Source: a virus (lineage: Duplodnaviria > Caudoviricetes). Taken from it: DNA of 64,000 nt. Positions within the stretch are counted from its first letter, which is position 1; each line of letters opens with the position of its first letter. A program made the translations under genes and the position numbers. Positions 1 through 64,000 of the stretch are shown here, piece by piece. The notes under the pieces were generated by a model that was not told the origin of the DNA, made no database searches, and worked only from the letters and a program-made list of their open reading frames with translations. The stretch lies in the IMG/VR virus record IMGVR_UViG_3300000101_000005, one strand, 5' to 3'.

Positions 1-16
1 GATCGTACCAGTTCAT

Positions 17-271
17 TTAATCCTCATCATCCCAAATTGCATCTTCGACGTCTTCATCATAATTAGTGTCGCCGTCATCTTCGTCTTCAGTTACATACTC
101 AATTGCAGTATCTAAGTATGTGTCAATACCAAAGAGTTCATTGATTGCAATTTCAGATACTCCGTGGTCTACTAGTGCAGTAACAAAGCCTTTTGCTACT
201 TCTTGTTTTTCCTTTTCAGGAACATGTTCTGACACTACGTTCCAAATGTCAGCAATTAGATCAGATTGCAT
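17..271 (-). CDS. Small acidic hypothetical protein downstream of uvsX
   Basis: 84-aa ORF with an AGGA RBS, same strand as uvsX and directly after it; very acidic C-terminus (EDEDDGDTNYDEDVED). Confidence 0.75.
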   Translation of the reverse strand: MQSDLIADIWNVVSEHVPEKEKQEVAKGFVTALVDHGVSEIAINELFGIDTYLDTAIEYVTEDEDDGDTNYDEDVEDAIWDDED

Positions 272-286
272 AGATTTCCTACTCCG

Positions 287-1363
287 TTATTCAGTTGGTT
301 GTTCTTCGTAAACTTCCTCATCGACTACTTCGACGGGAGTCGATACTACAGGTGTATTTATGATATCATCCATAATTATCTGTAGTTTATCTCCAGTCCA
401 CTGTTTCCGATATTCTAACATAACTTCGCCAGTCGATGGACTTGTATACTCAAGTCTATTACCTGACTTTTTAAGATATCCTTTTGCTTCGAATAACTCA
501 ATCAATCCACTATGCGGATCCATGCCTGTTTCATATGGTATTTCAACTTGCACACTTTCAAACGGTTTATTGTAACGTGTTTTCATTACTTTACACGCCG
601 CTCTAATACCATGTACTTGTGAAGTTTTATTACCGTCTGCATCTACTTTAAGTTTAAGTTTCTTAATAGCTACAACAATACTAGAAGCATATACAAACCC
701 TTGTCCACCGCTGATCTTATCGTCTGGATCAAACATATCTTGTGATGCATATGTGTGGTTAGTACATACCATACCTACGTTATAACTACCAATCATGTTA
801 ACTGTGTTACGAACAAGTGCAGTCAATGCCTTAGGCTTACGACCCATATCACCTTTCATATCACCTTTTTGGAACTGGTCAACGTCTGTAGGTGTTAGTA
901 ACATACCTAACGAATCAATTACAAATAATACTTTAGGACGTTCTTCTTCTGCCATATCACGATATTCTTTCATAAATTCTGATACTGTTCTAGCAACATC
1001 ATCAATCATGCTCATGTTAAGTTTAAGAAGTTTTTCTTCTGAAGTATCTACGTCAAGTGCTTGTAGCCACGCTTCGTCAAGTGCGTTCTCTGAGTCAACT
1101 AATACTACAAAGATGCCTTGTTCCTGTGCAGCCTTTACAATATTTGCTGAACAGAAGTAACTCTTACCACTACCTGATTCACCTGCAAACACCGTTACCT
1201 TACCAAGAGGAACACCTTTATTAAAGTCGCCACTTACAAGATAGTTTAGTGCAAAGTTTCCTGTGCTGACCCAATCAGTTGGATCATTGAAGCCAATACC
1301 AAGGCCGTCAATGCTCTTAGTGATTGTCTTTCTGAATTTACTTATGTCAAATGCTTTTGCCAT
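287..1363 (-). CDS. uvsX: RecA-family recombinase (T4 UvsX-like)
   Basis: Walker A GESGSGKS, Walker B-like VLFVIDSLG, DSENALD, the NHTY motif and SGGQGFVYASS; 358 aa; next to gp32. Confidence 0.95.
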   Translation of the reverse strand: MAKAFDISKFRKTITKSIDGLGIGFNDPTDWVSTGNFALNYLVSGDFNKGVPLGKVTVFAGESGSGKSYFCSANIVKAAQEQGIFVVLVDSENALDEAWLQALDVDTSEEKLLKLNMSMIDDVARTVSEFMKEYRDMAEEERPKVLFVIDSLGMLLTPTDVDQFQKGDMKGDMGRKPKALTALVRNTVNMIGSYNVGMVCTNHTYASQDMFDPDDKISGGQGFVYASSIVVAIKKLKLKVDADGNKTSQVHGIRAACKVMKTRYNKPFESVQVEIPYETGMDPHSGLIELFEAKGYLKKSGNRLEYTSPSTGEVMLEYRKQWTGDKLQIIMDDIINTPVVSTPVEVVDEEVYEEQPTE

Positions 1364-1455
1364 TTTTACCTTTCCTATGTTTTAGAGTGTGGTGTGAAAG
1401 ATCTCGCTGGATACCGAAAGGAGATTTTAGCCGGAACTTCCACATACACAATTAG

Positions 1456-2469
1456 TTAACTAGCGTTTCTGCTTCTAATCATTGCAAGAATATCTTGCGC
1501 TCTATTAGAACCATCGCCTTCACTTGCCGCAGCCGCTGGTGCTGTTGCAGTTGCCGCCGCTGGAGCCGCTTCTGCTACTGGTGCTGCCGGAGCCGCTTCA
1601 GGTGCAGGAGTTGCTGCTGGTGCTGGTGTTGCTGGTGTTGATGGAGTATATGCCTTGTTAGGATCTCCAGTACGTGACGCCATACCTGCTGGCTTAAAGT
1701 ACTGACCCCAACGGTCCATATCATATGCCTCACCGTCTACTGACGCTTCGAACATCTCTTTCATAACCTTCAATGCAACTTCATCGGGTTTCTTTGGAAG
1801 GAAATCTGACATGTTGTAAAGACCATGCGTTTCGATCGCTGCCTTTTCAGTATCACTTAATGCACGTTCTTTACGTGACCAAGATGATGTAGAATAGTCT
1901 GCATAGCCACCTTTAGAAGTTTTCTTAACTCTAAAGTCAACGCCACGCATATAGTCTGTTGGCAGTTCTTCAAGTTCAGGATCCATTAATGCACCTTTAA
2001 TGATCTGGAAGATCTGTGGTCCAATAATAAATCTACGGATTGGGTTTTCCGGAGAACTTTCTTCGTTTAACGGGTCTTCAGTAACAAACCCTTGGAATAC
2101 ATATGAACGTTTTTTCCAATACTTACGTCCCATATCTTCTAAAGATTTATCTTTAAACCATGGTCGAACTTCTGTTAAGATCGGACATGGTGTTCCGTCG
2201 TTATACATTTCCATACATGGAACTTGTACAATTACCTGACGTGAGTCAGTGTCGCCTTTTACTCCAGCAAACGGAAGTTTAATCATTGCACGTTCTGCCC
2301 AAAAGAACGTATTAGATTGATCGCTGTCAGGTAAGAAACGAATTACTGCTTCTTTGCCTTCTTGCATATTCCAATGTGGGTAAATTGCGTTGTCTCCACC
2401 GGAAGAATTTCCAGTGTTACGATTGTTGGACTCTTGTAGTTTAGCCCTTATTTCTGCGAGTGATGCCAT
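1456..2469 (-). CDS. gp32: Single-stranded DNA-binding protein (T4 gp32-like)
   Basis: N-terminal LAEIRAKL, AVIRFLP, CPIL, YWKKRSY, GVDFRVKKTSKGGYADYSTS; Ala/Pro-rich linker; strong GGAGG RBS. Confidence 0.9.
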   Translation of the reverse strand: MASLAEIRAKLQESNNRNTGNSSGGDNAIYPHWNMQEGKEAVIRFLPDSDQSNTFFWAERAMIKLPFAGVKGDTDSRQVIVQVPCMEMYNDGTPCPILTEVRPWFKDKSLEDMGRKYWKKRSYVFQGFVTEDPLNEESSPENPIRRFIIGPQIFQIIKGALMDPELEELPTDYMRGVDFRVKKTSKGGYADYSTSSWSRKERALSDTEKAAIETHGLYNMSDFLPKKPDEVALKVMKEMFEASVDGEAYDMDRWGQYFKPAGMASRTGDPNKAYTPSTPATPAPAATPAPEAAPAAPVAEAAPAAATATAPAAAASEGDGSNRAQDILAMIRSRNAS

Positions 2470-2526
2470 TTGTGCCTCCTATAGCCTTGTTATATGTTTT
2501 CACTTTCATGCCTAAGCATACGTATT

Positions 2527-2555
2527 ATTATATGCTCTTTTATTTAGCCCGTCAA
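2527..2555 (-). promoter_or_regulatory. Sigma70-type promoter for gp32, with a late-type CTAAATA motif inside its spacer
   Basis: Minus strand reads TTGACG, 17 nt, TATAAT (-35 at 2550-2555, -10 at 2527-2532). CTAAATA lies at 2541-2547. Confidence 0.8.
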
Positions 2556-2589
2556 CTGTTATTTTAACTAATTGTGGTTTCATTCAGCC

Positions 2590-2618
2590 AAAAAGAAAGG
2601 AGACCGCAGCCTCCTTCC
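2590..2618 (-). terminator. Intrinsic terminator after pqqA
   Basis: Minus strand GGAAGGAG-GCTGCGGT-CTCCTTTC followed by TTTTT, about 15 nt after the pqqA stop. Confidence 0.75.
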
Positions 2619-2632
2619 GTAAAACTTGTACG

Positions 2633-2704
2633 TTACTTGTTCATTACGTACATTGTAACTTCAAAACCAAAACGCATTTCTGTGTATGAAGGTTTAGTCC
2701 ACAT
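2633..2704 (-). CDS. pqqA: Pyrroloquinoline quinone (PQQ) precursor peptide PqqA, MWTKPSYTEMRFGFEVTMYVMNK
   Basis: Translated by hand: 23 codons plus TAA, with an AAGGAG RBS 7 nt upstream. It has the PqqA signature MW-x-KP...R-x-GFEVT-x-Y, including the cross-linked Glu-x3-Tyr (EVTMY). It is below the size cut-off of the ORF track. Confidence 0.93.
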   Translation of the reverse strand: MWTKPSYTEMRFGFEVTMYVMNK

Positions 2705-2783
2705 TGTCATTCTCCTTTAGTCTTAGGTTGAAACATGTAAACAGTTCCTAGGAGAGCTAAAAGCAAGTCCTAGTTGAGTTACG

Positions 2784-3008
2784 TTAAAGTGCCTTGTGCA
2801 ATTGAGCAACTAGCTTTGCTTTAGTCAGCCTTCTATCTAATTCAATGCCGTTATCTCTGCCTAATTCTTCTAACTTAACCTTTGTCATTTTTGATAACTC
2901 AGCTTTAGTTACTTTCTTAGCTTTTGCTGGGGCCTTTTCTTTCACTTCGTCCTTTAGTACCAAAGGTTCTACTGGTGAAGTGAACAGCTTTTTAATCCAG
3001 TTAAACAT
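2784..3008 (-). CDS. Small basic protein with a C-terminal Rho-N/HeH-like helical motif
   Basis: LSKMTKVKLEELGRDNGIELDRRLTKAKLVAQL resembles helix-extended-helix nucleic-acid-binding modules; GGAG RBS; late-type TTAAATA at 3031-3037. Confidence 0.55.
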   Translation of the reverse strand: MFNWIKKLFTSPVEPLVLKDEVKEKAPAKAKKVTKAELSKMTKVKLEELGRDNGIELDRRLTKAKLVAQLHKAL

Positions 3009-3042
3009 ATTCTTCTCCGTTAATGAGTATTATTTAAGTCTT

Positions 3043-5424
3043 TTAGTAAGCGCCAGCTAAGGTTTTGATTCTTTCGAGTTCTTCGAGTTCTTCTGCCCCT
3101 TGCTCTTGTGCCGGTGCCATTCGTTCTACCATCTTACGAGCAACTTGTCCTGCATGTTCGCCGAACTTCTTGTCTACCATAGTAGCAACGCCTTCTGGAC
3201 CTTTTGGAAATGTGCCACTATTTTTATCGTACATACTTACAATAAATTGTGCTACTTCGTTAATATCATATGACTTACCGTCTACTTTGAATTCTTTTTT
3301 GCCTGCTTTGATTGCTTTGTCTCTCTCACCTGAGAACTTATTTCCTTCGCCAAAATCTGGCTCATCTTGTTTTTCAATATGATTGCCTTCGTCATCAAAG
3401 TCTGTGTCAACCATATCAATTGCAAACATAGCATCAGCTGCTTCATACTTGCCTACTTTAATAGCAGCTTTAACTTTGTCTTTTGGCATTGTTAACTTTT
3501 GATCTTCATCTGTAAAGTCACCTAAAATTTCTTCAGCACCAATCAACGCATCACTTACTCTACCTTCTTGTTGCGTTCCTTCGTGTTGTTTATGATCTGC
3601 ATTATCGTACATTTCTTGTGCGTCCTCCTGACAAGCTGCCATTAACTCGTCCATGTCTTGCATTTCAAGATCTATGTCAGGGTCAAAACCTAATTTACTG
3701 TTACCATCCATTTGGCAGTCTAGTGATATTGATTTAGGATCAACTATGATGTTTGCTGGACCATCTTCGTTTTCAATTTTTGCTTTATACGATACAGTGC
3801 AAGGTGTCATTTCGCCATCATCGCCTGTTCCATCCCATTCAAACTCGCCTTCGAACTCGTCTGGCATAAAGCCTTCCATTGGTGGCTCAGATTGATCAGC
3901 ACTTACTGCTGGTTCATCTGCCATATCACCAAAGTCTAATGATTCTAATTGCTCAGGTGCATTTTCTTCAACCCATGCTTTAACTAATGGGCGAGCATCT
4001 CCGTTAGGATCTTCTTTTGCCTTCATTTTAATATCGTTAAACAGTCTGTTGTCTTCGATAATACCTTTTAAACTTTGAATAGCATTTGTGCCATCTACGC
4101 CTACTGGAAAGTCTTGGTTTACTAATTCATTTAGACTTGCAACTGCCTCTTTAATTTCTTCGTCGCTACCTGTTGTAAGAGGTGAATCTTCACCTAGTGC
4201 CATTGCCCAATTTTCAAATGCTGCAAACGGATCACTTGCTTCGTCCATATCATGTATGCCATTACCATTGTTATCAACCCAATGACTACCATTTTCATCG
4301 TGTGAGTCATGCTCACAATCAGTTGTAGGTTTGTGCATTACATCATCACAATCTTTACAGTGATATTTGTCTGATTCGTTTTTTGTCATTTCGACTATGT
4401 CGTCATAGCCTACAATTTCATCTTCTTTCATTAGTCTATATAGTACTGGAAATACTGATGTTAAATCTTCTTTGAAATTTCTAATAGTGAATTGATCTTT
4501 AAACTGTTCCATTACATCATCTGGTACTTCCATTGCCTCTGGTGTCTGGAAACCTTCTACGTATGATTCATAGTGAGGTTGTTTAGCTATTTTTGCAATT
4601 CTTTCTCTTAAACTATCAAGCTGGCCTTTGCTACGTTCAACAACTGAATTTGTGTCGGAGTTCATTAAGTCGTTACGTACAACATAGCCTGTGAAACTTT
4701 TTAATTGTGCAATTTCTTCACTCATTTTAATAATGCTTTCACCAATTGCATCGTATGGAGCACCACCATTTGCAACGTGTCTTTGCATAGCTCTTGCGCC
4801 TGCTAAGTGAATAAAAGGATATTTAAATCTTTCACCTTGTGAGTTTTCAACAAATAAAGCAGCAATATTTCTTGATCTATCACCTGGCTTCATTTCTGTA
4901 TCATCAGCAAGTGTTTTACTATGCTTAATGATTAATCTTGTGTCTTCCAGTTTTTGGAAGCTCTGTTTTTTAGTCCCGTATAAGGTGCTCTCGTTCATTT
5001 TATTCTCTCCGACTGGTTTTACTATAGTATCACTATCCGCTTGTGGGTTTGAGTATTGACTCAGGAATGCATAATCCCTTTGGTCTAGATTGTCTTTAGC
5101 AATGTCTCTAGTATCAAATGCTAGTAGTCGACGCTTACTAAACTTTCTTAATTCTTTTAGAAATCCGTACCAATTGTCTTTTTGTGGATCGTCCATGCCT
5201 TCAGTAATACCATTTGAAAAGTATACTTTCATTGAATTTGGTTCAGCAAGGCTAATACTCACGTGTCCAATATTCTTATCGCCTTCATTATAATCAAAGT
5301 CAAAGAATCTGGCTTGCTCCGGGTTGATAGTAATTGACCCAGCGTCATCTCCTAATTTTAAACCTTTAAATCTACTTCTAATTTTATAGAAGAGATCGGT
5401 TGCTATGTTGTTAGTTGCGTCCAT
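3043..5424 (-). CDS. Large acidic hypothetical protein, possibly head-internal or prohead-core
   Basis: The ORF track starts at TTG 5439, but ATG 5424 (MDATNN) follows ATAAATA-N5 and is the preferred start. The N-terminal half looks globular; the acidic C-terminal half is modular, with KAGKKEFKVDGKSY and a terminal LERIKTLAG. Confidence 0.6.
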   Translation of the reverse strand: MDATNNIATDLFYKIRSRFKGLKLGDDAGSITINPEQARFFDFDYNEGDKNIGHVSISLAEPNSMKVYFSNGITEGMDDPQKDNWYGFLKELRKFSKRRLLAFDTRDIAKDNLDQRDYAFLSQYSNPQADSDTIVKPVGENKMNESTLYGTKKQSFQKLEDTRLIIKHSKTLADDTEMKPGDRSRNIAALFVENSQGERFKYPFIHLAGARAMQRHVANGGAPYDAIGESIIKMSEEIAQLKSFTGYVVRNDLMNSDTNSVVERSKGQLDSLRERIAKIAKQPHYESYVEGFQTPEAMEVPDDVMEQFKDQFTIRNFKEDLTSVFPVLYRLMKEDEIVGYDDIVEMTKNESDKYHCKDCDDVMHKPTTDCEHDSHDENGSHWVDNNGNGIHDMDEASDPFAAFENWAMALGEDSPLTTGSDEEIKEAVASLNELVNQDFPVGVDGTNAIQSLKGIIEDNRLFNDIKMKAKEDPNGDARPLVKAWVEENAPEQLESLDFGDMADEPAVSADQSEPPMEGFMPDEFEGEFEWDGTGDDGEMTPCTVSYKAKIENEDGPANIIVDPKSISLDCQMDGNSKLGFDPDIDLEMQDMDELMAACQEDAQEMYDNADHKQHEGTQQEGRVSDALIGAEEILGDFTDEDQKLTMPKDKVKAAIKVGKYEAADAMFAIDMVDTDFDDEGNHIEKQDEPDFGEGNKFSGERDKAIKAGKKEFKVDGKSYDINEVAQFIVSMYDKNSGTFPKGPEGVATMVDKKFGEHAGQVARKMVERMAPAQEQGAEELEELERIKTLAGAY

Positions 5425-5435
5425 ATAAGTATTTA

Positions 5436-7025
5436 TCAAAATCCTGTACTTACGAAGATCGGCATTGGGAACTGATCTTCTGTCATTCTTTCTGTCATTT
5501 TGTCGTATATTTTAGGATCCCAGTCAGATAATACGTTGGCCATACGTACAATTAATAATGTTGCAGCCACTAAATCGTCATGTTCGCCTGTTTTTGCACC
5601 GTACCCAACACCGTGTGCTACGAATGTTTTTAGCTCTGATATAAGCGGTTTACTGTGTATTTTCATCTTATTTTTTTCTAATAAATTTTTAAATCCGCTA
5701 CATGCAGTAATCTTTGTTTTGTGTGTTGTGTTAAATCCTTTTCTATAACGTCTAACATGTCCTTTTCTCATAGGCTCACTTAAGAATAATCCGCTAAAGT
5801 TTTCTTCACCTATGTCTGCAATAACAACTAGTGCTGCTTCACCAATTGTATTATTCTCTACACTATAATATATTGTAGGAGTTGCATTTCCACCTGTTGC
5901 ACATTCTGTTTGAATGTACTGTAAAATTTCTCTTAATGTTCTTACTTGCTGTTGTATTGGAGTTAAGTTATGTCTCCATTCTCCTACTTGTTCCATACTA
6001 GGCATTTCAAATATTTGAATAGCACCATAGTCGCCGCCTGTACCTAAACTTGGATCCATACTTACTAGGTATGTTGCTTTAGGATTAATTTTTTTATACC
6101 AACGTGTTTGTCCAGTATTCATAATAGGCTCTGAGCCTTCTAGTTCTGCTAACTTAACACTATTAATAAGTGTTTCATCAAAGATTAAGAATTCACAATC
6201 AAACTCACGTCTAAAACGTTCGTCACCGATCTTTGCTTTTTCTTCTGCTGCCCAGGCATCATCTCTATCTGGATGATCAACCCATGGAGCAAAATAAGGA
6301 AAGAATCCGTTAGTACCTACGCCCATATCGTTACCGTGATCGTCAAACTTTTTATTTGCTTCTGTCCAAATCATAGCAAACTGATCTTCATCTGAGTTTG
6401 GTGTACTTGTAACAATAGCTTTACCACCTGTTGACAGTGTAGGAGAAAGTGCAGTCCAAAACTCTTTGGCTTTCTCTGGCGGTTGCACAAACGCAAACTC
6501 ATCACAGTATATTAATGAAAGTGATTTACCACGTCCAGTATCTTCTGTTGTTGTAGTTGCTTGTATTCTACTACCGTTATCAAACTCAATCGTGTTTCTG
6601 TTATATGTATAGATACCAGCACGAACAAAGTCAGGCAATGTTTCATATCCATATCTAAATCTATTCATGATGTCTTGCGCACCAGTATATTTGTGTGCAG
6701 CAATTAGCACCTGCGATTCAGGTGTAAACATTGTATACCATAATAGATATCCAGCAGCACAGGTCGTCTTACCCATCTGTCTAGGTAACATAGCAACACA
6801 ATATCTATTTTCTGCGTATGCTTGAATTAGTTCTCGTTGAAATCCATAAGGCTCAAACTTCATTGAACCTTTTACAGGGTGTTGAATGGTTAGAAAGTTT
6901 TCACAAAAGTATAATGGGCCCGTGATAGGATCCATACAAGCCTCTAAGTGCTTGACTTCTTCTAATGTAAATTTATTTTTGCTGTGGGCCTTCTTTATCT
7001 GAACGCCATCTAAACTCTTTGCCAT
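5436..7025 (-). CDS. gp17: Terminase large subunit (T4 gp17-like)
   Basis: ATPase motifs PRQMGKTT, GRGKS, LIYCDEFAF and STPN; nuclease motifs SMDPSLG, VENN and HDDLV. Confidence 0.95.
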   Translation of the reverse strand: MAKSLDGVQIKKAHSKNKFTLEEVKHLEACMDPITGPLYFCENFLTIQHPVKGSMKFEPYGFQRELIQAYAENRYCVAMLPRQMGKTTCAAGYLLWYTMFTPESQVLIAAHKYTGAQDIMNRFRYGYETLPDFVRAGIYTYNRNTIEFDNGSRIQATTTTEDTGRGKSLSLIYCDEFAFVQPPEKAKEFWTALSPTLSTGGKAIVTSTPNSDEDQFAMIWTEANKKFDDHGNDMGVGTNGFFPYFAPWVDHPDRDDAWAAEEKAKIGDERFRREFDCEFLIFDETLINSVKLAELEGSEPIMNTGQTRWYKKINPKATYLVSMDPSLGTGGDYGAIQIFEMPSMEQVGEWRHNLTPIQQQVRTLREILQYIQTECATGGNATPTIYYSVENNTIGEAALVVIADIGEENFSGLFLSEPMRKGHVRRYRKGFNTTHKTKITACSGFKNLLEKNKMKIHSKPLISELKTFVAHGVGYGAKTGEHDDLVAATLLIVRMANVLSDWDPKIYDKMTERMTEDQFPMPIFVSTGF

Positions 7026-7039
7026 ACTAGTATTTACTC

Positions 7040-7066
7040 AAAAAAATAGCACCCGAAGGTGCTATT
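7040..7066 (-). terminator. Intrinsic terminator with a cUUCGg tetraloop
   Basis: AATAGCACC-TTCG-GGTGCTATT followed by a T run on the minus strand. Confidence 0.9.
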
Positions 7067-7085
7067 GAATCTTGTGATAGCAGTA

Positions 7086-7520
7086 TTATGCTAATTCTAG
7101 CGTAGTTTTTACTGTACAAGTTACACCAGTAAAGTCAATTTGTGCTGGTGTAGCACCTGATAAGTCAGTTAATGCAATGATGTCATCTTCAATTTGTTCT
7201 ACAAGTGTTTCTGCACCTGCTTGATCATAATCTAATGAGTCGTTGCTTTGTTCAACTACAAGTGCAAACTTTTGGTTTGTACCATATAGTGCGCCACGAA
7301 TAACAACAGTACAATATTTTTCAACAATACGCATAATGCTTTCAATTGCTAGTCCGCTGCCTGTTTGAGCGTTTACTGCTGCACCACATGCAATTTCAAA
7401 TACTGTTAAGTTTTTGTTGCCGTTGTAATGTATAGCTGTCATATCAGCATATGGTTTTCTGTTTTCAGCAACCTTTACTGAACTACCGCCGCCGATTGTT
7501 GATTGTGTTAAATCTGCCAT
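7086..7520 (-). CDS. Hypothetical protein, likely virion-associated
   Basis: 144-aa ORF coupled to the upstream gene by a TAATG overlap and followed by the terminator; no family recognised. Confidence 0.7.
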   Translation of the reverse strand: MADLTQSTIGGGSSVKVAENRKPYADMTAIHYNGNKNLTVFEIACGAAVNAQTGSGLAIESIMRIVEKYCTVVIRGALYGTNQKFALVVEQSNDSLDYDQAGAETLVEQIEDDIIALTDLSGATPAQIDFTGVTCTVKTTLELA

Positions 7521-8182
7521 TACTTCTCTCCCTTAGCTTCTGCTAAACGTTGTGTAAGTTCAGCGTGTATTTGAGCTCTTAGGTCCTCGCCCTCTTTTAC
7601 TTTTCTCATAGGATTGTCACCGTCAGCTACTTTAGGATGTGTACCCTTAGGACGGTTCATTCCACCTGCTAATTTGTTTTGCATATAGTCAATGTCTCTG
7701 TGGTCTTCATCAGGCTCATTAGCATATGCTTCTTCTTTATCTTTGTCTTCTTCGTCGTGGTCGTCCATGTCGTGGTCGCCATCGTCGTCTTTGTCTAAAC
7801 CTTTGATCATATCGTGATCTGCATCATGGTCATCTTTGTCCATGCCCATATCCATATCACCGCCTGGCTTATCATCATTATCGTCATCAAAGTCTGGAAT
7901 CAATTTATTGATTGGCTTTGGCATAGCAATAGTCATGTCTGGCATGTCTGGCATGTCTGGTTTTTCTGGTTGGTTAATCATGTCTGGATTAACTTTAGTC
8001 ATTAATTTTAATACGTCATCAATAGCATCGCCTTCAGCACTGATATTAACATTCATTCTTGCTTTATCTTTTTGCTCTGGTGTTGACATTGGAGCCTGTG
8101 GCATAGGAACTGGCATCTCTGTAACAGGGGCGTCAGTTGTGTCAAGCTCACGCATTTTTTGCATAAGTTCATTAAAGTTCAT
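7520..8182 (-). CDS. Acidic low-complexity hypothetical protein (Asp/Met/His-rich)
   Basis: 220 aa; MPDMPDM micro-repeat and a DKDDDGDHDMDD loop; TAATG overlaps with both neighbours. Confidence 0.7.
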   Translation of the reverse strand: MNFNELMQKMRELDTTDAPVTEMPVPMPQAPMSTPEQKDKARMNVNISAEGDAIDDVLKLMTKVNPDMINQPEKPDMPDMPDMTIAMPKPINKLIPDFDDDNDDKPGGDMDMGMDKDDHDADHDMIKGLDKDDDGDHDMDDHDEEDKDKEEAYANEPDEDHRDIDYMQNKLAGGMNRPKGTHPKVADGDNPMRKVKEGEDLRAQIHAELTQRLAEAKGEK

Positions 8183-8763
8183 TATTTACTCCCTACAGGG
8201 CTGTTAACACCCGCTTTGTCGATTTTAATCTTAGGAACGTCTGCAAATACGTCTGCTTTTAATTTATCGTGTCCTAATTCCTTCTTACGTTCTTTAGAAG
8301 TTTTTTGTAAGTCTTTCAAAAATGATTTGTTAAAATCATTACCAAAGTAATCTTTGTGTTTGATCTTACCTGCTTCTTTATATTCGTTGTCATGTAATAG
8401 TGCGCCTTCTCTTTTGTCATCATTAATTTGATACTCTTCAGTTGGGCTGGCACTGTTTCTTACTTTACAACGATCTGCAACACATCCGCAATCTTCACAA
8501 CAGCTCTTAAGCACTTCTTGTGGAGTAATAGGATAGCTTGTTACAAGATTAAATGTAGTTACTTCCATATTGTTCAGTTCTGGAAAATCCATAGGAACTT
8601 CAGTAACTGGTGTTTTTGACATCTCTTCGCAAGTTACTACTTCCCTAGAAGCCATACATGATTTTAGTCTATCGCAAAAGCCTTCAGGAACTTCGCCTGC
8701 CACTTTTACGTTGAAGCTGTATACTTTTTTGCTTTCAGTCAAATATTCATTGAACGTTTTCAT
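8182..8763 (-). CDS. Hypothetical protein with a T4 capsid-targeting-like N-terminus
   Basis: It begins MKTFNEYLTE, resembling the T4 internal-protein sequence MKTYQEFIAE, and is preceded by ATAAATA-N5-ATG. Confidence 0.6.
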   Translation of the reverse strand: MKTFNEYLTESKKVYSFNVKVAGEVPEGFCDRLKSCMASREVVTCEEMSKTPVTEVPMDFPELNNMEVTTFNLVTSYPITPQEVLKSCCEDCGCVADRCKVRNSASPTEEYQINDDKREGALLHDNEYKEAGKIKHKDYFGNDFNKSFLKDLQKTSKERKKELGHDKLKADVFADVPKIKIDKAGVNSPVGSK

Positions 8764-8771
8764 ATTAGTAT

Positions 8772-9263
8772 TTATTCCTTTCCGCTTAATTTCTTCATTA
8801 GTTCATTGCGATCTAGCATGATATAGCCTGATCCGTCTACTAATTCGTTGGGATCTTCACCTGAATCTTGATCAAGTTTCAGCTTTCTCATTTGTAAATC
8901 TACAGCTTTTAACTTCTTATCAATTTTAGCAGACTTAGCATCTACTGCATTTTTAAGCATACTGCCAGCAACTTCAAAAATACGTCCACTATAACGTACT
9001 TCTACATTCATACCCAAATCCATTAGATCATCATATGCTTTCTCAGCCTTATCAGCTAAGTGATCTAGATCCGTTTCACCTAGTGTATCCAATTCTCTTA
9101 CTGCTGGTAATTCTTTAGTAATGTTTTGGATTGCTTGATAACTTTGATCTACGCTTTTTATTTCAGCTTCCATTTCTTCAGCCTTTATTACAGAAGCTTC
9201 AACCTCTTTAGGTTCTTCTTTTGCTTCTTCCATATTAAAAAGTTCTTCTAATTTCTTTGTCAT
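8772..9263 (-). CDS. Probable terminase small subunit (gp16-like)
   Basis: Helical core DDLMDLGMNVEVRYSGRIFEVAGSMLKNAVDA resembles the RAYEVAGQLIK segment of T4-like small terminases; 163 aa; lies upstream of terL. Confidence 0.55.
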   Translation of the reverse strand: MTKKLEELFNMEEAKEEPKEVEASVIKAEEMEAEIKSVDQSYQAIQNITKELPAVRELDTLGETDLDHLADKAEKAYDDLMDLGMNVEVRYSGRIFEVAGSMLKNAVDAKSAKIDKKLKAVDLQMRKLKLDQDSGEDPNELVDGSGYIMLDRNELMKKLSGKE

Positions 9264-9271
9264 ACTTTTAC

Positions 9272-9712
9272 TTATCTTCGTTTAGGTCCAGTGTGAAAAA
9301 TATCTTCTTCAGTTACTACCCTAAAACGTAGTCCTTTTTGTTTGCACCATGCGGTAGCTGCTTCCCATTTTGCCATATTGAGCAAGTATTGTTCTTGATT
9401 GTATCTACTTTTACCAACGCTTTCTCTAAATGATTGATTCTTAGGTTTAACTTCTATTACTTCTGCATGTTGCTTACCTTTTTTATCTGCATAAACAATA
9501 AAGAAGTCAGGTACATAAATTGTGTGTTTACCTGTTAATGGGTTTCTGTAAGGTATTTGAATACTTTCACTTGCCCACTTTGCAACACCTTGATGTTCAT
9601 CTAACATCTTCATAAAAACAGTTTCCCAACTTGAACGTGCCATTGGTGTTTTAGTACCAACATACTTGCTGGGGTTTTTCATTTCAAATCTGCCTTGAGC
9701 AAACTTCGGCAT
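9272..9712 (-). CDS. gp4: Head completion nuclease (T4 gp4-like, TnsA PD-(D/E)xK fold)
   Basis: RSSWE..FM, WASE.IQIPY, YVPDF, IEVKP and KWEAA motifs; probable start is ATG 9712 (MPKFAQG). Confidence 0.85.
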   Translation of the reverse strand: MPKFAQGRFEMKNPSKYVGTKTPMARSSWETVFMKMLDEHQGVAKWASESIQIPYRNPLTGKHTIYVPDFFIVYADKKGKQHAEVIEVKPKNQSFRESVGKSRYNQEQYLLNMAKWEAATAWCKQKGLRFRVVTEEDIFHTGPKRR

Positions 9713-9713
9713 A

Positions 9714-10079
9714 TTAAGCACTCACATTACGTTGTTTTGAGACATCTTCTACCGGTGTACGGTATCCTAGTGTTGATGTTGCCGGTCTATTATTATTTAG
9801 AACTTCAGCAACTAATGCACTAATTTGTAATTGTTCTAGCCCAGTAATATCGTCTAAAACTTTTGATATAGGAAGGTTTTCTAACTTTGCTTGTTTTAAT
9901 AATGACGTTGCAACAACTTCTGCTGCACTATTATCAAATCCTTTATCTTTAAAAAATACAATTGCTGTGTCATAGTCAACAGCATTATACTCTAATGGTG
10001 ATTTACCATATTGATCAAAGTAAAGTCTAGTACGTGCTGCACTATCTTGTATTTCCTTTGGTGGTAAATTAGTAGGCAT
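9714..10079 (-). CDS. Hypothetical protein
   Basis: The ORF track starts at 10109; ATG 10079 (MPTNLP) has a GGAGG RBS and avoids the overlap with the upstream gene. Confidence 0.7.
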   Translation of the reverse strand: MPTNLPPKEIQDSAARTRLYFDQYGKSPLEYNAVDYDTAIVFFKDKGFDNSAAEVVATSLLKQAKLENLPISKVLDDITGLEQLQISALVAEVLNNNRPATSTLGYRTPVEDVSKQRNVSA

Positions 10080-10080
10080 A

Positions 10081-11196
10081 TTATGTTCCTCCACCTTGAT
10101 TACCAGCAAACGATGAGCTATTACTTATATTGCTTGTAGACTTTGGTCGTGCCTTAGTAGTTCCGTTGGCTGCATCATTCTTTGGAAAGAATATACCTGC
10201 TGCACCCGATATTGTATTTGAAATTTGTTGTATGCCGCCCGGACTTGTTAAAATATTAACACCTTCGTTTAGAATAGAATCTTTACTTAATCCTCTAATA
10301 TTTTTATATGTATTAACTGCTGCAATAGCTGTACCTAAAAATGATTTAGGACTTTCAAATGCACTGCCGTTACCAATAGAACCAAATATAGATTCAAGTC
10401 CATCAAGTACACCACCTTCTCCTAGTAGTAATCCTGTTCCGCCACCTGCAACTCCTAATGGAGATGAAACTGTATCATAATGTAATGTTGCAAAACCCTT
10501 AGGTGAACCTTGACTTATTGTTCCTGCTGTATACTGTACTGCTTCGTATTGTAATGACATTGAACTTTCAGCAGTTTCTGACCCTGCTGCATAATCCATT
10601 CCACCTGCTGTCCATTGTTGAATCTTTGGATTGACTAGTGTGTATCCAACAAAGCGTCTACGTCCCATTGTGTAGATAGTAACAGATTTAAAAAAGTCCG
10701 CAGTTGATCCGTTATCAAAACCAAATGCATAGTTGTTAGTATTACCGTTTCTATATTGATCTCTATCATATGCTTGTGTAGGATTATTCCTATCAGCAAT
10801 ATAATAACCATAGTACAAAGCCCACAGAGCACTTATAACACCTTGGTTATCATCATGCATAGTAAACTGTACAGGGTCGTATTGAATTCTTTTGTAAACG
10901 TTATGCTTTTTATTATACTGGTTTAGTGTATCCATTTGGAAACTAAACTTAGGCAAGTCTACACCTTTAACTAGCAGTCCTGTTTCTTCAGCATGTTTGG
11001 ATTTAAAGTTAGCAGCCTTAACAGCCATAGGATCCATTTCAAACCTAACATAATAATTAAATTTAGTCTTAGGTGCAAGACGCATTGTATTATCAATGAA
11101 CAGTCTTGTGGCATGGGTATAGTTACCCATAATACCTTTAGGTTGAGTAAGTCCAGTTGCAAAATCGCTGAGAAATCTTGTGAATTTGTTTGCCAT
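10081..11196 (-). CDS. Tail tube/baseplate junction protein (gp54/gp19-like fold)
   Basis: LVKGVDLPKF...LNQYNKK...IQYDPVQFTMHDD is a tube-fold signature; the gene is directly downstream of the tail tube gene. Confidence 0.65.
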   Translation of the reverse strand: MANKFTRFLSDFATGLTQPKGIMGNYTHATRLFIDNTMRLAPKTKFNYYVRFEMDPMAVKAANFKSKHAEETGLLVKGVDLPKFSFQMDTLNQYNKKHNVYKRIQYDPVQFTMHDDNQGVISALWALYYGYYIADRNNPTQAYDRDQYRNGNTNNYAFGFDNGSTADFFKSVTIYTMGRRRFVGYTLVNPKIQQWTAGGMDYAAGSETAESSMSLQYEAVQYTAGTISQGSPKGFATLHYDTVSSPLGVAGGGTGLLLGEGGVLDGLESIFGSIGNGSAFESPKSFLGTAIAAVNTYKNIRGLSKDSILNEGVNILTSPGGIQQISNTISGAAGIFFPKNDAANGTTKARPKSTSNISNSSSFAGNQGGGT

Positions 11197-11212
11197 ACTA
11201 TTATTTAGCCAT

Positions 11213-11241
11213 AAAAAAAGCCCGGAAAATAATCCGAGCTT
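11213..11241 (-). terminator. Intrinsic terminator after the tail tube gene
   Basis: AGCTCGGA-TTATTT-TCCGGGCT followed by TTTTTT on the minus strand. Confidence 0.8.
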
Positions 11242-11264
11242 CTTCTATTTTATTTAAAAAGTTA

Positions 11265-11906
11265 TTAGCCTTGAGCGCCTGAAGAACCTGTAGTAGATTC
11301 ACCAATTGTTCTTCCAACGTTTGCGCCAATTCCAACGCCAACGCCTTGCTCACCTGCGCCCCACTGTACCATGTTATCAAAACGTACAGTTAGTGCAACT
11401 TGCATAGCTTCGTTAGTAGCGTAGTTAGCGTCACCGTAGTCTACGTTAGTTAGGAAACAACCATACATGTTTGCTGTTTCTAATACGCTTACTCCGTTTT
11501 CACTAGTACCGTTACCACCGTCTAGTACTTCAATTTTTGTTGTAAACTTGTAGTCAATACCTGATCTAGCAGATGCTTGTTCGACAAAGTCAAACTGCTT
11601 CTGGACCTGTTGGCCGACTAGCTTTTGTACAAAGCCACTAGCATCATCACGTAAGTTCAATGTTAGTGTTTCGAAAGTATACTTACCTGCTAAGAATACC
11701 TTTGAGTTGTACACGTCTAACTGCATTTCTTCAAAACCTACTTTTGGTCTTGAAACATCTACAACTTGTTTAGTAAGTTCTGTTGCAGCACTAACTCCAA
11801 ATCCTAAAAGTGTCACCCTAAAGCGATATTTTAGTTTAGGCATCAAGAGCACTTGGTTGCCTGCGTCTGTTGGTACTCCAAAGTTGTTAAGTGATGTAAT
11901 AGGCAT
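11265..11906 (-). CDS. gp19: Tail tube protein (gp19-like)
   Basis: PKLKYRFRV, VDVSRPKVGF, AGKYTFETLTLNLRDD, YGCF...VDYG and LTVRFDN; coupled to the sheath gene. Confidence 0.85.
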   Translation of the reverse strand: MPITSLNNFGVPTDAGNQVLLMPKLKYRFRVTLLGFGVSAATELTKQVVDVSRPKVGFEEMQLDVYNSKVFLAGKYTFETLTLNLRDDASGFVQKLVGQQVQKQFDFVEQASARSGIDYKFTTKIEVLDGGNGTSENGVSVLETANMYGCFLTNVDYGDANYATNEAMQVALTVRFDNMVQWGAGEQGVGVGIGANVGRTIGESTTGSSGAQG

Positions 11907-14900
11907 TATATTTCTCCTGTGTTCTTGACACGCAATGGAATGTAAATAAACTCAATCGCCTTAATCGGTTCGATAGCAATATCAACATAAAGTTCATTCC
12001 TGTCAATTCTTGCTGGCGTGTTGTTAGTTTCATCACACACAACTGCAAAGTCGTATAAAGCTCTTAAGCCTACAAGCTCGAGTAATAATGACTCAACTGC
12101 TTGTTTAACTTCGTCCCTTGTGATCTTATCATTTGGCTCAAAGATATAAGGTCTTGCAAGTTTGTTAAGTTGTGATCTTAAATATACAACTAAACGTGCT
12201 ACGTTAATTCTATCTAAAGCACTTGCATTTCTTGCTCTAGTTTTTTGTCCGTAGTTTACAAGTCCTACACCGTTAAAGAATGTAATTGGATTAATTTTTA
12301 GTCCATACAACGTATCTCTTTGACCTTCGTTCAATGCAACTGTTTGGAATTCACCTGTTGCTGCATCAATATAACCTACTGATGTAGCGTTGCTAATTCC
12401 ACCACGTCTTGTTCCTGCTGGAGCAAACCATGGAAACGATACTTGGTCGCTTAATGCTATAGTTCTCATCATCATGTGTGATGCTGGAACAACAGCGTTT
12501 GCGCCACCTAAGTCAGTTGTAAATCCATTTGGATAAAACGCACCTAAGTATTCATCGTATGTTACAAGTCCGTCATCGTTGTTATCAACTACCAACGCAC
12601 TGTTTGAACCATATGCTAACAATGAAGTTGCATCACTTGCTAATCTTAAAGGTGTATCACCAATAACAAATGCTGTTAAGCCTCTGTCAATGTTTAAGTT
12701 AACAAGGTTGCTCATTGTTTCTGTGTATCCAGGACATGAAATTAAGTTAAAGTTTCTTGTTTCTTCATCTCTAATTTCTGAACTTGTATCAATTGCTGAT
12801 TTAAGTGCCTGTGTTACTACCATACGCTGTGCATGTCTACCAAATGATCCGCTACCATCTTCTTGGTTGCCTGATTGTGTAGACCATCTGTCTGTAGCAT
12901 AACTTGTCATCGCTTCGTCGCCGTTGCGAGTGTTGTCAGCTGTTAAATCAATGTAATTGTTGTTGTACTTTTTAACGTTACCGCCACTTCTACGTAAGTT
13001 CCATAGCAACATACCTTTTGGATATAGTGCAGGATCTGGAGCATCTGGATCTAAGTAATCGTTAGTTAGTAAGTCTTTAATAGTTGCTGCTGTGTTACCA
13101 GTAGAACCTGCTAGACCATAACGTGCATCTGCAAACAATATACCGTCTTCTGAAGTTTGATCTGTTTTATCAACAAGTACCCATGCTAGGTTATTACCGT
13201 CCCATCTGTAAATTGTTGGAAAGTCTTCTAAACTTGCAGTTGAAATCCAAAGGTCTCCGTCTACTAGTGCAGTACCATCGCTTTGTCCTGTTGTTGCATT
13301 TGGCTCAGTTGCTGAAACAATTGGGCCTAATGGTGAACAGTTAGCGTATCCTGAACTGTAATTTTGGTAACCTTTCCAAGTAGTACCATTATGAATCATA
13401 ATGTCAACATCACTAAACTCTGGGTTGTACCAAAGTTGTCCGTCTGCTGGTTCTGCTAATGGAGCATTGCTTGAAGCTGCAAAGTTGTCTGCTGCTAAAG
13501 GCTTCCAGTTAGATACAACATAGTTTTCACTTGCGCCTGTTGGTGCTGCGTAAAAGTTTGCTGTTCCTAATCCTGTGTTAATGCTGTATGCAGTATAAGC
13601 ACTTCCTATTGGAGTATTAGTTCCATCAGTAATTCTAAACTCTCCGCCTAACTTGTGGAAAATTTCTACTGCGTTTGAAGTTGTTACTGCTGCTTCAATG
13701 TTAGTAAAACCTGCACTGTTAATAGCACCTGCTATTAATGATGCGTCATTAGCATTACCTGCTGCTGTAAAGCTCACGCTTACTCCAGCGTTTAATGCTG
13801 CTGATGTTTTAATACTTTCTGCAATTGTAAATGTGTTTCCACCTACTGTAAATGTACTTGCGTCTACTACTGCTGAAGTAATTTTAGTAACTCCTGTTGC
13901 AGCTCTTCTAAACGCTCTAAACGAAGCAGTCATTGGTGTTGTATCGTAACCGCTATTTTCTTCTGCGTTAGTTTGTACATAGATGCTATCAGTTGGAATG
14001 TTAACTCCGCCACCTGCTTTATCTAATGCATAAACTGCAGATGAGTTGTTAGCATACAATGGTGCAGTATATGCTACCCATGAAAGAGTCGCTGCTGACC
14101 ATTTACTTGCTCTCCAACGTGCGCCGTTGTTTGGCTCAGTTGTTTTAACCCATACACTTCCTGTTGGACGTGGTGTTGTGTCACCAGTTTTAAATTCTGG
14201 AACATTAGTGTGTGCATCAATGTGTAGCTGTGGACCATAGTAAGTTGCTTTTGAAATACCTAACTCACTAAAAGTAATCTGTGGGCTACTTAAACCGTCA
14301 TCAATAATAATAGCATTTGACTTGGACGAATCACCAATTCCATCATCTAAGCTACCATCTGAATAAAGATAAAGTCTACCGCTTACGTTTCTTGCAACAA
14401 TACCTTGTGTTTCTGTAATAGCACCGTTAATTGCAACAACCAAGTCATCTAATGTGCCACTTACTGTAAAGTTTGTTCCGTTAATACTGAAGTTACCTGC
14501 AGTTGCTGAAAAAGTATCGCCAACAATTGTTGGATGGCTTGCTGACCAATCATTGCTTCCTACTTTAACCCAATTACCTTGTGTAACTGTTGATCCGTTA
14601 CCTGCGGACTTGTACCACATAGTTGCATTTTCTTTACTTGCACTAAATGATCCGCTACCATCAACTGTTTCAAATACTACTGCGTAATCGCCAATAGCAC
14701 CAACTGATGTTTTAGGTGCGCCGTTATCAATTTTTGAAATATCTGCATCGGTTAACACGATAGGTGTTTTAGCAGCAAATTTTTGACCACCTGTTGTGGT
14801 TACTGCTGCGCCATTCCACTCTTGGATACCAAAAGCAGTTGACCCGCTGTTTATCCACCACTTGCCATCTGCTGGATTCGCTCCCGGAGCAGTTGATGAA

Positions 14901-15262
14901 CCTTGTAGTTCGTCTAAGTCAACATCTGCACGTACAATGAAAGCTGAGTTTGAAACGCCTAATAATGAATATGCTGAAAGCAATCCATATTCGTTTAATT
15001 CGCTTCCATGTATTGGAGTGTTGCTCGCTGTCTTTTTGAATGTTGGTACACCAAAAAGATCTACTAATTCTTTCTGTGAGGTAACTTTATATGCTTTACC
15101 TGCGTTAGCTTTTAGCGTTCCAGCTGCTGTAGCTGTGCCCGCTGCGTTTAATTTGTCTTGCGATGAAGCGATAACAATAAGAGGAGTAGTACCAGGCTCT
15201 GCTGGGGTATAAAACGACTCGTCTATTACTGTTACTTCTACGCCTGGTGATGTTAATGCCAT
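11906..15262 (-). CDS. gp18: Contractile tail sheath protein (gp18-like) with large insertions, about 1118 aa
   Basis: N-terminal MALTSPGVEVTVIDES (ATG 15262, AGGAG RBS); C-terminal WFAPAGTRRG, INPI, GQKT, ALDRINVARL, FEPND and IEFIYIP. Confidence 0.92.
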   Translation of the reverse strand: MALTSPGVEVTVIDESFYTPAEPGTTPLIVIASSQDKLNAAGTATAAGTLKANAGKAYKVTSQKELVDLFGVPTFKKTASNTPIHGSELNEYGLLSAYSLLGVSNSAFIVRADVDLDELQGSSTAPGANPADGKWWINSGSTAFGIQEWNGAAVTTTGGQKFAAKTPIVLTDADISKIDNGAPKTSVGAIGDYAVVFETVDGSGSFSASKENATMWYKSAGNGSTVTQGNWVKVGSNDWSASHPTIVGDTFSATAGNFSINGTNFTVSGTLDDLVVAINGAITETQGIVARNVSGRLYLYSDGSLDDGIGDSSKSNAIIIDDGLSSPQITFSELGISKATYYGPQLHIDAHTNVPEFKTGDTTPRPTGSVWVKTTEPNNGARWRASKWSAATLSWVAYTAPLYANNSSAVYALDKAGGGVNIPTDSIYVQTNAEENSGYDTTPMTASFRAFRRAATGVTKITSAVVDASTFTVGGNTFTIAESIKTSAALNAGVSVSFTAAGNANDASLIAGAINSAGFTNIEAAVTTSNAVEIFHKLGGEFRITDGTNTPIGSAYTAYSINTGLGTANFYAAPTGASENYVVSNWKPLAADNFAASSNAPLAEPADGQLWYNPEFSDVDIMIHNGTTWKGYQNYSSGYANCSPLGPIVSATEPNATTGQSDGTALVDGDLWISTASLEDFPTIYRWDGNNLAWVLVDKTDQTSEDGILFADARYGLAGSTGNTAATIKDLLTNDYLDPDAPDPALYPKGMLLWNLRRSGGNVKKYNNNYIDLTADNTRNGDEAMTSYATDRWSTQSGNQEDGSGSFGRHAQRMVVTQALKSAIDTSSEIRDEETRNFNLISCPGYTETMSNLVNLNIDRGLTAFVIGDTPLRLASDATSLLAYGSNSALVVDNNDDGLVTYDEYLGAFYPNGFTTDLGGANAVVPASHMMMRTIALSDQVSFPWFAPAGTRRGGISNATSVGYIDAATGEFQTVALNEGQRDTLYGLKINPITFFNGVGLVNYGQKTRARNASALDRINVARLVVYLRSQLNKLARPYIFEPNDKITRDEVKQAVESLLLELVGLRALYDFAVVCDETNNTPARIDRNELYVDIAIEPIKAIEFIYIPLRVKNTGEI

Positions 15263-15394
15263 CTTTTTTATCTCCTGGTAATATTTTCGTATCAGTCTAT
15301 TACGTAAACTTGTTGCAATTGTATTTAGCACTTTATATAAAATTAGCCTGGTTTAACCAGTCATTAAAGGGGTCCAAAAGGTGTAAATACATGT

Positions 15395-15730
15395 ATGAGA
15401 CCTCTTTGTAAGTGCGGATTACGGCCACGTGCTGTTAACTATAAGAAAGGTAAGCGTACCTATTACAGAAGCCTATGTGAAGTATGTAATAATCACGGGC
15501 AGTATACAGGTGTACCTAGATGGGCTCGTGCTGGCTATAAACAGAAAGCTTCATGTGATAAATGCGGATTCAAATCACCTCATCCAGAAGTATTTAGAGT
15601 ATTACATTTAGATGGAAATTTAGATAACTGTAGACACAGCAATTTAAAAACTGTTTGTGCTAATTGTATATCTGTGTTATCTAAAGAAGGTATTAAGTGG
15701 AAACAGGGTGACTTAACTGCTGACTACTAG
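15395..15730 (+). CDS. Zn-ribbon HNH endonuclease-like protein
   Basis: CKCG, CEVC and CDKC pairs plus HLDGNLDNCRHSNLKTVCANC; preceded by GTAAATA-N5-ATG. Confidence 0.75.
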   Translation: MRPLCKCGLRPRAVNYKKGKRTYYRSLCEVCNNHGQYTGVPRWARAGYKQKASCDKCGFKSPHPEVFRVLHLDGNLDNCRHSNLKTVCANCISVLSKEGIKWKQGDLTADY

Positions 15731-16333
15731 TGACTTAACTTCTTTATATAAGTCCTCAATACCCATATCATTATGAATATGGTGGTCGAATTTAGTACCA
15801 ACCCAAGCCCATTCTGAAGCATGTATGTTCTGTATCTTTAGTTCATTGATTGCTACATTGCTACCTGAATTTGCATCAAGTGCTACATCATACCACTTAG
15901 GTAAACGTCCACGTTGTACCATAATCATCTTGCCTTGTTGATTCTTAATTGCTTTTACTTCATTAGGAAAACGTACATCACTTACAATGATGTCATCTTT
16001 AGAGTTACGTATTTTGTTCTCTAAACTAGCAATCCAAATATCATCATGGAAACTTTTACGACAAACTTCAGTACCCCAATATTGTAGTACCCAGCGTGGT
16101 GTTAGTGTTGGCATTCCTAATCTTTCTGCCCACCAATGATCTACTTCTTCACGCCATTCACGTGCTTCTTTTGTTCTACCTTCAAGTAAAGTTCTGTCCC
16201 AACCAAATACTGATGCAACTGCATCTTTCAATGTGTCAGCAAAACTTTCTCTTCTAAATTCATGGAAGTTAACAAGGTAATCAGCAACAGTGTCTTTGCC
16301 GCTACCAATAAAACCACATACACCAATAATCAC
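15713..16333 (-). CDS. Deoxynucleoside monophosphate kinase (T4 gp1-like)
   Basis: P-loop GFIGSGKDT, SFADTLKD, PRWVLQYWGTEVCR and VSDVRFPNE; GTG start with an AGGAG RBS. Confidence 0.9.
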   Translation of the reverse strand: MIIGVCGFIGSGKDTVADYLVNFHEFRRESFADTLKDAVASVFGWDRTLLEGRTKEAREWREEVDHWWAERLGMPTLTPRWVLQYWGTEVCRKSFHDDIWIASLENKIRNSKDDIIVSDVRFPNEVKAIKNQQGKMIMVQRGRLPKWYDVALDANSGSNVAINELKIQNIHASEWAWVGTKFDHHIHNDMGIEDLYKEVKSLVVSS

Positions 16334-16352
16334 AAATAATTCTCCTAGTTAA

Positions 16353-16391
16353 TATACTGTACAGTATACTAGAATTAATTCATAATGTCAA
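16353..16391 (-). promoter_or_regulatory. Sigma70-type promoter for the dNMP kinase gene, overlapped by a perfect 16-bp palindrome
   Basis: TTGACA (16386-16391), 17 nt, TATACT (16363-16368); TATACTGTACAGTATA at 16353-16368 is self-complementary. Confidence 0.8.
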
Positions 16392-16396
16392 GTATT

Positions 16397-16699
16397 TTAT
16401 TTGAATTTATTAAGTCTTCTTACCAAACGAGTTGCTGTATTGATATTTTTGGTACGTGACTGACGTCTAGCCTGTTGAGGGCCAGTTCTAGCACGGGTAG
16501 TTTTCATACGCTGTGCTTGTGCAACGTTAGGATGATCCCAACATTTGGACGGGTGTGATACTTGTCTACTTTTGCGTGGACCTGATGGACAACGAAACTT
16601 CATTTTAACTGTTCCGCCTCTTGCAGATGACTTGCCTCTACCCCAAACCATACCATCGTATAGTTCTTCGCCTTCCCACATAAATTCGTCTGCTTTCAT
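16397..16699 (-). CDS. Small, very basic hypothetical protein
   Basis: Probable start ATG 16699 (MKADEFMWE) overlaps the gp13 stop (TAATG); the body is Arg/Lys-rich. Confidence 0.65.
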   Translation of the reverse strand: MKADEFMWEGEELYDGMVWGRGKSSARGGTVKMKFRCPSGPRKSRQVSHPSKCWDHPNVAQAQRMKTTRARTGPQQARRQSRTKNINTATRLVRRLNKFK

Positions 16700-17457
16700 T
16701 ATCCTATAACCCAACTATATCCGCTACCACCTGGAACCTGTGTTGTAAGTTCCATTGTTAGTCTTTCTAGATCTGCTGTGCCTTCTGCTTTCATTGAAGG
16801 TCCGTTTAGAGCTGTACCACCTTGTGGGCCTGCAATACTTGCAAATTTTTCTCTTGCTTGTCCTAGCATAACTTTACAGTTAGCTAACGTGTAATCTTTA
16901 ATCCATTGTCCTGCATATACATCTTGTAAAATTGTATAGTCAGGCTTCTCATTATATGCCCAAAGAAGTACTTGTTCTTCTCCTCTTGGACGTTGCATAA
17001 TAATTAACTTTTTACTTTGAGGGTTCCAAGTAAAATTAATAAACGAACCAAACATCTTTCCAACAAGTTCTTGATACTGTGCAAATAACTCGTATGTTGC
17101 AAGTCCGCCCATGTTGGTTGAACTTAACAAATACGTATTAGTATATGCTAAGTTGAATGGTTCAAACACTGTACCACCTGTACCGTTACCTGTTCTACTA
17201 CCTACACTTCTTCTGTATATTTGTCTTACTTGTTGTATCTCATGTGGTAAGGTATAATCGTTTTTATCTTTTTCTAAAGTAAGTGTTATGTAACTTTCTT
17301 CAACTGCATTATCGCTTCGTTGTCTGAAAACACCCAAAGCACGTTTTAAACCTGTTTCGTAGTGAATAGGATCTAGTTCGACATCGATCATTCCGTCGCC
17401 TAGCATTGCTTTGCAATAGTCGAATACTTCTTGTTTTGATGTTTCTATCTGGCTCAT
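16699..17457 (-). CDS. gp13: Neck protein (T4 gp13-like)
   Basis: LGDGMIDVELD, WIKDYTLA..K..LGQAREKF and GGTALNG. The preferred start is ATG 17457 (MSQIETSK), after ATAAATA-N5; the track's 17508 start runs into the divergent gene. Confidence 0.85.
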   Translation of the reverse strand: MSQIETSKQEVFDYCKAMLGDGMIDVELDPIHYETGLKRALGVFRQRSDNAVEESYITLTLEKDKNDYTLPHEIQQVRQIYRRSVGSRTGNGTGGTVFEPFNLAYTNTYLLSSTNMGGLATYELFAQYQELVGKMFGSFINFTWNPQSKKLIIMQRPRGEEQVLLWAYNEKPDYTILQDVYAGQWIKDYTLANCKVMLGQAREKFASIAGPQGGTALNGPSMKAEGTADLERLTMELTTQVPGGSGYSWVIG

Positions 17458-17498
17458 ATAAGTATTTATGCCTTTAGCAACTTTAGGTAAATACTTAT
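17458..17498. promoter_or_regulatory. Back-to-back late-type promoters for the divergent gp13 and gp14 genes
   Basis: ATAAGTATTTA (17458-17468) and TAAATACTTAT (17488-17498) are perfect inverted copies. Confidence 0.7.
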
Positions 17499-17501
17499 AC
17501 A

Positions 17502-18881
17502 ATGCCAAGACTCAGTTTATACAGACCCGAAAAGGGGAACGATTACAAATTCCAGGACAAAACCGTCTGGGAGATGTTCCAAGTTGGCGGTACTGATGTG
17601 CTTGTACACAAGTATGTAGGCCCCGGAAATTCACAGGAAAAAACAGCAGCTACACCAACATATAGCACAGATGATCCTACAAACATTCAGGATATGCTAT
17701 TCTTAGAAAACAGAGATCGCAAATATGATCCAGATGTTTATAGATTACGTGGTGTATATAATGTACAAGACATTGACTTTAATCTAAGTCAGTTTGGTTT
17801 ATTCCTACAAAATGATACAGTGTTTGTTACATTCCATATTAATGATACTGTTGAAAAATTAGGCAGAAAGATCATGTCAGGCGATGTTATCGAGTTGCCG
17901 CACTTAGATGATGAACATGCTCTTAATGATTTAAATTATGCATTAAAACGTTTTTATGTAATTGAAGATGTTAATCGTGCAGCAGAAGGATTTTCAAATA
18001 CATGGTATCCTCACTTGTACAGAGCAAAGTGTAAACCATTAGTAGATTCACAAGAATTCAAACAGATTTTAGATGGCATTGCAGATAAAGATGCATTGAA
18101 AGGTACGTGGAACGCAGAGTCAACTTACTTCCCAGGAGATATTGTTATTGCTCCTAATGGTGAGAAGTACCAAGTTATATCAGAAATTAGTGGCGTTGAA
18201 CCACCTAATGCAACTTATTATAAACTTGCAGATACACTCAAAGATATTATGAGTACGTATGAAAAAGAAATGCAAGTTACACAAGCAGTTCTTGATCAAG
18301 CAGAAGCAGATTCGCCACAAGCAGGTTATGACACTAGTAGATTTTATACTATGCAAGTTGATAACCAAGGTAAAACAGAACTTGTTACAGCTGACAGCGA
18401 TGACTTGCTTATACCATCTACAGATGCAGCCGGCAACACATTACTTGATGATAAAGGTAATGCAATCTACATGGCCGTTACTGCTGACACCGCATACAAA
18501 ACACCCGAAGGTAATGCATATACTGGTTACTTAATTGGTGACGGATTACCAGAGAACGGTGCACCATTTACACAAGGTATAGCATTTCCTCTTAATCCTA
18601 TGGAAGGACAATTCCACTTACGTACTGATTACAAGCCTACACGTTTGTTTAGATTCGACGGAGTACGTTGGAGAAAAACTGAAGATGATGTAAGAATGAC
18701 TAGAAGTAATTTAGGACCAAGTCAAGTAGGTGTAGGTAAAGATTTTGCAGGACATGATGCTGCAATAAGTAAAGGTAAGGATTCGTTTATTAACAATACG
18801 GTAGTTAACAACATTGGTGGTAAACAAGTTTCAGAAAAACAGAGCTTGAGTAAAGCACTTAGACCGAAGGCAGACGATTAA
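17502..18881 (+). CDS. gp14: Neck/head-closure protein (T4 gp14-like) with extensions
   Basis: IQDMLFLENRDRKYD, LSQFGLFL, GDVIELPHL and the EVIEDV-type segment YVIEDVN; divergent from gp13 and upstream of gp15. Confidence 0.7.
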   Translation: MPRLSLYRPEKGNDYKFQDKTVWEMFQVGGTDVLVHKYVGPGNSQEKTAATPTYSTDDPTNIQDMLFLENRDRKYDPDVYRLRGVYNVQDIDFNLSQFGLFLQNDTVFVTFHINDTVEKLGRKIMSGDVIELPHLDDEHALNDLNYALKRFYVIEDVNRAAEGFSNTWYPHLYRAKCKPLVDSQEFKQILDGIADKDALKGTWNAESTYFPGDIVIAPNGEKYQVISEISGVEPPNATYYKLADTLKDIMSTYEKEMQVTQAVLDQAEADSPQAGYDTSRFYTMQVDNQGKTELVTADSDDLLIPSTDAAGNTLLDDKGNAIYMAVTADTAYKTPEGNAYTGYLIGDGLPENGAPFTQGIAFPLNPMEGQFHLRTDYKPTRLFRFDGVRWRKTEDDVRMTRSNLGPSQVGVGKDFAGHDAAISKGKDSFINNTVVNNIGGKQVSEKQSLSKALRPKADD

Positions 18882-20377
18882 TGGATTTCTTTTACGATGG
18901 ACAGATAAGAAGATATGTAACACAGTTTATGAGAGCATTCATTGGTTTTAAATATGAAGCTGGTGATAAAACTCAACAAACTATACCTGTTATGTATGGT
19001 GATCTTACAAGACAGGTTGCTTCAATTATTAGAGAAAATTCTGAGAACAAACTACCTACTGTTCCTAGAATGGCTTGTTATATTTCAGGACTACAAATTG
19101 ATAGAGATAGATTAGCTGATCCGTCATTCATTAGTAAAATGAGTGTTAGAGAAAGAGACTTTTCATTTGATGCAGCTACAGGTGAGCCTAACTATACAGG
19201 TGCTCAAGGAAATGCATACACTGTTGAAAGACTTATGCCTACTCCTTTTATATTAACTATGAAAGCAGATCTTTGGACTTCTAATACAGACCAAAAATTA
19301 CAAATACTAGAACAAATTTTAGTGTTGTTTAATCCATCTATGTCTATTCAAACAACAGACAACTATATTGATTGGACTAGTTTAAGCGTGATTAATTTAG
19401 AATCAACTCAGTTTACATCACGTGCAGTACCTACAGGAGTTGACGATGATATCGATATTTGTACATTAGAGTTTACAATGCCTATATACATTTCACCGCC
19501 AACTAAAGTTAAAAAACTTGGTGTTGTTAGAAGTGTTATTGCAAATATATTTACAGAAACAGGTAATGTAGCAAATCTAAACGACTTAGTGTATGATGCT
19601 ACAACAGCAGAATCTACTCAATATATAAATGCACGTTATGGTGTGTTATTATTTAAATCAAACAATAATCAAACATACGACTATGATTTAACTATTGTAG
19701 ACGACGATGAAGCAGTAAATGCTTTAGGACTTAATGCTAAAGAACAAAAAAGTAAAACAACAGAAATTGATTGGAATGGAGTATTAGATAGACTAGGCGG
19801 ATTCAAAGCAGGCGCAAAAATATATTTCAGACAACCTACAGGATACGAAATGGTCGGAACATATGCTGTTAATCCTGCTAATTCTAAAGTACTATTAATA
19901 ACATTTGACCAAGATACTATTCCTACTAACACAACTATTGCATCAACTGTAAACGGTGTTGCTGCTCGTGCTACTGTTGACGCTATTATTGATCCTTACA
20001 AATTTAATCCTGTTGAGAAATGGGGAAGTTTATCAGCAATACCACTAGGTACAAGATATCTAGTTCTTGATAATATTAACGATAGTGATAATGTTGGACA
20101 AAGTTATAGAGAAACTCCATACAATGAAGCGTATGATGGTCCTGATGCATGGAAAGGAACAACAGGCGAAGATCCTATTATTGTAGCCAATGCTATCATT
20201 GAATGGAATGGCATAAACTGGATTACATTAGCAGATCCAAACACACTAGCAAATCCAACATATTTCCAAAACTTAAAAACAGGTATCCAATATAAATGGA
20301 CAGGCACCGAATGGCTCAAGTCGTTTGAAGGTGAATACTCGCCAGGTTATTGGAGAATTGACCCTAACCCAGCATAA
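18881..20377 (+). CDS. gp15: Tail sheath stabilizer/terminator (T4 gp15-like) with a C-terminal extension
   Basis: FFYDGQIRRY, IPVMYG, LPTVPRM, QKLQILEQILVLFNP and TLEFTMPIYISPP. Confidence 0.8.
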   Translation: MDFFYDGQIRRYVTQFMRAFIGFKYEAGDKTQQTIPVMYGDLTRQVASIIRENSENKLPTVPRMACYISGLQIDRDRLADPSFISKMSVRERDFSFDAATGEPNYTGAQGNAYTVERLMPTPFILTMKADLWTSNTDQKLQILEQILVLFNPSMSIQTTDNYIDWTSLSVINLESTQFTSRAVPTGVDDDIDICTLEFTMPIYISPPTKVKKLGVVRSVIANIFTETGNVANLNDLVYDATTAESTQYINARYGVLLFKSNNNQTYDYDLTIVDDDEAVNALGLNAKEQKSKTTEIDWNGVLDRLGGFKAGAKIYFRQPTGYEMVGTYAVNPANSKVLLITFDQDTIPTNTTIASTVNGVAARATVDAIIDPYKFNPVEKWGSLSAIPLGTRYLVLDNINDSDNVGQSYRETPYNEAYDGPDAWKGTTGEDPIIVANAIIEWNGINWITLADPNTLANPTYFQNLKTGIQYKWTGTEWLKSFEGEYSPGYWRIDPNPA

Positions 20378-20385
20378 GTATTTTA

Positions 20386-20775
20386 ATGCAAAAGAGAGCC
20401 GGAATATTATACCTATCATTAGACACTCAACGAATACTACTAATTCTTGAGAATGAAAAATGGACTGTTCCTACGTTTTCAAAAAAGACTTCTGTAATTA
20501 ATGACAGCTTAGAATTACAAGAAGACTTTTCTAAAGGTAAAATTGTTCCTATTGAATTATATTTGAGTCTAGATAAAGGATTTGAATACGGAACCTATAT
20601 TTGTTTAGTAAAGAAAGAATTCTTAACTACAAAAGCAAATACAATTAGTTGGTGTGATATGAATTTCTTACCCAAGAACTTGCACACAGGTCTTCGAAAC
20701 ACATTAAATAATAATCTAATAAGAACAAAAATAGAAACTATATTGGAGTTAAACAAAGATGTTAATACTATCTGA
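20386..20775 (+). CDS. Degenerate NUDIX-fold protein
   Basis: N-terminal AGILY...RILLIL..KW and C-terminal W...LPKNLHTGL match the flanks of a NUDIX fold, but the Gx5Ex7REUxEE box is absent. Confidence 0.45.
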   Translation: MQKRAGILYLSLDTQRILLILENEKWTVPTFSKKTSVINDSLELQEDFSKGKIVPIELYLSLDKGFEYGTYICLVKKEFLTTKANTISWCDMNFLPKNLHTGLRNTLNNNLIRTKIETILELNKDVNTI

Positions 20776-21022
20776 AGAACCAAGATTTATTAAAGATATT
20801 GAAGGCTTTCATGAAAGAATTAAAAACGTAGCCGACAAAGTGGAAAAAGCACAGTGTAACGGGCTTCTTGAAAAACTTATTAATGTAGTAAAAAAGTTAG
20901 ACGAAGTACATTCTAATCTTGCGTTTGACGCAAAAGCTATGTCGCAGGCACCCGAGCAACGTAATGATATTGCTGTTGTTAGAAAAATGCTTGATAAAAA
21001 ATTAAAAGATCTTAGATGCTAG
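20759..21022 (+). CDS. Small helical hypothetical protein
   Basis: 87-aa ORF overlapping the upstream gene and converging on the fibre gene. Confidence 0.6.
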   Translation: MLILSEEPRFIKDIEGFHERIKNVADKVEKAQCNGLLEKLINVVKKLDEVHSNLAFDAKAMSQAPEQRNDIAVVRKMLDKKLKDLRC

Positions 21023-22647
21023 ATTGTAGCAAAACTCTTAATAGTAATTGATCCTACCATAGCACTGTGGTTAGTACATTGATATCTGTAACCACCTGAT
21101 ATTCCTGCAGGAACTTTCCAATACAATATTCCACCAGTCTTTGAATTTGCACTAGCACCTGTAGTTACTGTTCCAGTATCTGTTACGTGTATTAGTCCTG
21201 TGTTATATGCTGCACTTGTAGCATCTTGAATTTGGAATGGATGACTTGCTGAAACACCTTGTAAGTTAAATGCAATTGTTGTTCCACTAATTGCATAAAT
21301 TGTAGGATTGTTTCCACCGTACTGATCAAATGTGTAAGCAGAAGTTCCGCTGGCTCCAACAACCAATTGTGTAATTGCTGGTAAGTAAACATCTGAAACT
21401 TTTAATCCTGCTGATGTTACATCACCTAAGTCGTCAAAGTCAGTTGCTCCGCCACCTGATCCTGTAATAGTAACACTGTCTCCACTTGCATTTGTTGTAA
21501 GTGTAATGTTTGTACCGGCTGTAAGTGTTAGTGTATCAGTTGTAGTATCTGCTACAACATCACTTTGACCAGCAACAGCAATAGTGCTAAATGCATTTTG
21601 GTTTGCATCTCCGCCACCGCCTGATGCTGAAGGTGCCCAGTTAGCACCGTTCCATTTAAGTACTTGTCCGCTTGTTGGTGCAGCAGTTGTTGTGTCAACA
21701 TCACTTAGTGCATCAATTGATAATGTTCCAATTCCTGTAATAAATCCTGCACCGTTAGTTAACTGATTGTTATTTGTAGGTACAGTTGGTCTACCTGTTA
21801 AAGAAGTATATGCTCCGTCAAAGGCATCTGTAATACCAAAGCCTGTAATGGTTGTTGGCTTACTTGTAATGTCATTCCATGCAACACCTGTAATGTAACT
21901 TGTAAGGTCTGGTGGAGTAAAAGTAAACACACCAGTTGTGTTATCGTATGCAATTGCTCCGTTACCTGATGCTGTTGCAGCAGAACCAACGCTTAATGCT
22001 GTAAGTTGTAATAAACTAGGAGTGTTGCTTAGATTATTGTAATTTAAAAAGTATGAACTATCAAAACCGTCTAGGGTATCTGCATCAGTACCAGCACCAC
22101 CTGTTGTACTATCTACACCCGGTACCCAATTACTGCCGTTCCATTTTAAAACTTGTCCTGCAGTTGGTGCTGTAGTTGCTGTGTCTACATCTGATAAGAA
22201 GTCAATGCTAAATGCAGTCATGTCTAATGTTATTTTGTCTAATGCTGCATCACCAACTGATTGAATGTTTACTCCGCCAGCAATAGTAAGTGTATCTGTT
22301 GAAGCATCTGCAACAACGTTTGCACCTGTGTCAGTTGAAATAGTTGAGAATATATTACCACTTGCACCGCCGCCTGACGATGTTAAGGTAACTGTATCTG
22401 TACTAGCACTTGTAGTGATAGTCATTCCAGATCCAGCAACTAAGTTTAGTGTGTCTGCTCCACTATCTGCTGAAACGCTGTCTTGCCCTGAAACTGCTAT
22501 AGTAGCAAATGATAGGCTTGAACCACCTCCGCCACCGCCTCCACCAGAGATAACGATATCCCAAGTCGTACCGTTCCATTGCCATGTAACGCCACCGCTT
22601 GTATATTGGTCTCCTACTAAAGGACTGTTTGGAAATGCTAGTGCCAT
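21019..22647 (-). CDS. Tail fibre-like protein with repeats and a C-terminal cupredoxin-like domain
   Basis: Three FxTI...VxAD...DTL repeats and two LSDVDT...PTxGQVLKWNG repeats; C-terminal SHPF...YQCTNHSAM. An exact TATAAATA at 22667-22674 and an AGAGGA RBS precede it. Confidence 0.7.
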   Translation of the reverse strand: MALAFPNSPLVGDQYTSGGVTWQWNGTTWDIVISGGGGGGGGSSLSFATIAVSGQDSVSADSGADTLNLVAGSGMTITTSASTDTVTLTSSGGGASGNIFSTISTDTGANVVADASTDTLTIAGGVNIQSVGDAALDKITLDMTAFSIDFLSDVDTATTAPTAGQVLKWNGSNWVPGVDSTTGGAGTDADTLDGFDSSYFLNYNNLSNTPSLLQLTALSVGSAATASGNGAIAYDNTTGVFTFTPPDLTSYITGVAWNDITSKPTTITGFGITDAFDGAYTSLTGRPTVPTNNNQLTNGAGFITGIGTLSIDALSDVDTTTAAPTSGQVLKWNGANWAPSASGGGGDANQNAFSTIAVAGQSDVVADTTTDTLTLTAGTNITLTTNASGDSVTITGSGGGATDFDDLGDVTSAGLKVSDVYLPAITQLVVGASGTSAYTFDQYGGNNPTIYAISGTTIAFNLQGVSASHPFQIQDATSAAYNTGLIHVTDTGTVTTGASANSKTGGILYWKVPAGISGGYRYQCTNHSAMVGSITIKSFATI

Positions 22648-22669
22648 AATATTTGTTCCTCTACTGTAT

Positions 22670-25189
22670 TTATACTATACGCAAATTAGTTATAGTAACG
22701 CCACCGCTTGTTGCAAATGGCTGATCTGAGTTATATTTGTTATATAAAATCTTACCTGCTGACCCCATAATGCTAGTAGTATATGCATTATAATCAGTAG
22801 ATGAGCTTGTTGTATACATTGTTGCTGGTGAGTTTCCTTCTACCTTTTGTTTAAGTTGTGCAGGTGTTAATGTAGGATCTACTTGTAAGTTTAATGCTCC
22901 TACTCCACATACTTGCGGACTTGCCATACTTGTGCCGCTAATAGATTGCTGGCCCCAACTACCGTCTAATTTATATGCTGCTGGACCGCCAATTTCTGAT
23001 GTGTTTGAACATGCACTAATAATATTTGTTCCAGGTGCCCATACAGTTACAGCAGGGCCTTTCATGCTGTCTGGCTTTGTTACATCTTGATTGTTAAGAA
23101 TTCTACTATCAATATTGCCTACGTTAAATGCTCCTGTTGCATATGGCGAAGGCGGTCTATGATAATTGTATGTTCCGGCAGTAAATGTAACAGTATTATT
23201 ATAGTCTGCTCCTGCCGCAACATCAACTTTATAATAATCATTACCTGCTGCAATACAAACATGTATACCATCATTAATCATATCTGCAACTTCAGCATCA
23301 ACGTATGCTACTTGGACAGGAATTTTCCATCTCGTTCCTACGTATGGTACAACACCTACGTTTGCCCATACCTGTTGAATAGTAGTATAGTCAGTTCCGT
23401 AAGTCCATGCTGCTCCTCTGTAGTTTCCAGATACTGGAGTTTCTGTATTAGCAATGTTAGTTCCGTATCCCCAACTCATGTTAACAATAGTTGGTCTTTT
23501 AACTTTTGTAATCGGATCAATAGGTTTTTTGTTGTGCCAGCTTCTAATACAATCAAATGAATTTACAATACTAATACCATTATCAGGATCTGCTGTGCCT
23601 TCAAGCCCTCCTAATTTTTGTGAATATATTCTTGCACCTTTTGCCCAACCAAAGGTTTTACCTGCAACTGTTCCTGTGCAGTGTGTTCCGTGCCCGTGCA
23701 AGTCTGTATAAAAAGTTGTATCTTGTGTTCCTGTTACAGTACTTTCTTCGTACCAGTCAATTTGCTGTAGTCTTGAACTTGATGTATTTGAAACATATCC
23801 TGACGATCCTGCTACAAATGGATTTCCTATATCGCCGTCTGGGAAAATACTTTGTAAAACATCAATGTCAATTTTTTCAATTACATCTTTAATATGTGTG
23901 TTAAACAATCCATAACCTAACGGATTTAGAGCTTGTACACCTGCTGGAGTACGTGCAGAGTCAGCCCATTCAGGAGCTAGACTGCCACCGTCCCATAAAC
24001 TTGTATATTCAAACATTGCAAAGTTTAGTAGATATAAGTATTCTTTTACTGCTACAGGAAATGTATCGGCATCTGTTTTCCAGTTAGGTGCACCACTGCT
24101 TGCCGCATCCCATATATTGTTATCTTCTGCTTCTTTCATTGCAAGGAACATTGGACCTGTTGCCCAGTCTGAATCGAAGCTAGGAAACATTTTTAATTCT
24201 CTTGCTTCGAGTCCATACTGATGTATTGTATGAAATACATGTTCTATTACTTCTGTTATATCGTTGTTGCCAGTACCTGATCTTACATACCAAACCATAT
24301 CGTCAACAGCATGGCTATCTAAAAATCCTTGATAACCGCTATAACTAGCAATGCCACCGTCAGTTAACCAATTAGGTGAGTAATTAGCACCAGTGCCGAA
24401 ACCAACTCGTTGTGCTGCTGGAGTTCCTGCATGCCACGTACCTGTATCGCCTCTTAGGTTTTCGATAAGTTTTTTTTGCTTTTCAGTGTTTGTTGTTTTA
24501 CGTGGAGTTAGTAATAGCTCAACTGTTCTTGCAACTTTTTTTGCAAACTCGCTATGCACAGTTGTTGCTCCGCCTACTGCTCCTGCAACTACAATTTTAA
24601 GTCCGTGTACATTAATACTTCTATCAAACACGGCGCCATTGGTACTATCTGTAACTAATGGACCTGCAGCATAATGATCTGGTGCTACAAAATTTAATGT
24701 TTCCCATTCAGGGTGTCCACCTTCAATTCCGCTATCTTGAATAACAACATCAACCCCTGTACCATCTAGTGGATACAAATAAGGATCTGTTATTGATGTA
24801 ATTGTCTGTTCGCCAGACGGTGTACTACCGTTGCCATAATTTTCTGTTAAACTTTGACACCGTTTAAGTGCCCAGTTGTCAAGATTACCAGCACTACCAG
24901 AACCTCTAAAAAAGTTTCCTGCTTGTGAAGCTCGCAAACTTATTTGAACATCGTCACGTTCTTCAATAGGAATTTCAACAGCTAAAACTCTATCATCGTT
25001 TCTTAAATCTTCTGCTTCTGCGTCTGATAACATGAAATGAGTTGATACTCTAGACGCTTCACGAGGATTTGCAATTGTAACTTTTCTTGTTGGAATTGTA
25101 TCTGAACCTAGTGCTGAAACCATCTCTGCATCGAGTGCAGCAAGATCAACTCCGGGGTTTACTGTAACAATATATTCTCTGTCAGCCAT
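22670..25189 (-). CDS. Subtilisin-family (S8) serine protease with a large inserted domain
   Basis: Catalytic triad motifs VDVVIQDSGI, HGTHCTGTVAG and SGTSMASPQV; oxyanion AAGND; N-terminal propeptide-like segment. Confidence 0.9.
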   Translation of the reverse strand: MADREYIVTVNPGVDLAALDAEMVSALGSDTIPTRKVTIANPREASRVSTHFMLSDAEAEDLRNDDRVLAVEIPIEERDDVQISLRASQAGNFFRGSGSAGNLDNWALKRCQSLTENYGNGSTPSGEQTITSITDPYLYPLDGTGVDVVIQDSGIEGGHPEWETLNFVAPDHYAAGPLVTDSTNGAVFDRSINVHGLKIVVAGAVGGATTVHSEFAKKVARTVELLLTPRKTTNTEKQKKLIENLRGDTGTWHAGTPAAQRVGFGTGANYSPNWLTDGGIASYSGYQGFLDSHAVDDMVWYVRSGTGNNDITEVIEHVFHTIHQYGLEARELKMFPSFDSDWATGPMFLAMKEAEDNNIWDAASSGAPNWKTDADTFPVAVKEYLYLLNFAMFEYTSLWDGGSLAPEWADSARTPAGVQALNPLGYGLFNTHIKDVIEKIDIDVLQSIFPDGDIGNPFVAGSSGYVSNTSSSRLQQIDWYEESTVTGTQDTTFYTDLHGHGTHCTGTVAGKTFGWAKGARIYSQKLGGLEGTADPDNGISIVNSFDCIRSWHNKKPIDPITKVKRPTIVNMSWGYGTNIANTETPVSGNYRGAAWTYGTDYTTIQQVWANVGVVPYVGTRWKIPVQVAYVDAEVADMINDGIHVCIAAGNDYYKVDVAAGADYNNTVTFTAGTYNYHRPPSPYATGAFNVGNIDSRILNNQDVTKPDSMKGPAVTVWAPGTNIISACSNTSEIGGPAAYKLDGSWGQQSISGTSMASPQVCGVGALNLQVDPTLTPAQLKQKVEGNSPATMYTTSSSTDYNAYTTSIMGSAGKILYNKYNSDQPFATSGGVTITNLRIV

Positions 25190-25198
25190 GCTTTATAC

Positions 25199-26926
25199 CT
25201 ATACCAAGCTCGCCCAAGCACCATTTTCGTATACCTGTGCTTTGTTCAACGTAGTGTCATATACCATATCACCGTTTGCAGGTGTTAGTGCATTTTTCTG
25301 TGTTGTTGTAAAGCTAGGCAGTCTAAATGGAGCACCGGTAACTCTTACACCGTCTTGTGTATCTAAAACTAGTGTTGAACTACTTGTAATTTGAGGTGTG
25401 CCAGTATCGGTCTGTGCAATAGTTTTTACTGATAATGTATCATTTACTGTTAAATTCTGTGTTGTATGATTAGTTGTTGTAAAGTCTGTTACTGAAAATT
25501 GTGCTGCTGTAAGCAAATTGTTTACAGTTAAATCGTTTTCAACTGTTAGATCACTTTGCATTAACACACCTGGAGTAAAGTTTATTCCTGAACTATCACT
25601 AGTGTCAATGTTCGAACCTGTAAATACAAAGTTACCAACTTCAGCTGCTGTTGCACCACCTGTTGCTGTACCACTTGACACATACGCTGAAAATCCTGTA
25701 CCGTTTACAGTTGTTGATAAAGCACTGTCAGAGTATAAAGCAAACTCTAATGTGCTAGTAACGTTTGCATAATATTCATTACCATTAAGCTGTGTCATTC
25801 CGTTGACACCTGCAATTGTTACAGGTTGTCCTTCGTAAAAACCGTGTGCAGAACTTGTACTAATTACAACTGGATTTGCCTGTGTTGCTGCGGCAATAGT
25901 TGCAGTTACAGAACCACTACCAACTGCATCTGATGCAGGTGACCATTGCGCACCGTCCCATTTAAGTACTTGGTTAGTACTTGGTGAACTTCCTGATACA
26001 TCTGAAAGTGTTGTAATTGATGTTGCTGTTAAATTTTGTAATGCACTATCTGCTTTAGTACCTTGAGCTGATGTTGCAGCATCTGTAATACCATAACCAG
26101 CAAGTGTTGTTGCATTGTTTGCTAGTTTTGTCCATGCACCTGCATGAGCAAAGTACCCAGCACCTGTAGCATGAACATGTGCAAACATTCCATGATACGT
26201 TGTAGCACTAGGTAAGTCTCCTTCTGTTGCAAATACATTTGCAAAGTAAACTTTGCCTGTTGTAGTAATATCATTACTACCCATAGCTAAAGTGCCACTA
26301 ACTGTTAAACCGTTTAATACCGGAGGTGCATATGTAAACACACCTGTAGTATTATCGTAACTAACTGCGCCATCGCCTGCCGCAGTACCTTCTGCACCAA
26401 CTGATATACTTGACCTAACTGCTGATTGATCTAATCCAGCTGCTGGTGCTGCTGCATTAATCCATGCTGCACCATTCCATTTTAATACTTGATCAGTACT
26501 CGGAGTTGTAATAGTTACGTTTGTTAAATCTTGTAAGTTATCTGGGATAGCAGGATAACCTAATACCGGTTGTACCCATTGATTACTATCACCATCGTTA
26601 ATATAGACATACAGTGTACCATTACTGCTATTAAACCAAATTGTACCTGCTGTTGGTGTGCTAGGTGCTGTTTGGCTTACTTCAATACTGCCACCACCAC
26701 CACCTACTCCAGCCGCTGTTGCTTTTGCAGCAAATATAGAGTTAGTAACGTTGGTTAAATCGCCTCTTGCTAATGGTAAACCGCCTACAACTATACTGTC
26801 AAACAGTCTAATCGTATTGTTGTCCTTATCATAGAATATTTCTCCACGTGCGCCGGACTTTCTATCCAGAAATTCTGCATCTCTTGGTACTACGCGAAGG
26901 TTATTAATGATAGGTAAATTGGCCAT
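25199..26926 (-). CDS. Tail fibre/virion structural protein
   Basis: QVLKW(N/D)G repeats, a YHGMFAHVH module, an ANPVVISTSSAHG...GVNGMTQLNG module and C-terminal GDMVYDTTLNKAQVYENGAW. Confidence 0.7.
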   Translation of the reverse strand: MANLPIINNLRVVPRDAEFLDRKSGARGEIFYDKDNNTIRLFDSIVVGGLPLARGDLTNVTNSIFAAKATAAGVGGGGGSIEVSQTAPSTPTAGTIWFNSSNGTLYVYINDGDSNQWVQPVLGYPAIPDNLQDLTNVTITTPSTDQVLKWNGAAWINAAAPAAGLDQSAVRSSISVGAEGTAAGDGAVSYDNTTGVFTYAPPVLNGLTVSGTLAMGSNDITTTGKVYFANVFATEGDLPSATTYHGMFAHVHATGAGYFAHAGAWTKLANNATTLAGYGITDAATSAQGTKADSALQNLTATSITTLSDVSGSSPSTNQVLKWDGAQWSPASDAVGSGSVTATIAAATQANPVVISTSSAHGFYEGQPVTIAGVNGMTQLNGNEYYANVTSTLEFALYSDSALSTTVNGTGFSAYVSSGTATGGATAAEVGNFVFTGSNIDTSDSSGINFTPGVLMQSDLTVENDLTVNNLLTAAQFSVTDFTTTNHTTQNLTVNDTLSVKTIAQTDTGTPQITSSSTLVLDTQDGVRVTGAPFRLPSFTTTQKNALTPANGDMVYDTTLNKAQVYENGAWASLV

Positions 26927-26955
26927 ATTATAAGTTCATCCCAGTTGTTGTAAAG

Positions 26956-27006
26956 TATTTATCTGCTTTCAGACTATTCATGTCATTAATAATCTGGCCA
27001 TAAATA
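26956..27006. promoter_or_regulatory. Divergent late-type motifs at the left edge of the halogenase island
   Basis: ATAAATA on the minus strand (26956-26962) and ATAAATA on the plus strand (27000-27006), the latter 5 nt before ATG 27012. Confidence 0.7.
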
Positions 27007-27011
27007 GTAAT

Positions 27012-27590
27012 ATGATTATAGAGAACGATATTGCAACATGGACCGGCGTTATGAGACCCGAAGAATGTGCAGAACTTATTGAATACTACGAAAAATTGAA
27101 CGACTTGCACTTAACTGCTAGTCGACAAACACTAGGAGATAATTCAGCACATAATAAAGCAGACAATGCTGCATTTCTTCTTGAACAACCTGCATTGAAT
27201 ATGTCAACAGACAATCCTACTATACATACTTTTATGAATAGATTTATTGATTGCTGGAAGCAATATACTGCACATTATAGTGTGTTAGGCGAGTGCGGCG
27301 ATCACAGAGTTTACTTTATGAAACTTCAAAAAACCCTTCCAGGAGAAGGATATCATACTTGGCATTTTGAATCAGATACAAAAGAAAGGTCAGGTAGAAT
27401 TGCAGCGTGGGGAATGTATCTTAATACAGTTGACGAAGGCGGAGAAACAGAATGGTTGTATCAGAAGAAGCGTATTGCTGCTACTGAAGGAACCTTAGTT
27501 GTTTGGCCTGCAAGTTACACGCATACTCACAGAGGCAATCCGCCATTGAGTGGTGAAAAATATCTTTTAACAGGCTGGGTTGAGTTTTAA
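27012..27590 (+). CDS. 2OG-Fe(II) oxygenase (prolyl-4-hydroxylase-like)
   Basis: GYHTWHFE, YLNTVDEGGETEW and HTHRGNPPLSGEKYLLTGW. Confidence 0.9.
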   Translation: MIIENDIATWTGVMRPEECAELIEYYEKLNDLHLTASRQTLGDNSAHNKADNAAFLLEQPALNMSTDNPTIHTFMNRFIDCWKQYTAHYSVLGECGDHRVYFMKLQKTLPGEGYHTWHFESDTKERSGRIAAWGMYLNTVDEGGETEWLYQKKRIAATEGTLVVWPASYTHTHRGNPPLSGEKYLLTGWVEF

Positions 27591-28216
27591 TGAAAATAAT
27601 CCCGACGTTTCCAACGGATCTGTTTGAATTTCATAATACCGAGATTGACAACGAACAATTAATCCCCGAACTTGAAAAATACGCAGAGATTGTTAAGTCT
27701 GGCGAAACAATAAGTTCGATGAGAAACTTACACGACAAAGAAGAATTACAACCTTTATTTTCTTGGATTAATAAATGTATTGAAGAAGTTAGAATTTATC
27801 AAAAATATGATTGCGAAGGATTTGCAATTACTAGCAGTTGGTTTAATAGAGCGTTACCACGAGACGGAATGAGATTACATTATCACAGGCATTCAATGAG
27901 TTTTCTTAGTGGTGTGTATTATGTAACTGACGGTAGTCCTACAGTATTTGAAGATCCAGTTAAACATAGAACTGAAGCACAGCTAGAAGTATTAAGACAC
28001 GAACACGCTCCGCATCAGTTTGTAGAAGCAGATCCTGGCAAATTAATATTATTTCCTAGTTGGCTGTTTCATAGTGCAACACCGCATTATGGAAACAAAG
28101 ATAGATATATTATTAGTTTTAATGTAATGCCCACAGGAGCAATTAATTACAATCTTGCAACAGACTCTGTTGCAAACATAGAAATTCATAATAAGGAAAA
28201 GACATATGATCAATAA
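27590..28216 (+). CDS. 2OG-Fe(II) oxygenase (TIGR02466-like, HxH type)
   Basis: HYHRHSMSFLSGVYYV, GKLILFPSWLFHS and RYIISFN. Confidence 0.85.
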   Translation: MKIIPTFPTDLFEFHNTEIDNEQLIPELEKYAEIVKSGETISSMRNLHDKEELQPLFSWINKCIEEVRIYQKYDCEGFAITSSWFNRALPRDGMRLHYHRHSMSFLSGVYYVTDGSPTVFEDPVKHRTEAQLEVLRHEHAPHQFVEADPGKLILFPSWLFHSATPHYGNKDRYIISFNVMPTGAINYNLATDSVANIEIHNKEKTYDQ

Positions 28217-29690
28217 GTTGCTTGTACTAGGTGGTGGCAATGCTGGACTAATGACTGCACTATATCATAAAAAGTCTATTGACAACCTAGACATTACACT
28301 TATCAAATCTGACAAGATTGGTACAATTGGTGTTGGTGAAGGTAGCACTGAACATTGGAAAAGATTCGCTGAGGCAGTTGGTATTACACTAACTGATCTT
28401 GTAAAAGAATGTGGTGCAACTATTAAGATTGGTATTAAGTTTGAGGATTGGCATGGTGACAAAACCAGTTACTATCACAGTTTAGCAGAGCCATATGTAT
28501 ACGCGGATGCATACACAGGCGATGCACATACGCTGATGAGATTAATTTCAGAAGGTGTTGACTCTGAATCGTTGCATTGGGATTTACCTATGCAAGGATG
28601 GTTAAGTCCACCATTTGAAGATTACTATCAGTTTCATTTTGATAGCGAAAAACTAAATGCATTTTTAGAAAAAAGATGTATCGAAGCAGGCATTAACGTT
28701 ATAACTACAGAAGTTGTAGATGTTAACATTGACGCCGGAGGCTTTGTAGAATCTGTAGTTGATGTAGAAAGACGAACACATACCGCAGACTTCTTTATTG
28801 ACAGTAGTGGATTTAAAAGAGTTATTGCCAGTAAACTAGGTGCTGAGTGGGTAGACTGGTCATCATTTTTACCTATGAATAGTGCTATTGCTTTTCAAAC
28901 ATCACGTCAAGAAGATATACCACCTTACACACTTTCTAGAGCATTGAGTGCTGGCTGGCATTGGCGCAGTCCTGTACAAGAACGTTTTGGTAATGGCTAT
29001 GTGTTTAGTGATCAATTTATTTCTGAGGACGAAGCTATTAGAGAAATACAAACATTATTTTCAGATACAATTAATATAGGTAGAAAAATTAACTTTGTTT
29101 CAGGTAAAGTTGATAAGTTTTGGATTAAGAATTGTGTAAGTATTGGACTTAGCAGTAACTTTGTAGAGCCATTAGAAGCAAGTAGTATTTCAACAACCAT
29201 ACAACAGTCAAGAGCATTAGTTGCCTCACTAGCATCTTGGGAACGTAGTGATCAAGCAACTATAAACGAATACAATAGAATATTTGATGATTGTTTAAGC
29301 AATGTACTAGACTTTATTCAATTGCATTACTTTACACAAAGAGAAGATTCAAAGTTTTGGCGCTGGTGTAAAAATGAAATAGAATATACAGATTTTAACA
29401 AACAGAATATAGAAAATTTTAAAAAACAATTTGTAAATCAAATATTATTACCCGAAGATGGGTCGCATGGAAGTTTTAGAATTTACGATAATCTAAATTG
29501 GATACAAGTTATGCATGGATTACGTATGTTTGATATTCCTAGCATTAAAAAATTATACAACGAGCGTTACAGTAAACATCGTGCTGAAGACACAGCACAA
29601 CTATCTTCATTGCCGCAAAGTCCTACTAAAGATTTTGTAAAATGTAGAGAAGCAGTAAACATGTTAAAAGGAATATCTTACTCGCTATGA
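28206..29690 (+). CDS. Flavin-dependent (tryptophan) halogenase homolog 1
   Basis: GGGNAG, IGVGEGS, ATIKIGIKF (catalytic Lys), FFIDSSGF, WHWRSP and FVEPLEASSI. Confidence 0.9.
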   Translation: MINKLLVLGGGNAGLMTALYHKKSIDNLDITLIKSDKIGTIGVGEGSTEHWKRFAEAVGITLTDLVKECGATIKIGIKFEDWHGDKTSYYHSLAEPYVYADAYTGDAHTLMRLISEGVDSESLHWDLPMQGWLSPPFEDYYQFHFDSEKLNAFLEKRCIEAGINVITTEVVDVNIDAGGFVESVVDVERRTHTADFFIDSSGFKRVIASKLGAEWVDWSSFLPMNSAIAFQTSRQEDIPPYTLSRALSAGWHWRSPVQERFGNGYVFSDQFISEDEAIREIQTLFSDTINIGRKINFVSGKVDKFWIKNCVSIGLSSNFVEPLEASSISTTIQQSRALVASLASWERSDQATINEYNRIFDDCLSNVLDFIQLHYFTQREDSKFWRWCKNEIEYTDFNKQNIENFKKQFVNQILLPEDGSHGSFRIYDNLNWIQVMHGLRMFDIPSIKKLYNERYSKHRAEDTAQLSSLPQSPTKDFVKCREAVNMLKGISYSL

Positions 29691-31204
29691 TGATACAATC
29701 TCTAACAGTATTAGGAGGCGGAACAAGCGGATTAGTTTCTGCAATTATGATTAAGAAATCTTTCCCACATATTGATCTTACACTATTGCGTTCATCTAAA
29801 ATTGGAATTATTGGTGTAGGTGAAGGATCAACCGAACACTGGCTAAGTTTTTTAAAGCATTCTGATATTGATGTGCCGACACTTGTAAGAGAAACAGGTG
29901 CTACATTTAAAGTTGGTATTAAGTTTACTAACTGGAATGGTGATGGAAAACATTATTATCATAGTTTAACAGATGCATACGGATCATTAGATCCAAAAAA
30001 CGAAATGCCAATAACATTCATGAGAATGATTGCTGAACAGTGGGATCCTTTAGACACTGCATGGAAACGTAACACACGAGATAGTTCACATGCTGAACCA
30101 TTACACGACACAGTAGCACAATATCATTTTGATACACACAAATTAAATGAGTTTCTTGTTAAAGAATGTAAAAATCGAGATATTAAAGTTTTAGATGTTG
30201 AAATACAAGATGTAATTTTAGATGATACAGGTAACGTTAAAGAGCTAGTTGATGAACAAGGTACAAAACATGCTAGTGAGTTCTTTATTGACTGTAGTGG
30301 ATTTAATAGAGTAATATCAAGTAAACTAGGACAAAAATGGGTAGACTGTTCTCATCAACTTCCTATGAATAGTGCTATTGCATTTCCAACAGCTAGAACT
30401 GAAGACATTCCTTCTTGGACAGAAGCAACTGCATTAAGCAGTGGGTGGTGTTGGAGAATTCCAACACAAGACAGATATGGTAACGGCTATGTGTTTAGTG
30501 ATAATTTTATTAACGAAACACAAGCGTATGACGAAGTATCGCAGTATTATGAAAAACATCTAGGTATCAAAGATTTACAAATAGGAAAACGTGTAAAGTT
30601 TAGTGCTGGGTATGTTAACGAATTTTGGACTAAAAACTGTATGTCATTAGGTCTTAGTGGAATGTTTGTAGAACCATTAGAAGCAAGTTCAATTGGATCA
30701 ACTATTCAGCAAACGTTTTTATTGTTAGGCTCACTTGCATACTATCGAAAAGATTCATCTAGTGCATTAGTAAAAACATTTAACACTAGAATGAATAAAG
30801 TTGCTACTAATATTATTGATTTTATTCAAATTCACTATGTTACTAAAAGAAACGACACTGAGTTTTGGAAGTGGTGTAATCAAAATATTGAACTAACTGA
30901 TTTTAATAAAGATACTCTCGATACATTCAAGGAAGCATTTGTAAGTCCAAGCTATTTTTCAGAGCATCAATTAATGTTTAGTTTTTTTAATTGGTTACAA
31001 GTTATGCACGGATTACATATGTTTGACTATGATTCTGTTAAATCTTTCTGGGAAAAGAACTTTGCTAGTCTACACAACGAACAGATTAAAAGAGTTATCC
31101 ATGAAGGTACTAATACCCGTTCTGACGAAGGTAAAATTTATACCCATAGAGAAGCACTAAACTTACTAAAGGAGAGATATCTTGAAACTACAATCAACCT
31201 CTAA
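29687..31204 (+). CDS. Flavin-dependent (tryptophan) halogenase homolog 2
   Basis: GGGTSG, IGVGEGS, ATFKVGIKF, FFIDCSGF, WCWRIP and FVEPLEASSIG. Confidence 0.92.
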   Translation: MMIQSLTVLGGGTSGLVSAIMIKKSFPHIDLTLLRSSKIGIIGVGEGSTEHWLSFLKHSDIDVPTLVRETGATFKVGIKFTNWNGDGKHYYHSLTDAYGSLDPKNEMPITFMRMIAEQWDPLDTAWKRNTRDSSHAEPLHDTVAQYHFDTHKLNEFLVKECKNRDIKVLDVEIQDVILDDTGNVKELVDEQGTKHASEFFIDCSGFNRVISSKLGQKWVDCSHQLPMNSAIAFPTARTEDIPSWTEATALSSGWCWRIPTQDRYGNGYVFSDNFINETQAYDEVSQYYEKHLGIKDLQIGKRVKFSAGYVNEFWTKNCMSLGLSGMFVEPLEASSIGSTIQQTFLLLGSLAYYRKDSSSALVKTFNTRMNKVATNIIDFIQIHYVTKRNDTEFWKWCNQNIELTDFNKDTLDTFKEAFVSPSYFSEHQLMFSFFNWLQVMHGLHMFDYDSVKSFWEKNFASLHNEQIKRVIHEGTNTRSDEGKIYTHREALNLLKERYLETTINL

Positions 31205-32735
31205 GATTGTTATACTTGGCGGCGGCGTTGCAGGTTGGCTGTCTGCGCTAGTTATTAGAAAAAAGTTTCCATCTATAGAAGTTAGTGTAGTAGAAGATCC
31301 TAATAAGCCTCCTATTATTGCAGGCGAAAGTGGCACTACTACATTTGTTCAGTTATTACAAGACATTGATATTGACTTTGACGACTTTGTTAAACACACA
31401 AAATCTACTCCTAAGATGGGTGGTAGATTTAAAGACTGGAATGGAGTTGGTAGTGAATTTATACATTGTTTACAAACTGATTATGCACCTTGGCTAGACG
31501 GTTGGACTGATACTGAAAAAGCTATGAGTGAGATTACTATTGGTGAATTAAAAAATATTATGGTAGCTGAAAGACAAAAGGATCTATATCAAGCTACTTT
31601 ACTAGGAAACAATGTTCCATTGGCAGATGCATTTTACGCAAACTATTTTATTAAAGAAAACAAAGTTCCTTTTGGCGCAAGTAGAGCTGACTTGCCTATT
31701 ATTCCAATGTGGCATAACGAAAGTAGAGCAACAGCAGCGTATTTAAAATCTATTGCATTACAACGTAACATTGATTTGATAGAAGGCACATATGTTGATG
31801 CAACACAAAACGATAGCGGCGATATAACAAGTTTAGTTTTAGATGACAATCGAACAATAGAAGGAGATTGGTTTGTTGATTGTAGTGGCTTTGCACAACT
31901 ACTAATTAGAAAAAAATTAGGAACAAAATACACTGATTACTCAAAACATTTTACACATAATTCTGTTATTGCATGGTGGGACGAACCTAAATATTCAGTA
32001 ACAACAAATGCAACAGCGATGAAATATGGATGGCGATGGAATATTAATTTGCAGCATAGATCAGGTAACGGTTACATTTACGATAACAACTACATCACAG
32101 CAGATCAAGCATTAGAAGAAGCAAGGAGTGTATGTGGGGAACATATTGAACCTATTGCTTCGTTTACATATACACCCGAAGTAGCAGAAGAAAGCTGGAA
32201 TAACAATGTTATAGCAATTGGTCTTAGTAGTGGATTTTTAGAACCATTAGAAGCAAACGGTATTGCAATCATTTGTGAAAGTTTATTTGCGTTACAAGAC
32301 TTATGGGATCCTACTAGAGGGCGTCACACTGTACAGCAAGAACGATTTAATGACAGAGTATCAGTTGTTTATGATGATATTAAAGATTTTATTGCTTTGC
32401 ATTTTAGAGGAAAAAGAAGCGATACAGATTTTTGGCTAAGCCATATGCACGATCAAGAACGTATTCCAGAATCTTTAAGACAAAAATTAAAACATTGGGA
32501 ATCGTTCTTTTATGGACATTCACCGGTTGAGCCAGTATTTAACGGTTATTCACCAACTGCCTGGATGCAGGTTGTTCAAGGATTAGACATATTTCCTAGT
32601 ACATACTTTACCCAAACATTTGAAGATAAACTAGATATTGGTAAAAACGTGCTAAATACTAATGTAAAACGCTACAAAGAACTTGTGGCTCCATTCTGGA
32701 CTATCGATGAATGGATTAAGAATATTGATAAATAA
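31182..32735 (+). CDS. Flavin-dependent (tryptophan) halogenase homolog 3
   Basis: GGGVAG, IAGES, STPKMGGRF, WFVDCSGF, WRWNIN and FLEPLEANGI; TTG start. Confidence 0.88.
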   Translation: MKLQSTSKIVILGGGVAGWLSALVIRKKFPSIEVSVVEDPNKPPIIAGESGTTTFVQLLQDIDIDFDDFVKHTKSTPKMGGRFKDWNGVGSEFIHCLQTDYAPWLDGWTDTEKAMSEITIGELKNIMVAERQKDLYQATLLGNNVPLADAFYANYFIKENKVPFGASRADLPIIPMWHNESRATAAYLKSIALQRNIDLIEGTYVDATQNDSGDITSLVLDDNRTIEGDWFVDCSGFAQLLIRKKLGTKYTDYSKHFTHNSVIAWWDEPKYSVTTNATAMKYGWRWNINLQHRSGNGYIYDNNYITADQALEEARSVCGEHIEPIASFTYTPEVAEESWNNNVIAIGLSSGFLEPLEANGIAIICESLFALQDLWDPTRGRHTVQQERFNDRVSVVYDDIKDFIALHFRGKRSDTDFWLSHMHDQERIPESLRQKLKHWESFFYGHSPVEPVFNGYSPTAWMQVVQGLDIFPSTYFTQTFEDKLDIGKNVLNTNVKRYKELVAPFWTIDEWIKNIDK

Positions 32736-32755
32736 AGATATAGGAGTTATACAAT

Positions 32756-32914
32756 ATGGCAACTTACAAAATGATTATAAGAAAGGAAATAGGTAAAGCA
32801 CCTATTACCTCGGACACTTGTGAAGCAAAAAACAAAGAAGAAGCATCAAAAATCTTTGAAGAGCGTCACACACCGAAGAAAATCGTTGCAGGCCCAACTA
32901 AAGTCAGCGACTAA
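32756..32914 (+). CDS. 52-aa small protein absent from the ORF track (MATYKMIIRKEIGKAPITSDTCEAKNKEEASKIFEERHTPKKIVAGPTKVSD)
   Basis: ATAAATA motif and AGGAG RBS upstream; its TAA (32912-32914) abuts the stop of the convergent gene at 32915. Confidence 0.7.
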   Translation: MATYKMIIRKEIGKAPITSDTCEAKNKEEASKIFEERHTPKKIVAGPTKVSD

Positions 32915-33541
32915 TTAACGCTTAAATCCAAGCACATCTTTAACGTTCTGCACTTCGTCTTTTATCTCTTGACGAACAAACTCTGCAGGAAGGCCTAGTG
33001 CAAGTTTAGTATCCCACTTTAAATGAGAATAAGGTCCATCAGCTTCCACATACTGTAGGAAAGCCTGTACTATCTTATTACCCTCGTATGGGTTTCGCCA
33101 GTGTTCGTGTCTACGTCCACTGTATATAACAATGTCACCAACATCTAAATTAATTTCGTGTTCAACACCATCTTCATTTTTGATGTATATTGGCCAATTG
33201 TATTCTGGTTCTTTTGATATTGCAACCGACACTGATACTTCAGAACTAGGTCTGTCAAAGTGTTTTTTAAGTTGCGAACCTTTATAATATATTCTAGCAT
33301 AAGAGTAAACTGGTACTAACTCACTTCCCCATTCTTTTGCAACCAAAGGATTTAGTTTTACCATTAATGCTTCAAACATCAAGGGAGCGTATCTCGCAAA
33401 AGTTTTTTCTTCTAGGTCAGATAAGTCAGCACCAGAGTACAATACTTTACAAACTTCTTCCATCATTTCGTACTCTAATGCAAGAAATTCGCAGAGTTCT
33501 GTTGATACTGCGCTTCGTATAATTTTGTAATCTTCTATCAT
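32915..33541 (-). CDS. 2OG-Fe(II) oxygenase
   Basis: YSYARIY, KHFDRPSSEVSVS, GDIVIYSG and HWR. Confidence 0.88.
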   Translation of the reverse strand: MIEDYKIIRSAVSTELCEFLALEYEMMEEVCKVLYSGADLSDLEEKTFARYAPLMFEALMVKLNPLVAKEWGSELVPVYSYARIYYKGSQLKKHFDRPSSEVSVSVAISKEPEYNWPIYIKNEDGVEHEINLDVGDIVIYSGRRHEHWRNPYEGNKIVQAFLQYVEADGPYSHLKWDTKLALGLPAEFVRQEIKDEVQNVKDVLGFKR

Positions 33542-34095
33542 AGCAGTGGCATTAATCCCATATTGCCAAATGGTCTTTCTTCATAGTGTCTAATTAAAGG
33601 ACTGTTTGGTATTGTGTGTACATCAAAACCTATTGTTGTTCTATAACCTTCATATGGTTCTAGTACTTTAACTTCGTGTTCAGCATGTCCTGGTCCAAAA
33701 TATATTTGTCCTGGCTTATTATCAATGGTCCAATTATCAAATATAGTTTGTGTATTTTTAGGATCAATACTAATATATCCATGCCAATCAAAATCATGTC
33801 CGTGCCTTGTTAAACATTCGTCTGGTCTATGATAGTTTAACCATGCTTGTATCCATAGAGGTCTATCCTCACCTAAGTTACTTCTTACAAATGTTCCAAG
33901 CTCTTTATATATGTCATAAAAAATAGTGCTAGGTGCAGTTAGTGCAAATACATTATACAGATTGTAAGACCAGGTGCTTTCATCTTTATCAGGAAATATT
34001 TTCTTAAAAAGAGCATGTGCGTTATCTAAATGATCAGATATCTGAGTCTTATTTTCAATTATATGTTGACTCTGGTGTATGTAGTATTCGCTCAT
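33538..34095 (-). CDS. 2OG-Fe(II) oxygenase-like protein
   Basis: AWLNYH, RHGHDFDWHGYISI, GQIYF, HEV and RTTIGFD. Confidence 0.7.
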   Translation of the reverse strand: MSEYYIHQSQHIIENKTQISDHLDNAHALFKKIFPDKDESTWSYNLYNVFALTAPSTIFYDIYKELGTFVRSNLGEDRPLWIQAWLNYHRPDECLTRHGHDFDWHGYISIDPKNTQTIFDNWTIDNKPGQIYFGPGHAEHEVKVLEPYEGYRTTIGFDVHTIPNSPLIRHYEERPFGNMGLMPLL

Positions 34096-34703
34096 CCTAG
34101 TTGAACCCTATCTAAATTCATGTTAATAACAGCTCTATAGGGTGAATCTTTGCAGAAACTACTTGAATGATAATACTTGCCTGGAAATATAACTACTCTA
34201 CCTTGCTTAGGTTCAATGCGTTGTTTGATTGTAAAATCATTTGATTGAATACGCATAATATCATCTTTACCTGCATCGTAGTCATCGTTTGTTTCATTAA
34301 AGATAACTGTGTCACCATCAGAATCATTAACATAATAAATTGCATTCCAATGCTCAAAGAAGCTGTCTATGTGCGGCATATGGTGGTCTAACGTGCTTGT
34401 TTTATTAGGTAGGGTCAAGTTAGCTCTCATGCGTATTAACCTGTTATACGGCGTCTTAGACGCACTAGTAATGCTTAAAACAAGAGGATATATAAAATTA
34501 AAGTGTTGACTTACTGCTTGTTGTTTTTCGTAAAAGAAGTGATTAAATCCTGCATGATTACTTTCACCTTGAAGTTCTGCATCTGGTGATACCATTGTTT
34601 GGTTAAACACCCAACCAAACTCCCATCCTGTCATTAAACTTTTAATGTGTTCAGAATAATCTTTTGGAATAACATTGTCAATTACTATAATATCGTTGTT
34701 CAT
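34092..34703 (-). CDS. 2OG-Fe(II) oxygenase
   Basis: IIVIDN, PHID, AIYYVNDSDGDT, GRVVIFPG..YHSS and RAVINMN. Confidence 0.88.
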   Translation of the reverse strand: MNNDIIVIDNVIPKDYSEHIKSLMTGWEFGWVFNQTMVSPDAELQGESNHAGFNHFFYEKQQAVSQHFNFIYPLVLSITSASKTPYNRLIRMRANLTLPNKTSTLDHHMPHIDSFFEHWNAIYYVNDSDGDTVIFNETNDDYDAGKDDIMRIQSNDFTIKQRIEPKQGRVVIFPGKYYHSSSFCKDSPYRAVINMNLDRVQLG

Positions 34704-35209
34704 CCTGGATACCTTTGTACTGCTGTGCCATAAAATGTTAGCATCAATGTGTTGTCTGCAAAGTTTGATATTTTATAAGGTACTTGAGGGTTCCAAAGTA
34801 CACATCTATTAAACATATTTTCTATTGACATTGTTTCTATCTGTGTTCTACTATCATAAAATTTAATTCCACTATCAGGGATTAAATTTTCTTTTGTTAA
34901 AAATATAGTTCCTGCAATATTGTAAGATCCTATCATTTTAATTTGATCAACACATTCGCTGCCTATGTTTTGATATTCGGAATGTAAAAATGTAAACTGG
35001 TCTTTTCCAACCACATGCTGAATTAACTTTCCAAGAAGTTTTTCAAACATGTCATGATTAATCACATCTAAACTATTTGAACGTGTACCTAAAAACAACG
35101 AATTATCCTGGTCAACATAGTCTTGCTTATTAGCATGATTAACTACTAGTTGAGGGTTTTCAAAAAAGTTATCAATAACTTTTATAGGTTGTGTAATATT
35201 TCTAATCAT
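34700..35209 (-). CDS. 2OG-Fe(II) oxygenase-fold protein lacking metal ligands (paralog of the adjacent gene)
   Basis: Probable start ATG 35209 via an ATGA overlap. VIDNFF, AGTIFL and NRCVLW align with the neighbouring gene, but the HxD and distal His are missing. Confidence 0.6.
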   Translation of the reverse strand: MIRNITQPIKVIDNFFENPQLVVNHANKQDYVDQDNSLFLGTRSNSLDVINHDMFEKLLGKLIQHVVGKDQFTFLHSEYQNIGSECVDQIKMIGSYNIAGTIFLTKENLIPDSGIKFYDSRTQIETMSIENMFNRCVLWNPQVPYKISNFADNTLMLTFYGTAVQRYPG

Positions 35210-35919
35210 GCTACCCTCGCAAAAAATACCTGTGTTAATCTCGAGTCTTCGAGTGTAGTACCGTAGAAATTTTCTGGACTGTGCCAATTCCTTGTATCAA
35301 ATATAATACAACGATTGTATACACTTTCCATAGTTATTGTTTTTTTAAATTCTGCTACTTGCTGGTTTCTTATTTTATCAAACTTTTCTTTTTGTTCTAC
35401 TTCCACATCAAGAACATCTTCCATAAATGTTTGAGAGTATTTGCTACCATCAAATGTATCATTATCTTCGTAAATAGTGGTACCTGTACCGTTAAACGGT
35501 TCTTTGTTTAGATAAATTACCCCAGCAATATTTAATTTAGGATCATCGTCGTGTACCCATCCACGAGTGTACGATCCGGGTGTAGAATGAAATGCTGATT
35601 GAAATTCATCAAACTCTGTATAACCATAATCATTAAGATATACCATTAACTTTTTTCCAAGTATTTCTAATGTTTCTCTATCAAATTCATGAAGTAACTT
35701 AGTTCTTATTCCAGGCCAGCTACCTCTATTACCTTTAAAAAACTCTAAACCTAGTGCATAATCACGAACAAGGTCGGGCTCGTCATAGAAATTATCAATC
35801 ACCATAGTTGGAAGGTATGGATACTTAAATCTATCTTTAAGATTATGTGATTGAATACTAGACATTGATTGCTTGTCTTGCTCTATTAATTCGTTAATAT
35901 AATCTTGATCAGCCATCAA
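35206..35919 (-). CDS. 2OG-Fe(II) oxygenase-fold protein (DUF6445-like)
   Basis: VIDNFY, WPGIRT, GWVHDD, AGVIYL, GTGT, NRCIIFD...WHS and RLTQVFF. Confidence 0.8.
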   Translation of the reverse strand: MMADQDYINELIEQDKQSMSSIQSHNLKDRFKYPYLPTMVIDNFYDEPDLVRDYALGLEFFKGNRGSWPGIRTKLLHEFDRETLEILGKKLMVYLNDYGYTEFDEFQSAFHSTPGSYTRGWVHDDDPKLNIAGVIYLNKEPFNGTGTTIYEDNDTFDGSKYSQTFMEDVLDVEVEQKEKFDKIRNQQVAEFKKTITMESVYNRCIIFDTRNWHSPENFYGTTLEDSRLTQVFFARVA

Positions 35920-36490
35920 TTTTCCTTGCTGTAAAATTCATAGTCATTACAATCCTTTTTGTAAACACTTTAGGACATGTACTTGCATGATAATGCCTTC
36001 CGTTGAATACTAATACTTTGCCTTGTTGTGGCATACTTTTGTGCATAGGTCTGTATTTTTCTGATTCTTCTGTTTCGTGAAACACAATAGTTTCACCATC
36101 ACACTCATTAACATAGTAACACGCAGTATAATGATCTACATTAAAATCTACATGTGGTGTATTGTGTTGATACCTTACATGTGGCATCATATATTTTGTG
36201 TTAAGCAAAAATCCTAGTCGCATACGTAACACTTGATCTAGTTCTAATCCTGCTTTTGCACAAGTATTTTGTAGCAAGGGAGTAAAAAATTCTAATCCTG
36301 GATTTTCTTTATTGTCAGGATGATACACTAAATTTGCAAAACTAGGGGTAGAGGTATTAATATGATCCTTCTTTTCAAATGTTGTATCTTCCATAAAATG
36401 CCAATCAAAAGTTATGTCAGTTACTACATCAAATATTTGTTTCTGATAATCATGTTCGATTACATTTTCTATTTCAATTGGGTTAAACAT
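35909..36490 (-). CDS. 2OG-Fe(II) oxygenase
   Basis: PHVD, YYVNECDGET, GKVLVFNG..YHAS and RIVMTMN; similar to 34092-34703. Confidence 0.88.
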   Translation of the reverse strand: MFNPIEIENVIEHDYQKQIFDVVTDITFDWHFMEDTTFEKKDHINTSTPSFANLVYHPDNKENPGLEFFTPLLQNTCAKAGLELDQVLRMRLGFLLNTKYMMPHVRYQHNTPHVDFNVDHYTACYYVNECDGETIVFHETEESEKYRPMHKSMPQQGKVLVFNGRHYHASTCPKVFTKRIVMTMNFTARKIDG

Positions 36491-37202
36491 TGTTGATCCT
36501 ATAATAATTTCTATCTACTGCATTTTCCATTGCCTCTGTTGGTAGTTTCTGCCAACACGGAATACTCAGAGATATTCGTTTGCCTTTAGGATACGCACAA
36601 TGATATTGCCTTGATGGAATATATAATGCATCTCCTGGTTCTAATTCTACGTCAATATCTACTTCCATATCCTTGTCATGTAACTTACCATTCATTAACC
36701 CTGTTCTGTGCATGTAAGAAATTTTATTCTTATACACTTTCCATCTAGTTTTTCCTTCTGCTTGAATAATAAAATTACAAGGATAATCATCATGTATTGT
36801 AAAAGACTTAGAATCTTTTAGGCCACAATACACATGTATTGCAGCGTGTACACTAAACATATTTTCAAATACGTTTAGAAAATCCATTGTTTTTTGATTA
36901 TGAAATCCGTAATCTAAACAGATTAATCCATAACCAGCATTTACTTTATCAAATATAAAACCTTTATCTTGTACACCTCTGTCATAAATCCAATTTTTTC
37001 TACTTACAGGTATTTCAATTTTGCTGTTGTCTAGACTTATAAGTTCAAAGTTATAGCGTTCTGTTTTGTTTGTGTGCTGCTCAATGTCTTGCCATGTGAC
37101 TAGTTCACTAGGATCGTCAATCAACTTCTTAAAGAAGTGTGGCTTATCGTCAAACGCTAAGTTTGTTTCGTTAAGTATTCTTCGACTGAAGTCGTTCATC
37201 AT
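36483..37202 (-). CDS. JmjC/cupin-4 domain hydroxylase
   Basis: FTIHDD, NFIIQAEGKTRWKVY, LEPGDALYIPSRQYH and RISLS. Confidence 0.85.
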   Translation of the reverse strand: MMNDFSRRILNETNLAFDDKPHFFKKLIDDPSELVTWQDIEQHTNKTERYNFELISLDNSKIEIPVSRKNWIYDRGVQDKGFIFDKVNAGYGLICLDYGFHNQKTMDFLNVFENMFSVHAAIHVYCGLKDSKSFTIHDDYPCNFIIQAEGKTRWKVYKNKISYMHRTGLMNGKLHDKDMEVDIDVELEPGDALYIPSRQYHCAYPKGKRISLSIPCWQKLPTEAMENAVDRNYYRINNV

Positions 37203-37797
37203 CTGTCCTCACTAACTTAACATTAAAAGATACACTTACTCTATCTTCTTCTGTTTTATTTCTATCAACACCGTGTGGTAACCATCCAGGAAACAATATT
37301 AGTTTACTTGACATTGGTTCAAATGCAATACAAGATGCACTAATTGGAGTATAACTCTGCATTGGTGCTGCTGATGCAATAATAAAGTCTTGCATATGGT
37401 TTTTATAAACATTAATGTTACCCTGCTCGGGTCTTGCACTTACATAATATACACCAGATATAAAAGCGTTATCATGTATATGTACTGAATTTGTGTTGCC
37501 TTGCTTATTAATATTAAACCAAAAGTTTTCCATTAAAGGTGTACAATAGTCTTCATGGTATCCGTAATCACGTATGCAATTATCAACCTGATCCATAATC
37601 ATATCATGTAACGGTTTCATTTCAGCATATGTATCAGGTCTAAAATCTTTTGACTGCCAGCCTCCTTGATTACTTAACTTTCTTCCATCATCATCATCTT
37701 TGTGTAGTTGATAACAAAGTTTTAGCATATCGGTATTATCTAATTGCGTTTGCTCCCACCATACTGGAGTAGGAAAGTATAAATCCATTTGCATCAT
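37171..37797 (-). CDS. 2OG-Fe(II) oxygenase (TIGR02466-like)
   Basis: SNQGGWQS, WFNIN, VHIHDNAFISGVYYV, LILFPGWLPHGV and RVSVSFN. Confidence 0.88.
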   Translation of the reverse strand: MMQMDLYFPTPVWWEQTQLDNTDMLKLCYQLHKDDDDGRKLSNQGGWQSKDFRPDTYAEMKPLHDMIMDQVDNCIRDYGYHEDYCTPLMENFWFNINKQGNTNSVHIHDNAFISGVYYVSARPEQGNINVYKNHMQDFIIASAAPMQSYTPISASCIAFEPMSSKLILFPGWLPHGVDRNKTEEDRVSVSFNVKLVRTDDERLQSKNT

Positions 37798-38600
37798 GAT
37801 ACGGTCCTCAAATCGCCCATTGTAACTTCTGGTGGAAAATCATCTGAAAATGCAAATGTATGGCTCCATCTAAAATCTACACTAGGAGAAACAATTGCAG
37901 CATGACTGATGTCTGCTTTGTACATAGTCATTTTTCCTTCAGTAGATGGTGCAGCACCCATACATTCAAATCCCCATTTACTTAATTCATCGTCTGTCAT
38001 ATTAAACCATGCATCAGAACGTTTAGGTGACTGCGCTAATTCTCTCCATGATTCAAACAAAGGATGTTTTGTATCAAGCTGAAAATCGTATACACAGTTT
38101 TTTACTTCTCCATGATACTTGTATAATTTTGTATTTGAATCCTCAATTGAATGATTAGTAAACCATAAATTAGCAACCAACCCTTTAGGATAATCTACAT
38201 GCGGAAGTCTATAACAAGTAATTGGTTTTGCTCTGTCTTTAAAATAAATATTGCCCCATTCGTGTATTTGAGGATCATACATATTCTCTTCAACGTTTTT
38301 AAGATAAAAATCTCTAATTAAAAAACAAATGTTTTTGTATACCCAGTCTGGTAAGTGTACAGTGTCAAACGGATTAGGATCCATGTTGCCTTCTGCACTG
38401 TTATCTTTAACAATAGGAAAACATTTTACTAAGTTTTTAAATATTTCAAAACCGTCATTATAAAACGGATTGTCTGCAATCCAATACCCAATACCTTGAC
38501 CTAAGTCAACATATTCTGTAGCAAAGTCATCTAGTGACTTTACTTTTAACACTTTATCTATAGTGTTTGCATCAGGGTAACAAATCTTAAAATCCATCAT
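37794..38600 (-). CDS. 2OG-Fe(II) oxygenase-fold protein
   Basis: PHVD, LVANLWF, MTMYKADISHAA and RWSHTF. Confidence 0.7.
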   Translation of the reverse strand: MMDFKICYPDANTIDKVLKVKSLDDFATEYVDLGQGIGYWIADNPFYNDGFEIFKNLVKCFPIVKDNSAEGNMDPNPFDTVHLPDWVYKNICFLIRDFYLKNVEENMYDPQIHEWGNIYFKDRAKPITCYRLPHVDYPKGLVANLWFTNHSIEDSNTKLYKYHGEVKNCVYDFQLDTKHPLFESWRELAQSPKRSDAWFNMTDDELSKWGFECMGAAPSTEGKMTMYKADISHAAIVSPSVDFRWSHTFAFSDDFPPEVTMGDLRTVS

Positions 38601-39199
38601 TTAATATTAATTGTCATTACAATTCTTTCTTTGTCTGTATTGTTAGGTGTAGTAAAATGTTTAAGCCACCCTGGAAAGATAATAACATCTCCTGTTTTAC
38701 ATTCTACTTCACGTAGTGTTTGTGTTTCATTAACTATCGGAAAGCTGCACATCTGATACTCTAACGGATTTCTAAATACAATATTTCCACTGTCAGGTGG
38801 ACATTTTAGGTAGCAACTAGCAACGAATGTGCAATAGTTATGATGGTGTTCTTCAGTATAACCAGATCTATAATGCCTATTAAACCACGATCCCGTTACT
38901 TCTGAATGTCGGTTATAAAAATTTAATTCTTCTTTGATGACTGTTAGTTTATGACCTAACCATTCTTGAAATTCAGCAAGTTCTTGCCACGTGTGTGGAC
39001 TTTGCCATTCGGGGTTTGCTACAGTTGATATAGCGTTGCCTTTTTCTAGAGCCGAGTTATGCTTAACAACATTAAAAACTTCGTCAATAGGTTTTTGTAA
39101 TATGTCTAAAGGAAAGTCGTAAGTATACTTCCATACATAAGGCGAAAAGAGATGAACTCCTCCATCATTATTCTGACTGCTTACCATGCTCTTCCTCAT
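38597..39199 (-). CDS. 2OG-Fe(II) oxygenase (TIGR02466-like)
   Basis: SWFN, EHHH...VASCYL, SGNIVFRNP, GDVIIFPGWLKH and RIVMTIN; exact start uncertain. Confidence 0.85.
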   Translation of the reverse strand: MRKSMVSSQNNDGGVHLFSPYVWKYTYDFPLDILQKPIDEVFNVVKHNSALEKGNAISTVANPEWQSPHTWQELAEFQEWLGHKLTVIKEELNFYNRHSEVTGSWFNRHYRSGYTEEHHHNYCTFVASCYLKCPPDSGNIVFRNPLEYQMCSFPIVNETQTLREVECKTGDVIIFPGWLKHFTTPNNTDKERIVMTINIK

Positions 39200-39434
39200 A
39201 GGTCTCTAAAGCTAAATCTAAACCCATAAGTGTTCCTTCCATTTTTAGTGTATCCATAGAAAGTTCTTGGCGTTTTGCAAAGTCAATAGAAGTAATACCG
39301 TAAGGATTAAGTTTTAGATCTGCAAACTCTGCTTCTAACTTTTTAAGTTCGGCATTTTGTGTTTCGAGGTCAGCTGTTAATTTTATCTTAACAGCAGTAA
39401 GTTTTTTAATATAATTGTTTTCCATATTTGTCAT
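39168..39434 (-). CDS. Small coiled-coil hypothetical protein
   Basis: 88 aa with a heptad-like Leu pattern; overlaps both neighbours. Confidence 0.65.
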   Translation of the reverse strand: MTNMENNYIKKLTAVKIKLTADLETQNAELKKLEAEFADLKLNPYGITSIDFAKRQELSMDTLKMEGTLMGLDLALETYEEEHGKQSE

Positions 39435-40222
39435 CCTTTGTGTTTATACTTATTTAGAATCTTAGAGGATCTCTGTAATCTTGAACCTAAATGATCATCC
39501 TCTAATATTACGCAATTAGCTGCATAATTATAAGCAGCTTCTCGTCTATGATCAGTTTCAGTTGACTCATCAATTATAGCATCATATGAACTATAAAGCA
39601 AGTCCTGTCTTTTTACAGGAATATACTGTGCTAATGGGGTTCCTGCACGGACCAGCGTTTCACCGTCAAGTAATTTCCAAAACAGTTGAACATTTATTAC
39701 ATGCGACTGTGTAGGATCTAGTATTCCGTGTGCTGCTGTAAACCTCGATTCATTGTTATATGTTACCGGCAATTGCAGTAGCAACATATCATCGGAAGCT
39801 TCAATTCTCCATGGAGTTTCAATTTTAATTGTAGTGTGTAATGTGTCTGAAGGATCATCTAATATTGGCATTGTTTGAGACTTGTCATGCGATGCAACAT
39901 AAGATTCTGTATTTGGTAAACCTTTACCAAATTGCATTGGTTCAGCCCATTCAAAAGATGCTCCGTCACCATTTGTTTTAATTTTAAAATCAGCAGGTGC
40001 AGTAATAATCCAACCTGTATTTGCAATCTTTCGTATGCCTGGACATTTAGATACAGGACTAACTCCTGGAGGTGGTACATTTTTAGTAAACGATCTTACT
40101 ATTGACAGTGCTTTTACAGGAGGGAATAAATCCTTTACACCCGGGTATACACTATAAAAACGAATATAAGACTTCTTTTTTTTAAAAAAGTTCTTTATAT
40201 TCTTAATCAAGTTTATGGTCAT
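39431..40222 (-). CDS. Hypothetical protein with a KCPG motif, weakly dUTPase-like at the C-terminus
   Basis: KCPGI...GWIITAPADF, TPWRI, HGILD and VRAGTPLAQYIP; start taken at ATG 40222 (track gives 40234). Confidence 0.55.
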   Translation of the reverse strand: MTINLIKNIKNFFKKKKSYIRFYSVYPGVKDLFPPVKALSIVRSFTKNVPPPGVSPVSKCPGIRKIANTGWIITAPADFKIKTNGDGASFEWAEPMQFGKGLPNTESYVASHDKSQTMPILDDPSDTLHTTIKIETPWRIEASDDMLLLQLPVTYNNESRFTAAHGILDPTQSHVINVQLFWKLLDGETLVRAGTPLAQYIPVKRQDLLYSSYDAIIDESTETDHRREAAYNYAANCVILEDDHLGSRLQRSSKILNKYKHKG

Positions 40223-41819
40223 CCACACCACCATATATATTATCTAGCAGGTATTGATAATGCGTCGGAAGATCTTTAATGTGATCTATAAGAAAGTTTT
40301 TATATTGCTTATACATTCTATCAACAGCACCTACTTCTTCCTCAAGCATTGCTTGTTCGTGATCATATTTGTATAATAGTGAAGGAGTTCCTGTTGGACG
40401 TAGCCCCATACCTGCTGCAATAAAGTTATGCCCAACTAGATCAGCAGTATAACTATGCGCTCCAGCTAAGTTTCCAAACAGATTAGGCCACTGACCTTGT
40501 TTTTGCATTTCGTCGGCATGCATACTCGGGTCGAATTCGTTAAGCTCACTGCACCAGCGCCAGTATGGAGTGTCTTCACGCATTGACATTGCATAGTGTG
40601 CTGCAACAAAGTCTCTAAACTTATTAACATCATATTCAGCCGAGAAGTTAAATCCTTCTCTTTCACTGCCTGTTACAAAACCTTCTCTACGATTCAGAGT
40701 ATCAACTAGTTTAATAATATTTTCGTGTGTTGTTAGTAGTCCTGTTGATTCTAAAGGCTCAACAAATCCGTAACTAAGTCCTACACCTACAACATTACCT
40801 TTCCATGCTCTATGCCTACGACCATGTCTAATCTTAACTTCAAACATTTCTGCCGCTTTAGCAATTTCTGGTGTATGTGTTTCTGCAATATGTTTTCTAA
40901 ACTCTTCTTTCGCTGCTTCAGGTGTTGTAAATCTTGTTGAGTAAACATATCCTGTGCCAATTCTATTCCATAAAGGAATGTTCCAAACCCAGCCGTTACC
41001 AAGTGCAAAGCAATCGGTTACATTGTGCATTTGTTTTTCTCTATCAGTATAAGGAAGTCTACACGCCCAAGCAGCGTCATTTGCTAATGTACCTTCAAAT
41101 GATCTAAAGTGCGATCCCATCCATTGTTCTAATAGTACTGAAGCAAATCCTGTACAATCAATGTACAAATCGCTGTTTAGAATAGTTCCGTCATGGCATA
41201 AAACTTGAGTAATATAATTATTAGTAGGATCTTTCATATGTGAATGAACTTCACCGTATATATGTTTTACACCTAATGGAATTGCAATGTTGTCTTTGAG
41301 ATATTGACCAAACAACTGTGCATCCATATGATAAGCAGTATCTAATTGCCAATTAAAGTTTCTTAGTACACCTTTTTCATTTTTAGTTTCTTTGTTATAC
41401 TCTGCTAGTAGTGTATTACCTGTACAAAAGAATCTAGCATATTCTTCAGGACCATAATCTTCAGGCCTCATTGCAGCTAAGTGCTTCCAATTATCTTCGC
41501 CTGATGGCTTATCAGTAAGATCAAGTCCGTTACTAAAAGGATACTGAAATACTTCACCTTTATTTTCTCTAAAGTTTGTAAACTGAATTGAATTTTTATA
41601 TGTAGCATTACACGCTGCCATCCAATCTTCATCTTTAAGATCAAGTAACTGCATGAATCTATTAATATGCCCAAGTGTACTTTCACCAACACCAACCGTT
41701 CCAATTGATTTGGATTCGATCAATGTTACTTCTAAATGTGGGCAACATTTAGCTAGTGCTGCTGCTGTCATCCAACCAGACGACCCACCGCCTACAATTG
41801 TTACTGTTTTATATCTCAT
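40203..41819 (-). CDS. Flavin-dependent (tryptophan) halogenase homolog 4
   Basis: GGGSSG, VGVGES, ATYKNSIQF, AYHMDA, LYIDCTGF, WVWNIP and FVEPLESTGL. Confidence 0.93.
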   Translation of the reverse strand: MRYKTVTIVGGGSSGWMTAAALAKCCPHLEVTLIESKSIGTVGVGESTLGHINRFMQLLDLKDEDWMAACNATYKNSIQFTNFRENKGEVFQYPFSNGLDLTDKPSGEDNWKHLAAMRPEDYGPEEYARFFCTGNTLLAEYNKETKNEKGVLRNFNWQLDTAYHMDAQLFGQYLKDNIAIPLGVKHIYGEVHSHMKDPTNNYITQVLCHDGTILNSDLYIDCTGFASVLLEQWMGSHFRSFEGTLANDAAWACRLPYTDREKQMHNVTDCFALGNGWVWNIPLWNRIGTGYVYSTRFTTPEAAKEEFRKHIAETHTPEIAKAAEMFEVKIRHGRRHRAWKGNVVGVGLSYGFVEPLESTGLLTTHENIIKLVDTLNRREGFVTGSEREGFNFSAEYDVNKFRDFVAAHYAMSMREDTPYWRWCSELNEFDPSMHADEMQKQGQWPNLFGNLAGAHSYTADLVGHNFIAAGMGLRPTGTPSLLYKYDHEQAMLEEEVGAVDRMYKQYKNFLIDHIKDLPTHYQYLLDNIYGGVDDHKLD

Positions 41820-41876
41820 TTTTAATCCTTTGGTAATATATACTACTATTATTTATCTGCATACATAGAGCCATCA

Positions 41877-43403
41877 CTAGTGGAATTGGCTATAATATTC
41901 CAGAGATGTTGGAAACGCATCTGTAATTTGTTGCTTTTCTTTGTTATTATTATCAATGATTTGCTGTAAATCTTTAACTCTATTATCAAACTCTACGTTC
42001 CAAAAATGCATATTACTATGTTTAAAGCTAGTATATGGGTTTATTTTATGCCCTGCTAACATGTAAATGTTAGCGCCTAATGTGTTAAATGATAGTTTTT
42101 CTTCTACGTTAAAGAATTGAGACCCTCGTAGTTCGTAAATTTCTTTTAGTAGTGGGCTATTGTTAAAGTCTTGTTGTTGTATATCTCGCCAATATTGGGT
42201 GTCGTCTCGGTTAGTCATAGCATAGTGCAACGTAATAAAATCTGCAAAGTATAAAAACTGTTCACGACACGTATGATTAAATGACTGTGCATCAAAGTTG
42301 TTTAATGCATCTTTACCTTCTGCAATGTTTACAAAGTTTAATAAGAATTCATGGACACTCATTAATCCATTAGATTCTAGCGGTTCAATAAATGCGCCAG
42401 CAAGTCCAATACTTATGCAGTTCTTAACCCATAGGCGTTTACTCATACCATTACGCATACGTATGTGCTTAAATTCCATTTCTTCTGCAACTGGGCCTAA
42501 GTAATCTTTAAACTCTTGTAATGCTTCTTCTTTACTAGTATACTTACTAGCATAGTTATATCCAGTACCAATACGTTCCCAAGTTGGTATTTCCCAAACC
42601 CAACCGTATCCTAGTGCGACAGAATTGGTATATAACCGTAATTCTTTTTCTTTATCTTTATAAGGTCTAGCTGCGGCCCAAGCACAATCGGTATAAGTTT
42701 TATTATTAAACTCCCCCCAAGGTTCTTCTAGTACACCTTCGATTAATGCACGTTTAAACCCTGTACAGTCAAAAAATAAATCTCCAGTAATTGTTCCGTT
42801 ATCTGTATCTAAACTTGTAATATAGCCGTTTTCGTCAGTTTGTGCGCCATTAACATCTGTGACTACATGTACTACACCTTTTGGCAAACAATATTCATCA
42901 CGCAAATATGCATAAAATTTATGTGTATCAAAGTGCCATGCTGCGTCTTTTTGTAATGACCAAATACCATCACCAAACATAGTAACCGGAACTTTATTTG
43001 AATCTAAACATTGTGAGATAGGAGACATATCGTTAACTAAATCTTCAAAAGGTACTTTAGTAAGATATTGATGTTGAAACCATTCTGCTACATTAAAGAA
43101 TCTCTGATCTAATCTACCAAATGGATAATGAAATCCTACTTTATCGTTTTTGTGAAAGTTTTCAAATCGGATACTTAGCTTGTTAATAGCATTACATTTT
43201 TTGATAAAATCAATATCAGGTATTCCTAAATACTCTTGCCATCTACGCATAAGTTGCGTAGTACTTTCGCCAACTCCTATTACAGGCTTTGTTGGTGATT
43301 CAACTATTGTAATGTTTTTGTTAGGAAATGCTTTTACCATAGTGGCGGCCGTCATCCAACCTGCACTTCCGCCTCCCACAACTACAATATTCTTAAATTC
43401 CAC
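41877..43403 (-). CDS. Flavin-dependent (tryptophan) halogenase homolog 5
   Basis: GGGSAG, IGVGES, AINKLSIRF, AWHFDT, LFFDCTGF, WVWEIP and FIEPLESNGL; GTG start. Confidence 0.93.
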   Translation of the reverse strand: MEFKNIVVVGGGSAGWMTAATMVKAFPNKNITIVESPTKPVIGVGESTTQLMRRWQEYLGIPDIDFIKKCNAINKLSIRFENFHKNDKVGFHYPFGRLDQRFFNVAEWFQHQYLTKVPFEDLVNDMSPISQCLDSNKVPVTMFGDGIWSLQKDAAWHFDTHKFYAYLRDEYCLPKGVVHVVTDVNGAQTDENGYITSLDTDNGTITGDLFFDCTGFKRALIEGVLEEPWGEFNNKTYTDCAWAAARPYKDKEKELRLYTNSVALGYGWVWEIPTWERIGTGYNYASKYTSKEEALQEFKDYLGPVAEEMEFKHIRMRNGMSKRLWVKNCISIGLAGAFIEPLESNGLMSVHEFLLNFVNIAEGKDALNNFDAQSFNHTCREQFLYFADFITLHYAMTNRDDTQYWRDIQQQDFNNSPLLKEIYELRGSQFFNVEEKLSFNTLGANIYMLAGHKINPYTSFKHSNMHFWNVEFDNRVKDLQQIIDNNNKEKQQITDAFPTSLEYYSQFH

Positions 43404-43465
43404 TATAAGTCCTTTGATAGATTATATGCTACTATTATTTAGTTGGGTGTGAGAGGTGTAGAAAT

Positions 43466-43490
43466 AAAAAAAGGCTCCGAAGAGCCTTTT
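43466..43490 (-). terminator. Intrinsic terminator with a cUUCGg tetraloop, separating the fibre operon from the halogenase island
   Basis: AAAAGGCTC-TTCG-GAGCC followed by TTTTTTT; a new CTAAATA motif follows at 43436-43442. Confidence 0.9.
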
Positions 43491-43521
43491 GATATTTGGA
43501 GTATACTCGCTTACGTTTTTA

Positions 43522-44031
43522 TTACATGCCTGGAATAGGATCGTTAGATTTATCTGTCCAACCATGGTATCTTTTCCAGCACGGCATATCTTCTGTGCTT
43601 GAATTAACTGGTTTGTCATTGCTTGGTTCTGTAGTATTTCTACGTACCATTGCCATTTCTTCAGTAATAGCCTCTGGTTCTTCTGGTGCAGGAATCATTG
43701 ATTTTACTGTAGCAATGTGTGATGCCCACGGTCCTGAAGCAGAAATAGTTCCTGATTCTTGAATTTCGTGGAACAACATATCTAACTGTTCACCCACTTC
43801 GCCATAAGCAACTCTTCGTGCTTCTGAATCTTGTGTGTATGGGCCGTCTCTTTCAACCCAAATCATTTGTTGTTGCTGTGGAGACCATTCTAATGTCCAG
43901 TCTAATTCAATTTCGTCTGGTGCATCGACCCACTGCATTTTTGCATCTGGTCCGTTATAAATTTCGAACTCTTCGCCTGGGTTTCTAATATCCTGTACCC
44001 AGCCTTGAAATCCTATAAGTGCTTTTTTCAT
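43522..44031 (-). CDS. Probable tail fibre assembly/accessory protein
   Basis: RRVAYGEVGEQLDMLFHE...W..HIATVK resembles the R..AY....QLDML module seen after phage fibre genes; AGGAG RBS. Confidence 0.5.
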   Translation of the reverse strand: MKKALIGFQGWVQDIRNPGEEFEIYNGPDAKMQWVDAPDEIELDWTLEWSPQQQQMIWVERDGPYTQDSEARRVAYGEVGEQLDMLFHEIQESGTISASGPWASHIATVKSMIPAPEEPEAITEEMAMVRRNTTEPSNDKPVNSSTEDMPCWKRYHGWTDKSNDPIPGM

Positions 44032-44062
44032 GTTTAATATACTCCTATTTGTCTATTATTTA

Positions 44063-44917
44063 TTACTTATATTCCTCAACGACTACTAAGCCCGGTCTTC
44101 CATCTGAACCTCTATGTCCATGGAAGTACCCGCCTGTGCCGCCTGTACCTGGTGCACTGTGTCCCTGGTGATTGTGTGCAAAGTGTCCACCCTGTGGATG
44201 CCCTGCTGGTGCAGCACCTCCAAAGTATGTAGCGCCTCCAGGCCCAGCACTATGGTGATGACAACCGCCGCCACCTTGGTGAAGATTTAAGTTACCACCC
44301 GAACCGTTACCACTAACGCCTCCCGAGTGTTGATTTTGTCTATTGGCTCCATGTCCTGCACTTGCTGACATGTAAGGTCCAAAGCTGGTAGCATTTCCAT
44401 TACCACCTGCACCTGAATAATATGTACCTCCACCACCGCCACCAATAGTAATACCTACACTACTGATACCTGTGACATCCATAATTCTTTCTGAGTAACC
44501 ACCAGCACCACCTGACTCTCCGTGACCACTTGCGCCACCGCCGCCGCCGACTAGTTTAACTCTAATATATCTTACGCCACTTGGTCTGTTCCAAGTACCG
44601 TTACCTGTAAAAACTTGTATACCCGAAAAGCCTTCATTTCTATATTCTAAACCATTACCTGCTGAGTTTGCAGAAAGAATAGTATTATTTCCGCCAACAC
44701 TTGTAAGTCCAGTACCACCTCTACCAACTGGAACTGTACCTGTTACTACTGATGAACCTAAGTTAACAGCAGCATCTGCTAGTTTGTTTGCGTCAACAGC
44801 GCCAGATGCAATATCGTCTGCTGTAACTGTAGTAGCGGCTATCTTTGATCCTGTTAGTGTAGCATCAATAAATGCTTCACCTGTGTACTGTTTTAGTGTT
44901 TGATAGTTAAATGCCAT
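44063..44917 (-). CDS. Glycine-rich fibre-like protein, paralog 3 of 3
   Basis: MAFNYQTLK; FTGNGTWNRPSGVRYIRVKLVGGGGG; HPQGGHFAHNHQGH; GHRGSDGRPGL. Confidence 0.75.
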   Translation of the reverse strand: MAFNYQTLKQYTGEAFIDATLTGSKIAATTVTADDIASGAVDANKLADAAVNLGSSVVTGTVPVGRGGTGLTSVGGNNTILSANSAGNGLEYRNEGFSGIQVFTGNGTWNRPSGVRYIRVKLVGGGGGASGHGESGGAGGYSERIMDVTGISSVGITIGGGGGGTYYSGAGGNGNATSFGPYMSASAGHGANRQNQHSGGVSGNGSGGNLNLHQGGGGCHHHSAGPGGATYFGGAAPAGHPQGGHFAHNHQGHSAPGTGGTGGYFHGHRGSDGRPGLVVVEEYK

Positions 44918-44918
44918 T

Positions 44919-45776
44919 TTAATAAAACTCCGTTACTATGATTAATCCCGGTCTACCGTCGGCGCCTCTATGTCCACTAAAATAACCTGCTGTTCCACCT
45001 GTACCTGGTGAACTATGTCCCTGGTGATTGTGTGCAAAATGCCCACCCTGTGGATGTCCTGATGGACCTGGTCCACCAAAGAAACTTGCTCCTCCCATAC
45101 CTGACGAACGTTCTTCGTGACAACCGCCACCACCGCCGTATATGTTTAAGTCTCCTCCGCTTCCAACTCCTGATAAACCTCCGTTGTGCTGATTATGTCT
45201 GTTTGCTCCGTGGCCTCCAGATGCACTTAGATATGGACCAAAACTTGATCCGCCTGCATTACCAGCAGCACCAGAGTAGTATGTTCCTCCTCCACCGCCT
45301 GCAACACTACAAGTTACTGAGCTAATTCCTGTAACATCTATAATTTTTTCTGAGTAACCACCAGATGCGCCAGCTTCGCCGTGGCCACCGCCACCGCCTC
45401 CTGCTCCTTGTACTTGTACAAGAATATATCTTACGCCAGCTGGTTTAGTCCAGGTACCTGTACTTGTGTAAACACTCATACCTCTGATACCTGTTGGTGC
45501 AAATGTTAAGTTATTATTGCTTGAATTCATTGTTAGTGCTTGATATGAACTACCGACAGCAGTTTGTCCTGTACCACCTTTACTAAATGCCGCTGTACCA
45601 GATACTACACTACCACCTAAATTAACAGCACCTGCTGCCATTTTACCACTAGTAATAGAGCCATTGGCTAGTTTTGCATTTGTGACCGAATCTGTTCCTA
45701 AATCTGCTCCTGTAACAGTAGCACCATCTAAGGAAGTATTGCTTAGTTTTTTAAGTGTTTGATAATTAAATGCCAT
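44919..45776 (-). CDS. Glycine-rich fibre-like protein, paralog 2 of 3
   Basis: MAFNYQTLK; YTSTGTWTKPAGVRYILVQVQGAGGGG; HPQGGHFAHNHQGH; GHRGADGRPGL. Confidence 0.75.
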   Translation of the reverse strand: MAFNYQTLKKLSNTSLDGATVTGADLGTDSVTNAKLANGSITSGKMAAGAVNLGGSVVSGTAAFSKGGTGQTAVGSSYQALTMNSSNNNLTFAPTGIRGMSVYTSTGTWTKPAGVRYILVQVQGAGGGGGGHGEAGASGGYSEKIIDVTGISSVTCSVAGGGGGTYYSGAAGNAGGSSFGPYLSASGGHGANRHNQHNGGLSGVGSGGDLNIYGGGGGCHEERSSGMGGASFFGGPGPSGHPQGGHFAHNHQGHSSPGTGGTAGYFSGHRGADGRPGLIIVTEFY

Positions 45777-45791
45777 TCTCTTCCATACTCC

Positions 45792-46643
45792 TTAATAGTA
45801 ATTAGTCACAATAATTAATCCAGGTCTTCCGTCCGAACCTCTGTGTCCGTGGAATGAGCCTCCTGCTCCACCTGTACCTTGTGCTGTGTGATTTTGATGA
45901 TTGTGTGCAAAGTGTCCACCTTGTGGATGATTTCCTGGAGCGCCTCCGCCAAAATATGTATTCGCTGTACTTGCTGCACTACGACTGTGGTGACCGTAAC
46001 CGCCGCCACTGTGTAAATTTAAATTACCACCTGACCCATTACCACTAACACCACCTGAGTGTTGATTCTGTCTATTTGCTCCGTGTCCTGCACTTGCACT
46101 TAAATATGGACCAAAACTTGAAGCATTTCCATTACCACCTGCGCTGGAATAATATGTGCCGCCACCGCCGCCACCAATAGTTACTGATACAGAAGAAATG
46201 CCGGTTACATCGATATACTTTTCAGAATATCCACCTGCGCCGCCACCTTCGCCGTGGCCACTGCCACCGCCTCCAGCACCTTGTACCTGTACTCTAATAT
46301 ATCTTACACCAGTTGGTCTACTCCATGTAGTACTTCCTGTGTAAACGTTCATACTTGCAATACCGTGTTGATCAGTAGTTAGTGCTGATCCGGTACTTCT
46401 TACTGCTCTGTACGCACCACCACCACTATTAATACCTAAACCACCCTGTGCAACTGATAACGCACCAGTTGTTTTAGCACTTCCTAAATTTACAGCACCC
46501 GTAGCCATCTCAGCAGACCCAACTGCTCCGGCAGCTATGTTTCCAGAAGTTACAGTTGTGTTCGCTAAGTCTACTTGTGCTAGACTTCCGTCTACAATTG
46601 CAGCCCCTGTAACTTTCTTTAACGTTTGATAATCAAATGCCAT
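45792..46643 (-). CDS. Glycine-rich fibre-like protein, paralog 1 of 3
   Basis: MAFDYQTLK; YTGSTTWSRPTGVRYIRVQVQGAGGGG; HPQGGHFAHNHQNH; GHRGSDGRPGL. Confidence 0.75.
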   Translation of the reverse strand: MAFDYQTLKKVTGAAIVDGSLAQVDLANTTVTSGNIAAGAVGSAEMATGAVNLGSAKTTGALSVAQGGLGINSGGGAYRAVRSTGSALTTDQHGIASMNVYTGSTTWSRPTGVRYIRVQVQGAGGGGSGHGEGGGAGGYSEKYIDVTGISSVSVTIGGGGGGTYYSSAGGNGNASSFGPYLSASAGHGANRQNQHSGGVSGNGSGGNLNLHSGGGYGHHSRSAASTANTYFGGGAPGNHPQGGHFAHNHQNHTAQGTGGAGGSFHGHRGSDGRPGLIIVTNYY

Positions 46644-46660
46644 TTTTTTCTATGCTCCTG

Positions 46661-47119
46661 TTAAATTGATGCCACTAACCAACCACTTGCTGCGTCAGTA
46701 TATTCTAATGTAAACGATGCACCATTAGTACTTACAGTCATATTATCAGAAGCTCTCATAATTTTTAAACCATTAGCACCAACTGTTAGGTTATTACTAC
46801 CAAATGTTCCTGAATAATCTTGGAACTTGATTGTATCACCTTCTACTGGTGAACCCGGTAATGTTACCGTAACTGGTCCGCCTGCACTGTTAACAATATA
46901 GAATGTATTTGAAACAGCTGATGTTGATGACGTAATTACTACTCTTGGTAGCTCTCCTACTACGTGCCATTGTACCGCGTTATGGTTATAAATTTCTAAA
47001 ATATTTTTAGAAGTATTATAATACAAAACTCCAGAGTTAGCACTAGCGGGGCGTTGAGCAGTAGTACCAGACAGTATAGGTGGCTGATCGTTAATTCCTT
47101 GTCCTACTATTCTTCCCAT
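46661..47119 (-). CDS. Tail fibre-associated beta-rich protein
   Basis: GTTAQRP...YYNT and VTVTLPGSPVEGDTIKFQD...NNLTV..NG.KI modules typical of phage fibres. Confidence 0.6.
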   Translation of the reverse strand: MGRIVGQGINDQPPILSGTTAQRPASANSGVLYYNTSKNILEIYNHNAVQWHVVGELPRVVITSSTSAVSNTFYIVNSAGGPVTVTLPGSPVEGDTIKFQDYSGTFGSNNLTVGANGLKIMRASDNMTVSTNGASFTLEYTDAASGWLVASI

Positions 47120-47129
47120 AATGTTCTCC

Positions 47130-47450
47130 TTAGACCGTTGATGTTTCTATACCTAAACACACAGCTGATACGTTAATTGCGTTTGATCTAACAACAACGA
47201 CCTTAGATGCGTCAAGTACTATACCAGTTCTTTCTAACACACCATTTGCAGATACTTGCGAGTCATACTCTAAATAATCTGCGTCTGCTGGTGTTCCAGA
47301 AGAACTAACTGCGATTCTCACCTGTGCAGCACTTGCTGACCTATTACAGATATTTACCGTTACTACGCTAAAGTTATCTGCTGGTACTGTGTATAGGGTA
47401 GTGTCAGTAGCCGCTGCAAGGTCTGCTGTCCCCAATATTCCTGTTGCCAT
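47130..47450 (-). CDS. Small beta-rich virion protein
   Basis: TTLYTVP...VVTVNICN...LERTGIVL; similar pattern to 61346-61678. Confidence 0.6.
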   Translation of the reverse strand: MATGILGTADLAAATDTTLYTVPADNFSVVTVNICNRSASAAQVRIAVSSSGTPADADYLEYDSQVSANGVLERTGIVLDASKVVVVRSNAINVSAVCLGIETSTV

Positions 47451-47478
47451 TATATTTTTCTCCGTTTATAATTTATTT

Positions 47479-50400
47479 CTAGTTTAAGAAGTACTGCCAA
47501 GCTATTGGAAGTCCTCTAACTCCACCTTTGAAATTTAAGTTAGCATTAACTTTAATTGCCGCTTGTGTAGTTGTTGTTATTTGTGTTCCAGCAATATAAA
47601 TTGCACCTGCTGTAACACTATTTACGTTAAGTGATGCACCACCGCCACCAATTTGTGAACTGATGTAAGCCTTAATAGCTCTTTGTGTTGGTACAACACT
47701 GTCACTATCTGCTGTGAAGAATGGGTCTGTACTAAATTCTTCAATTGAAGCAGATCCTCCACCTAGCGTAACTTCACCAAGTGATAGTTCTTGTAGTCCT
47801 GCAATGTTAAATGCATCAGCATTCAATGTTGCAACACCAGTTGACTGTTCAACACTAAACAATCCACCAACTCTAAAGTTACCATCTTGGTCAGTAGCAG
47901 TGTAGAACACTCTACCACCGTTACGTTCTCTAGTTTCTTGAGCTTGTATTGGATCTTGTGTTGGAAGTCCTGGATAATTGGTTTCAGTAAAGTTACCTGT
48001 ACCAATATCTAGGAAGTCATGTCCTGTTAAACGTACCTGCGAGTACTTAATTCTAGTTGTTACACTAGTACCATGTGCAGGAACATTAATAATTTTCATA
48101 TTCGGTGATACTTGTAAGAAACATGTATAAGCACCTGGGTTTGTACCTAGTTGTGTTATAATGTTAACAAGTTTAAACGTGTCATTTGGTAAATGTCCAA
48201 ACACAACATTTGATCCTGTTACCGGAATATTTGTAAGTTGTCTAACAGCAATGAACGAACCACTTTGGAAGAAGTCTGCATGACCATCACCACCTGTTAA
48301 GTCAGCGGAAGCTGAAACATATCCAGTTCCTCTGCTAAGGAATGTTGGGTTTGCTAACACACCGTTACCAATTCTAACTAAAAACGGTACTGCGTAAATT
48401 TCACTTGGGTCAGTAATAGTTAGTGTTGGAACACTATCATATCCTGCACCTGGTTCAATAATTCTAATCGAAAAGATCTTGTTCTGTGCAACAAACGTTC
48501 TAGCTTTTGCTGTAACACCCAGTCTTGATCTTGAAGCAATTGCTCCTGATACAACTGGAATTGTTACCCAATAACCTTTTTTACCTGATACACCATGTCC
48601 ACATGCCATGTAACCTTCACCTACTTGGTCTCCAGTTACACCTTCTAGTGATTTCCATGTCCAGTTAAATCCGTCTTGCGATGTAGCAACATCATTAAAG
48701 CCGTCTAATCCGTCTAAGTATGCTGTAGCAACAAACTGTCCTTGTCCGTATTCAACTTTTTGCAATCCTGAAACTGCTGTTGAGTCCGGAGCACCCATTG
48801 GCATCGCTACCCATGTTGCGCCATCTAATGACATAGCACCAGTGTTGTTATCACTTGCTACTGCAACAAAGTGTCCATTACCCCATGCAACATCTGTCCA
48901 TGCTCTTGAAGCCGGAAGTGCCGCTGCTGTCCAAGTTATTGCATCTGTTGAGTATTCAACAACTGTTGAGCTTGGTTTAATTGCAACAAACAATCCTTTA
49001 CCGTATTCAATTCTTGTATGTCCAGTGTTGTTAAGTGTTCCTGTAAGATCCCAAACAACTCCATCTAGTGAAATAGCAACTGTAGCTGATCCTGCTTGTA
49101 CTGCAACAAACTTGCCTTCACCGTATGTAACATCAGTCCATGTTCCGCTTGATGGCATAGTAGAAGTTACCCATGTAACACCGTCATCGGAGTATGCTGC
49201 TGTTGCACTACCTGTTGCTACTGCAACGTATCTACTTTGTAATGCTACAGTTGATCCATCGTCGATCAATCCGTGTGCTATAGATGTCCAGTTAGCATTT
49301 GGCATAACGTTTGCTGTCCAAGTTTTACCATCGGTACTGTAAGCACCTGCTGCTGCACTTGATTTAACAGCTACCCATGCACCTTCTTGTGCTGAACCTT
49401 CTGTTTCAATTTCTAAAATTACACCGTTAGTGTCTACTGATACAACTGTTACTGTAATATCATGTGTAGTTGCTGCGCCTCCAACATTATTACCAGCAAT
49501 AGTAAATGTATTGTAACGTGTATATCCTGTTCCGCCACTTACGATTGTTGTAATGTATTTTCCACCGTTTTTAATAACTTGGAAACTAGCACCTGAACCG
49601 CCACTGTTATTGTATGTTGAGCTTGGTAGGTAAACTCCTGTTCTTGCACCCCATAATACATCTTGCCATGCACCACTTGTAGGAAGTGTTACACCTTCTG
49701 AACTATCAGTTGGAGCACTAAATACCGCTCTTGGTTCAACTGTATATGTTGATGAAGCATCTGGTGCAACAATTGTTGTACCTGCCACAATGTGATCAAA
49801 TCCTGATGCACCTGTTGACTCTTTAGTAACTGCTGCAATTTTAGTACCACTGTTATATGATGAAATAATACCATATTGTCCAACTCCAGCACCGCCTGTA
49901 ACGTTAACTCTCATACCAACGTATGCTGAGCTAATCTCTGCGTCTGTTGCAGCAAGTGTAATACTTGTTGATGTACCTGCCTGACAAGTGTTTGAGTTAG
50001 TAATGTAACCAAATCCACCAAAGTTACCGTCTGCTTCTGGAGCATTAGTACTATCGTCTACATTATCTTGTAGGAATACTTCGTGTACACCACCGTCTCT
50101 ATACTCATCTGTCTCTGCTGTTGCGCCTGTACCAGCACCTGAAATCAACCAAGTTGCGTTAGTATATTCGTTACCAGCATTAGTAAATTCAAATGCGTAA
50201 ACTTGTTGTGCATTATCAGTTTGTACACTACCAACTGTAGCTTCAAACTGGAATTTGTTATCAACAATAGCAGTGTTTGGAGTTTCAGTTGAATCAAATC
50301 CTTCTGCTACTGAACCAAAGTCACCATATGAGTTGTTACCGTTTGTACCTCTAATTCTACCACCGTTTTCTGACAAGTAACCTACGTGTGAGTAATATGA

Positions 50401-53400
50401 GAACACTGATACAAGCTCTGCTCTACCATTGTTTGTTACCCAAGCACCGATACCGTCGGATATAACCTGTGTAAAGTCGTTACTAACAATCGAATCGTTA
50501 CCACCATTGTGTAGTGCGCCATCAATCTTTTGACCAATTGCACCAGTACCAAGTGTTGTTACGTTTTGTACGTATGGTGAACGTTCAATAATCCATGTTG
50601 AGAAATCATCTGGACCATATCCTGGATCAAGTGATACATAAGCACCACCCGAAACTCTTGAAGTTCCTAATGCATTTGGAGCAAGTAAGTCACCTGCCAT
50701 GTTTGCAAGAGTTTGGTTTCTAACACCAGTAGCGTTTCTTACATAATAGAAGTCTTCGCCATCTCTTGTACCATGTACTGCGTTACCGTAGTATCTTGCA
50801 GCCTGTAATGATTTGTAGTTACCATGGTATTGGAAGTCATACTTGAGTGCGTCAAGTATTCTATTCATATCTCTTTCACATTTTGCACTGTTGTAGTCAA
50901 GCATAACAGTCATTGAGCCAGACGCATCATCTATTGACATCGCAGTAGAAGTGTTTCTAGTTTTTGCAACTGTAAACTTAGTACCTGAAATAATTTTGTT
51001 TACGTAGTAAGTTGTTCCTACTTCAAAACCATTTCCGCCAGCAACTGCTGGAGCACTTAATATTGTTCCGCTAACTTTAATTGCTGTACCAATTCTTAAC
51101 CAACTAGTATCGCTAATTGTTAAAGAATCATCTGATGCTGCTGTTGCTGTACAAGTATCTTTATATGTGTCTTGTACCCATGCTGTAGATTCAGCAACAA
51201 TAAAGTTTCTATTTCTTTCAATTTGTAAAATAGCATAGTGTGCATTTCTTACTTCAGTAACACAAGGTGATCCTTCGTTTGAACCACTGTACACAACATC
51301 GTCTAAGTCTTTCATTAATGTATTAATACGTGCAATCGCTGTAGCGTCTCCGCCAACATTTGCAATTGCTTGTGTTCTTACATATTCAAAAGCACTTCTT
51401 GTAGTTGCTTTTTGATCTAAGTCGTAAACATCTTTTGCTGTTGCTCTCAAGTATGAAAGTGCAGCTCTCATTGTTTGTTCGTTACTGTTTGTAGCAAGGT
51501 CAAACATAACTGCTTCCATGATCAATCTTGTATCACGTAAACATTTAGTTTGGTTGTATAATACTTTTGCTGTAGTGCCATCTGTTTTAGTAGCACTTGG
51601 ATATACAACATCTGCTCCGCTTGGAGAGTTACAACTAAACACAATATTTGCTAGTGTGTAAGTATCTTCAATTGCTAAACCGTGTGCTGCGTCTACAGTA
51701 ATATCCATTACACCTGTGCTGTTATTATATGTAACTGCTGTAATGTTTAATACAGTTCCGTTAGCTTTAGTAACAATACCACCACTTACATATGTGTGTG
51801 CATATACACTTGTTCCAACATAAGTTTCAATTCTAGTTGTGCTAGGAACATCCTGTACTCTAAAATCAGTGTGATAATTAGTTGGATTTAAGTGATTGAT
51901 AACTCCCGTTACAACGGTCTCTTGCGCTGCATCTAAGGTCTCTACAGCGGTGATCAATGCTGAAGTACTAGTTACACTGTTCGTTAACTCTGGATAGTTA
52001 AATGCGTTTGCTACAACAGTTAAACTTGAACCGTCAGTAACTGTTTGTGTACTACCGCCAAATGTTGCAGACAATGTAAATGTGTTTGCATCTGGTGCAG
52101 TTTTAATCCAATATCTTCTAGTTTTGTATAATGCACCACTACCTGTACCATATGTAGTTCTCATCACAATTGCATCACCAGCTTGTAATCCGTGGTTAGC
52201 AGATGTAAGTGTGTTACTTGATGCTGCTGTAATTGTAATGTTTGGTTGATCGTTAATATCTGCAATTACTGCTGTAATAATATCAATTGATGTACCAATA
52301 AATGTTGAAGCTGCTGCACTACCTGCTGTACCTCTTGTTTGTGGTACAACACTTTGTAATGCTGTAACAGTAGTGTTAGTTGCAACATCTTGCATTATTG
52401 CTTTTAATTTATTGTATGCCGCAATAGTTGCTGCTGTTTCTGTGCTGTCAATTTGAGAAATAGTACCTTCCCAGTATGCCATAGCAGCAATTCTTGATTG
52501 GCTCTTACCACCATATGTTAAGTCGTAACAAATAGAGTCAACAATGTAACCTACATCTTGACGACATTTCATTTTACTGTATTTTACAGTAGGATAGTTA
52601 GCAGCGATAAATGCAATTAATTCTTCTTTAAAGAATTGTTTGTTTTCTCTAATTCTAGCTCTTGCATCTCCGTAACCATTTAAAAATGCAGCGTTGTATC
52701 CTGTAGGATCAGCACTGTTTCTTAATTCAAATTCACCAACTCTAAAGTCGATGTTTTTTTGCATTGTTCTAATTAAACGTTCAACATGTGTTTCTTCTAC
52801 TGTGTCAGCAAAAGGAACAGCAATGTCTTGTGCAAAAGCGTTAGTTGAAGTCTTAGTTACACTTGCACCTTTAATAATATCACCAACAACACCTTCTAAA
52901 CGTCCTAACGCAGCAATTGTATATTTTGCATCAGTCATATTTGTAATTGGTCCTGCAGGTCCAACGTTTGTGGATCTAACTTCTTCACCAAGCACAACAG
53001 TATTTTCTGGAACAATGATTGGTCCAATTTCTCTATACTGTCCTGTTTTAATTTTAATTGTGTTCTGTGGAGAATATCTTGCAGGAATATTAGTTGCATT
53101 GCCAGCAGCAATTGCATCTGTAATAATTTTTAAACCTGCTGCAAGTACAGTACCTGAAGTTGGTTCTGCAATCAATGTTGAAGATTTAAATTGTGAAACA
53201 ACAGCAGTTGAATTATCACCGTTTGTAGTTTGGTAATTAGTTGTTGGATCAGTTTGTGCTAATACATTGTTAACTAGTGTTAGCATATATGCATATGCTG
53301 CTGCTGAGTTTGCTGCTTCTGTTGTTAAGTTTGAGTATGGACCTGTATTGTAAGGTGCTTCGTATAAAGCTCCAACAAATGCATTTGCAGCACCTCTTGA

Positions 53401-55299
53401 TCTCTTGTTACCACCATGACACATGTCATAGACCATAGCGTCTAATACTAGTCCCATATCTCTGTGACAGTCATCATCCGCATAATCAAAGTTTTCCCAA
53501 ATGCTACCACTTGCAGCATTTGCAATTTGATATGTAATCCATTCTGTAACTTCACGTTGAATAAACGCTTTGTTCATTTCAATTAAGTGTCTTGCTTCTG
53601 GATGTCTTGGACCGTTTAATACTGCTTCACAAGCATATCTAACTGATGCAAATGGTTTATCTAATGTTGCACCATGCACTGGATATGGATTATCTTGTCC
53701 ATGTGGAGCAACGTAGTAAACGTAATCGTTTGCACCCATTGAACGCCATTCTGGATAGTTTGCTCCAGCTTGTAAAACTTGTCCTTCTACACCAATTGGA
53801 AGTCTAGCAACACCAGCACCGCCGTAGTAAACCAAATCACCTTTTGTTGTTAGTAGTGAAGTTTCACTACCTGTAATCATTTGGTTCCAGTAAGTACCTG
53901 TTGTGTCTTGGTCTGGACGACTGTTGTCTGCACCACCACCAGCTGCACCAATTGTTGATCCGTCATCGCCTTCTGATCTGTGTTTTAAAATACACACATA
54001 TGCGTTATCACCAAACTTGACACAGTCACCTGCTTCATATTCGTAATCGTCAGCCCATGTGCCTGCCCAGTAAAAACCACTTGATAGTTTGCTCCAGTAA
54101 TTAGGTTCAATTGGATGAGCTGCAACTCTTGCAGTCATTGATCCTGTACCTAGAGTTGGTGTAAATACTGTTCCGCCATGTGCGATTGAAATTGTAAATG
54201 TTGTTGCATCATCAACTGTCTTAATGTAGTATGTTGCACCTTCGTTAACGTTACCATAAACAGCACCGCTAAAGTATACTGACATACCAACAGCCATTCC
54301 TGTTGTGGATGTTGTTGTAAATTTGTTTGTTGAGTTACTTGATGCTGATATCGTAAAGTCGTTACTTAGCGAATCAACTGTAGCAACATATGAGTTACCG
54401 TTAACTGCTACAACTTGTCCAATTTTATAATCTGTTGCGTTGCTCCAGTTATTCTGAAAGTCAAAACCTTTACCAAACAATGCAAAGTTTGTAGTATCAG
54501 TTGAAGGATTAGTTGAAGCTGAATGATATGCTTTTGCTACGTATTGGTTACCACCGTATGATACAACATCACCTGGTTGGTATACTGTTGAATTGCTCCA
54601 AACGTTTTCATACTCAAAGCCTTCAATAAACTGTGTCCAGTTTGATGCGTCGGTTGCAAAGTTTGATGCATTTGAAGTATGCTGTGTAGTACAAATGTAT
54701 GTACCTGCACCTTGCTTAACAATATCATTATATTTGTATCTTGTATTTCCTGTCCAAGCAGCTTTATATTCTAGTCCTTGGTTAAAGATATCCCATTTAG
54801 ATTGATCATTTTCTAAACCACTAGAGGCAGTACTAGCAGAAGTATGACCTGTGTTTGCAACATAAGTTGTTCCACCATATCTAACTAAATCGTTAATTTT
54901 ATATCTTGTAGAAACGGCCCAATCACTCTTCCAGTCAAAGCCTTCAGCGTAAGCAGTCCATTTAGCAATATCAGTTTCAAGACCTAATGAAGCAGTAGCG
55001 GCAGATGTATGCGGAGTAGAACAAATATAAATCTGTCCACCGTACTTAACTAAGTCGTTTGTTTTGTAATAAGTTGATGTAGCCCAATCGCCCTTCCAGT
55101 CCTGACCGTCTGTCATCTGGTTCCATCTTGAAGGACTTACGCTCAAATCTGTATAAAAATCTGCGTCACTTGTATGTCCTGTAGTACAGATAAACGTTTT
55201 ACCGCCATATCTTACTACATCGTCTTTGTAGTAGACTGTAGGAGTGGCCCAATCGCCTTTCCATACAAATCTAATTCTACCTAATTTAAACTCTGCCAT
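47479..55299 (-). CDS. Giant virion structural protein (2606 aa): CBM5/12-like repeats, probable beta-helix, Asp-box propeller
   Basis: Seven W..xT.Y...DxV.YGG..Y.C...HTS repeats; IKTGQYRE...VLGEEVRS; RSPYVQNVTT; six SxDGxxW Asp-boxes; C-terminal HDFLDIGTG and TDQDGNFRVG. Confidence 0.8.
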   Translation of the reverse strand: MAEFKLGRIRFVWKGDWATPTVYYKDDVVRYGGKTFICTTGHTSDADFYTDLSVSPSRWNQMTDGQDWKGDWATSTYYKTNDLVKYGGQIYICSTPHTSAATASLGLETDIAKWTAYAEGFDWKSDWAVSTRYKINDLVRYGGTTYVANTGHTSASTASSGLENDQSKWDIFNQGLEYKAAWTGNTRYKYNDIVKQGAGTYICTTQHTSNASNFATDASNWTQFIEGFEYENVWSNSTVYQPGDVVSYGGNQYVAKAYHSASTNPSTDTTNFALFGKGFDFQNNWSNATDYKIGQVVAVNGNSYVATVDSLSNDFTISASSNSTNKFTTTSTTGMAVGMSVYFSGAVYGNVNEGATYYIKTVDDATTFTISIAHGGTVFTPTLGTGSMTARVAAHPIEPNYWSKLSSGFYWAGTWADDYEYEAGDCVKFGDNAYVCILKHRSEGDDGSTIGAAGGGADNSRPDQDTTGTYWNQMITGSETSLLTTKGDLVYYGGAGVARLPIGVEGQVLQAGANYPEWRSMGANDYVYYVAPHGQDNPYPVHGATLDKPFASVRYACEAVLNGPRHPEARHLIEMNKAFIQREVTEWITYQIANAASGSIWENFDYADDDCHRDMGLVLDAMVYDMCHGGNKRSRGAANAFVGALYEAPYNTGPYSNLTTEAANSAAAYAYMLTLVNNVLAQTDPTTNYQTTNGDNSTAVVSQFKSSTLIAEPTSGTVLAAGLKIITDAIAAGNATNIPARYSPQNTIKIKTGQYREIGPIIVPENTVVLGEEVRSTNVGPAGPITNMTDAKYTIAALGRLEGVVGDIIKGASVTKTSTNAFAQDIAVPFADTVEETHVERLIRTMQKNIDFRVGEFELRNSADPTGYNAAFLNGYGDARARIRENKQFFKEELIAFIAANYPTVKYSKMKCRQDVGYIVDSICYDLTYGGKSQSRIAAMAYWEGTISQIDSTETAATIAAYNKLKAIMQDVATNTTVTALQSVVPQTRGTAGSAAASTFIGTSIDIITAVIADINDQPNITITAASSNTLTSANHGLQAGDAIVMRTTYGTGSGALYKTRRYWIKTAPDANTFTLSATFGGSTQTVTDGSSLTVVANAFNYPELTNSVTSTSALITAVETLDAAQETVVTGVINHLNPTNYHTDFRVQDVPSTTRIETYVGTSVYAHTYVSGGIVTKANGTVLNITAVTYNNSTGVMDITVDAAHGLAIEDTYTLANIVFSCNSPSGADVVYPSATKTDGTTAKVLYNQTKCLRDTRLIMEAVMFDLATNSNEQTMRAALSYLRATAKDVYDLDQKATTRSAFEYVRTQAIANVGGDATAIARINTLMKDLDDVVYSGSNEGSPCVTEVRNAHYAILQIERNRNFIVAESTAWVQDTYKDTCTATAASDDSLTISDTSWLRIGTAIKVSGTILSAPAVAGGNGFEVGTTYYVNKIISGTKFTVAKTRNTSTAMSIDDASGSMTVMLDYNSAKCERDMNRILDALKYDFQYHGNYKSLQAARYYGNAVHGTRDGEDFYYVRNATGVRNQTLANMAGDLLAPNALGTSRVSGGAYVSLDPGYGPDDFSTWIIERSPYVQNVTTLGTGAIGQKIDGALHNGGNDSIVSNDFTQVISDGIGAWVTNNGRAELVSVFSYYSHVGYLSENGGRIRGTNGNNSYGDFGSVAEGFDSTETPNTAIVDNKFQFEATVGSVQTDNAQQVYAFEFTNAGNEYTNATWLISGAGTGATAETDEYRDGGVHEVFLQDNVDDSTNAPEADGNFGGFGYITNSNTCQAGTSTSITLAATDAEISSAYVGMRVNVTGGAGVGQYGIISSYNSGTKIAAVTKESTGASGFDHIVAGTTIVAPDASSTYTVEPRAVFSAPTDSSEGVTLPTSGAWQDVLWGARTGVYLPSSTYNNSGGSGASFQVIKNGGKYITTIVSGGTGYTRYNTFTIAGNNVGGAATTHDITVTVVSVDTNGVILEIETEGSAQEGAWVAVKSSAAAGAYSTDGKTWTANVMPNANWTSIAHGLIDDGSTVALQSRYVAVATGSATAAYSDDGVTWVTSTMPSSGTWTDVTYGEGKFVAVQAGSATVAISLDGVVWDLTGTLNNTGHTRIEYGKGLFVAIKPSSTVVEYSTDAITWTAAALPASRAWTDVAWGNGHFVAVASDNNTGAMSLDGATWVAMPMGAPDSTAVSGLQKVEYGQGQFVATAYLDGLDGFNDVATSQDGFNWTWKSLEGVTGDQVGEGYMACGHGVSGKKGYWVTIPVVSGAIASRSRLGVTAKARTFVAQNKIFSIRIIEPGAGYDSVPTLTITDPSEIYAVPFLVRIGNGVLANPTFLSRGTGYVSASADLTGGDGHADFFQSGSFIAVRQLTNIPVTGSNVVFGHLPNDTFKLVNIITQLGTNPGAYTCFLQVSPNMKIINVPAHGTSVTTRIKYSQVRLTGHDFLDIGTGNFTETNYPGLPTQDPIQAQETRERNGGRVFYTATDQDGNFRVGGLFSVEQSTGVATLNADAFNIAGLQELSLGEVTLGGGSASIEEFSTDPFFTADSDSVVPTQRAIKAYISSQIGGGGASLNVNSVTAGAIYIAGTQITTTTQAAIKVNANLNFKGGVRGLPIAWQYFLN

Positions 55300-55367
55300 G
55301 TTTATCTACTCCATAGTGTTCCATTGTATTTACCATTAATTTGTTATCTTCTAATATAAGTATCATG

Positions 55368-58300
55368 TTAATCAGTCCTAATACCCTTATGCTCAAAGCT
55401 TCGATAAAATAATGCCTGAGCTAGATAACTTCCCCCAATGCCCGCTTTCGGACCTTGTAAATCAAACATCACTGGGATGTTAACTGCTTGTCCTGCTGTA
55501 TTACCAATCTCATCAGGACCTACCTTAACTGTACCTGCGATAAAGCTCGCTGTTAACAAGTCTGCTCCACCAACGTTAAGTCTATTTGTTAAGTACGCTT
55601 TAATTGCTCTCTGTGTAGGAATAATGTTGTTTGAATCTGCAATAAACAACGGATCTGTTGAGAACTCTCTAATAACTGTACCAGTACCACCAACTCTAAT
55701 TCCACCTAGTGCAAGTTCTGTAAGACCTGCTAAGTCAAAGAAGTCAGCACTAATAGTAACAATACCTGTAGACTGTTCAACAGCAAACAATTCACCAACC
55801 CTAAAGTTACCTGATTGGTCTGTACTTGAGTAGAATACTCTACCACCATTTATTTCTTGTACCTCATTTTCTGGATAAGAAATATAATTTTGTGTATACA
55901 ATCCTGGATAGTTAGTCTGTGTAAAGTTACCTGTACCAATATCTAGGAAGTCGTGGTTTGAAATTCTACATTGTGAATATCTAGTGTTAATTGTTACGCT
56001 ATTACCATGATTTGTTGTTGGATCGTCCTCAATTTTAAGTTCAGGACTTACTCTAAATCTTAGAGTAAAGGTTCCACCAGTATCAACACTTTCTTGCTCA
56101 ATAACAACAACAGTGTAAAGTTCTGGGTTACCAGTAAGTCTTAACTGCGCACCTGGGCCAATAACAACTGGCATTCCAGAAACTGTAATAAACTTACCTA
56201 CAGGAGTAATATCTGCAAAACCATCACCTGTTACAGTAACAGTAGTTGTACTTGTTTTATATGCAGTACCTCTGTTAGTCCAACTTGGTTGTGCTAATAC
56301 ACCGTCTGCAAATCTTGTCATATCAAGTTCAAGTTCACCTGTGTTGTTAGGATCAATAACTGTGTACCCAACTGGAGTATTAACAATATCATAACCTGAA
56401 CCTGGATCCCAAAGTTTTACAACTCCGATCGATCCAGCAGTTACATCTGCTCTACCTTTAATTGTAGCACCTGTGTAAACAACTTTGTGAGTAAATTTAA
56501 CATCACGGTCTAATACTACCCATCTACCTTTTCTATTATCTAAACCATCTGTAGCATCTGCATCTGGATTACCAAATACACATCTGTTCCAGTTTCCAAT
56601 TTGTCCAATGTCTCTCTCGGTCCAATGTATTCCGTCTGGTGATGTGTAAATGTATTGTACCGGTCCTGTTGTTGCATCTCCTGAAATAGTTCTACCTGCT
56701 GTATCGTAAAGTGCCATAAACACACCTTGACCATATTTTAGATCGTTCCATTGTAATATTGTTGAACCATCTATTAATGGCATAGTTGCCGGATACCAAG
56801 TTTCTCCATCGAATGAATAACCAATATCGCCAGTGTCTGACATAGCAACAAATCTATTATTACCAAATGCAACACGGTTCCAATCTTTTTGCGTACTGTC
56901 TGCAACAACGTCCATGATATAAGTTGCCCAAGTAATAGTTGTACCGTTCCATGTTCCTATTGCTGCTAAGTTATTACTATTTGCAATTGCAACAAATTTT
57001 CCTGCACCATAAGTTACACTCACCCATTCGTTAATAGTTGAGTCGCCTGCTGCTGGAAAGTTAGCTGCTGACCAAGTTGCGCCGCCGTTGGTTGATATCG
57101 CTGCATTGTTTCCTGCACTTGAAACTGCAACAAATACGTTTGCTTCTACTTCATCATATATTGGATTACCGTATGCAACATCTGTCCAATTAGTATTTGC
57201 TGGTAAACTAAATGCAGTCCATACGCTACCATTTGAACTATATGCACCTACTGCTGCAGAATCTTTAATTGCAACAAACTTTCCGTTACCTGCTGCAACT
57301 GATTTCCATACACCTGCGGATGGTAAGTTTGCCGTTGCCCATGTTGTTCCGTTAAGAGAGTAGTTAACAGTTGTACCTGTGTTTGCAACTGCTACAAATC
57401 TACCACTTTCTGCAAATCCTGTATATTCAAATGTAACAATGCTGTTTGTACTATCGTCAGTTACACTATGTACTGAGATTGTAATATTGTTATCACTGCC
57501 TGCACCTAAGCTACTACCTAAAATTACAAGACTGTCGCCTATTGCGTATCCAGCACCACCTTGTCTTAATGTAACTGTGTAGTCTTTGCCAAGTTTTACA
57601 ATATCAAATGTTGGGTTAGAAGCCGGTACTCCGATTGTTGATCCTGTTCCTGTACCTGTTGCACTAACAGATGTATATACAGCTGATGTTTCACCGTAAG
57701 CTACATCACCCCATGTTGTACCAGAATCAAGTGTTGATACTGCATGTGAAAAAGGAGGTGCATCAAACACAACTCTTGGTTCGAACCTATAAGATGTACC
57801 TGTTAATAATTGTTCTAAAATTGGTTTACCTGGAACTACATGATCCCAACCTGGTGTAGCAGTAGACTCCTTGTAAACTGTTACAACTTTTGAAGTACTG
57901 TTATAAGCATGTACATAACCATACTGTCCTGTACCAGGTCCTGATGTTAAAATAATTCTTAAACCTAACAAGTTTGCTTCTTCATTTTCATCGTTAGTAG
58001 CAATAGTAATAGTAGTTGTATCACCAGTTTGAGCGTTGTTACCAATAAGTGTAAATCCGCCTCCACCTGCTGCTGCTGACGCTTGACCTGTAACAATCCT
58101 TGCTTCAAACATAGCATCATCTCTAGTTTCTTCTTGAAGTACTGCTGCGTTTGCACCTGAACCAACAAATGTATAATCTGCTGATGTATAATTTTGTCCA
58201 CAGTTTTTAAATTCTAATGCAAGAATCTCATCATTTACTTCTCCAGCAAATGCTGACACAACCTGTGCTTCTTCTTGTCTGTTATTAATTGTAGCAGTAA

Positions 58301-60956
58301 TTGGTGTTTCAGTTGGGTCTGTACCGTCTGCTAACGCACCAATGTAACCATATGAACAGTTACCATTAGTAGCACGTATAATACCACCATTTTCTGCTAG
58401 GTATCCTACCTGTGCATAATATGTAAACACTGATACAAGTTCTGCTCTACCATTGTTAAGAACGTGAGCACCAATACCATCACTAATTACCTGTGTAAAA
58501 TCGTTGGACACGATTGATTTGTTACCGCCTGCGTGTAATGATCCATCAATTTTTTGTCCTGTACAATTGCTACCAAATGTAGATACACCTTGTATATATG
58601 GAGAACGTGTTGTAATCCAAACTTTAGTATCTGCTGTACCCCAACCTGGATCAAGCGAAACATAATTAGGACCAGTTGGTCTTTGATATTGTTCAAAAAC
58701 GTTTGGTGGATTAAGTGTACCTGTTAAACCGTCAAGTGTACATTGTCTAACTCCACAGGCATCTCTAACATAAAACATATCTGTTGACGAACTTCCAACT
58801 ACCATGCTGTTGTAGAACTTACCTTCTTTTAAAATTCTATAGTTTCCTTCATACTGTAAATCGTATGCAAGTGCATTACAAATTCTATGCATATCGTCAT
58901 TATAAATTGCACTATCGTATGCATAATCACTAAATGTATTATCAAGATATGATGTTGCTTCTTTCATTAAGAAGTCTTTATTTGCAATAATCATTCTTGC
59001 TGCATTTAATCTATTTGTTTGAGTTGTAATTGCATTTGTACCAGTAACAACAGGATCAGTTCCTGTACTTTGTACATGGAAATTAATATACTGATTATAA
59101 TCTGCTAGTCCGTTGTCAACTAAGTTTGCTGCAACTGAATCTGAAGTAACTTGCACGTAGTTAATAATTTCTAGTCCATCGCCTGTTGGAGGTCCTGGAT
59201 TAAATGTTCCTGTCTTAATAGCATCTGTAATTACTGTAACATCAGCAGTATTTCCTGATTGTTTTGTAAACGATGTTCCTTCTAAAATGTGTCTAATAAC
59301 ACCTTGTAAGTGTGTTGATACAGCAATTCTGTATACAGCATCACTTGCCATAGAAGCAATTGCACCTCTTGGTTTAATTTTAGATGATCTAATTTCATCA
59401 CCAAGCACAACTGTTTTAGCAGGCAAACTGATTGGAAGTATTTCTTCGTACAAGCCTGTTGTTAATTGTATTGTGTTATGTGCGTCTACACCGTCGTCAG
59501 CTATTTCTGCTGCGTATCTAACTGTCTTAACTGGTTTGAAAGGATCAATACCTGCGTTGGCGTTTGCTCTATCATCTACACCAATAATTGGATCAACGTA
59601 AATGTACCTTGCACTTTTACCCCAGTTATCATATTCTAAAGTATCAGTTGGACCAACTTGTAAAAGTTTCTCAGCAGTTCCTAGTGGAACGTTAGTAGCA
59701 CCTAATGTAGATCCGTCACCAGCAATAGTTCTGCTTAATCCAAATGTTAATAAATCACCCGGGTTAACAAGTCCAACATTATCTGCACCTTGAAGTAAAA
59801 GATCCCAATAATTAAATCCACTACCGTTATCTCCTGGGAAGTTTTCATCACTTGCTGTATGTTCTATGTTTGCTTTATATGCACTACCTCTGTAAGTAAT
59901 TACATCGCCTACTGCGTATACTGTTGCAGTAGTCCAAGAATTTTTCCACGCTTGTCCGTTAACAATAAGTTCCCAGTTACCTGCATCAAGATAGTCTAAT
60001 GAACTTCCGTCATCAGCACTGTTTAATGTTGCAACATAAATTGATCCGCCTCTTTCAACAACATCACCTGTTTTATATTGTGTTGCCTTTGCCCATGTAC
60101 CTGCAAGATTAATACCTTTTGAAATAACTGCCCAATCAACCTCACCCGGTTGGTAAATTGAATCACCTGGGTTACGTGCATAATTGTTTGTTTGTGACTG
60201 GTAAACATATCCGCCGTGTTGTACAACATCGCCAATTGCATAGTATGTTGAGCCTGACCACTGACCTTGAATTTTACGTCCTGGTACTTCTAAAACAAAG
60301 TTTGAAGAAGTAATATTAGTTGTTGATGTATGTCCTGTTAAAACTCTTAAAAGCGATCCACCATACTTAACAAGGTCCTGCGCTCTGTATCTAGTAGCGT
60401 CAGTATATGAACCTTTAAACGTTTTACCGTAGTAATAAGTTGTCCATTTAAATTGATCGTCTTCTAAACCTAATGCTGTAGTTGCTGCTGAAGTATGTGC
60501 AGTAGAACATTTGTAAACAATACCACCGTAGTTAACAACATCGCCTACACCGTATGTCGTTGCAACTGCCCAATCGCTACCCCAGTCTGCTCCTGGAACA
60601 TAAACTGCCCAATTAGCAATGTCTGTATTAAAATCTGCTGATGATGTGTGTCCTGTTGCAACAAGCCAAAGAGTACCACCGTCATCTACAATGTCTCCGT
60701 TATAGTAAGTCGTTGCGGCTGCCCAAGCACCTCTAAATGCTCTACCATCGGACATCTTCTTCCATGCCGGTTGTGCAATAGTGTCGCCAACTGGTATGTA
60801 ATCCACATCTGCTTTAAAGTTTGCTGATGTGTGTCCTCTAAGCGCAATATATACACTGCCTCCGTACTGTACAACATCATCAATGATGTATGCAGTTGCA
60901 GTTGTCCATGGACCTTTCCATGTATATCTAATTCGACTTATCTTAAACTCTGCCAT
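55368..60956 (-). CDS. Giant virion structural protein (1862 aa), paralog of 47479-55299
   Basis: Same start (MAEFKISRIRYTWKG), seven repeats, RSPYIQGVST, six Asp-box-like motifs, and HDFLDIGTG/TDQSGNFRVG. Confidence 0.8.
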   Translation of the reverse strand: MAEFKISRIRYTWKGPWTTATAYIIDDVVQYGGSVYIALRGHTSANFKADVDYIPVGDTIAQPAWKKMSDGRAFRGAWAAATTYYNGDIVDDGGTLWLVATGHTSSADFNTDIANWAVYVPGADWGSDWAVATTYGVGDVVNYGGIVYKCSTAHTSAATTALGLEDDQFKWTTYYYGKTFKGSYTDATRYRAQDLVKYGGSLLRVLTGHTSTTNITSSNFVLEVPGRKIQGQWSGSTYYAIGDVVQHGGYVYQSQTNNYARNPGDSIYQPGEVDWAVISKGINLAGTWAKATQYKTGDVVERGGSIYVATLNSADDGSSLDYLDAGNWELIVNGQAWKNSWTTATVYAVGDVITYRGSAYKANIEHTASDENFPGDNGSGFNYWDLLLQGADNVGLVNPGDLLTFGLSRTIAGDGSTLGATNVPLGTAEKLLQVGPTDTLEYDNWGKSARYIYVDPIIGVDDRANANAGIDPFKPVKTVRYAAEIADDGVDAHNTIQLTTGLYEEILPISLPAKTVVLGDEIRSSKIKPRGAIASMASDAVYRIAVSTHLQGVIRHILEGTSFTKQSGNTADVTVITDAIKTGTFNPGPPTGDGLEIINYVQVTSDSVAANLVDNGLADYNQYINFHVQSTGTDPVVTGTNAITTQTNRLNAARMIIANKDFLMKEATSYLDNTFSDYAYDSAIYNDDMHRICNALAYDLQYEGNYRILKEGKFYNSMVVGSSSTDMFYVRDACGVRQCTLDGLTGTLNPPNVFEQYQRPTGPNYVSLDPGWGTADTKVWITTRSPYIQGVSTFGSNCTGQKIDGSLHAGGNKSIVSNDFTQVISDGIGAHVLNNGRAELVSVFTYYAQVGYLAENGGIIRATNGNCSYGYIGALADGTDPTETPITATINNRQEEAQVVSAFAGEVNDEILALEFKNCGQNYTSADYTFVGSGANAAVLQEETRDDAMFEARIVTGQASAAAGGGGFTLIGNNAQTGDTTTITIATNDENEEANLLGLRIILTSGPGTGQYGYVHAYNSTSKVVTVYKESTATPGWDHVVPGKPILEQLLTGTSYRFEPRVVFDAPPFSHAVSTLDSGTTWGDVAYGETSAVYTSVSATGTGTGSTIGVPASNPTFDIVKLGKDYTVTLRQGGAGYAIGDSLVILGSSLGAGSDNNITISVHSVTDDSTNSIVTFEYTGFAESGRFVAVANTGTTVNYSLNGTTWATANLPSAGVWKSVAAGNGKFVAIKDSAAVGAYSSNGSVWTAFSLPANTNWTDVAYGNPIYDEVEANVFVAVSSAGNNAAISTNGGATWSAANFPAAGDSTINEWVSVTYGAGKFVAIANSNNLAAIGTWNGTTITWATYIMDVVADSTQKDWNRVAFGNNRFVAMSDTGDIGYSFDGETWYPATMPLIDGSTILQWNDLKYGQGVFMALYDTAGRTISGDATTGPVQYIYTSPDGIHWTERDIGQIGNWNRCVFGNPDADATDGLDNRKGRWVVLDRDVKFTHKVVYTGATIKGRADVTAGSIGVVKLWDPGSGYDIVNTPVGYTVIDPNNTGELELDMTRFADGVLAQPSWTNRGTAYKTSTTTVTVTGDGFADITPVGKFITVSGMPVVIGPGAQLRLTGNPELYTVVVIEQESVDTGGTFTLRFRVSPELKIEDDPTTNHGNSVTINTRYSQCRISNHDFLDIGTGNFTQTNYPGLYTQNYISYPENEVQEINGGRVFYSSTDQSGNFRVGELFAVEQSTGIVTISADFFDLAGLTELALGGIRVGGTGTVIREFSTDPLFIADSNNIIPTQRAIKAYLTNRLNVGGADLLTASFIAGTVKVGPDEIGNTAGQAVNIPVMFDLQGPKAGIGGSYLAQALFYRSFEHKGIRTD

Positions 60957-60966
60957 TTAGTTACTC

Positions 60967-61332
60967 CTAACTTGATGTTCCGTTTGGATAAGCATAGTTC
61001 TGATTAATTCGTTGAACTAACATACCTTCTCCGTCTACATAATACAATATGCTTCTTTGGTCCCACTTATATTGAGTCCAATACATATTCTCTTTATCTT
61101 TAACATGGTTAACATTAATACCATCAAAGAAGTCAACACCTGGTTCTAAGTCCTCAAAAGTTTCTTCTGGCGGACCTGGCAAGTTAATATCAATTGAGTC
61201 TTTGTCTTTCAACTGATCACTTCTTAGAAGATATAATTCACCATCTTCGTTTCTTCTAAGTGCATAAAAATATCTAGGGCTATCACCTAGTGATTCATCT
61301 GGGCTTTGTCCGAAATAATATGGATTTGCCAT
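60967..61332 (-). CDS. Hypothetical protein
   Basis: 121-aa aromatic-rich ORF with a GGAG RBS inside the structural operon. Confidence 0.7.
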   Translation of the reverse strand: MANPYYFGQSPDESLGDSPRYFYALRRNEDGELYLLRSDQLKDKDSIDINLPGPPEETFEDLEPGVDFFDGINVNHVKDKENMYWTQYKWDQRSILYYVDGEGMLVQRINQNYAYPNGTSS

Positions 61333-61345
61333 GTTCTATACCTCC

Positions 61346-61678
61346 CTATGATATCTCTACGAAACTAACTGTTGCATCAACACTTGATTCCGTATCACTT
61401 GTTATTCTTAAACCAGCCGTTGCTGGCAATATTAATCTTTCACCTTGCGTGATTACTTTAGCACTCGAACCCGGTGGTATCGGTACTGATCTGGCATAGT
61501 TACCAACTGTTGAGTTTTCATCAACAACTTGTACATCAACTACAACTGTATCGTAATCTGAATTGTTTGCAAGGTTACAACCTACTACGGTTGCTTTAAC
61601 ACCTTCTTGAATTTGTAATACATCAGTAGGTGTTGTTCCAATATCTGTTACTACGCTCTGTTTAAATACTGTTGGCAT
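61346..61678 (-). CDS. Small beta-rich virion protein
   Basis: TDVL...ATVVGCNLAN...IPPGSS...GERLIL; pattern similar to 47130-47450. Confidence 0.6.
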   Translation of the reverse strand: MPTVFKQSVVTDIGTTPTDVLQIQEGVKATVVGCNLANNSDYDTVVVDVQVVDENSTVGNYARSVPIPPGSSAKVITQGERLILPATAGLRITSDTESSVDATVSFVEIS

Positions 61679-61688
61679 ACTATTTCCT

Positions 61689-62741
61689 CTATCCTAACAT
61701 TAATGCATACGATGATGCAATTGTGTTTGCTTGAATTTCTGATACCGCTCCTGATGCACCTGCTGGACTCGCCCATGCAGTACCTGTCCATATTTCAATT
61801 GCTTTTGCATCTGTATTGTATCTTGTCATACCTGCAACTGCATATGAAGTTGGACGTTGTGCGTCATTACCTCTTGGTGGAACAAAACCGTTGTTGGTAT
61901 CAATTTTAAAATAACCTGTTCCGCTTTGTACAATCTGTGTAATACCACCTGGTTGTACGTTAGTAATTGTGTTTCCTGAAAATCTAAAGTTACCTAATCT
62001 AGCACCACCAGTTCCATTACCTTCAATAGTAAAGTCAGTACCAGTTGCTGATGTAATTGTGCTATCTCTAAATGTTAAGTCACCAATGTCAAGTGTTGGA
62101 AGATTTAATGTTGTTGTATATAAATCATTAACATGAATCTCTTTCCATCTTGTTGTTGTGTTACCTAACTTATATGTGTTATCAGTTTCTGGAATAAGAT
62201 CACTTGCAATCGCAGCATTAAACTCAATAGTGTCTGTAGGTGCATCACCAATAGTAATGTTACCACCAATAGTAATATCACCACCTGTGTTAATGTTACC
62301 AGTAACATACAAGTCACCAGTAATATTTGTGTTACCTACAACTTCTAATGTGCCTGCGCCATTAGGACGAAGCTCTAAATTAGTGTTAGAAACTGTTGTT
62401 GAAATTGTGTTACCTGTAAGTTGCAGATCATCTACTTGTAATTTAGAATTATAAATTACTGGATCTGAACCTGAAGGTGCAAATGAAATAGTATCGAGTG
62501 TACTAGAAATAGTGTTACCGGTAATACTTAAATTACCTACATCTAATTGATTGTCTACTGTGAGTGTTGTTGATCTTGTTGTACCTACAACATCGATATC
62601 CGTGGTGGGAGAAGAGTTGTTTACTCCTAAACGAGCATTGTTTACGTCTATGTAAAGTAAGTCGTTCTCAAAAGCTAAATCAACCCCGTTTCTAACGAGA
62701 TTTGCCTTTAAGAGCGGACCCGAAATACGACCAATTGCCAT
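61689..62741 (-). CDS. Virion structural/fibre-like protein
   Basis: MAIGRISGPLLKANL; repeated L.I.GNTIS(T) units; C-terminal GNDAQRP...RYNT..IEIWTG; AAGGAG RBS. Confidence 0.65.
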   Translation of the reverse strand: MAIGRISGPLLKANLVRNGVDLAFENDLLYIDVNNARLGVNNSSPTTDIDVVGTTRSTTLTVDNQLDVGNLSITGNTISSTLDTISFAPSGSDPVIYNSKLQVDDLQLTGNTISTTVSNTNLELRPNGAGTLEVVGNTNITGDLYVTGNINTGGDITIGGNITIGDAPTDTIEFNAAIASDLIPETDNTYKLGNTTTRWKEIHVNDLYTTTLNLPTLDIGDLTFRDSTITSATGTDFTIEGNGTGGARLGNFRFSGNTITNVQPGGITQIVQSGTGYFKIDTNNGFVPPRGNDAQRPTSYAVAGMTRYNTDAKAIEIWTGTAWASPAGASGAVSEIQANTIASSYALMLG

Positions 62742-62845
62742 TACGCTCTCCTTTTCACGGGGATCCTGTCCCTCTAGCCACCTTACATTGCGGGCTAACC
62801 ACAGTAAAAGATCAATGCTTGGTCGGCATCAACAGTAGTATTTAG
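62742..62845 (-). promoter_or_regulatory. Late-type CTAAATA motif followed by a roughly 97-nt GC-richer leader able to form several stems
   Basis: CTAAATA at 62839-62845; stems GUUGAUGC/GCAUUGAU, UGUGG/CCGCA, UAGCC/GGCUA and GGGA/UCCC precede the RBS. Confidence 0.5.
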
Positions 62846-62858
62846 CAAATTGACTTAA

Positions 62859-64000
62859 TTAACCGAGGATAAGGCTATATACGTCGCCTAAATCTTCCAT
62901 TAGTGATTCACTAATTTCAGCACCGCCACCAGTTGCTACTGCGTAGCCATCGCTAGTCTGTGTGCCTACTATCAAAGTAACATCGTTTGTCGGACTAGAT
63001 CCACCTGGAAGTCTAGTTCCTGGAATGTTGATCTGGTCTCCTTGTTGGTATCCAATTCCTTGCGATAAGAACTGAACTACTGTTAAACTACCCGCTAATA
63101 AATTCATTCTACAACTAAAACCAGATCCGTATACGGAGTTTGTAGTAGTAGTTCCTGAAAGAATATCAGCTGCATCTGCTAATCCTGAAAATGTTCCTGT
63201 TACTGTTACTGCTTCAACAATACCTGCAAAACATTCCATAATTTGTAAATCTGTGTTCCATCTAGTATCACCAACTTCTGGTAATGCTGGACGTTGTGCA
63301 TCTGTGCCTGCTGGCATTTTAAATGCACTGTCACCCATAAATCTTAAATAGCCAATGCCTGTGTTACCAAAACTAAAAGCATTGTTACCAGTATTATGGA
63401 TATTATCAGTTTCTATTTTTGTTCCGTCAACATAGTAATCGCCTGTAGCAGAAACTAACATTGTATCTTCGTTTGATTGTGTTGATGTAATAGTTGGAGT
63501 AACTAAAACCTGATCGCCTGTTTCACCTCTGAAACTAAGCTGGTTACTAATTAATGCTCCCATAGGGCGAACATTATCTGTGTTTGTTAAATTATCAGGA
63601 GTATGTAATTCTGAAAATCTTCTTGGTGAAGAGTCACGCTCATCTTGTCCAAAACTATATGTGTTATCAGTTTGTGGTACAATGTCTTGTGTTAAGTCAG
63701 GGTTGATAACAACAGTAGAAAAAGAACTATCACCTACTATAACATTACCTGCTAGTGTTACATTACCATCTAGGTTAATGTCTCCTGTTGCAGCTAGGTT
63801 ACCTGTCATGTTTGTATTTGCATGAACATTAATAGTACCTGTACCACTTGTATCTAAAGTAATACTGTCGTCTGTGCTTTTACCTTGTATAAAATTATCA
63901 CTAATATCTAAGTTGTCTGTTTGTAACCTTTGCCAAACAATTGAACCTTGGTCTGATGAGGGAACAATATTTAATGGTCCTGTAATCGTTGAAAATGTTG
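62859..64000 (-). CDS. Virion structural/fibre-like protein, truncated by the window edge
   Basis: The frame stays open from 63998 to the track's internal Met at 63809 (TFSTITGPLNIVPSSDQG...). Its C-terminal GTDAQRP...RWNT and final LILG resemble 61689-62741. Confidence 0.7.
   Translation of the reverse strand, partial: TFSTITGPLNIVPSSDQGSIVWQRLQTDNLDISDNFIQGKSTDDSITLDTSGTGTINVHANTNMTGNLAATGDINLDGNVTLAGNVIVGDSSFSTVVINPDLTQDIVPQTDNTYSFGQDERDSSPRRFSELHTPDNLTNTDNVRPMGALISNQLSFRGETGDQVLVTPTITSTQSNEDTMLVSATGDYYVDGTKIETDNIHNTGNNAFSFGNTGIGYLRFMGDSAFKMPAGTDAQRPALPEVGDTRWNTDLQIMECFAGIVEAVTVTGTFSGLADAADILSGTTTTNSVYGSGFSCRMNLLAGSLTVVQFLSQGIGYQQGDQINIPGTRLPGGSSPTNDVTLIVGTQTSDGYAVATGGGAEISESLMEDLGDVYSLILG

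Follow-up and report, generated by a model that had tools for sequence, protein, structure and literature searches.

Why would a phage carry a gene for PqqA, the ribosomal precursor of the redox cofactor PQQ, and what would it gain from the peptide? The question is raised by a reading frame of 23 codons on the minus strand of a 64,000-nucleotide viral stretch (IMG/VR record IMGVR_UViG_3300000101_000005; the whole stretch is called the window throughout), which a preliminary description, made from the letters alone, had read as a phage-encoded pqqA. PqqA is consumed 1:1 per PQQ made, being cross-linked by PqqD/PqqE and then passing through proteolysis, PqqB and PqqC; PQQ itself is a cofactor and is not consumed by catalysis. 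Methanol dehydrogenase needs PQQ, and OM43 and related Methylophilaceae are major methanol consumers of coastal seas and lakes.

The concept of a viral PqqA was already published in 2020 (PMC7678222), when Coutinho et al. (Microbiome 8:163) found PqqA in the Lake Baikal population VP_266, an uncultured, T4-like, predicted Methylophilaceae phage, and proposed that viral PqqA is an auxiliary metabolic gene aiding methanol oxidation. The value of the present analysis therefore lies in breadth, anatomy and testability, and not in a new principle. What is new is the anatomy of the pqqA cassette, its natural plus/minus variants, a shared terminator, a covarying leader hairpin, and a tally of unannotated or mis-annotated pqqA in all nine cultured Methylophilales phage records found.

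Results

The reading frame encodes a full-length PqqA

Translation of the minus-strand frame from ATG 2704 to TAA 2633-2635 gives MWTKPSYTEMRFGFEVTMYVMNK, a full-length PqqA, exactly the ORF that the preliminary description had set out. The profile search that it had called for bears the identification out: the peptide matches Pfam PF08042 with 46 bits (E = 4.5e-12; 19 of 19 profile positions; cut-off 21.1) and the NCBIfam equivalog TIGR02107 with 47 bits (E = 1.5e-12; 21 of 21 positions; cut-off 20), both scores being more than twice the respective cut-off. These matches exclude a chance ORF, and the frame at 2633-2704 is a genuine pqqA. The cross-link motif E-x3-Y, here E15-V-T-M-Y19, is intact within the 23 residues, as expected of a family of ~20-30-residue peptides bearing it, and W2 and P5 form part of the leader portion. 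The neighbourhood typical of PqqA, with pqqB-E close by, is not found in the 64-kb window, and the models do not require it. The AAGGAG ribosome-binding site reported earlier is present at 2712-2717, 7 nt before the ATG. An alternative in-frame ATG at 2710 is the less likely start because AAGGAG is only 1 nt away. The features of the locus are as follows.

2527..2555, minus strand: near-consensus sigma-70 promoter (TTGACG, 17 nt, TATAAT; 11 of 12 matches) for the downstream gp32 gene
2595..2618, minus strand: intrinsic terminator, a 10-bp hairpin followed by a T-run (fold -17.4 kcal/mol, z = -2.5)
2619..2783, minus strand: pqqA cassette of 165 nt (leader, gene and 14 nt), from comparison with pqqA-less sister phages
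2633..2704, minus strand: pqqA, 23 codons plus TAA (translation; PF08042 and TIGR02107, both full length)
2712..2717, minus strand: Shine-Dalgarno sequence AAGGAG, 7 nt 5' of the ATG (from sequence; AGGAG invariant in 19 related cassettes)
2735..2747, minus strand: conserved leader motif GAACTGTTTACAT, with GUUUACAU able to pair with AUGUGGAC (the start codon plus 5 nt)
2748..2773, minus strand: leader hairpin, CTAGGA, 14-nt loop, TCCTAG (covariation among T4-like pqqA cassettes)
2774..2779, minus strand: conserved ACTCAA at the 5' edge of the cassette (CTCAA invariant in 19 cassettes)
2784..3008, minus strand: upstream 74-aa ORF (from the ORF list; its stop codon abuts the cassette)

The gene lies in a marine T4-like myovirus

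The genes around pqqA identify the source as a T4-like myovirus, with UvsX, gp32, TerL and tail sheath all represented.

287..1363, minus strand: UvsX/RecA-type recombinase (PF00154, TIGR02012)
1456..2469, minus strand: gp32-type single-stranded-DNA-binding protein (PF08804, 28 bits; 592 relatives in IMG/VR)
3043..5439, same strand as pqqA: virion structural protein
5436..7025, minus strand: T4-type large terminase (PF03237, 72 bits; PF17289)

Further along on the same strand follow genes for the tail tube, the tail sheath, the gp15 tail-sheath stabiliser and a baseplate-wedge/tail-fibre connector protein. CheckV gives completeness values of 12% at 44 kb and 32% at 114 kb for IMG/VR relatives, from which a genome of about 360 kb, probably that of a jumbo phage, follows. 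Megablast of 8 kb against GenBank phages returned no close relative. The stretch was recovered from marine and seawater metagenomes in 14 studies, and the phage is therefore marine and widespread.

Within the gp32 gene, the segment 1500-1650, which belongs to the C-terminal part of the protein, shows 67-73% identity among relatives otherwise 92-98% identical; it also draws many unrelated RNA contigs (depth ~900 in X19) and is probably a low-complexity, fast-evolving tail.

The cassette is inserted between a stop codon and its terminator

The boundaries of the cassette emerge from sister phages that do without it. Two such IMG/VR contigs match the window on both flanks, L258 at 98% and L259 at 92-93% identity; in place of the cassette each has 24 nt of unrelated filler, which link the stop of the 74-aa ORF to the terminator hairpin. 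The same pqqA-less junction recurs in run X19, with 2614 joined to 2783 and 24 letters between. Since the cassette is missing from L258, L259 and the X19 variant, pqqA is dispensable in nature. It also follows that the terminator, which the preliminary description had taken to be dedicated to pqqA, is not: in near-identical phages lacking pqqA the hairpin stands directly 3' of the 74-aa ORF and ends the transcript of that ORF, which makes it the terminator of the upstream gene, with pqqA inserted before it. The cassette of pqqA and leader thus precisely separates an existing gene's stop codon from its terminator. Each end of the cassette has a copy of TAACGTA, which may represent junction microhomology or chance.

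Four cassette-bearing contigs (L248-L251, of which L249 is colinear with the window) are 93-94% identical to the window overall and 100% identical over the 240 nt from 2595 to 2834, and perfect identity in such a background argues that the unit either was exchanged recently or is strongly constrained as a whole. Of the best 80 gp32 relatives in IMG/VR, 3 have pqqA adjoining gp32. The 74-aa ORF has no Pfam or PHROG match. A sigma-70-like promoter was sought between this ORF and pqqA without success, and no promoter was identified inside the cassette; because the stop codon of the ORF also abuts the cassette, pqqA is probably co-transcribed with it. The promoter at 2527..2555 in turn makes pqqA and gp32 separate units.

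The leader is structured and phage-specific

T4-like phages share one order of elements in the cassette, namely ACTCAA, hairpin, GAWCTGTTTACAT, an A/T-rich spacer, AGGAG and ATG. Across 19 distinct sequences the 6-bp leader helix is paired in 94.7% of cells, and four of its six pairs vary on both sides, with UA, CG and GC found at one position and GC, AU, CG and UA at another. The covariation score is 0.468, as against 0.10 or less in slid controls, and none of 500 shuffles reached it; the helix had not been included in the search pattern by which the cassettes were collected. None of 121 host pqqA upstream regions has the ACTCAA-hairpin-CTGTTTACAT element (0/121), and a host-derived leader is rejected on this ground. 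Possible functions of the hairpin are those of an mRNA stabiliser, a processing signal or a translational control element.

T4-type phage genomes reportedly contain a repeated promoter-plus-stem-loop element, the PeSL said to have been described by Arbiol and co-workers in 2010, which flanks small ORFs. The leader arrangement, ACTCAA included, occurs only once in the 64-kb window, and a mobile regulatory cassette of the PeSL type is rejected because the element is unrepeated there; loose matches to the 3' motif of the leader number 8 in the window, with 6.6 expected, which is chance level. An Rfam search of the leader found nothing, its sole hit being STnc290 on the terminator (23.5 bits, with 60 needed).

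A second helix, between GUUUACAU and AUGUGGAC, is predicted by RNAfold in the window and might hide the start codon. In alignment A3, most rows of which were picked by a pattern including both helix arms, it is paired in 97% of cells, with one-sided changes only. This helix is put forward as no more than a possibility, since the search pattern contained both arms and the coding arm is unable to vary.

Bacterial relatives point to Methylophilaceae

Bacterial relatives were collected from one-genome-per-species genomes with a degenerate DNA pattern for EMRFGFEVTMY, which fixes 11 residues, and at least 120 loci matched. Among the matches listed, 63 of 80 are named to Methylophilaceae genera or to the family (Methylotenera, Methylophilus, Methylobacillus, Methylovorus, Ca. 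Methylopumilus and others), and the remaining 17 comprise 16 named to order or above only and one Acidovorax MAG. The exact VMNK tail occurs at 55 of these 80 listed loci; 49 of the 55 are named Methylophilaceae, and the Acidovorax MAG is the sole VMNK locus, among the matches listed, that is named to another family. Judged by these names, the EMRFGFEVTMYVMNK tail is a Methylophilaceae signature. A methylotroph host of this type had been suggested earlier from the resemblance of the tail, and the suggestion holds up in that Methylophilaceae dominate the bacterial matches (the nearest relatives; 63 of 80 among those listed) and the phage matches, apart from one uncultured freshwater phage and two mislabelled bacterial assemblies, belong to phages of Methylophilales. 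The comparison supports Methylophilaceae, OM43 or another marine member, as the probable host. The combination S6-Y7 within the exact peptide was found in none of 129 host copies.

In these bacteria pqqA is commonly detached from the rest of its pathway. The streamlined genome of Ca. Methylopumilus universalis (1.3 Mb) has three copies, none of which (0/3) is adjacent to the single pqqBCDE; four copies are found in a Methylophilaceae genome of 2.0 Mb and seven in Methylobacillus flagellatus. This agrees with the 3-12 pqqA copies and single pqqBCDE reported for Methylophilaceae genomes by Beck et al. 2014 (PMC4109929). With multiple unlinked copies in the host, PqqA supply in trans is therefore the host's normal state. 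The family makes a large investment in pqqA dosage, and this, like the abundance of pqqA RNA in marine metatranscriptomes, indicates that the supply of substrate is important to the host.

Two observations on bacterial loci may be added. Three Methylophilaceae loci (L052, L060, L028) have two tandem pqqA copies 150-800 bp apart. One locus, L110, is the sole bacterial pqqA locus (1 of 120 among the matches listed) whose neighbours are of the viral-pqqA type (21 ORF segments); it is either a prophage or a phage contig that ended up in a MAG bin.

Lone pqqA genes recur in cultured and uncultured phages

A tblastn search of the peptide against 50,697 GenBank phage records matched 12. Peptide identity is 96% for Venkman, 87% for P19250A and MEP301, 83% for MEP401 and MEP402, and 73% for four Melnitz records, so that a lone pqqA is present in nine of nine cultured Methylophilales phage records found in this way; an uncultured freshwater phage from Manatee Spring has pqqA at 91% identity. 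The two other matches, both labelled 'Acinetobacter phage MD-2021a', were rejected as pieces of bacterial chromosome with pqqBCDE. One locus of this kind (L007, CAKLQF020000010.1), with fur, ppk, pqqBCDE and a dipeptidase gene, is a source of false 'phage pqq operon' matches.

According to the literature as of 2023, Venkman, MEP301 and Melnitz were the sole OM43 phage isolates before MEP401/402, and these methylophage backbones are assigned to distinct viral groups; the accessible publications on cultured methylophages make no mention of pqqA. The pqqA site carries no annotation in Venkman, P19250A, MEP301 and MEP402. Opposite-strand 'hypothetical protein' genes are annotated over it in Melnitz-1 (MZ577095.1, L002; gene 151, at 3961-4069) and in the Manatee Spring phage (MW202481.1, L003; UOF77531.1, at 2067-2195). 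All six copies inspected, from cultured or uncultured phages, have an SD-like motif 6-9 nt 5' of the ATG, and in Venkman and the Manatee Spring phage pqqA is antisense to its neighbours.

The same DNA pattern found at least 120 contigs or loci with pqqA in IMG/VR. Their genomic contexts fall into about eight groups when resolved as Louvain communities over the at least 120 loci; single-linkage clustering merged nearly all of them and was uninformative.

Viral copies are under purifying selection

Among the matches listed, 120 of 120 IMG/VR copies have an intact ORF of the right length, and all 120 have W2 and P5, two residues that the pattern left free. The copies represent 108 distinct DNA sequences, one of which is identical to a host version, and 45 peptide variants, of which seven are common to hosts (both again among the matches listed). 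Since the pattern makes 11 residues conserved by construction, selection was measured on the non-fixed codons only: over the 11 codons that the pattern does not fix, pN/pS from pairwise counts is 0.27 for viral and 0.29 for host copies. The phage pqqA is under purifying selection. Of the variable sites, 10 fall at first, 9 at second and 20 at third codon positions, and this excess at third positions indicates selection on the peptide rather than on the RNA.

The phages appear to carry the substrate only

PqqB-E and XoxF of Acinetobacter and Methylopumilus served as tblastn queries for pathway partners. None was found in the 64-kb window (of a genome of ~360 kb), which agrees with the earlier remark that pqqB-E are missing from it. 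Nor was any found near 120 viral copies among the matches listed (1.5 Mb of viral loci), in the complete 141.6-kb genome of Melnitz or in large related contigs totalling 412 kb, in which generic radical-SAM matches stayed far below the PqqE cut-off; pqqC, pqqE and xoxF were found in no true phage among the 50,697 GenBank records. With no pathway enzymes found, these phages therefore appear to carry the substrate only, and the proposal made at the outset, that the phage supplies just this, fits the searches of the window, the 120 listed viral loci and the 412 kb of related contigs.

In situ, pqqA RNA is very abundant. Marine metatranscriptomes contain contigs that match the pqqA ORF alone at a word depth of 7,000-23,000, compared with 3-20 for the flanking phage genes; because their flanks are unlike the window, these deep contigs are attributed to pqqA of hosts or other phages. 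The locus itself is covered from 2698 to 2853 without mismatch in RNA library X15 (record 7) and from 2609 to 3100 in X17 (record 22), in both cases with DNA carry-over possible, and such contigs give neither level nor strand.

Discussion

The reading that we consider likely is that the ORF is a functional, host-derived pqqA, an auxiliary metabolic gene with which a T4-like and probably jumbo marine phage of Methylophilaceae supplies the stoichiometric substrate of PQQ synthesis. A host-type gene amid gp32, UvsX, TerL, tail sheath and tail tube genes is what one expects of an auxiliary metabolic gene. According to this model, the phage would make the 23-residue precursor peptide during infection, the host PqqD/PqqE would join Glu15 to Tyr19 within it, and PQQ would be completed by host proteases together with PqqB and PqqC. 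Because one peptide is spent per PQQ and the phage brings no enzymes, its contribution would consist in an extra or continued supply of the sole stoichiometric substrate. Such a supply would let XoxF, the PQQ-dependent methanol dehydrogenase of the periplasm, stay loaded as host transcription falls. The gene itself would travel as a small optional cassette made up of a phage-specific structured leader, an SD sequence and the ORF. Judging from the sequences, phage pqqA likely boosts PQQ supply during infection; we infer that the peptide is translated during infection, accepted by the host enzymes and rewarded by a gain in PQQ or energy, and we assume that new PQQ is needed within the course of one infection.

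A genuine coding pqqA could alternatively be a hitch-hiking moron of no real benefit to the phage, repeatedly acquired from short, highly transcribed host copies and later lost, and the presence/absence polymorphism between near-identical phages, the 3-12 dispersed donor copies offered by the hosts and the presence of pqqA at only 3 of the best 80 related gp32 loci would all be in keeping with this. A gene without benefit would, however, hardly show a pN/pS of 0.27, equal to the host level, with 120 of 120 ORFs intact among the matches listed, nor would one expect it in phages of unrelated types and in each of the Methylophilales phage records found. The covarying leader hairpin, which is phage-specific and not copied from hosts, and a cassette that is 100% identical between phages otherwise 93-94% identical also speak against it; we regard simple hitch-hiking as unlikely. 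That same leader, being conserved, structured and phage-specific, together with the possible helix hiding the start codon and the assumed nature of a requirement for new PQQ in a short infection, could instead speak for a role of the peptide or RNA outside precursor supply, such as the titration of host PqqD/PqqE, signalling, or action as a cis- or trans-acting RNA. We hold such a role to be quite improbable, given that all PQQ-forming residues are kept, that the peptides are often identical to host ones, that most substitutions are synonymous and that the distribution of variation over the codon positions (10, 9, 20) marks the peptide, and not the RNA, as the object of selection.

Host genes that are short and highly conserved are classic targets of integration, and several small methylophages have recombinases near pqqA, so one may ask whether the phage copy is an attachment-site remnant matching a host pqqA target. 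The window phage and Melnitz are, however, T4-like lytic myoviruses, and the viral copies are complete ORFs with SD sequences and not gene ends. Moreover, only 1 of the 108 viral DNA versions is identical to a host's (among the matches listed), and an attachment-site origin was rejected because host pqqA loci almost never have phage-like neighbours (1 of 120, among the matches listed); we give this explanation next to no credence.

It is conceivable, though on balance doubtful, that pqqA and its structured leader constitute a self-contained mobile module moving in and out of T4-like marine methylophages, in which the leader would act as a cis-regulatory RNA (5' hairpin plus start-codon helix) timing or tuning PqqA translation, the supply of precursor being a controlled limiting step of host PQQ synthesis.

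The substrate-feeding model finds a close parallel in VP_266, which likewise has pqqA in a T4-like phage of a predicted Methylophilaceae host and for which the same role was proposed. VP_266 is, however, a freshwater population whose representative encodes methanol dehydrogenase, whereas the window phage is marine, and xoxF is seen neither in the window nor in 412 kb of related contigs nor in any GenBank phage; cassette boundaries, the optional nature of the cassette and a structured leader were not described for VP_266 (PMC7678222). The orphan pqqA genes of Methylophilaceae resemble the phage gene in being of the 23-residue type with the EMRFGFEVTMYVMNK tail, in being unlinked to the single pqqBCDE and in their similar constraint, but they have promoter-like upstream regions of their own and lack the phage leader. 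The cultured methylophages (Venkman, P19250A, MEP301, MEP401/402, Melnitz) share with the window phage a lone pqqA with an SD sequence, at 73-96% peptide identity, and no pqqC, pqqE or xoxF is found in their GenBank records; their backbones and the genome positions of pqqA are different. The classic auxiliary metabolic gene is cyanophage psbA, which encodes a structural protein and whose expression and benefit have been demonstrated experimentally. Both genes are phage copies of a fast-turnover or consumed part of the host energy machinery used with host partners; pqqA differs in that it encodes a sacrificial cofactor precursor, known here from sequence.

Two practical consequences can be drawn. 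Because a lone pqqA is present in every cultured methylophage record found, it offers a host-range marker for viromes. Furthermore, natural sister phages with and without the cassette exist, and OM43 is in culture together with Venkman, Melnitz and the MEP phages, which makes the idea directly testable. The recurrence of pqqA suggests that phages have repeatedly chosen to control a step that limits the energy metabolism of methylotrophs.

Other features of the window

An island at 27012-43403, of lower GC (0.34), contains five paralogous tryptophan-halogenase-family flavoenzymes (E from 1e-90 to 1e-105). It also holds ORFs of ~200 aa without assignment, and its set of enzymes is unusual for a phage.

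28206-29690, 29687-31204, 31182-32735, 40203-41819 and 41877-43403: tryptophan-halogenase-family flavoenzymes
27012-27590, 27590-28216 and 34092-34703: 2OG-Fe(II) oxygenases within the island
36483-37202: JmjC/cupin protein within the island

Adjoining the baseplate/tail-fibre connector gene (21019-22647) are genes for an 839-aa protein with a subtilase S8 domain (22670-25189) and a 575-aa protein with an E1_FCCH-like domain (25199-26926). Two giant minus-strand ORFs encode 2606 aa (47479-55299) and 1862 aa (55368-60956). Finally, one cassette-bearing T4-like contig outside the window (L350, IMGVR_UViG_3300023105_003457, 116 kb) is classed by IMG/VR as a 'provirus', which is odd for this type of phage; its host flanks, if real, could identify the host.

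Follow-up and report, generated by a model that had tools for sequence, protein, structure and literature searches.

The closest described counterpart of the locus analyzed here is the dioxygenase–halogenase cluster of cyanophage Syn9, gp38 to gp54 (Iyer et al., 2010; PMC2938197). In clusters of this Syn9/Syn10 type, Gly-rich fibre-tip genes and gp40 are accompanied by one or two halogenases, gp43, gp44 and up to about ten oxygenases (5–10 oxygenase-type genes), including a MINA/NO66-like JmjC protein. Such clusters include VirX1 of cyanophage Syn10 (PDB 6QGM), an iodinating flavin-dependent halogenase with an unusually large and open active site (PMC8407142). In bacteria, related neighbourhoods combine JmjC proteins and classical 2OG oxygenases with one to three Trp-type halogenases, SapC and a TonB receptor (PMC2938197). 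A precedent for viral 2OG oxygenases acting on the virus's own proteins is provided by the collagen prolyl hydroxylase vCPH of PBCV-1, whose substrates are Gly/Pro-rich repeat proteins. The collagen lysyl hydroxylase of mimivirus is likewise a viral hydroxylase of its own structural proteins.

The window, a 64,000-nucleotide stretch of an uncultured marine member of the Caudoviricetes (IMGVR_UViG_3300000101_000005), carries between positions 27012 and 43403 an island which is, with near certainty, an enlarged copy of the Syn9-type module and not a new kind of system. The preliminary description of this DNA, which spoke of oxygenase and PrnA-like genes scattered among T4-like marine phages and of VirX1, was incomplete on this point, since the clustered arrangement, with VirX1 within it, had been described for Syn9 in 2010 (PMC2938197). 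Its count of five halogenases and 12 2OG-Fe(II)/JmjC-fold proteins was confirmed, all five halogenase genes being intact and one of the 12 oxygenase-type proteins lacking metal ligands; three conserved genes (s52, s88 and M) were missing from its list. The features of the island and of its fibre side are as follows.

27001–27006, plus strand: TAAATA late-type motif, 5 nt upstream of the ATG of A, which opens the plus arm
27012–27590, plus strand: A, 2OG-FeII_Oxy_3 (prolyl-hydroxylase-type) oxygenase; Pfam 5.7e-10, H..H.E.D and H.HRG conserved
27590–28216, plus strand: B, 2OG-FeII_Oxy_5 oxygenase; Pfam 5.1e-16
28206–29690, plus strand: HAL1, flavin-dependent halogenase; Pfam 1.2e-105, motifs, tree
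29687–31204, plus strand: HAL2, flavin-dependent halogenase; Pfam, motifs, tree; 45% identity to HAL1
31182–32735, plus strand: HAL3, divergent flavin-dependent halogenase; Pfam, motifs, tree
32729–32734, plus strand: TAAATA motif upstream of s52; 21 of 24 distinct relatives retain it
32756–32914, plus strand: s52, conserved 52-aa protein; conservation; stop abuts the minus-arm stop
32915–33541, minus strand: C, prolyl-hydroxylase-like DSBH oxygenase, Syn9 gp54 orthologue; AF2 model, Foldseek, invariant HxD...H
33538–34095, minus strand: D, divergent Oxy_5-like oxygenase, Syn9 gp47 orthologue; phrog_81 3e-5, conserved HxH...H
34092–34703, minus strand: E, 2OG-FeII_Oxy_5/Oxy_3 oxygenase, Syn9 gp53 orthologue; Pfam, motifs, orthology
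34700–35209, minus strand: F, DUF6445-type paralogue of G; hhalign to G 99.8%; corrected start ATG at 35209
35206–35916, minus strand: G, DUF6445-type oxygenase, Syn9 gp52 orthologue; Pfam 1.4e-13
35909–36490, minus strand: H, oxygenase related to E, Syn9 gp51 orthologue; blastp 1e-23 and hhalign 99.9% to E
36483–37202, minus strand: I, JmjC_2 (MINA/NO66/YcfD-type) oxygenase, Syn9 gp49 orthologue; Pfam 8.4e-18, 48.5% identity to gp49
37171–37797, minus strand: J, 2OG-FeII_Oxy_5 oxygenase, Syn9 gp48 orthologue; Pfam 3.7e-23, PDB relatives 2rg4 and 3bvc
37794–38600, minus strand: K, DUF6445-related oxygenase, Syn9 gp46 orthologue; phrog_1644 1.5e-20, conserved PHxD...H
38597–39199, minus strand: L, 2OG-FeII_Oxy_5 oxygenase, Syn9 gp45 orthologue; Pfam, orthology
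39168–39434, minus strand: s88, conserved 88-aa protein, Syn9 gp44 orthologue; invariant KLNPYGITSIDF core
39431–40234, minus strand: M, dUTPase-fold protein, Syn9 gp43 orthologue; invariant Cys, orthology, model, PMC2938197
39451–39456, minus strand: TAAATA motif upstream of s88; Syn9 and S-CREM1 have one ahead of gp44
40203–41819, minus strand: HAL4, VirX1 orthologue; PDB 6qgm, Syn9 gp42 identity, tree
41850–41855, minus strand: TAAATA motif upstream of HAL4; 5 of 5 distant relatives share it ahead of the VirX1-type halogenase
41877–43403, minus strand: HAL5, accessory halogenase of the Syn9 gp41 clade, GTG start; Pfam, tree
43436–43441, minus strand: TAAATA sequence motif before HAL5
43466–43490, minus strand: intrinsic terminator closing the fibre-tip/o169 unit; clean GC hairpin, then a T-run
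43522–44031, minus strand: o169, Trp-/Pro-rich 169-aa protein, Syn9 gp40 orthologue, heading every cluster examined
44063–46643, minus strand: three paralogous Gly_rich_2 fibre-tip genes, Syn9 gp38/gp39 orthologues; 25% Gly, 4–5% His

The side of the minus arm, fibre tips and o169 included, is collinear gene for gene with Syn9 gp38–gp54, the part from HAL4 onward being orthologous to gp42–gp54; orthologous pairs share 25–68% protein identity. This arm runs from the VirX1-type halogenase through the dUTPase-fold protein and s88 to ten oxygenase-type genes. The convergent plus arm is new and specific to this uncultured marine lineage; it adds two oxygenases, three halogenases from another clade and the s52 gene, bringing the totals to five halogenases and 12 oxygenase-type genes. 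Within the lineage, the gene order of the island is conserved down to about 45% protein identity. The carrier lies outside Kyanoviridae; no isolate has a terminase more than 52% identical to its own, and the nearest are PA5oct-like jumbo phages. The island is also AT-richer than its surroundings (GC 0.33–0.37 versus 0.38–0.46 in the flanks).

As initially described, the genes form two convergent strings, each beginning at a TAAATA late-type motif, whose stop codons abut (32912–32914 and 32915–32917), and neighbouring genes overlap at 15 of the 17 junctions, eight of them as ATGA. The terminator was likewise recovered, together with further motifs before HAL4, s88 and s52. Across the window, 16 of 52 TAAATA sites sit 0–60 nt upstream of a same-strand start, versus about 1.5 expected, a roughly tenfold enrichment; the motif is common to terminase, tube and fibre genes. 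Syn9 has TAAATA motifs at the same two places, and in four cyanophages the motif precedes o169/gp40, which there runs directly into the halogenases, whereas in this island the terminator and separate promoters part o169 from the enzymes. The motif, shared with virion genes and conserved in distant relatives, thus predicts the late control previously claimed: the island genes would be transcribed late, together with the virion genes. The same timing would be just as fitting for a metabolite produced ahead of lysis.

All five halogenases were identified with Pfam PF04820 (Trp_halogenase; E-values 1e-90 to 1e-105) and retain the N-terminal GGGxxG, the catalytic Lys, a WxWxIP-type motif and the EPLE Glu. 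HAL3 has a TTG start behind AAGGAG and a variant Trp motif, WxWxIN. The three plus-arm enzymes belong to the clade of solitary cyanophage 'PrnA' genes, with which HAL1 groups in the tree. HAL4 is the only VirX1-type member: it matches PDB 6qgm over its full length (E 8.4e-190), is 53% identical to Syn9 gp42, occupies the same cluster position and falls in the VirX1 clade with a support of 98/99. Most relatives lack HAL5.

Support for the oxygenase-type genes is uneven, seven of the 12 passing Pfam cut-offs (Oxy_3 for A; Oxy_5 for B, E, J and L; DUF6445 for G; JmjC_2 for I). D and K were assigned from PHROG matches, conserved HxH/HxD...H motifs and orthology to Syn9 gp47 and gp46. Gene C gave no match in the Pfam search, and its AF2 model (pLDDT 91) adopts a prolyl-hydroxylase-like DSBH fold whose best Foldseek matches are Pseudomonas putida P4H and PHD2, with vCPH also among the structural matches; the label 'ferrochelatase' on this gene is a misannotation, as is 'endonuclease V' on H. 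Gene F, which lacks the metal-binding His/Asp ligands, is probably a pseudoenzyme. Among the remaining genes, the low-confidence model of M has dUTPases as all of its best 50 Foldseek matches, while family searches with s52 returned no family.

What the enzymes act on can be approached from gene context. In every complete cluster examined, the fibre-side order is the same, Gly/His-rich fibre tips, Trp-rich o169, halogenase(s) and oxygenases, including those of four cultured cyanophage types (Syn9, S-CREM1, P-TIM40 and S-RIM44). When the fibre tip is taken as the starting point, all 56 viral contigs that extend 3 kb or more downstream of it hold both o169 and a halogenase; a JmjC homologue lies, by listed coordinates, a few kb from the o169 homologue in all 20 INPHARED records holding o169, and o169 heads the cluster in the four cyanophages whose annotation was read. 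The tip/o169 side is the sole constant neighbour across lineages, the opposite flank consisting of small genes in Syn9, neck genes in S-RIM44 and the second arm in this phage. Flanking by fibre genes, reported earlier for both sides, holds on the tip/o169 side (four cyanophages and 56/56 contigs), where the link proves stronger than the preliminary description could show; the left-hand fibre genes (21019–26926) are not conserved neighbours and so provide no evidence for a fibre link.

The constant pairing with fibre tips and o169, together with late-type promoters, favours the modification of tail-fibre proteins, a substrate assignment which is a guess from gene context and to which we give a probability of about 0.4. 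Enzymes made late alongside virion genes from TAAATA promoters would act inside the cell on newly made fibre proteins, the three Gly/His-rich tips and Trp-rich o169 being the first candidate substrates and the giant fibres further ones. Side-chain hydroxylation would fall to the DSBH and JmjC enzymes, with family precedents on His/Arg for the MINA/NO66/YcfD type and Pro for the P4H type. The halogenases would draw on flavin reduced by the host and on halide from seawater to halogenate Trp or Tyr, and the outcome would be chemically altered fibre tips. Protein-substrate families are indeed represented in the island by JmjC_2 (I) and the P4H/PHD2-like fold (C), and for bacterial operons Iyer et al. 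suggested that dioxygenases act on the tail-collar and Gly-rich proteins encoded with them (PMC2938197). The large, open active site of VirX1 and the purifying selection on all island genes also count in favour. Adjacency is weaker evidence here than in bacteria, because the order of the T4-like structural region is conserved by descent, and the terminator and separate promoters between o169 and the enzymes likewise speak against this reading. Co-folding of o169 with a fibre tip lends weak backing, with a score of 0.57 (best control 0.00; partner pLDDT at least 76; at least 72% of contacts common between runs). Of 80 solved complexes, 58 attain the mark, as do 2 of 110 mismatched pairs, and passes at or below 0.60 are more often wrong than right. 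The known viral hydroxylases of structural proteins differ in that each works singly, in a eukaryotic virus and on collagen repeats, whereas 12 oxygenases and the halogenases here accompany Gly_rich_2 tips.

The earlier proposal of virion modification thus keeps its late-type motif and its link to the fibre tips, but loses the left-hand fibre genes and the 'combinatorial' use of paralogues. Every gene keeps a stable one-to-one orthologue in the relatives and evolves under purifying selection (dN/dS 0.05–0.32 for all island genes), which does not fit combinatorial use, and the single Trp of each Gly-rich tip protein leaves five Trp-type halogenases without an obvious target there.

This near-absence of Trp from the tips also speaks for a serious rival, possible though somewhat less probable, in which the enzymes tailor a free amino acid (Trp, Tyr or His) or else some small metabolite or peptide of the host. 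The product, hydroxylated and halogenated at many positions, would form late and either escape at lysis or stay inside the cell. Secondary-metabolite synthesis is how Iyer et al. interpreted the Syn9 cluster, and the bacterial JmjC, halogenase and TonB-receptor neighbourhoods resemble siderophore pathways (PMC2938197), although the phage clusters lack receptor and transporter genes and are linked to fibre genes. The characterized relatives PrnA, PyrH, RebH, Thal and BrvH use free Trp or indole as substrate, and VirX1 accepts many small aromatics for halogenation in vitro (PMC8407142). A pathway of several steps would also be expected to show a fixed set of one-to-one orthologues. However, the more than 100 islands examined, this one included, yielded no gene for an NRPS, a PKS, an ATP-grasp enzyme or a transporter, nor any other gene for scaffold building or export. 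In the ORFs scanned, the absence of NRPS, PKS and flavin reductase stated in the preliminary description was borne out, PF01613 (flavin reductase) being also absent from the 129–278 kb records of five relatives. Moreover, twelve oxygenases are many for one amino-acid scaffold, and a metabolite leaves the constant pairing with fibre-tip and o169 genes unexplained.

Late modification of the ribosome, EF-Tu or similar host proteins, keeping translation or host functions serving the phage, is improbable. JmjC_2 is the ribosomal oxygenase family, to which YcfD, MINA53 and NO66 belong, and gene C finds its closest structural match in the Pseudomonas P4H whose structure was determined with EF-Tu. Solitary members of the same oxygenase families occur in early or replication regions of other cyanophages, for example Syn30, which indicates that these families are not tied to fibres. 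Nevertheless, a take-over role ill fits late-type promoters and fibre linkage, halogenases are without precedent on host machinery, and the position of the complete clusters examined, always after fibre-tip genes, would be unexplained. Least likely is a role in general physiology, such as lowering 2-oxoglutarate during nitrogen stress or repairing nucleic acids in the manner of AlkB, with the halogenases as unrelated passengers: although proposed for cyanophage 2OG oxygenases (PMC3037559), it is at odds with at least ten distinct oxygenase families kept in fixed order with halogenases across deep divergence, with purifying selection on each gene, and with the lack of any AlkB or TET/JBP Pfam match among the island oxygenase-type genes.

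If tail-fibre proteins are indeed the substrates, the fibre-side context offers a testable candidate hint at what viral halogenases such as VirX1 may act on.

The island at 27012-43403 contains 20 genes organized in two convergent strings, and the five halogenase genes and twelve oxygenase-type genes (2OG-Fe(II)/JmjC) reported in the preliminary description are borne out, with uneven support for the oxygenase-type genes. The features concerned are the following:

Plus string of the island, six genes: A (2OG-FeII_Oxy_3), B (Oxy_5), the halogenase genes HAL1, HAL2 and HAL3, and s52 (32756-32914), encoding a conserved 52-aa protein
Minus string of the island, in order of transcription: the halogenase genes HAL5 and HAL4, M (dUTPase fold), s88 (conserved 88-aa protein) and the oxygenase-type genes L, K, J, I, H, G, F, E, D and C
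43522-44031, minus strand: o169, encoding a Trp/Pro-rich 169-aa protein
44063-46643, minus strand: three Gly_rich_2 fibre-tip genes (the tips)

The stop codon of s52 directly abuts that of the neighbouring minus-strand gene, 15 of the 17 gene junctions are overlaps (eight of them ATGA), and selection is purifying on all island genes (dN/dS 0.05-0.32).

The window encodes UvsX, gp32, terminase, sheath and tube, and the source phage is assigned, as an uncultured marine myovirus, to the T4 superfamily. No isolate has a terminase more than 52% identical to that of this phage, and a search of the island DNA against cultured phages gave no match; nearly identical DNA was detected in at least 14 metagenome runs (seawater or marine), and HAL1 has relatives on 113 IMG/VR contigs. 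All contigs of sufficient length have the island genes in the same order, even where protein identity is as low as 45-60%, and five long relatives (records of 129-278 kb, 36-75% complete according to CheckV) have four or five halogenases in an identical layout. Compared with the relative L008, A, HAL1, C, H and I are 92-99% identical (dS 0.1-0.5) and B, HAL2, HAL3, F, G, K, L and s88 66-79% identical (dS 0.9-1.3), a pattern which is largely reversed in the comparison with L021 (compared span, 27012-39434). This span is thus described, from its sequence, as a gene-scale recombination mosaic, in which the alleles of each gene appear to form diverged classes that are reshuffled between co-circulating phages. 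Elsewhere in the window, TnsA-like endonuclease, HNH endonuclease and dNMP-kinase-like genes are found among the tail and neck genes, at 9272-9721 (minus strand), 15395-15730 (plus strand) and 15713-16333 (minus strand), respectively.

Iyer et al. (2010, PMC2938197) described a neighbourhood of cyanophage Syn9 in which ten dioxygenase genes stand in tandem. These represent at least five families, one member being the MINA/NO66-like JmjC protein gp49, and they are accompanied by two tryptophan halogenases and by a protein of dUTPase fold that has a conserved cysteine. The minus arm of the island is collinear with gp40-gp54 of this module, and the likeness extends to the tandem oxygenases of several unrelated families, the MINA/NO66-like JmjC, the Trp-type halogenases and, in M, the dUTPase-fold protein with its conserved cysteine. 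The Syn9 order recurs in the cyanophages S-CREM1, P-TIM40 and S-RIM44.

Table. Genes of the Syn9 module and their counterparts in the window
gp38/gp39: fibre tips
gp40: o169
gp41: HAL5 clade
gp42: HAL4
gp43: M
gp44: s88
gp45: L
gp46: K
gp47: D
gp48: J
gp49: I
gp51: H
gp52: G
gp53: E
gp54: C

HAL1-HAL3 fall in another clade of the halogenase tree, with the solitary "PrnA" genes of P-SSM2 and S-SCSM2R, two phages in which the halogenase stands alone without such a cluster. Given this placement and the collinearity of the minus arm, the island is best described as a known Syn9-type module to which a new, lineage-specific arm is joined.

All five halogenases match PF04820 (Trp_halogenase) over their full length, with 303-354 bits for a cut-off of 21 (E 1e-90 to 1e-105). 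In their alignment, the GxGxxG flavin-binding motif (columns G9-G14), the catalytic Lys (K74, equivalent to PrnA K79) and the Glu of the EPLE segment (E321/E324) are invariant, and the WxWxIP motif is exact in HAL2, HAL4 and HAL5 and reads WxWxSP in HAL1 and WxWxIN in HAL3. Because their pairwise identity is only 25-45%, the five are considered old paralogues and not recent copies. The closest solved relative of HAL4 over its full length is VirX1, the halogenase of cyanophage Syn10 (6qgm, E 8.4e-190), and with a clade support of 98/99 and a matching genomic position HAL4 is identified as the VirX1 orthologue. HAL5, which is missing from most relatives, is for this reason classed as accessory. 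In one IMG/VR contig, L067, a HAL5 copy 89% identical to that of the window is located at the opposite end of the island, the other island genes of L067 being only 35-62% identical; this suggests a recent transfer of the HAL5 gene alone. No flavin reductase (PF01613) was found among the window ORFs scanned or in the records of five relatives, and the reduced flavin needed by the predicted halogenases is assumed to be supplied by a host reductase.

Among the twelve oxygenase-type genes, seven pass Pfam cut-offs and eleven have HxD/E (or HxH)...H metal-binding residues conserved across orthologues, these residues being absent from F. Profile comparison linked H to E and F to G, and hhalign between small family alignments did not link A, C, D, K or M to the remaining oxygenases. 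C, which has no Pfam match and is labeled "ferrochelatase" in phage databases, gave a DSBH-fold model (pLDDT 91) resembling the prolyl hydroxylases PPHD and PHD2, with structural matches of the P4H/PHD2/AlkB type. This fold was modelled for C alone; for the other genes the assignment relies on matches in Pfam or PHROG and on published work (PMC2938197) and, for D and K, on PHROG matches, conserved metal motifs and orthology to Syn9 genes. F (34700-35209, minus strand; DUF6445-type) is a conserved gene on which selection is purifying (dN/dS about 0.3); since it has lost the His/Asp metal ligands which its paralogue and neighbour G keeps, it is probably a pseudoenzyme and may have a non-catalytic role.

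M is 49% identical to Syn9 gp43, with an invariant cysteine (C64). Its model is of low confidence (pLDDT 52), the best 50 Foldseek matches being all trimeric dUTPases, and its profile had no match among PDB sequences. For s52, s88, o169 and M, neither Pfam nor NCBIfam gave a telling match; in PHROG, s52 and s88 have no family, and o169 and M match only families of unknown function. The pattern TYKMILR...CEA...FEERHG...VAGP.KV is conserved in s52, which is regarded as a conserved component of the plus arm. A reading of s52 and s88 as RiPP precursors was rejected: both are conserved from end to end, like folded proteins, where a precursor would have a leader followed by a variable core, and s52 is devoid of Trp.

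The association of the module with fibre genes recurs in cultured phages and in viral contigs. All 20 cultured-phage records with an o169 homologue have, to judge from the listed coordinates, a JmjC homologue within a few kb of it; for four cyanophages (Syn9, S-CREM1, P-TIM40 and S-RIM44) the annotation was read, and in each of them o169 heads the cluster. When the fibre tip was taken as the starting point, every viral contig that extends far enough downstream (56 of 56, all from the window's own lineage) proved to have o169 and a halogenase. Across lineages, the flank beyond the oxygenases varies and the tip/o169 flank does not; in the relatives of the window, this right-hand flank consistently comprises o169, the three Gly-rich tips, two small genes and two giant fibre genes. 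The preliminary description, which had interpreted the island as a candidate virion-modification system flanked by fibre genes, is supported in part: the fibre linkage holds, but the left-hand fibre genes (21019-26926) are not constant neighbours, being missing or non-adjacent in distant relatives. The few lineages compared show no correspondence between the number of tip paralogues (1-3) and that of halogenases or oxygenases. Within the left-hand group, an 839-aa fibre-like protein (22670-25189, minus strand), present in only some close relatives, has a subtilase (Peptidase_S8) domain (E 1e-22), and residues 353-422 of a 575-aa fibre protein (25199-26926, minus strand) match the ubiquitin-E1 FCCH model (E 3.6e-8).

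The tips have Gly_rich_2 domains with 25% Gly, 4-5% His and little Lys or Arg, and their identity of 60-74% is unusually high compared with about 40-67% for core virion proteins. o169 contains eight Trp, and its W/Y-rich C-terminal tail is conserved behind a variable linker. Co-folding of o169 with a tip scored 0.57 (best control, 0.00). Of 80 solved complexes, 58 reached the mark, as did 2 of 110 mismatches, but most passes at or below 0.60 are false, so that the support is weak. In these runs, partner pLDDT was at least 76 and at least 72% of the contacts were common to the runs.

In the window, TAAATA occurs at 52 sites; at 16 of these, a start codon on the same strand follows within 0-60 nt (about 1.5 expected), including those of terminase, tail tube and fibre genes and of A, s52, s88, HAL4 and HAL5. 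The motif lies exactly 5 nt upstream of the start codon at A (27001-27014) and at terminase, o193, tail tube and o111 (7025-7041, 8763-8779, 11196-11212 and 15384-15397), and it is kept before HAL4 in five of five distant relatives and before s52 in 21 of 24. In the cyanophages, it precedes gp40, with no gap between gp40 and the halogenases. Taking the well-established late promoter of T4 as an analogue, we infer that the island is transcribed late. The upstream regions of HAL4 and HAL5 (41836-41856 and 43422-43442, minus strand) have in common a block of about 20 nt, TAAATAATAGTAG[C/T]ATATA, possibly a second promoter element, and a related ATATATAGTA element precedes A in several distant relatives without TAAATA at this position. 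The terminator announced at 43466-43490 proved to be a clean hairpin followed by a T-run, and closes the upstream fibre-tip/o169 unit. Contigs from RNA libraries (four marine or aquatic metatranscriptomes) span parts of the island, o169 and the tips, with strand, timing and level unreadable and DNA carry-over possible, and are not taken as a sign of expression; in the supplementary data of two papers, the cluster genes are given neither an expression class nor a virion detection.

Modification of fibre proteins is ranked first among the possible functions, with a probability of about 0.4. Several observations speak for it: the gene context is constant and the late-type promoter shared, scaffold and export genes are lacking from more than 100 islands, families of protein hydroxylases are represented (JmjC_2, P4H-like fold), and VirX1 has an open active site (PMC8407142). 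Against it, part of the synteny in T4-like structural regions is due to descent, there is only one Trp in each tip, and lone members of the oxygenase families occur in replication regions elsewhere, for example in Syn30. That the module would be a dedicated maturation system, hydroxylating and halogenating the phage's own receptor-binding fibre tips, is a tentative proposal, under which the three extra halogenases of the added arm would broaden the chemistry in the window's lineage.

A small-molecule product, as proposed for the Syn9 cluster by Iyer et al., is the chief alternative, of somewhat lower probability. No scaffold-making enzyme of RiPP or NRPS/PKS type was found in the scanned window ORFs or in the islands of relatives. 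If a small organohalogen were the product, phages would become a source of such compounds. Action of these enzymes on host proteins is improbable, and general 2OG or repair roles are very improbable.

VirX1 is, to our knowledge, a well-known biocatalyst without a known natural substrate, and we know of no role assigned to cyanophage 2OG oxygenases in the about fifteen years during which they have been called "auxiliary metabolic genes". The constant location of the full cluster behind Gly/His-rich tips and a Trp-rich gene, both in a number of cultured cyanophage genera and in a distinct marine lineage that is abundant, makes a concrete experiment possible on culturable phages such as Syn9, S-CREM1 and P-TIM40. 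If fibre-protein modification is correct and the tips are modified, no virion protein would have been known before them to be halogenated by enzymes, and VirX1-type enzymes would have a natural role. Halogenation of virion proteins would represent a new kind of phage surface chemistry, bearing on host recognition and marine halogen cycling.
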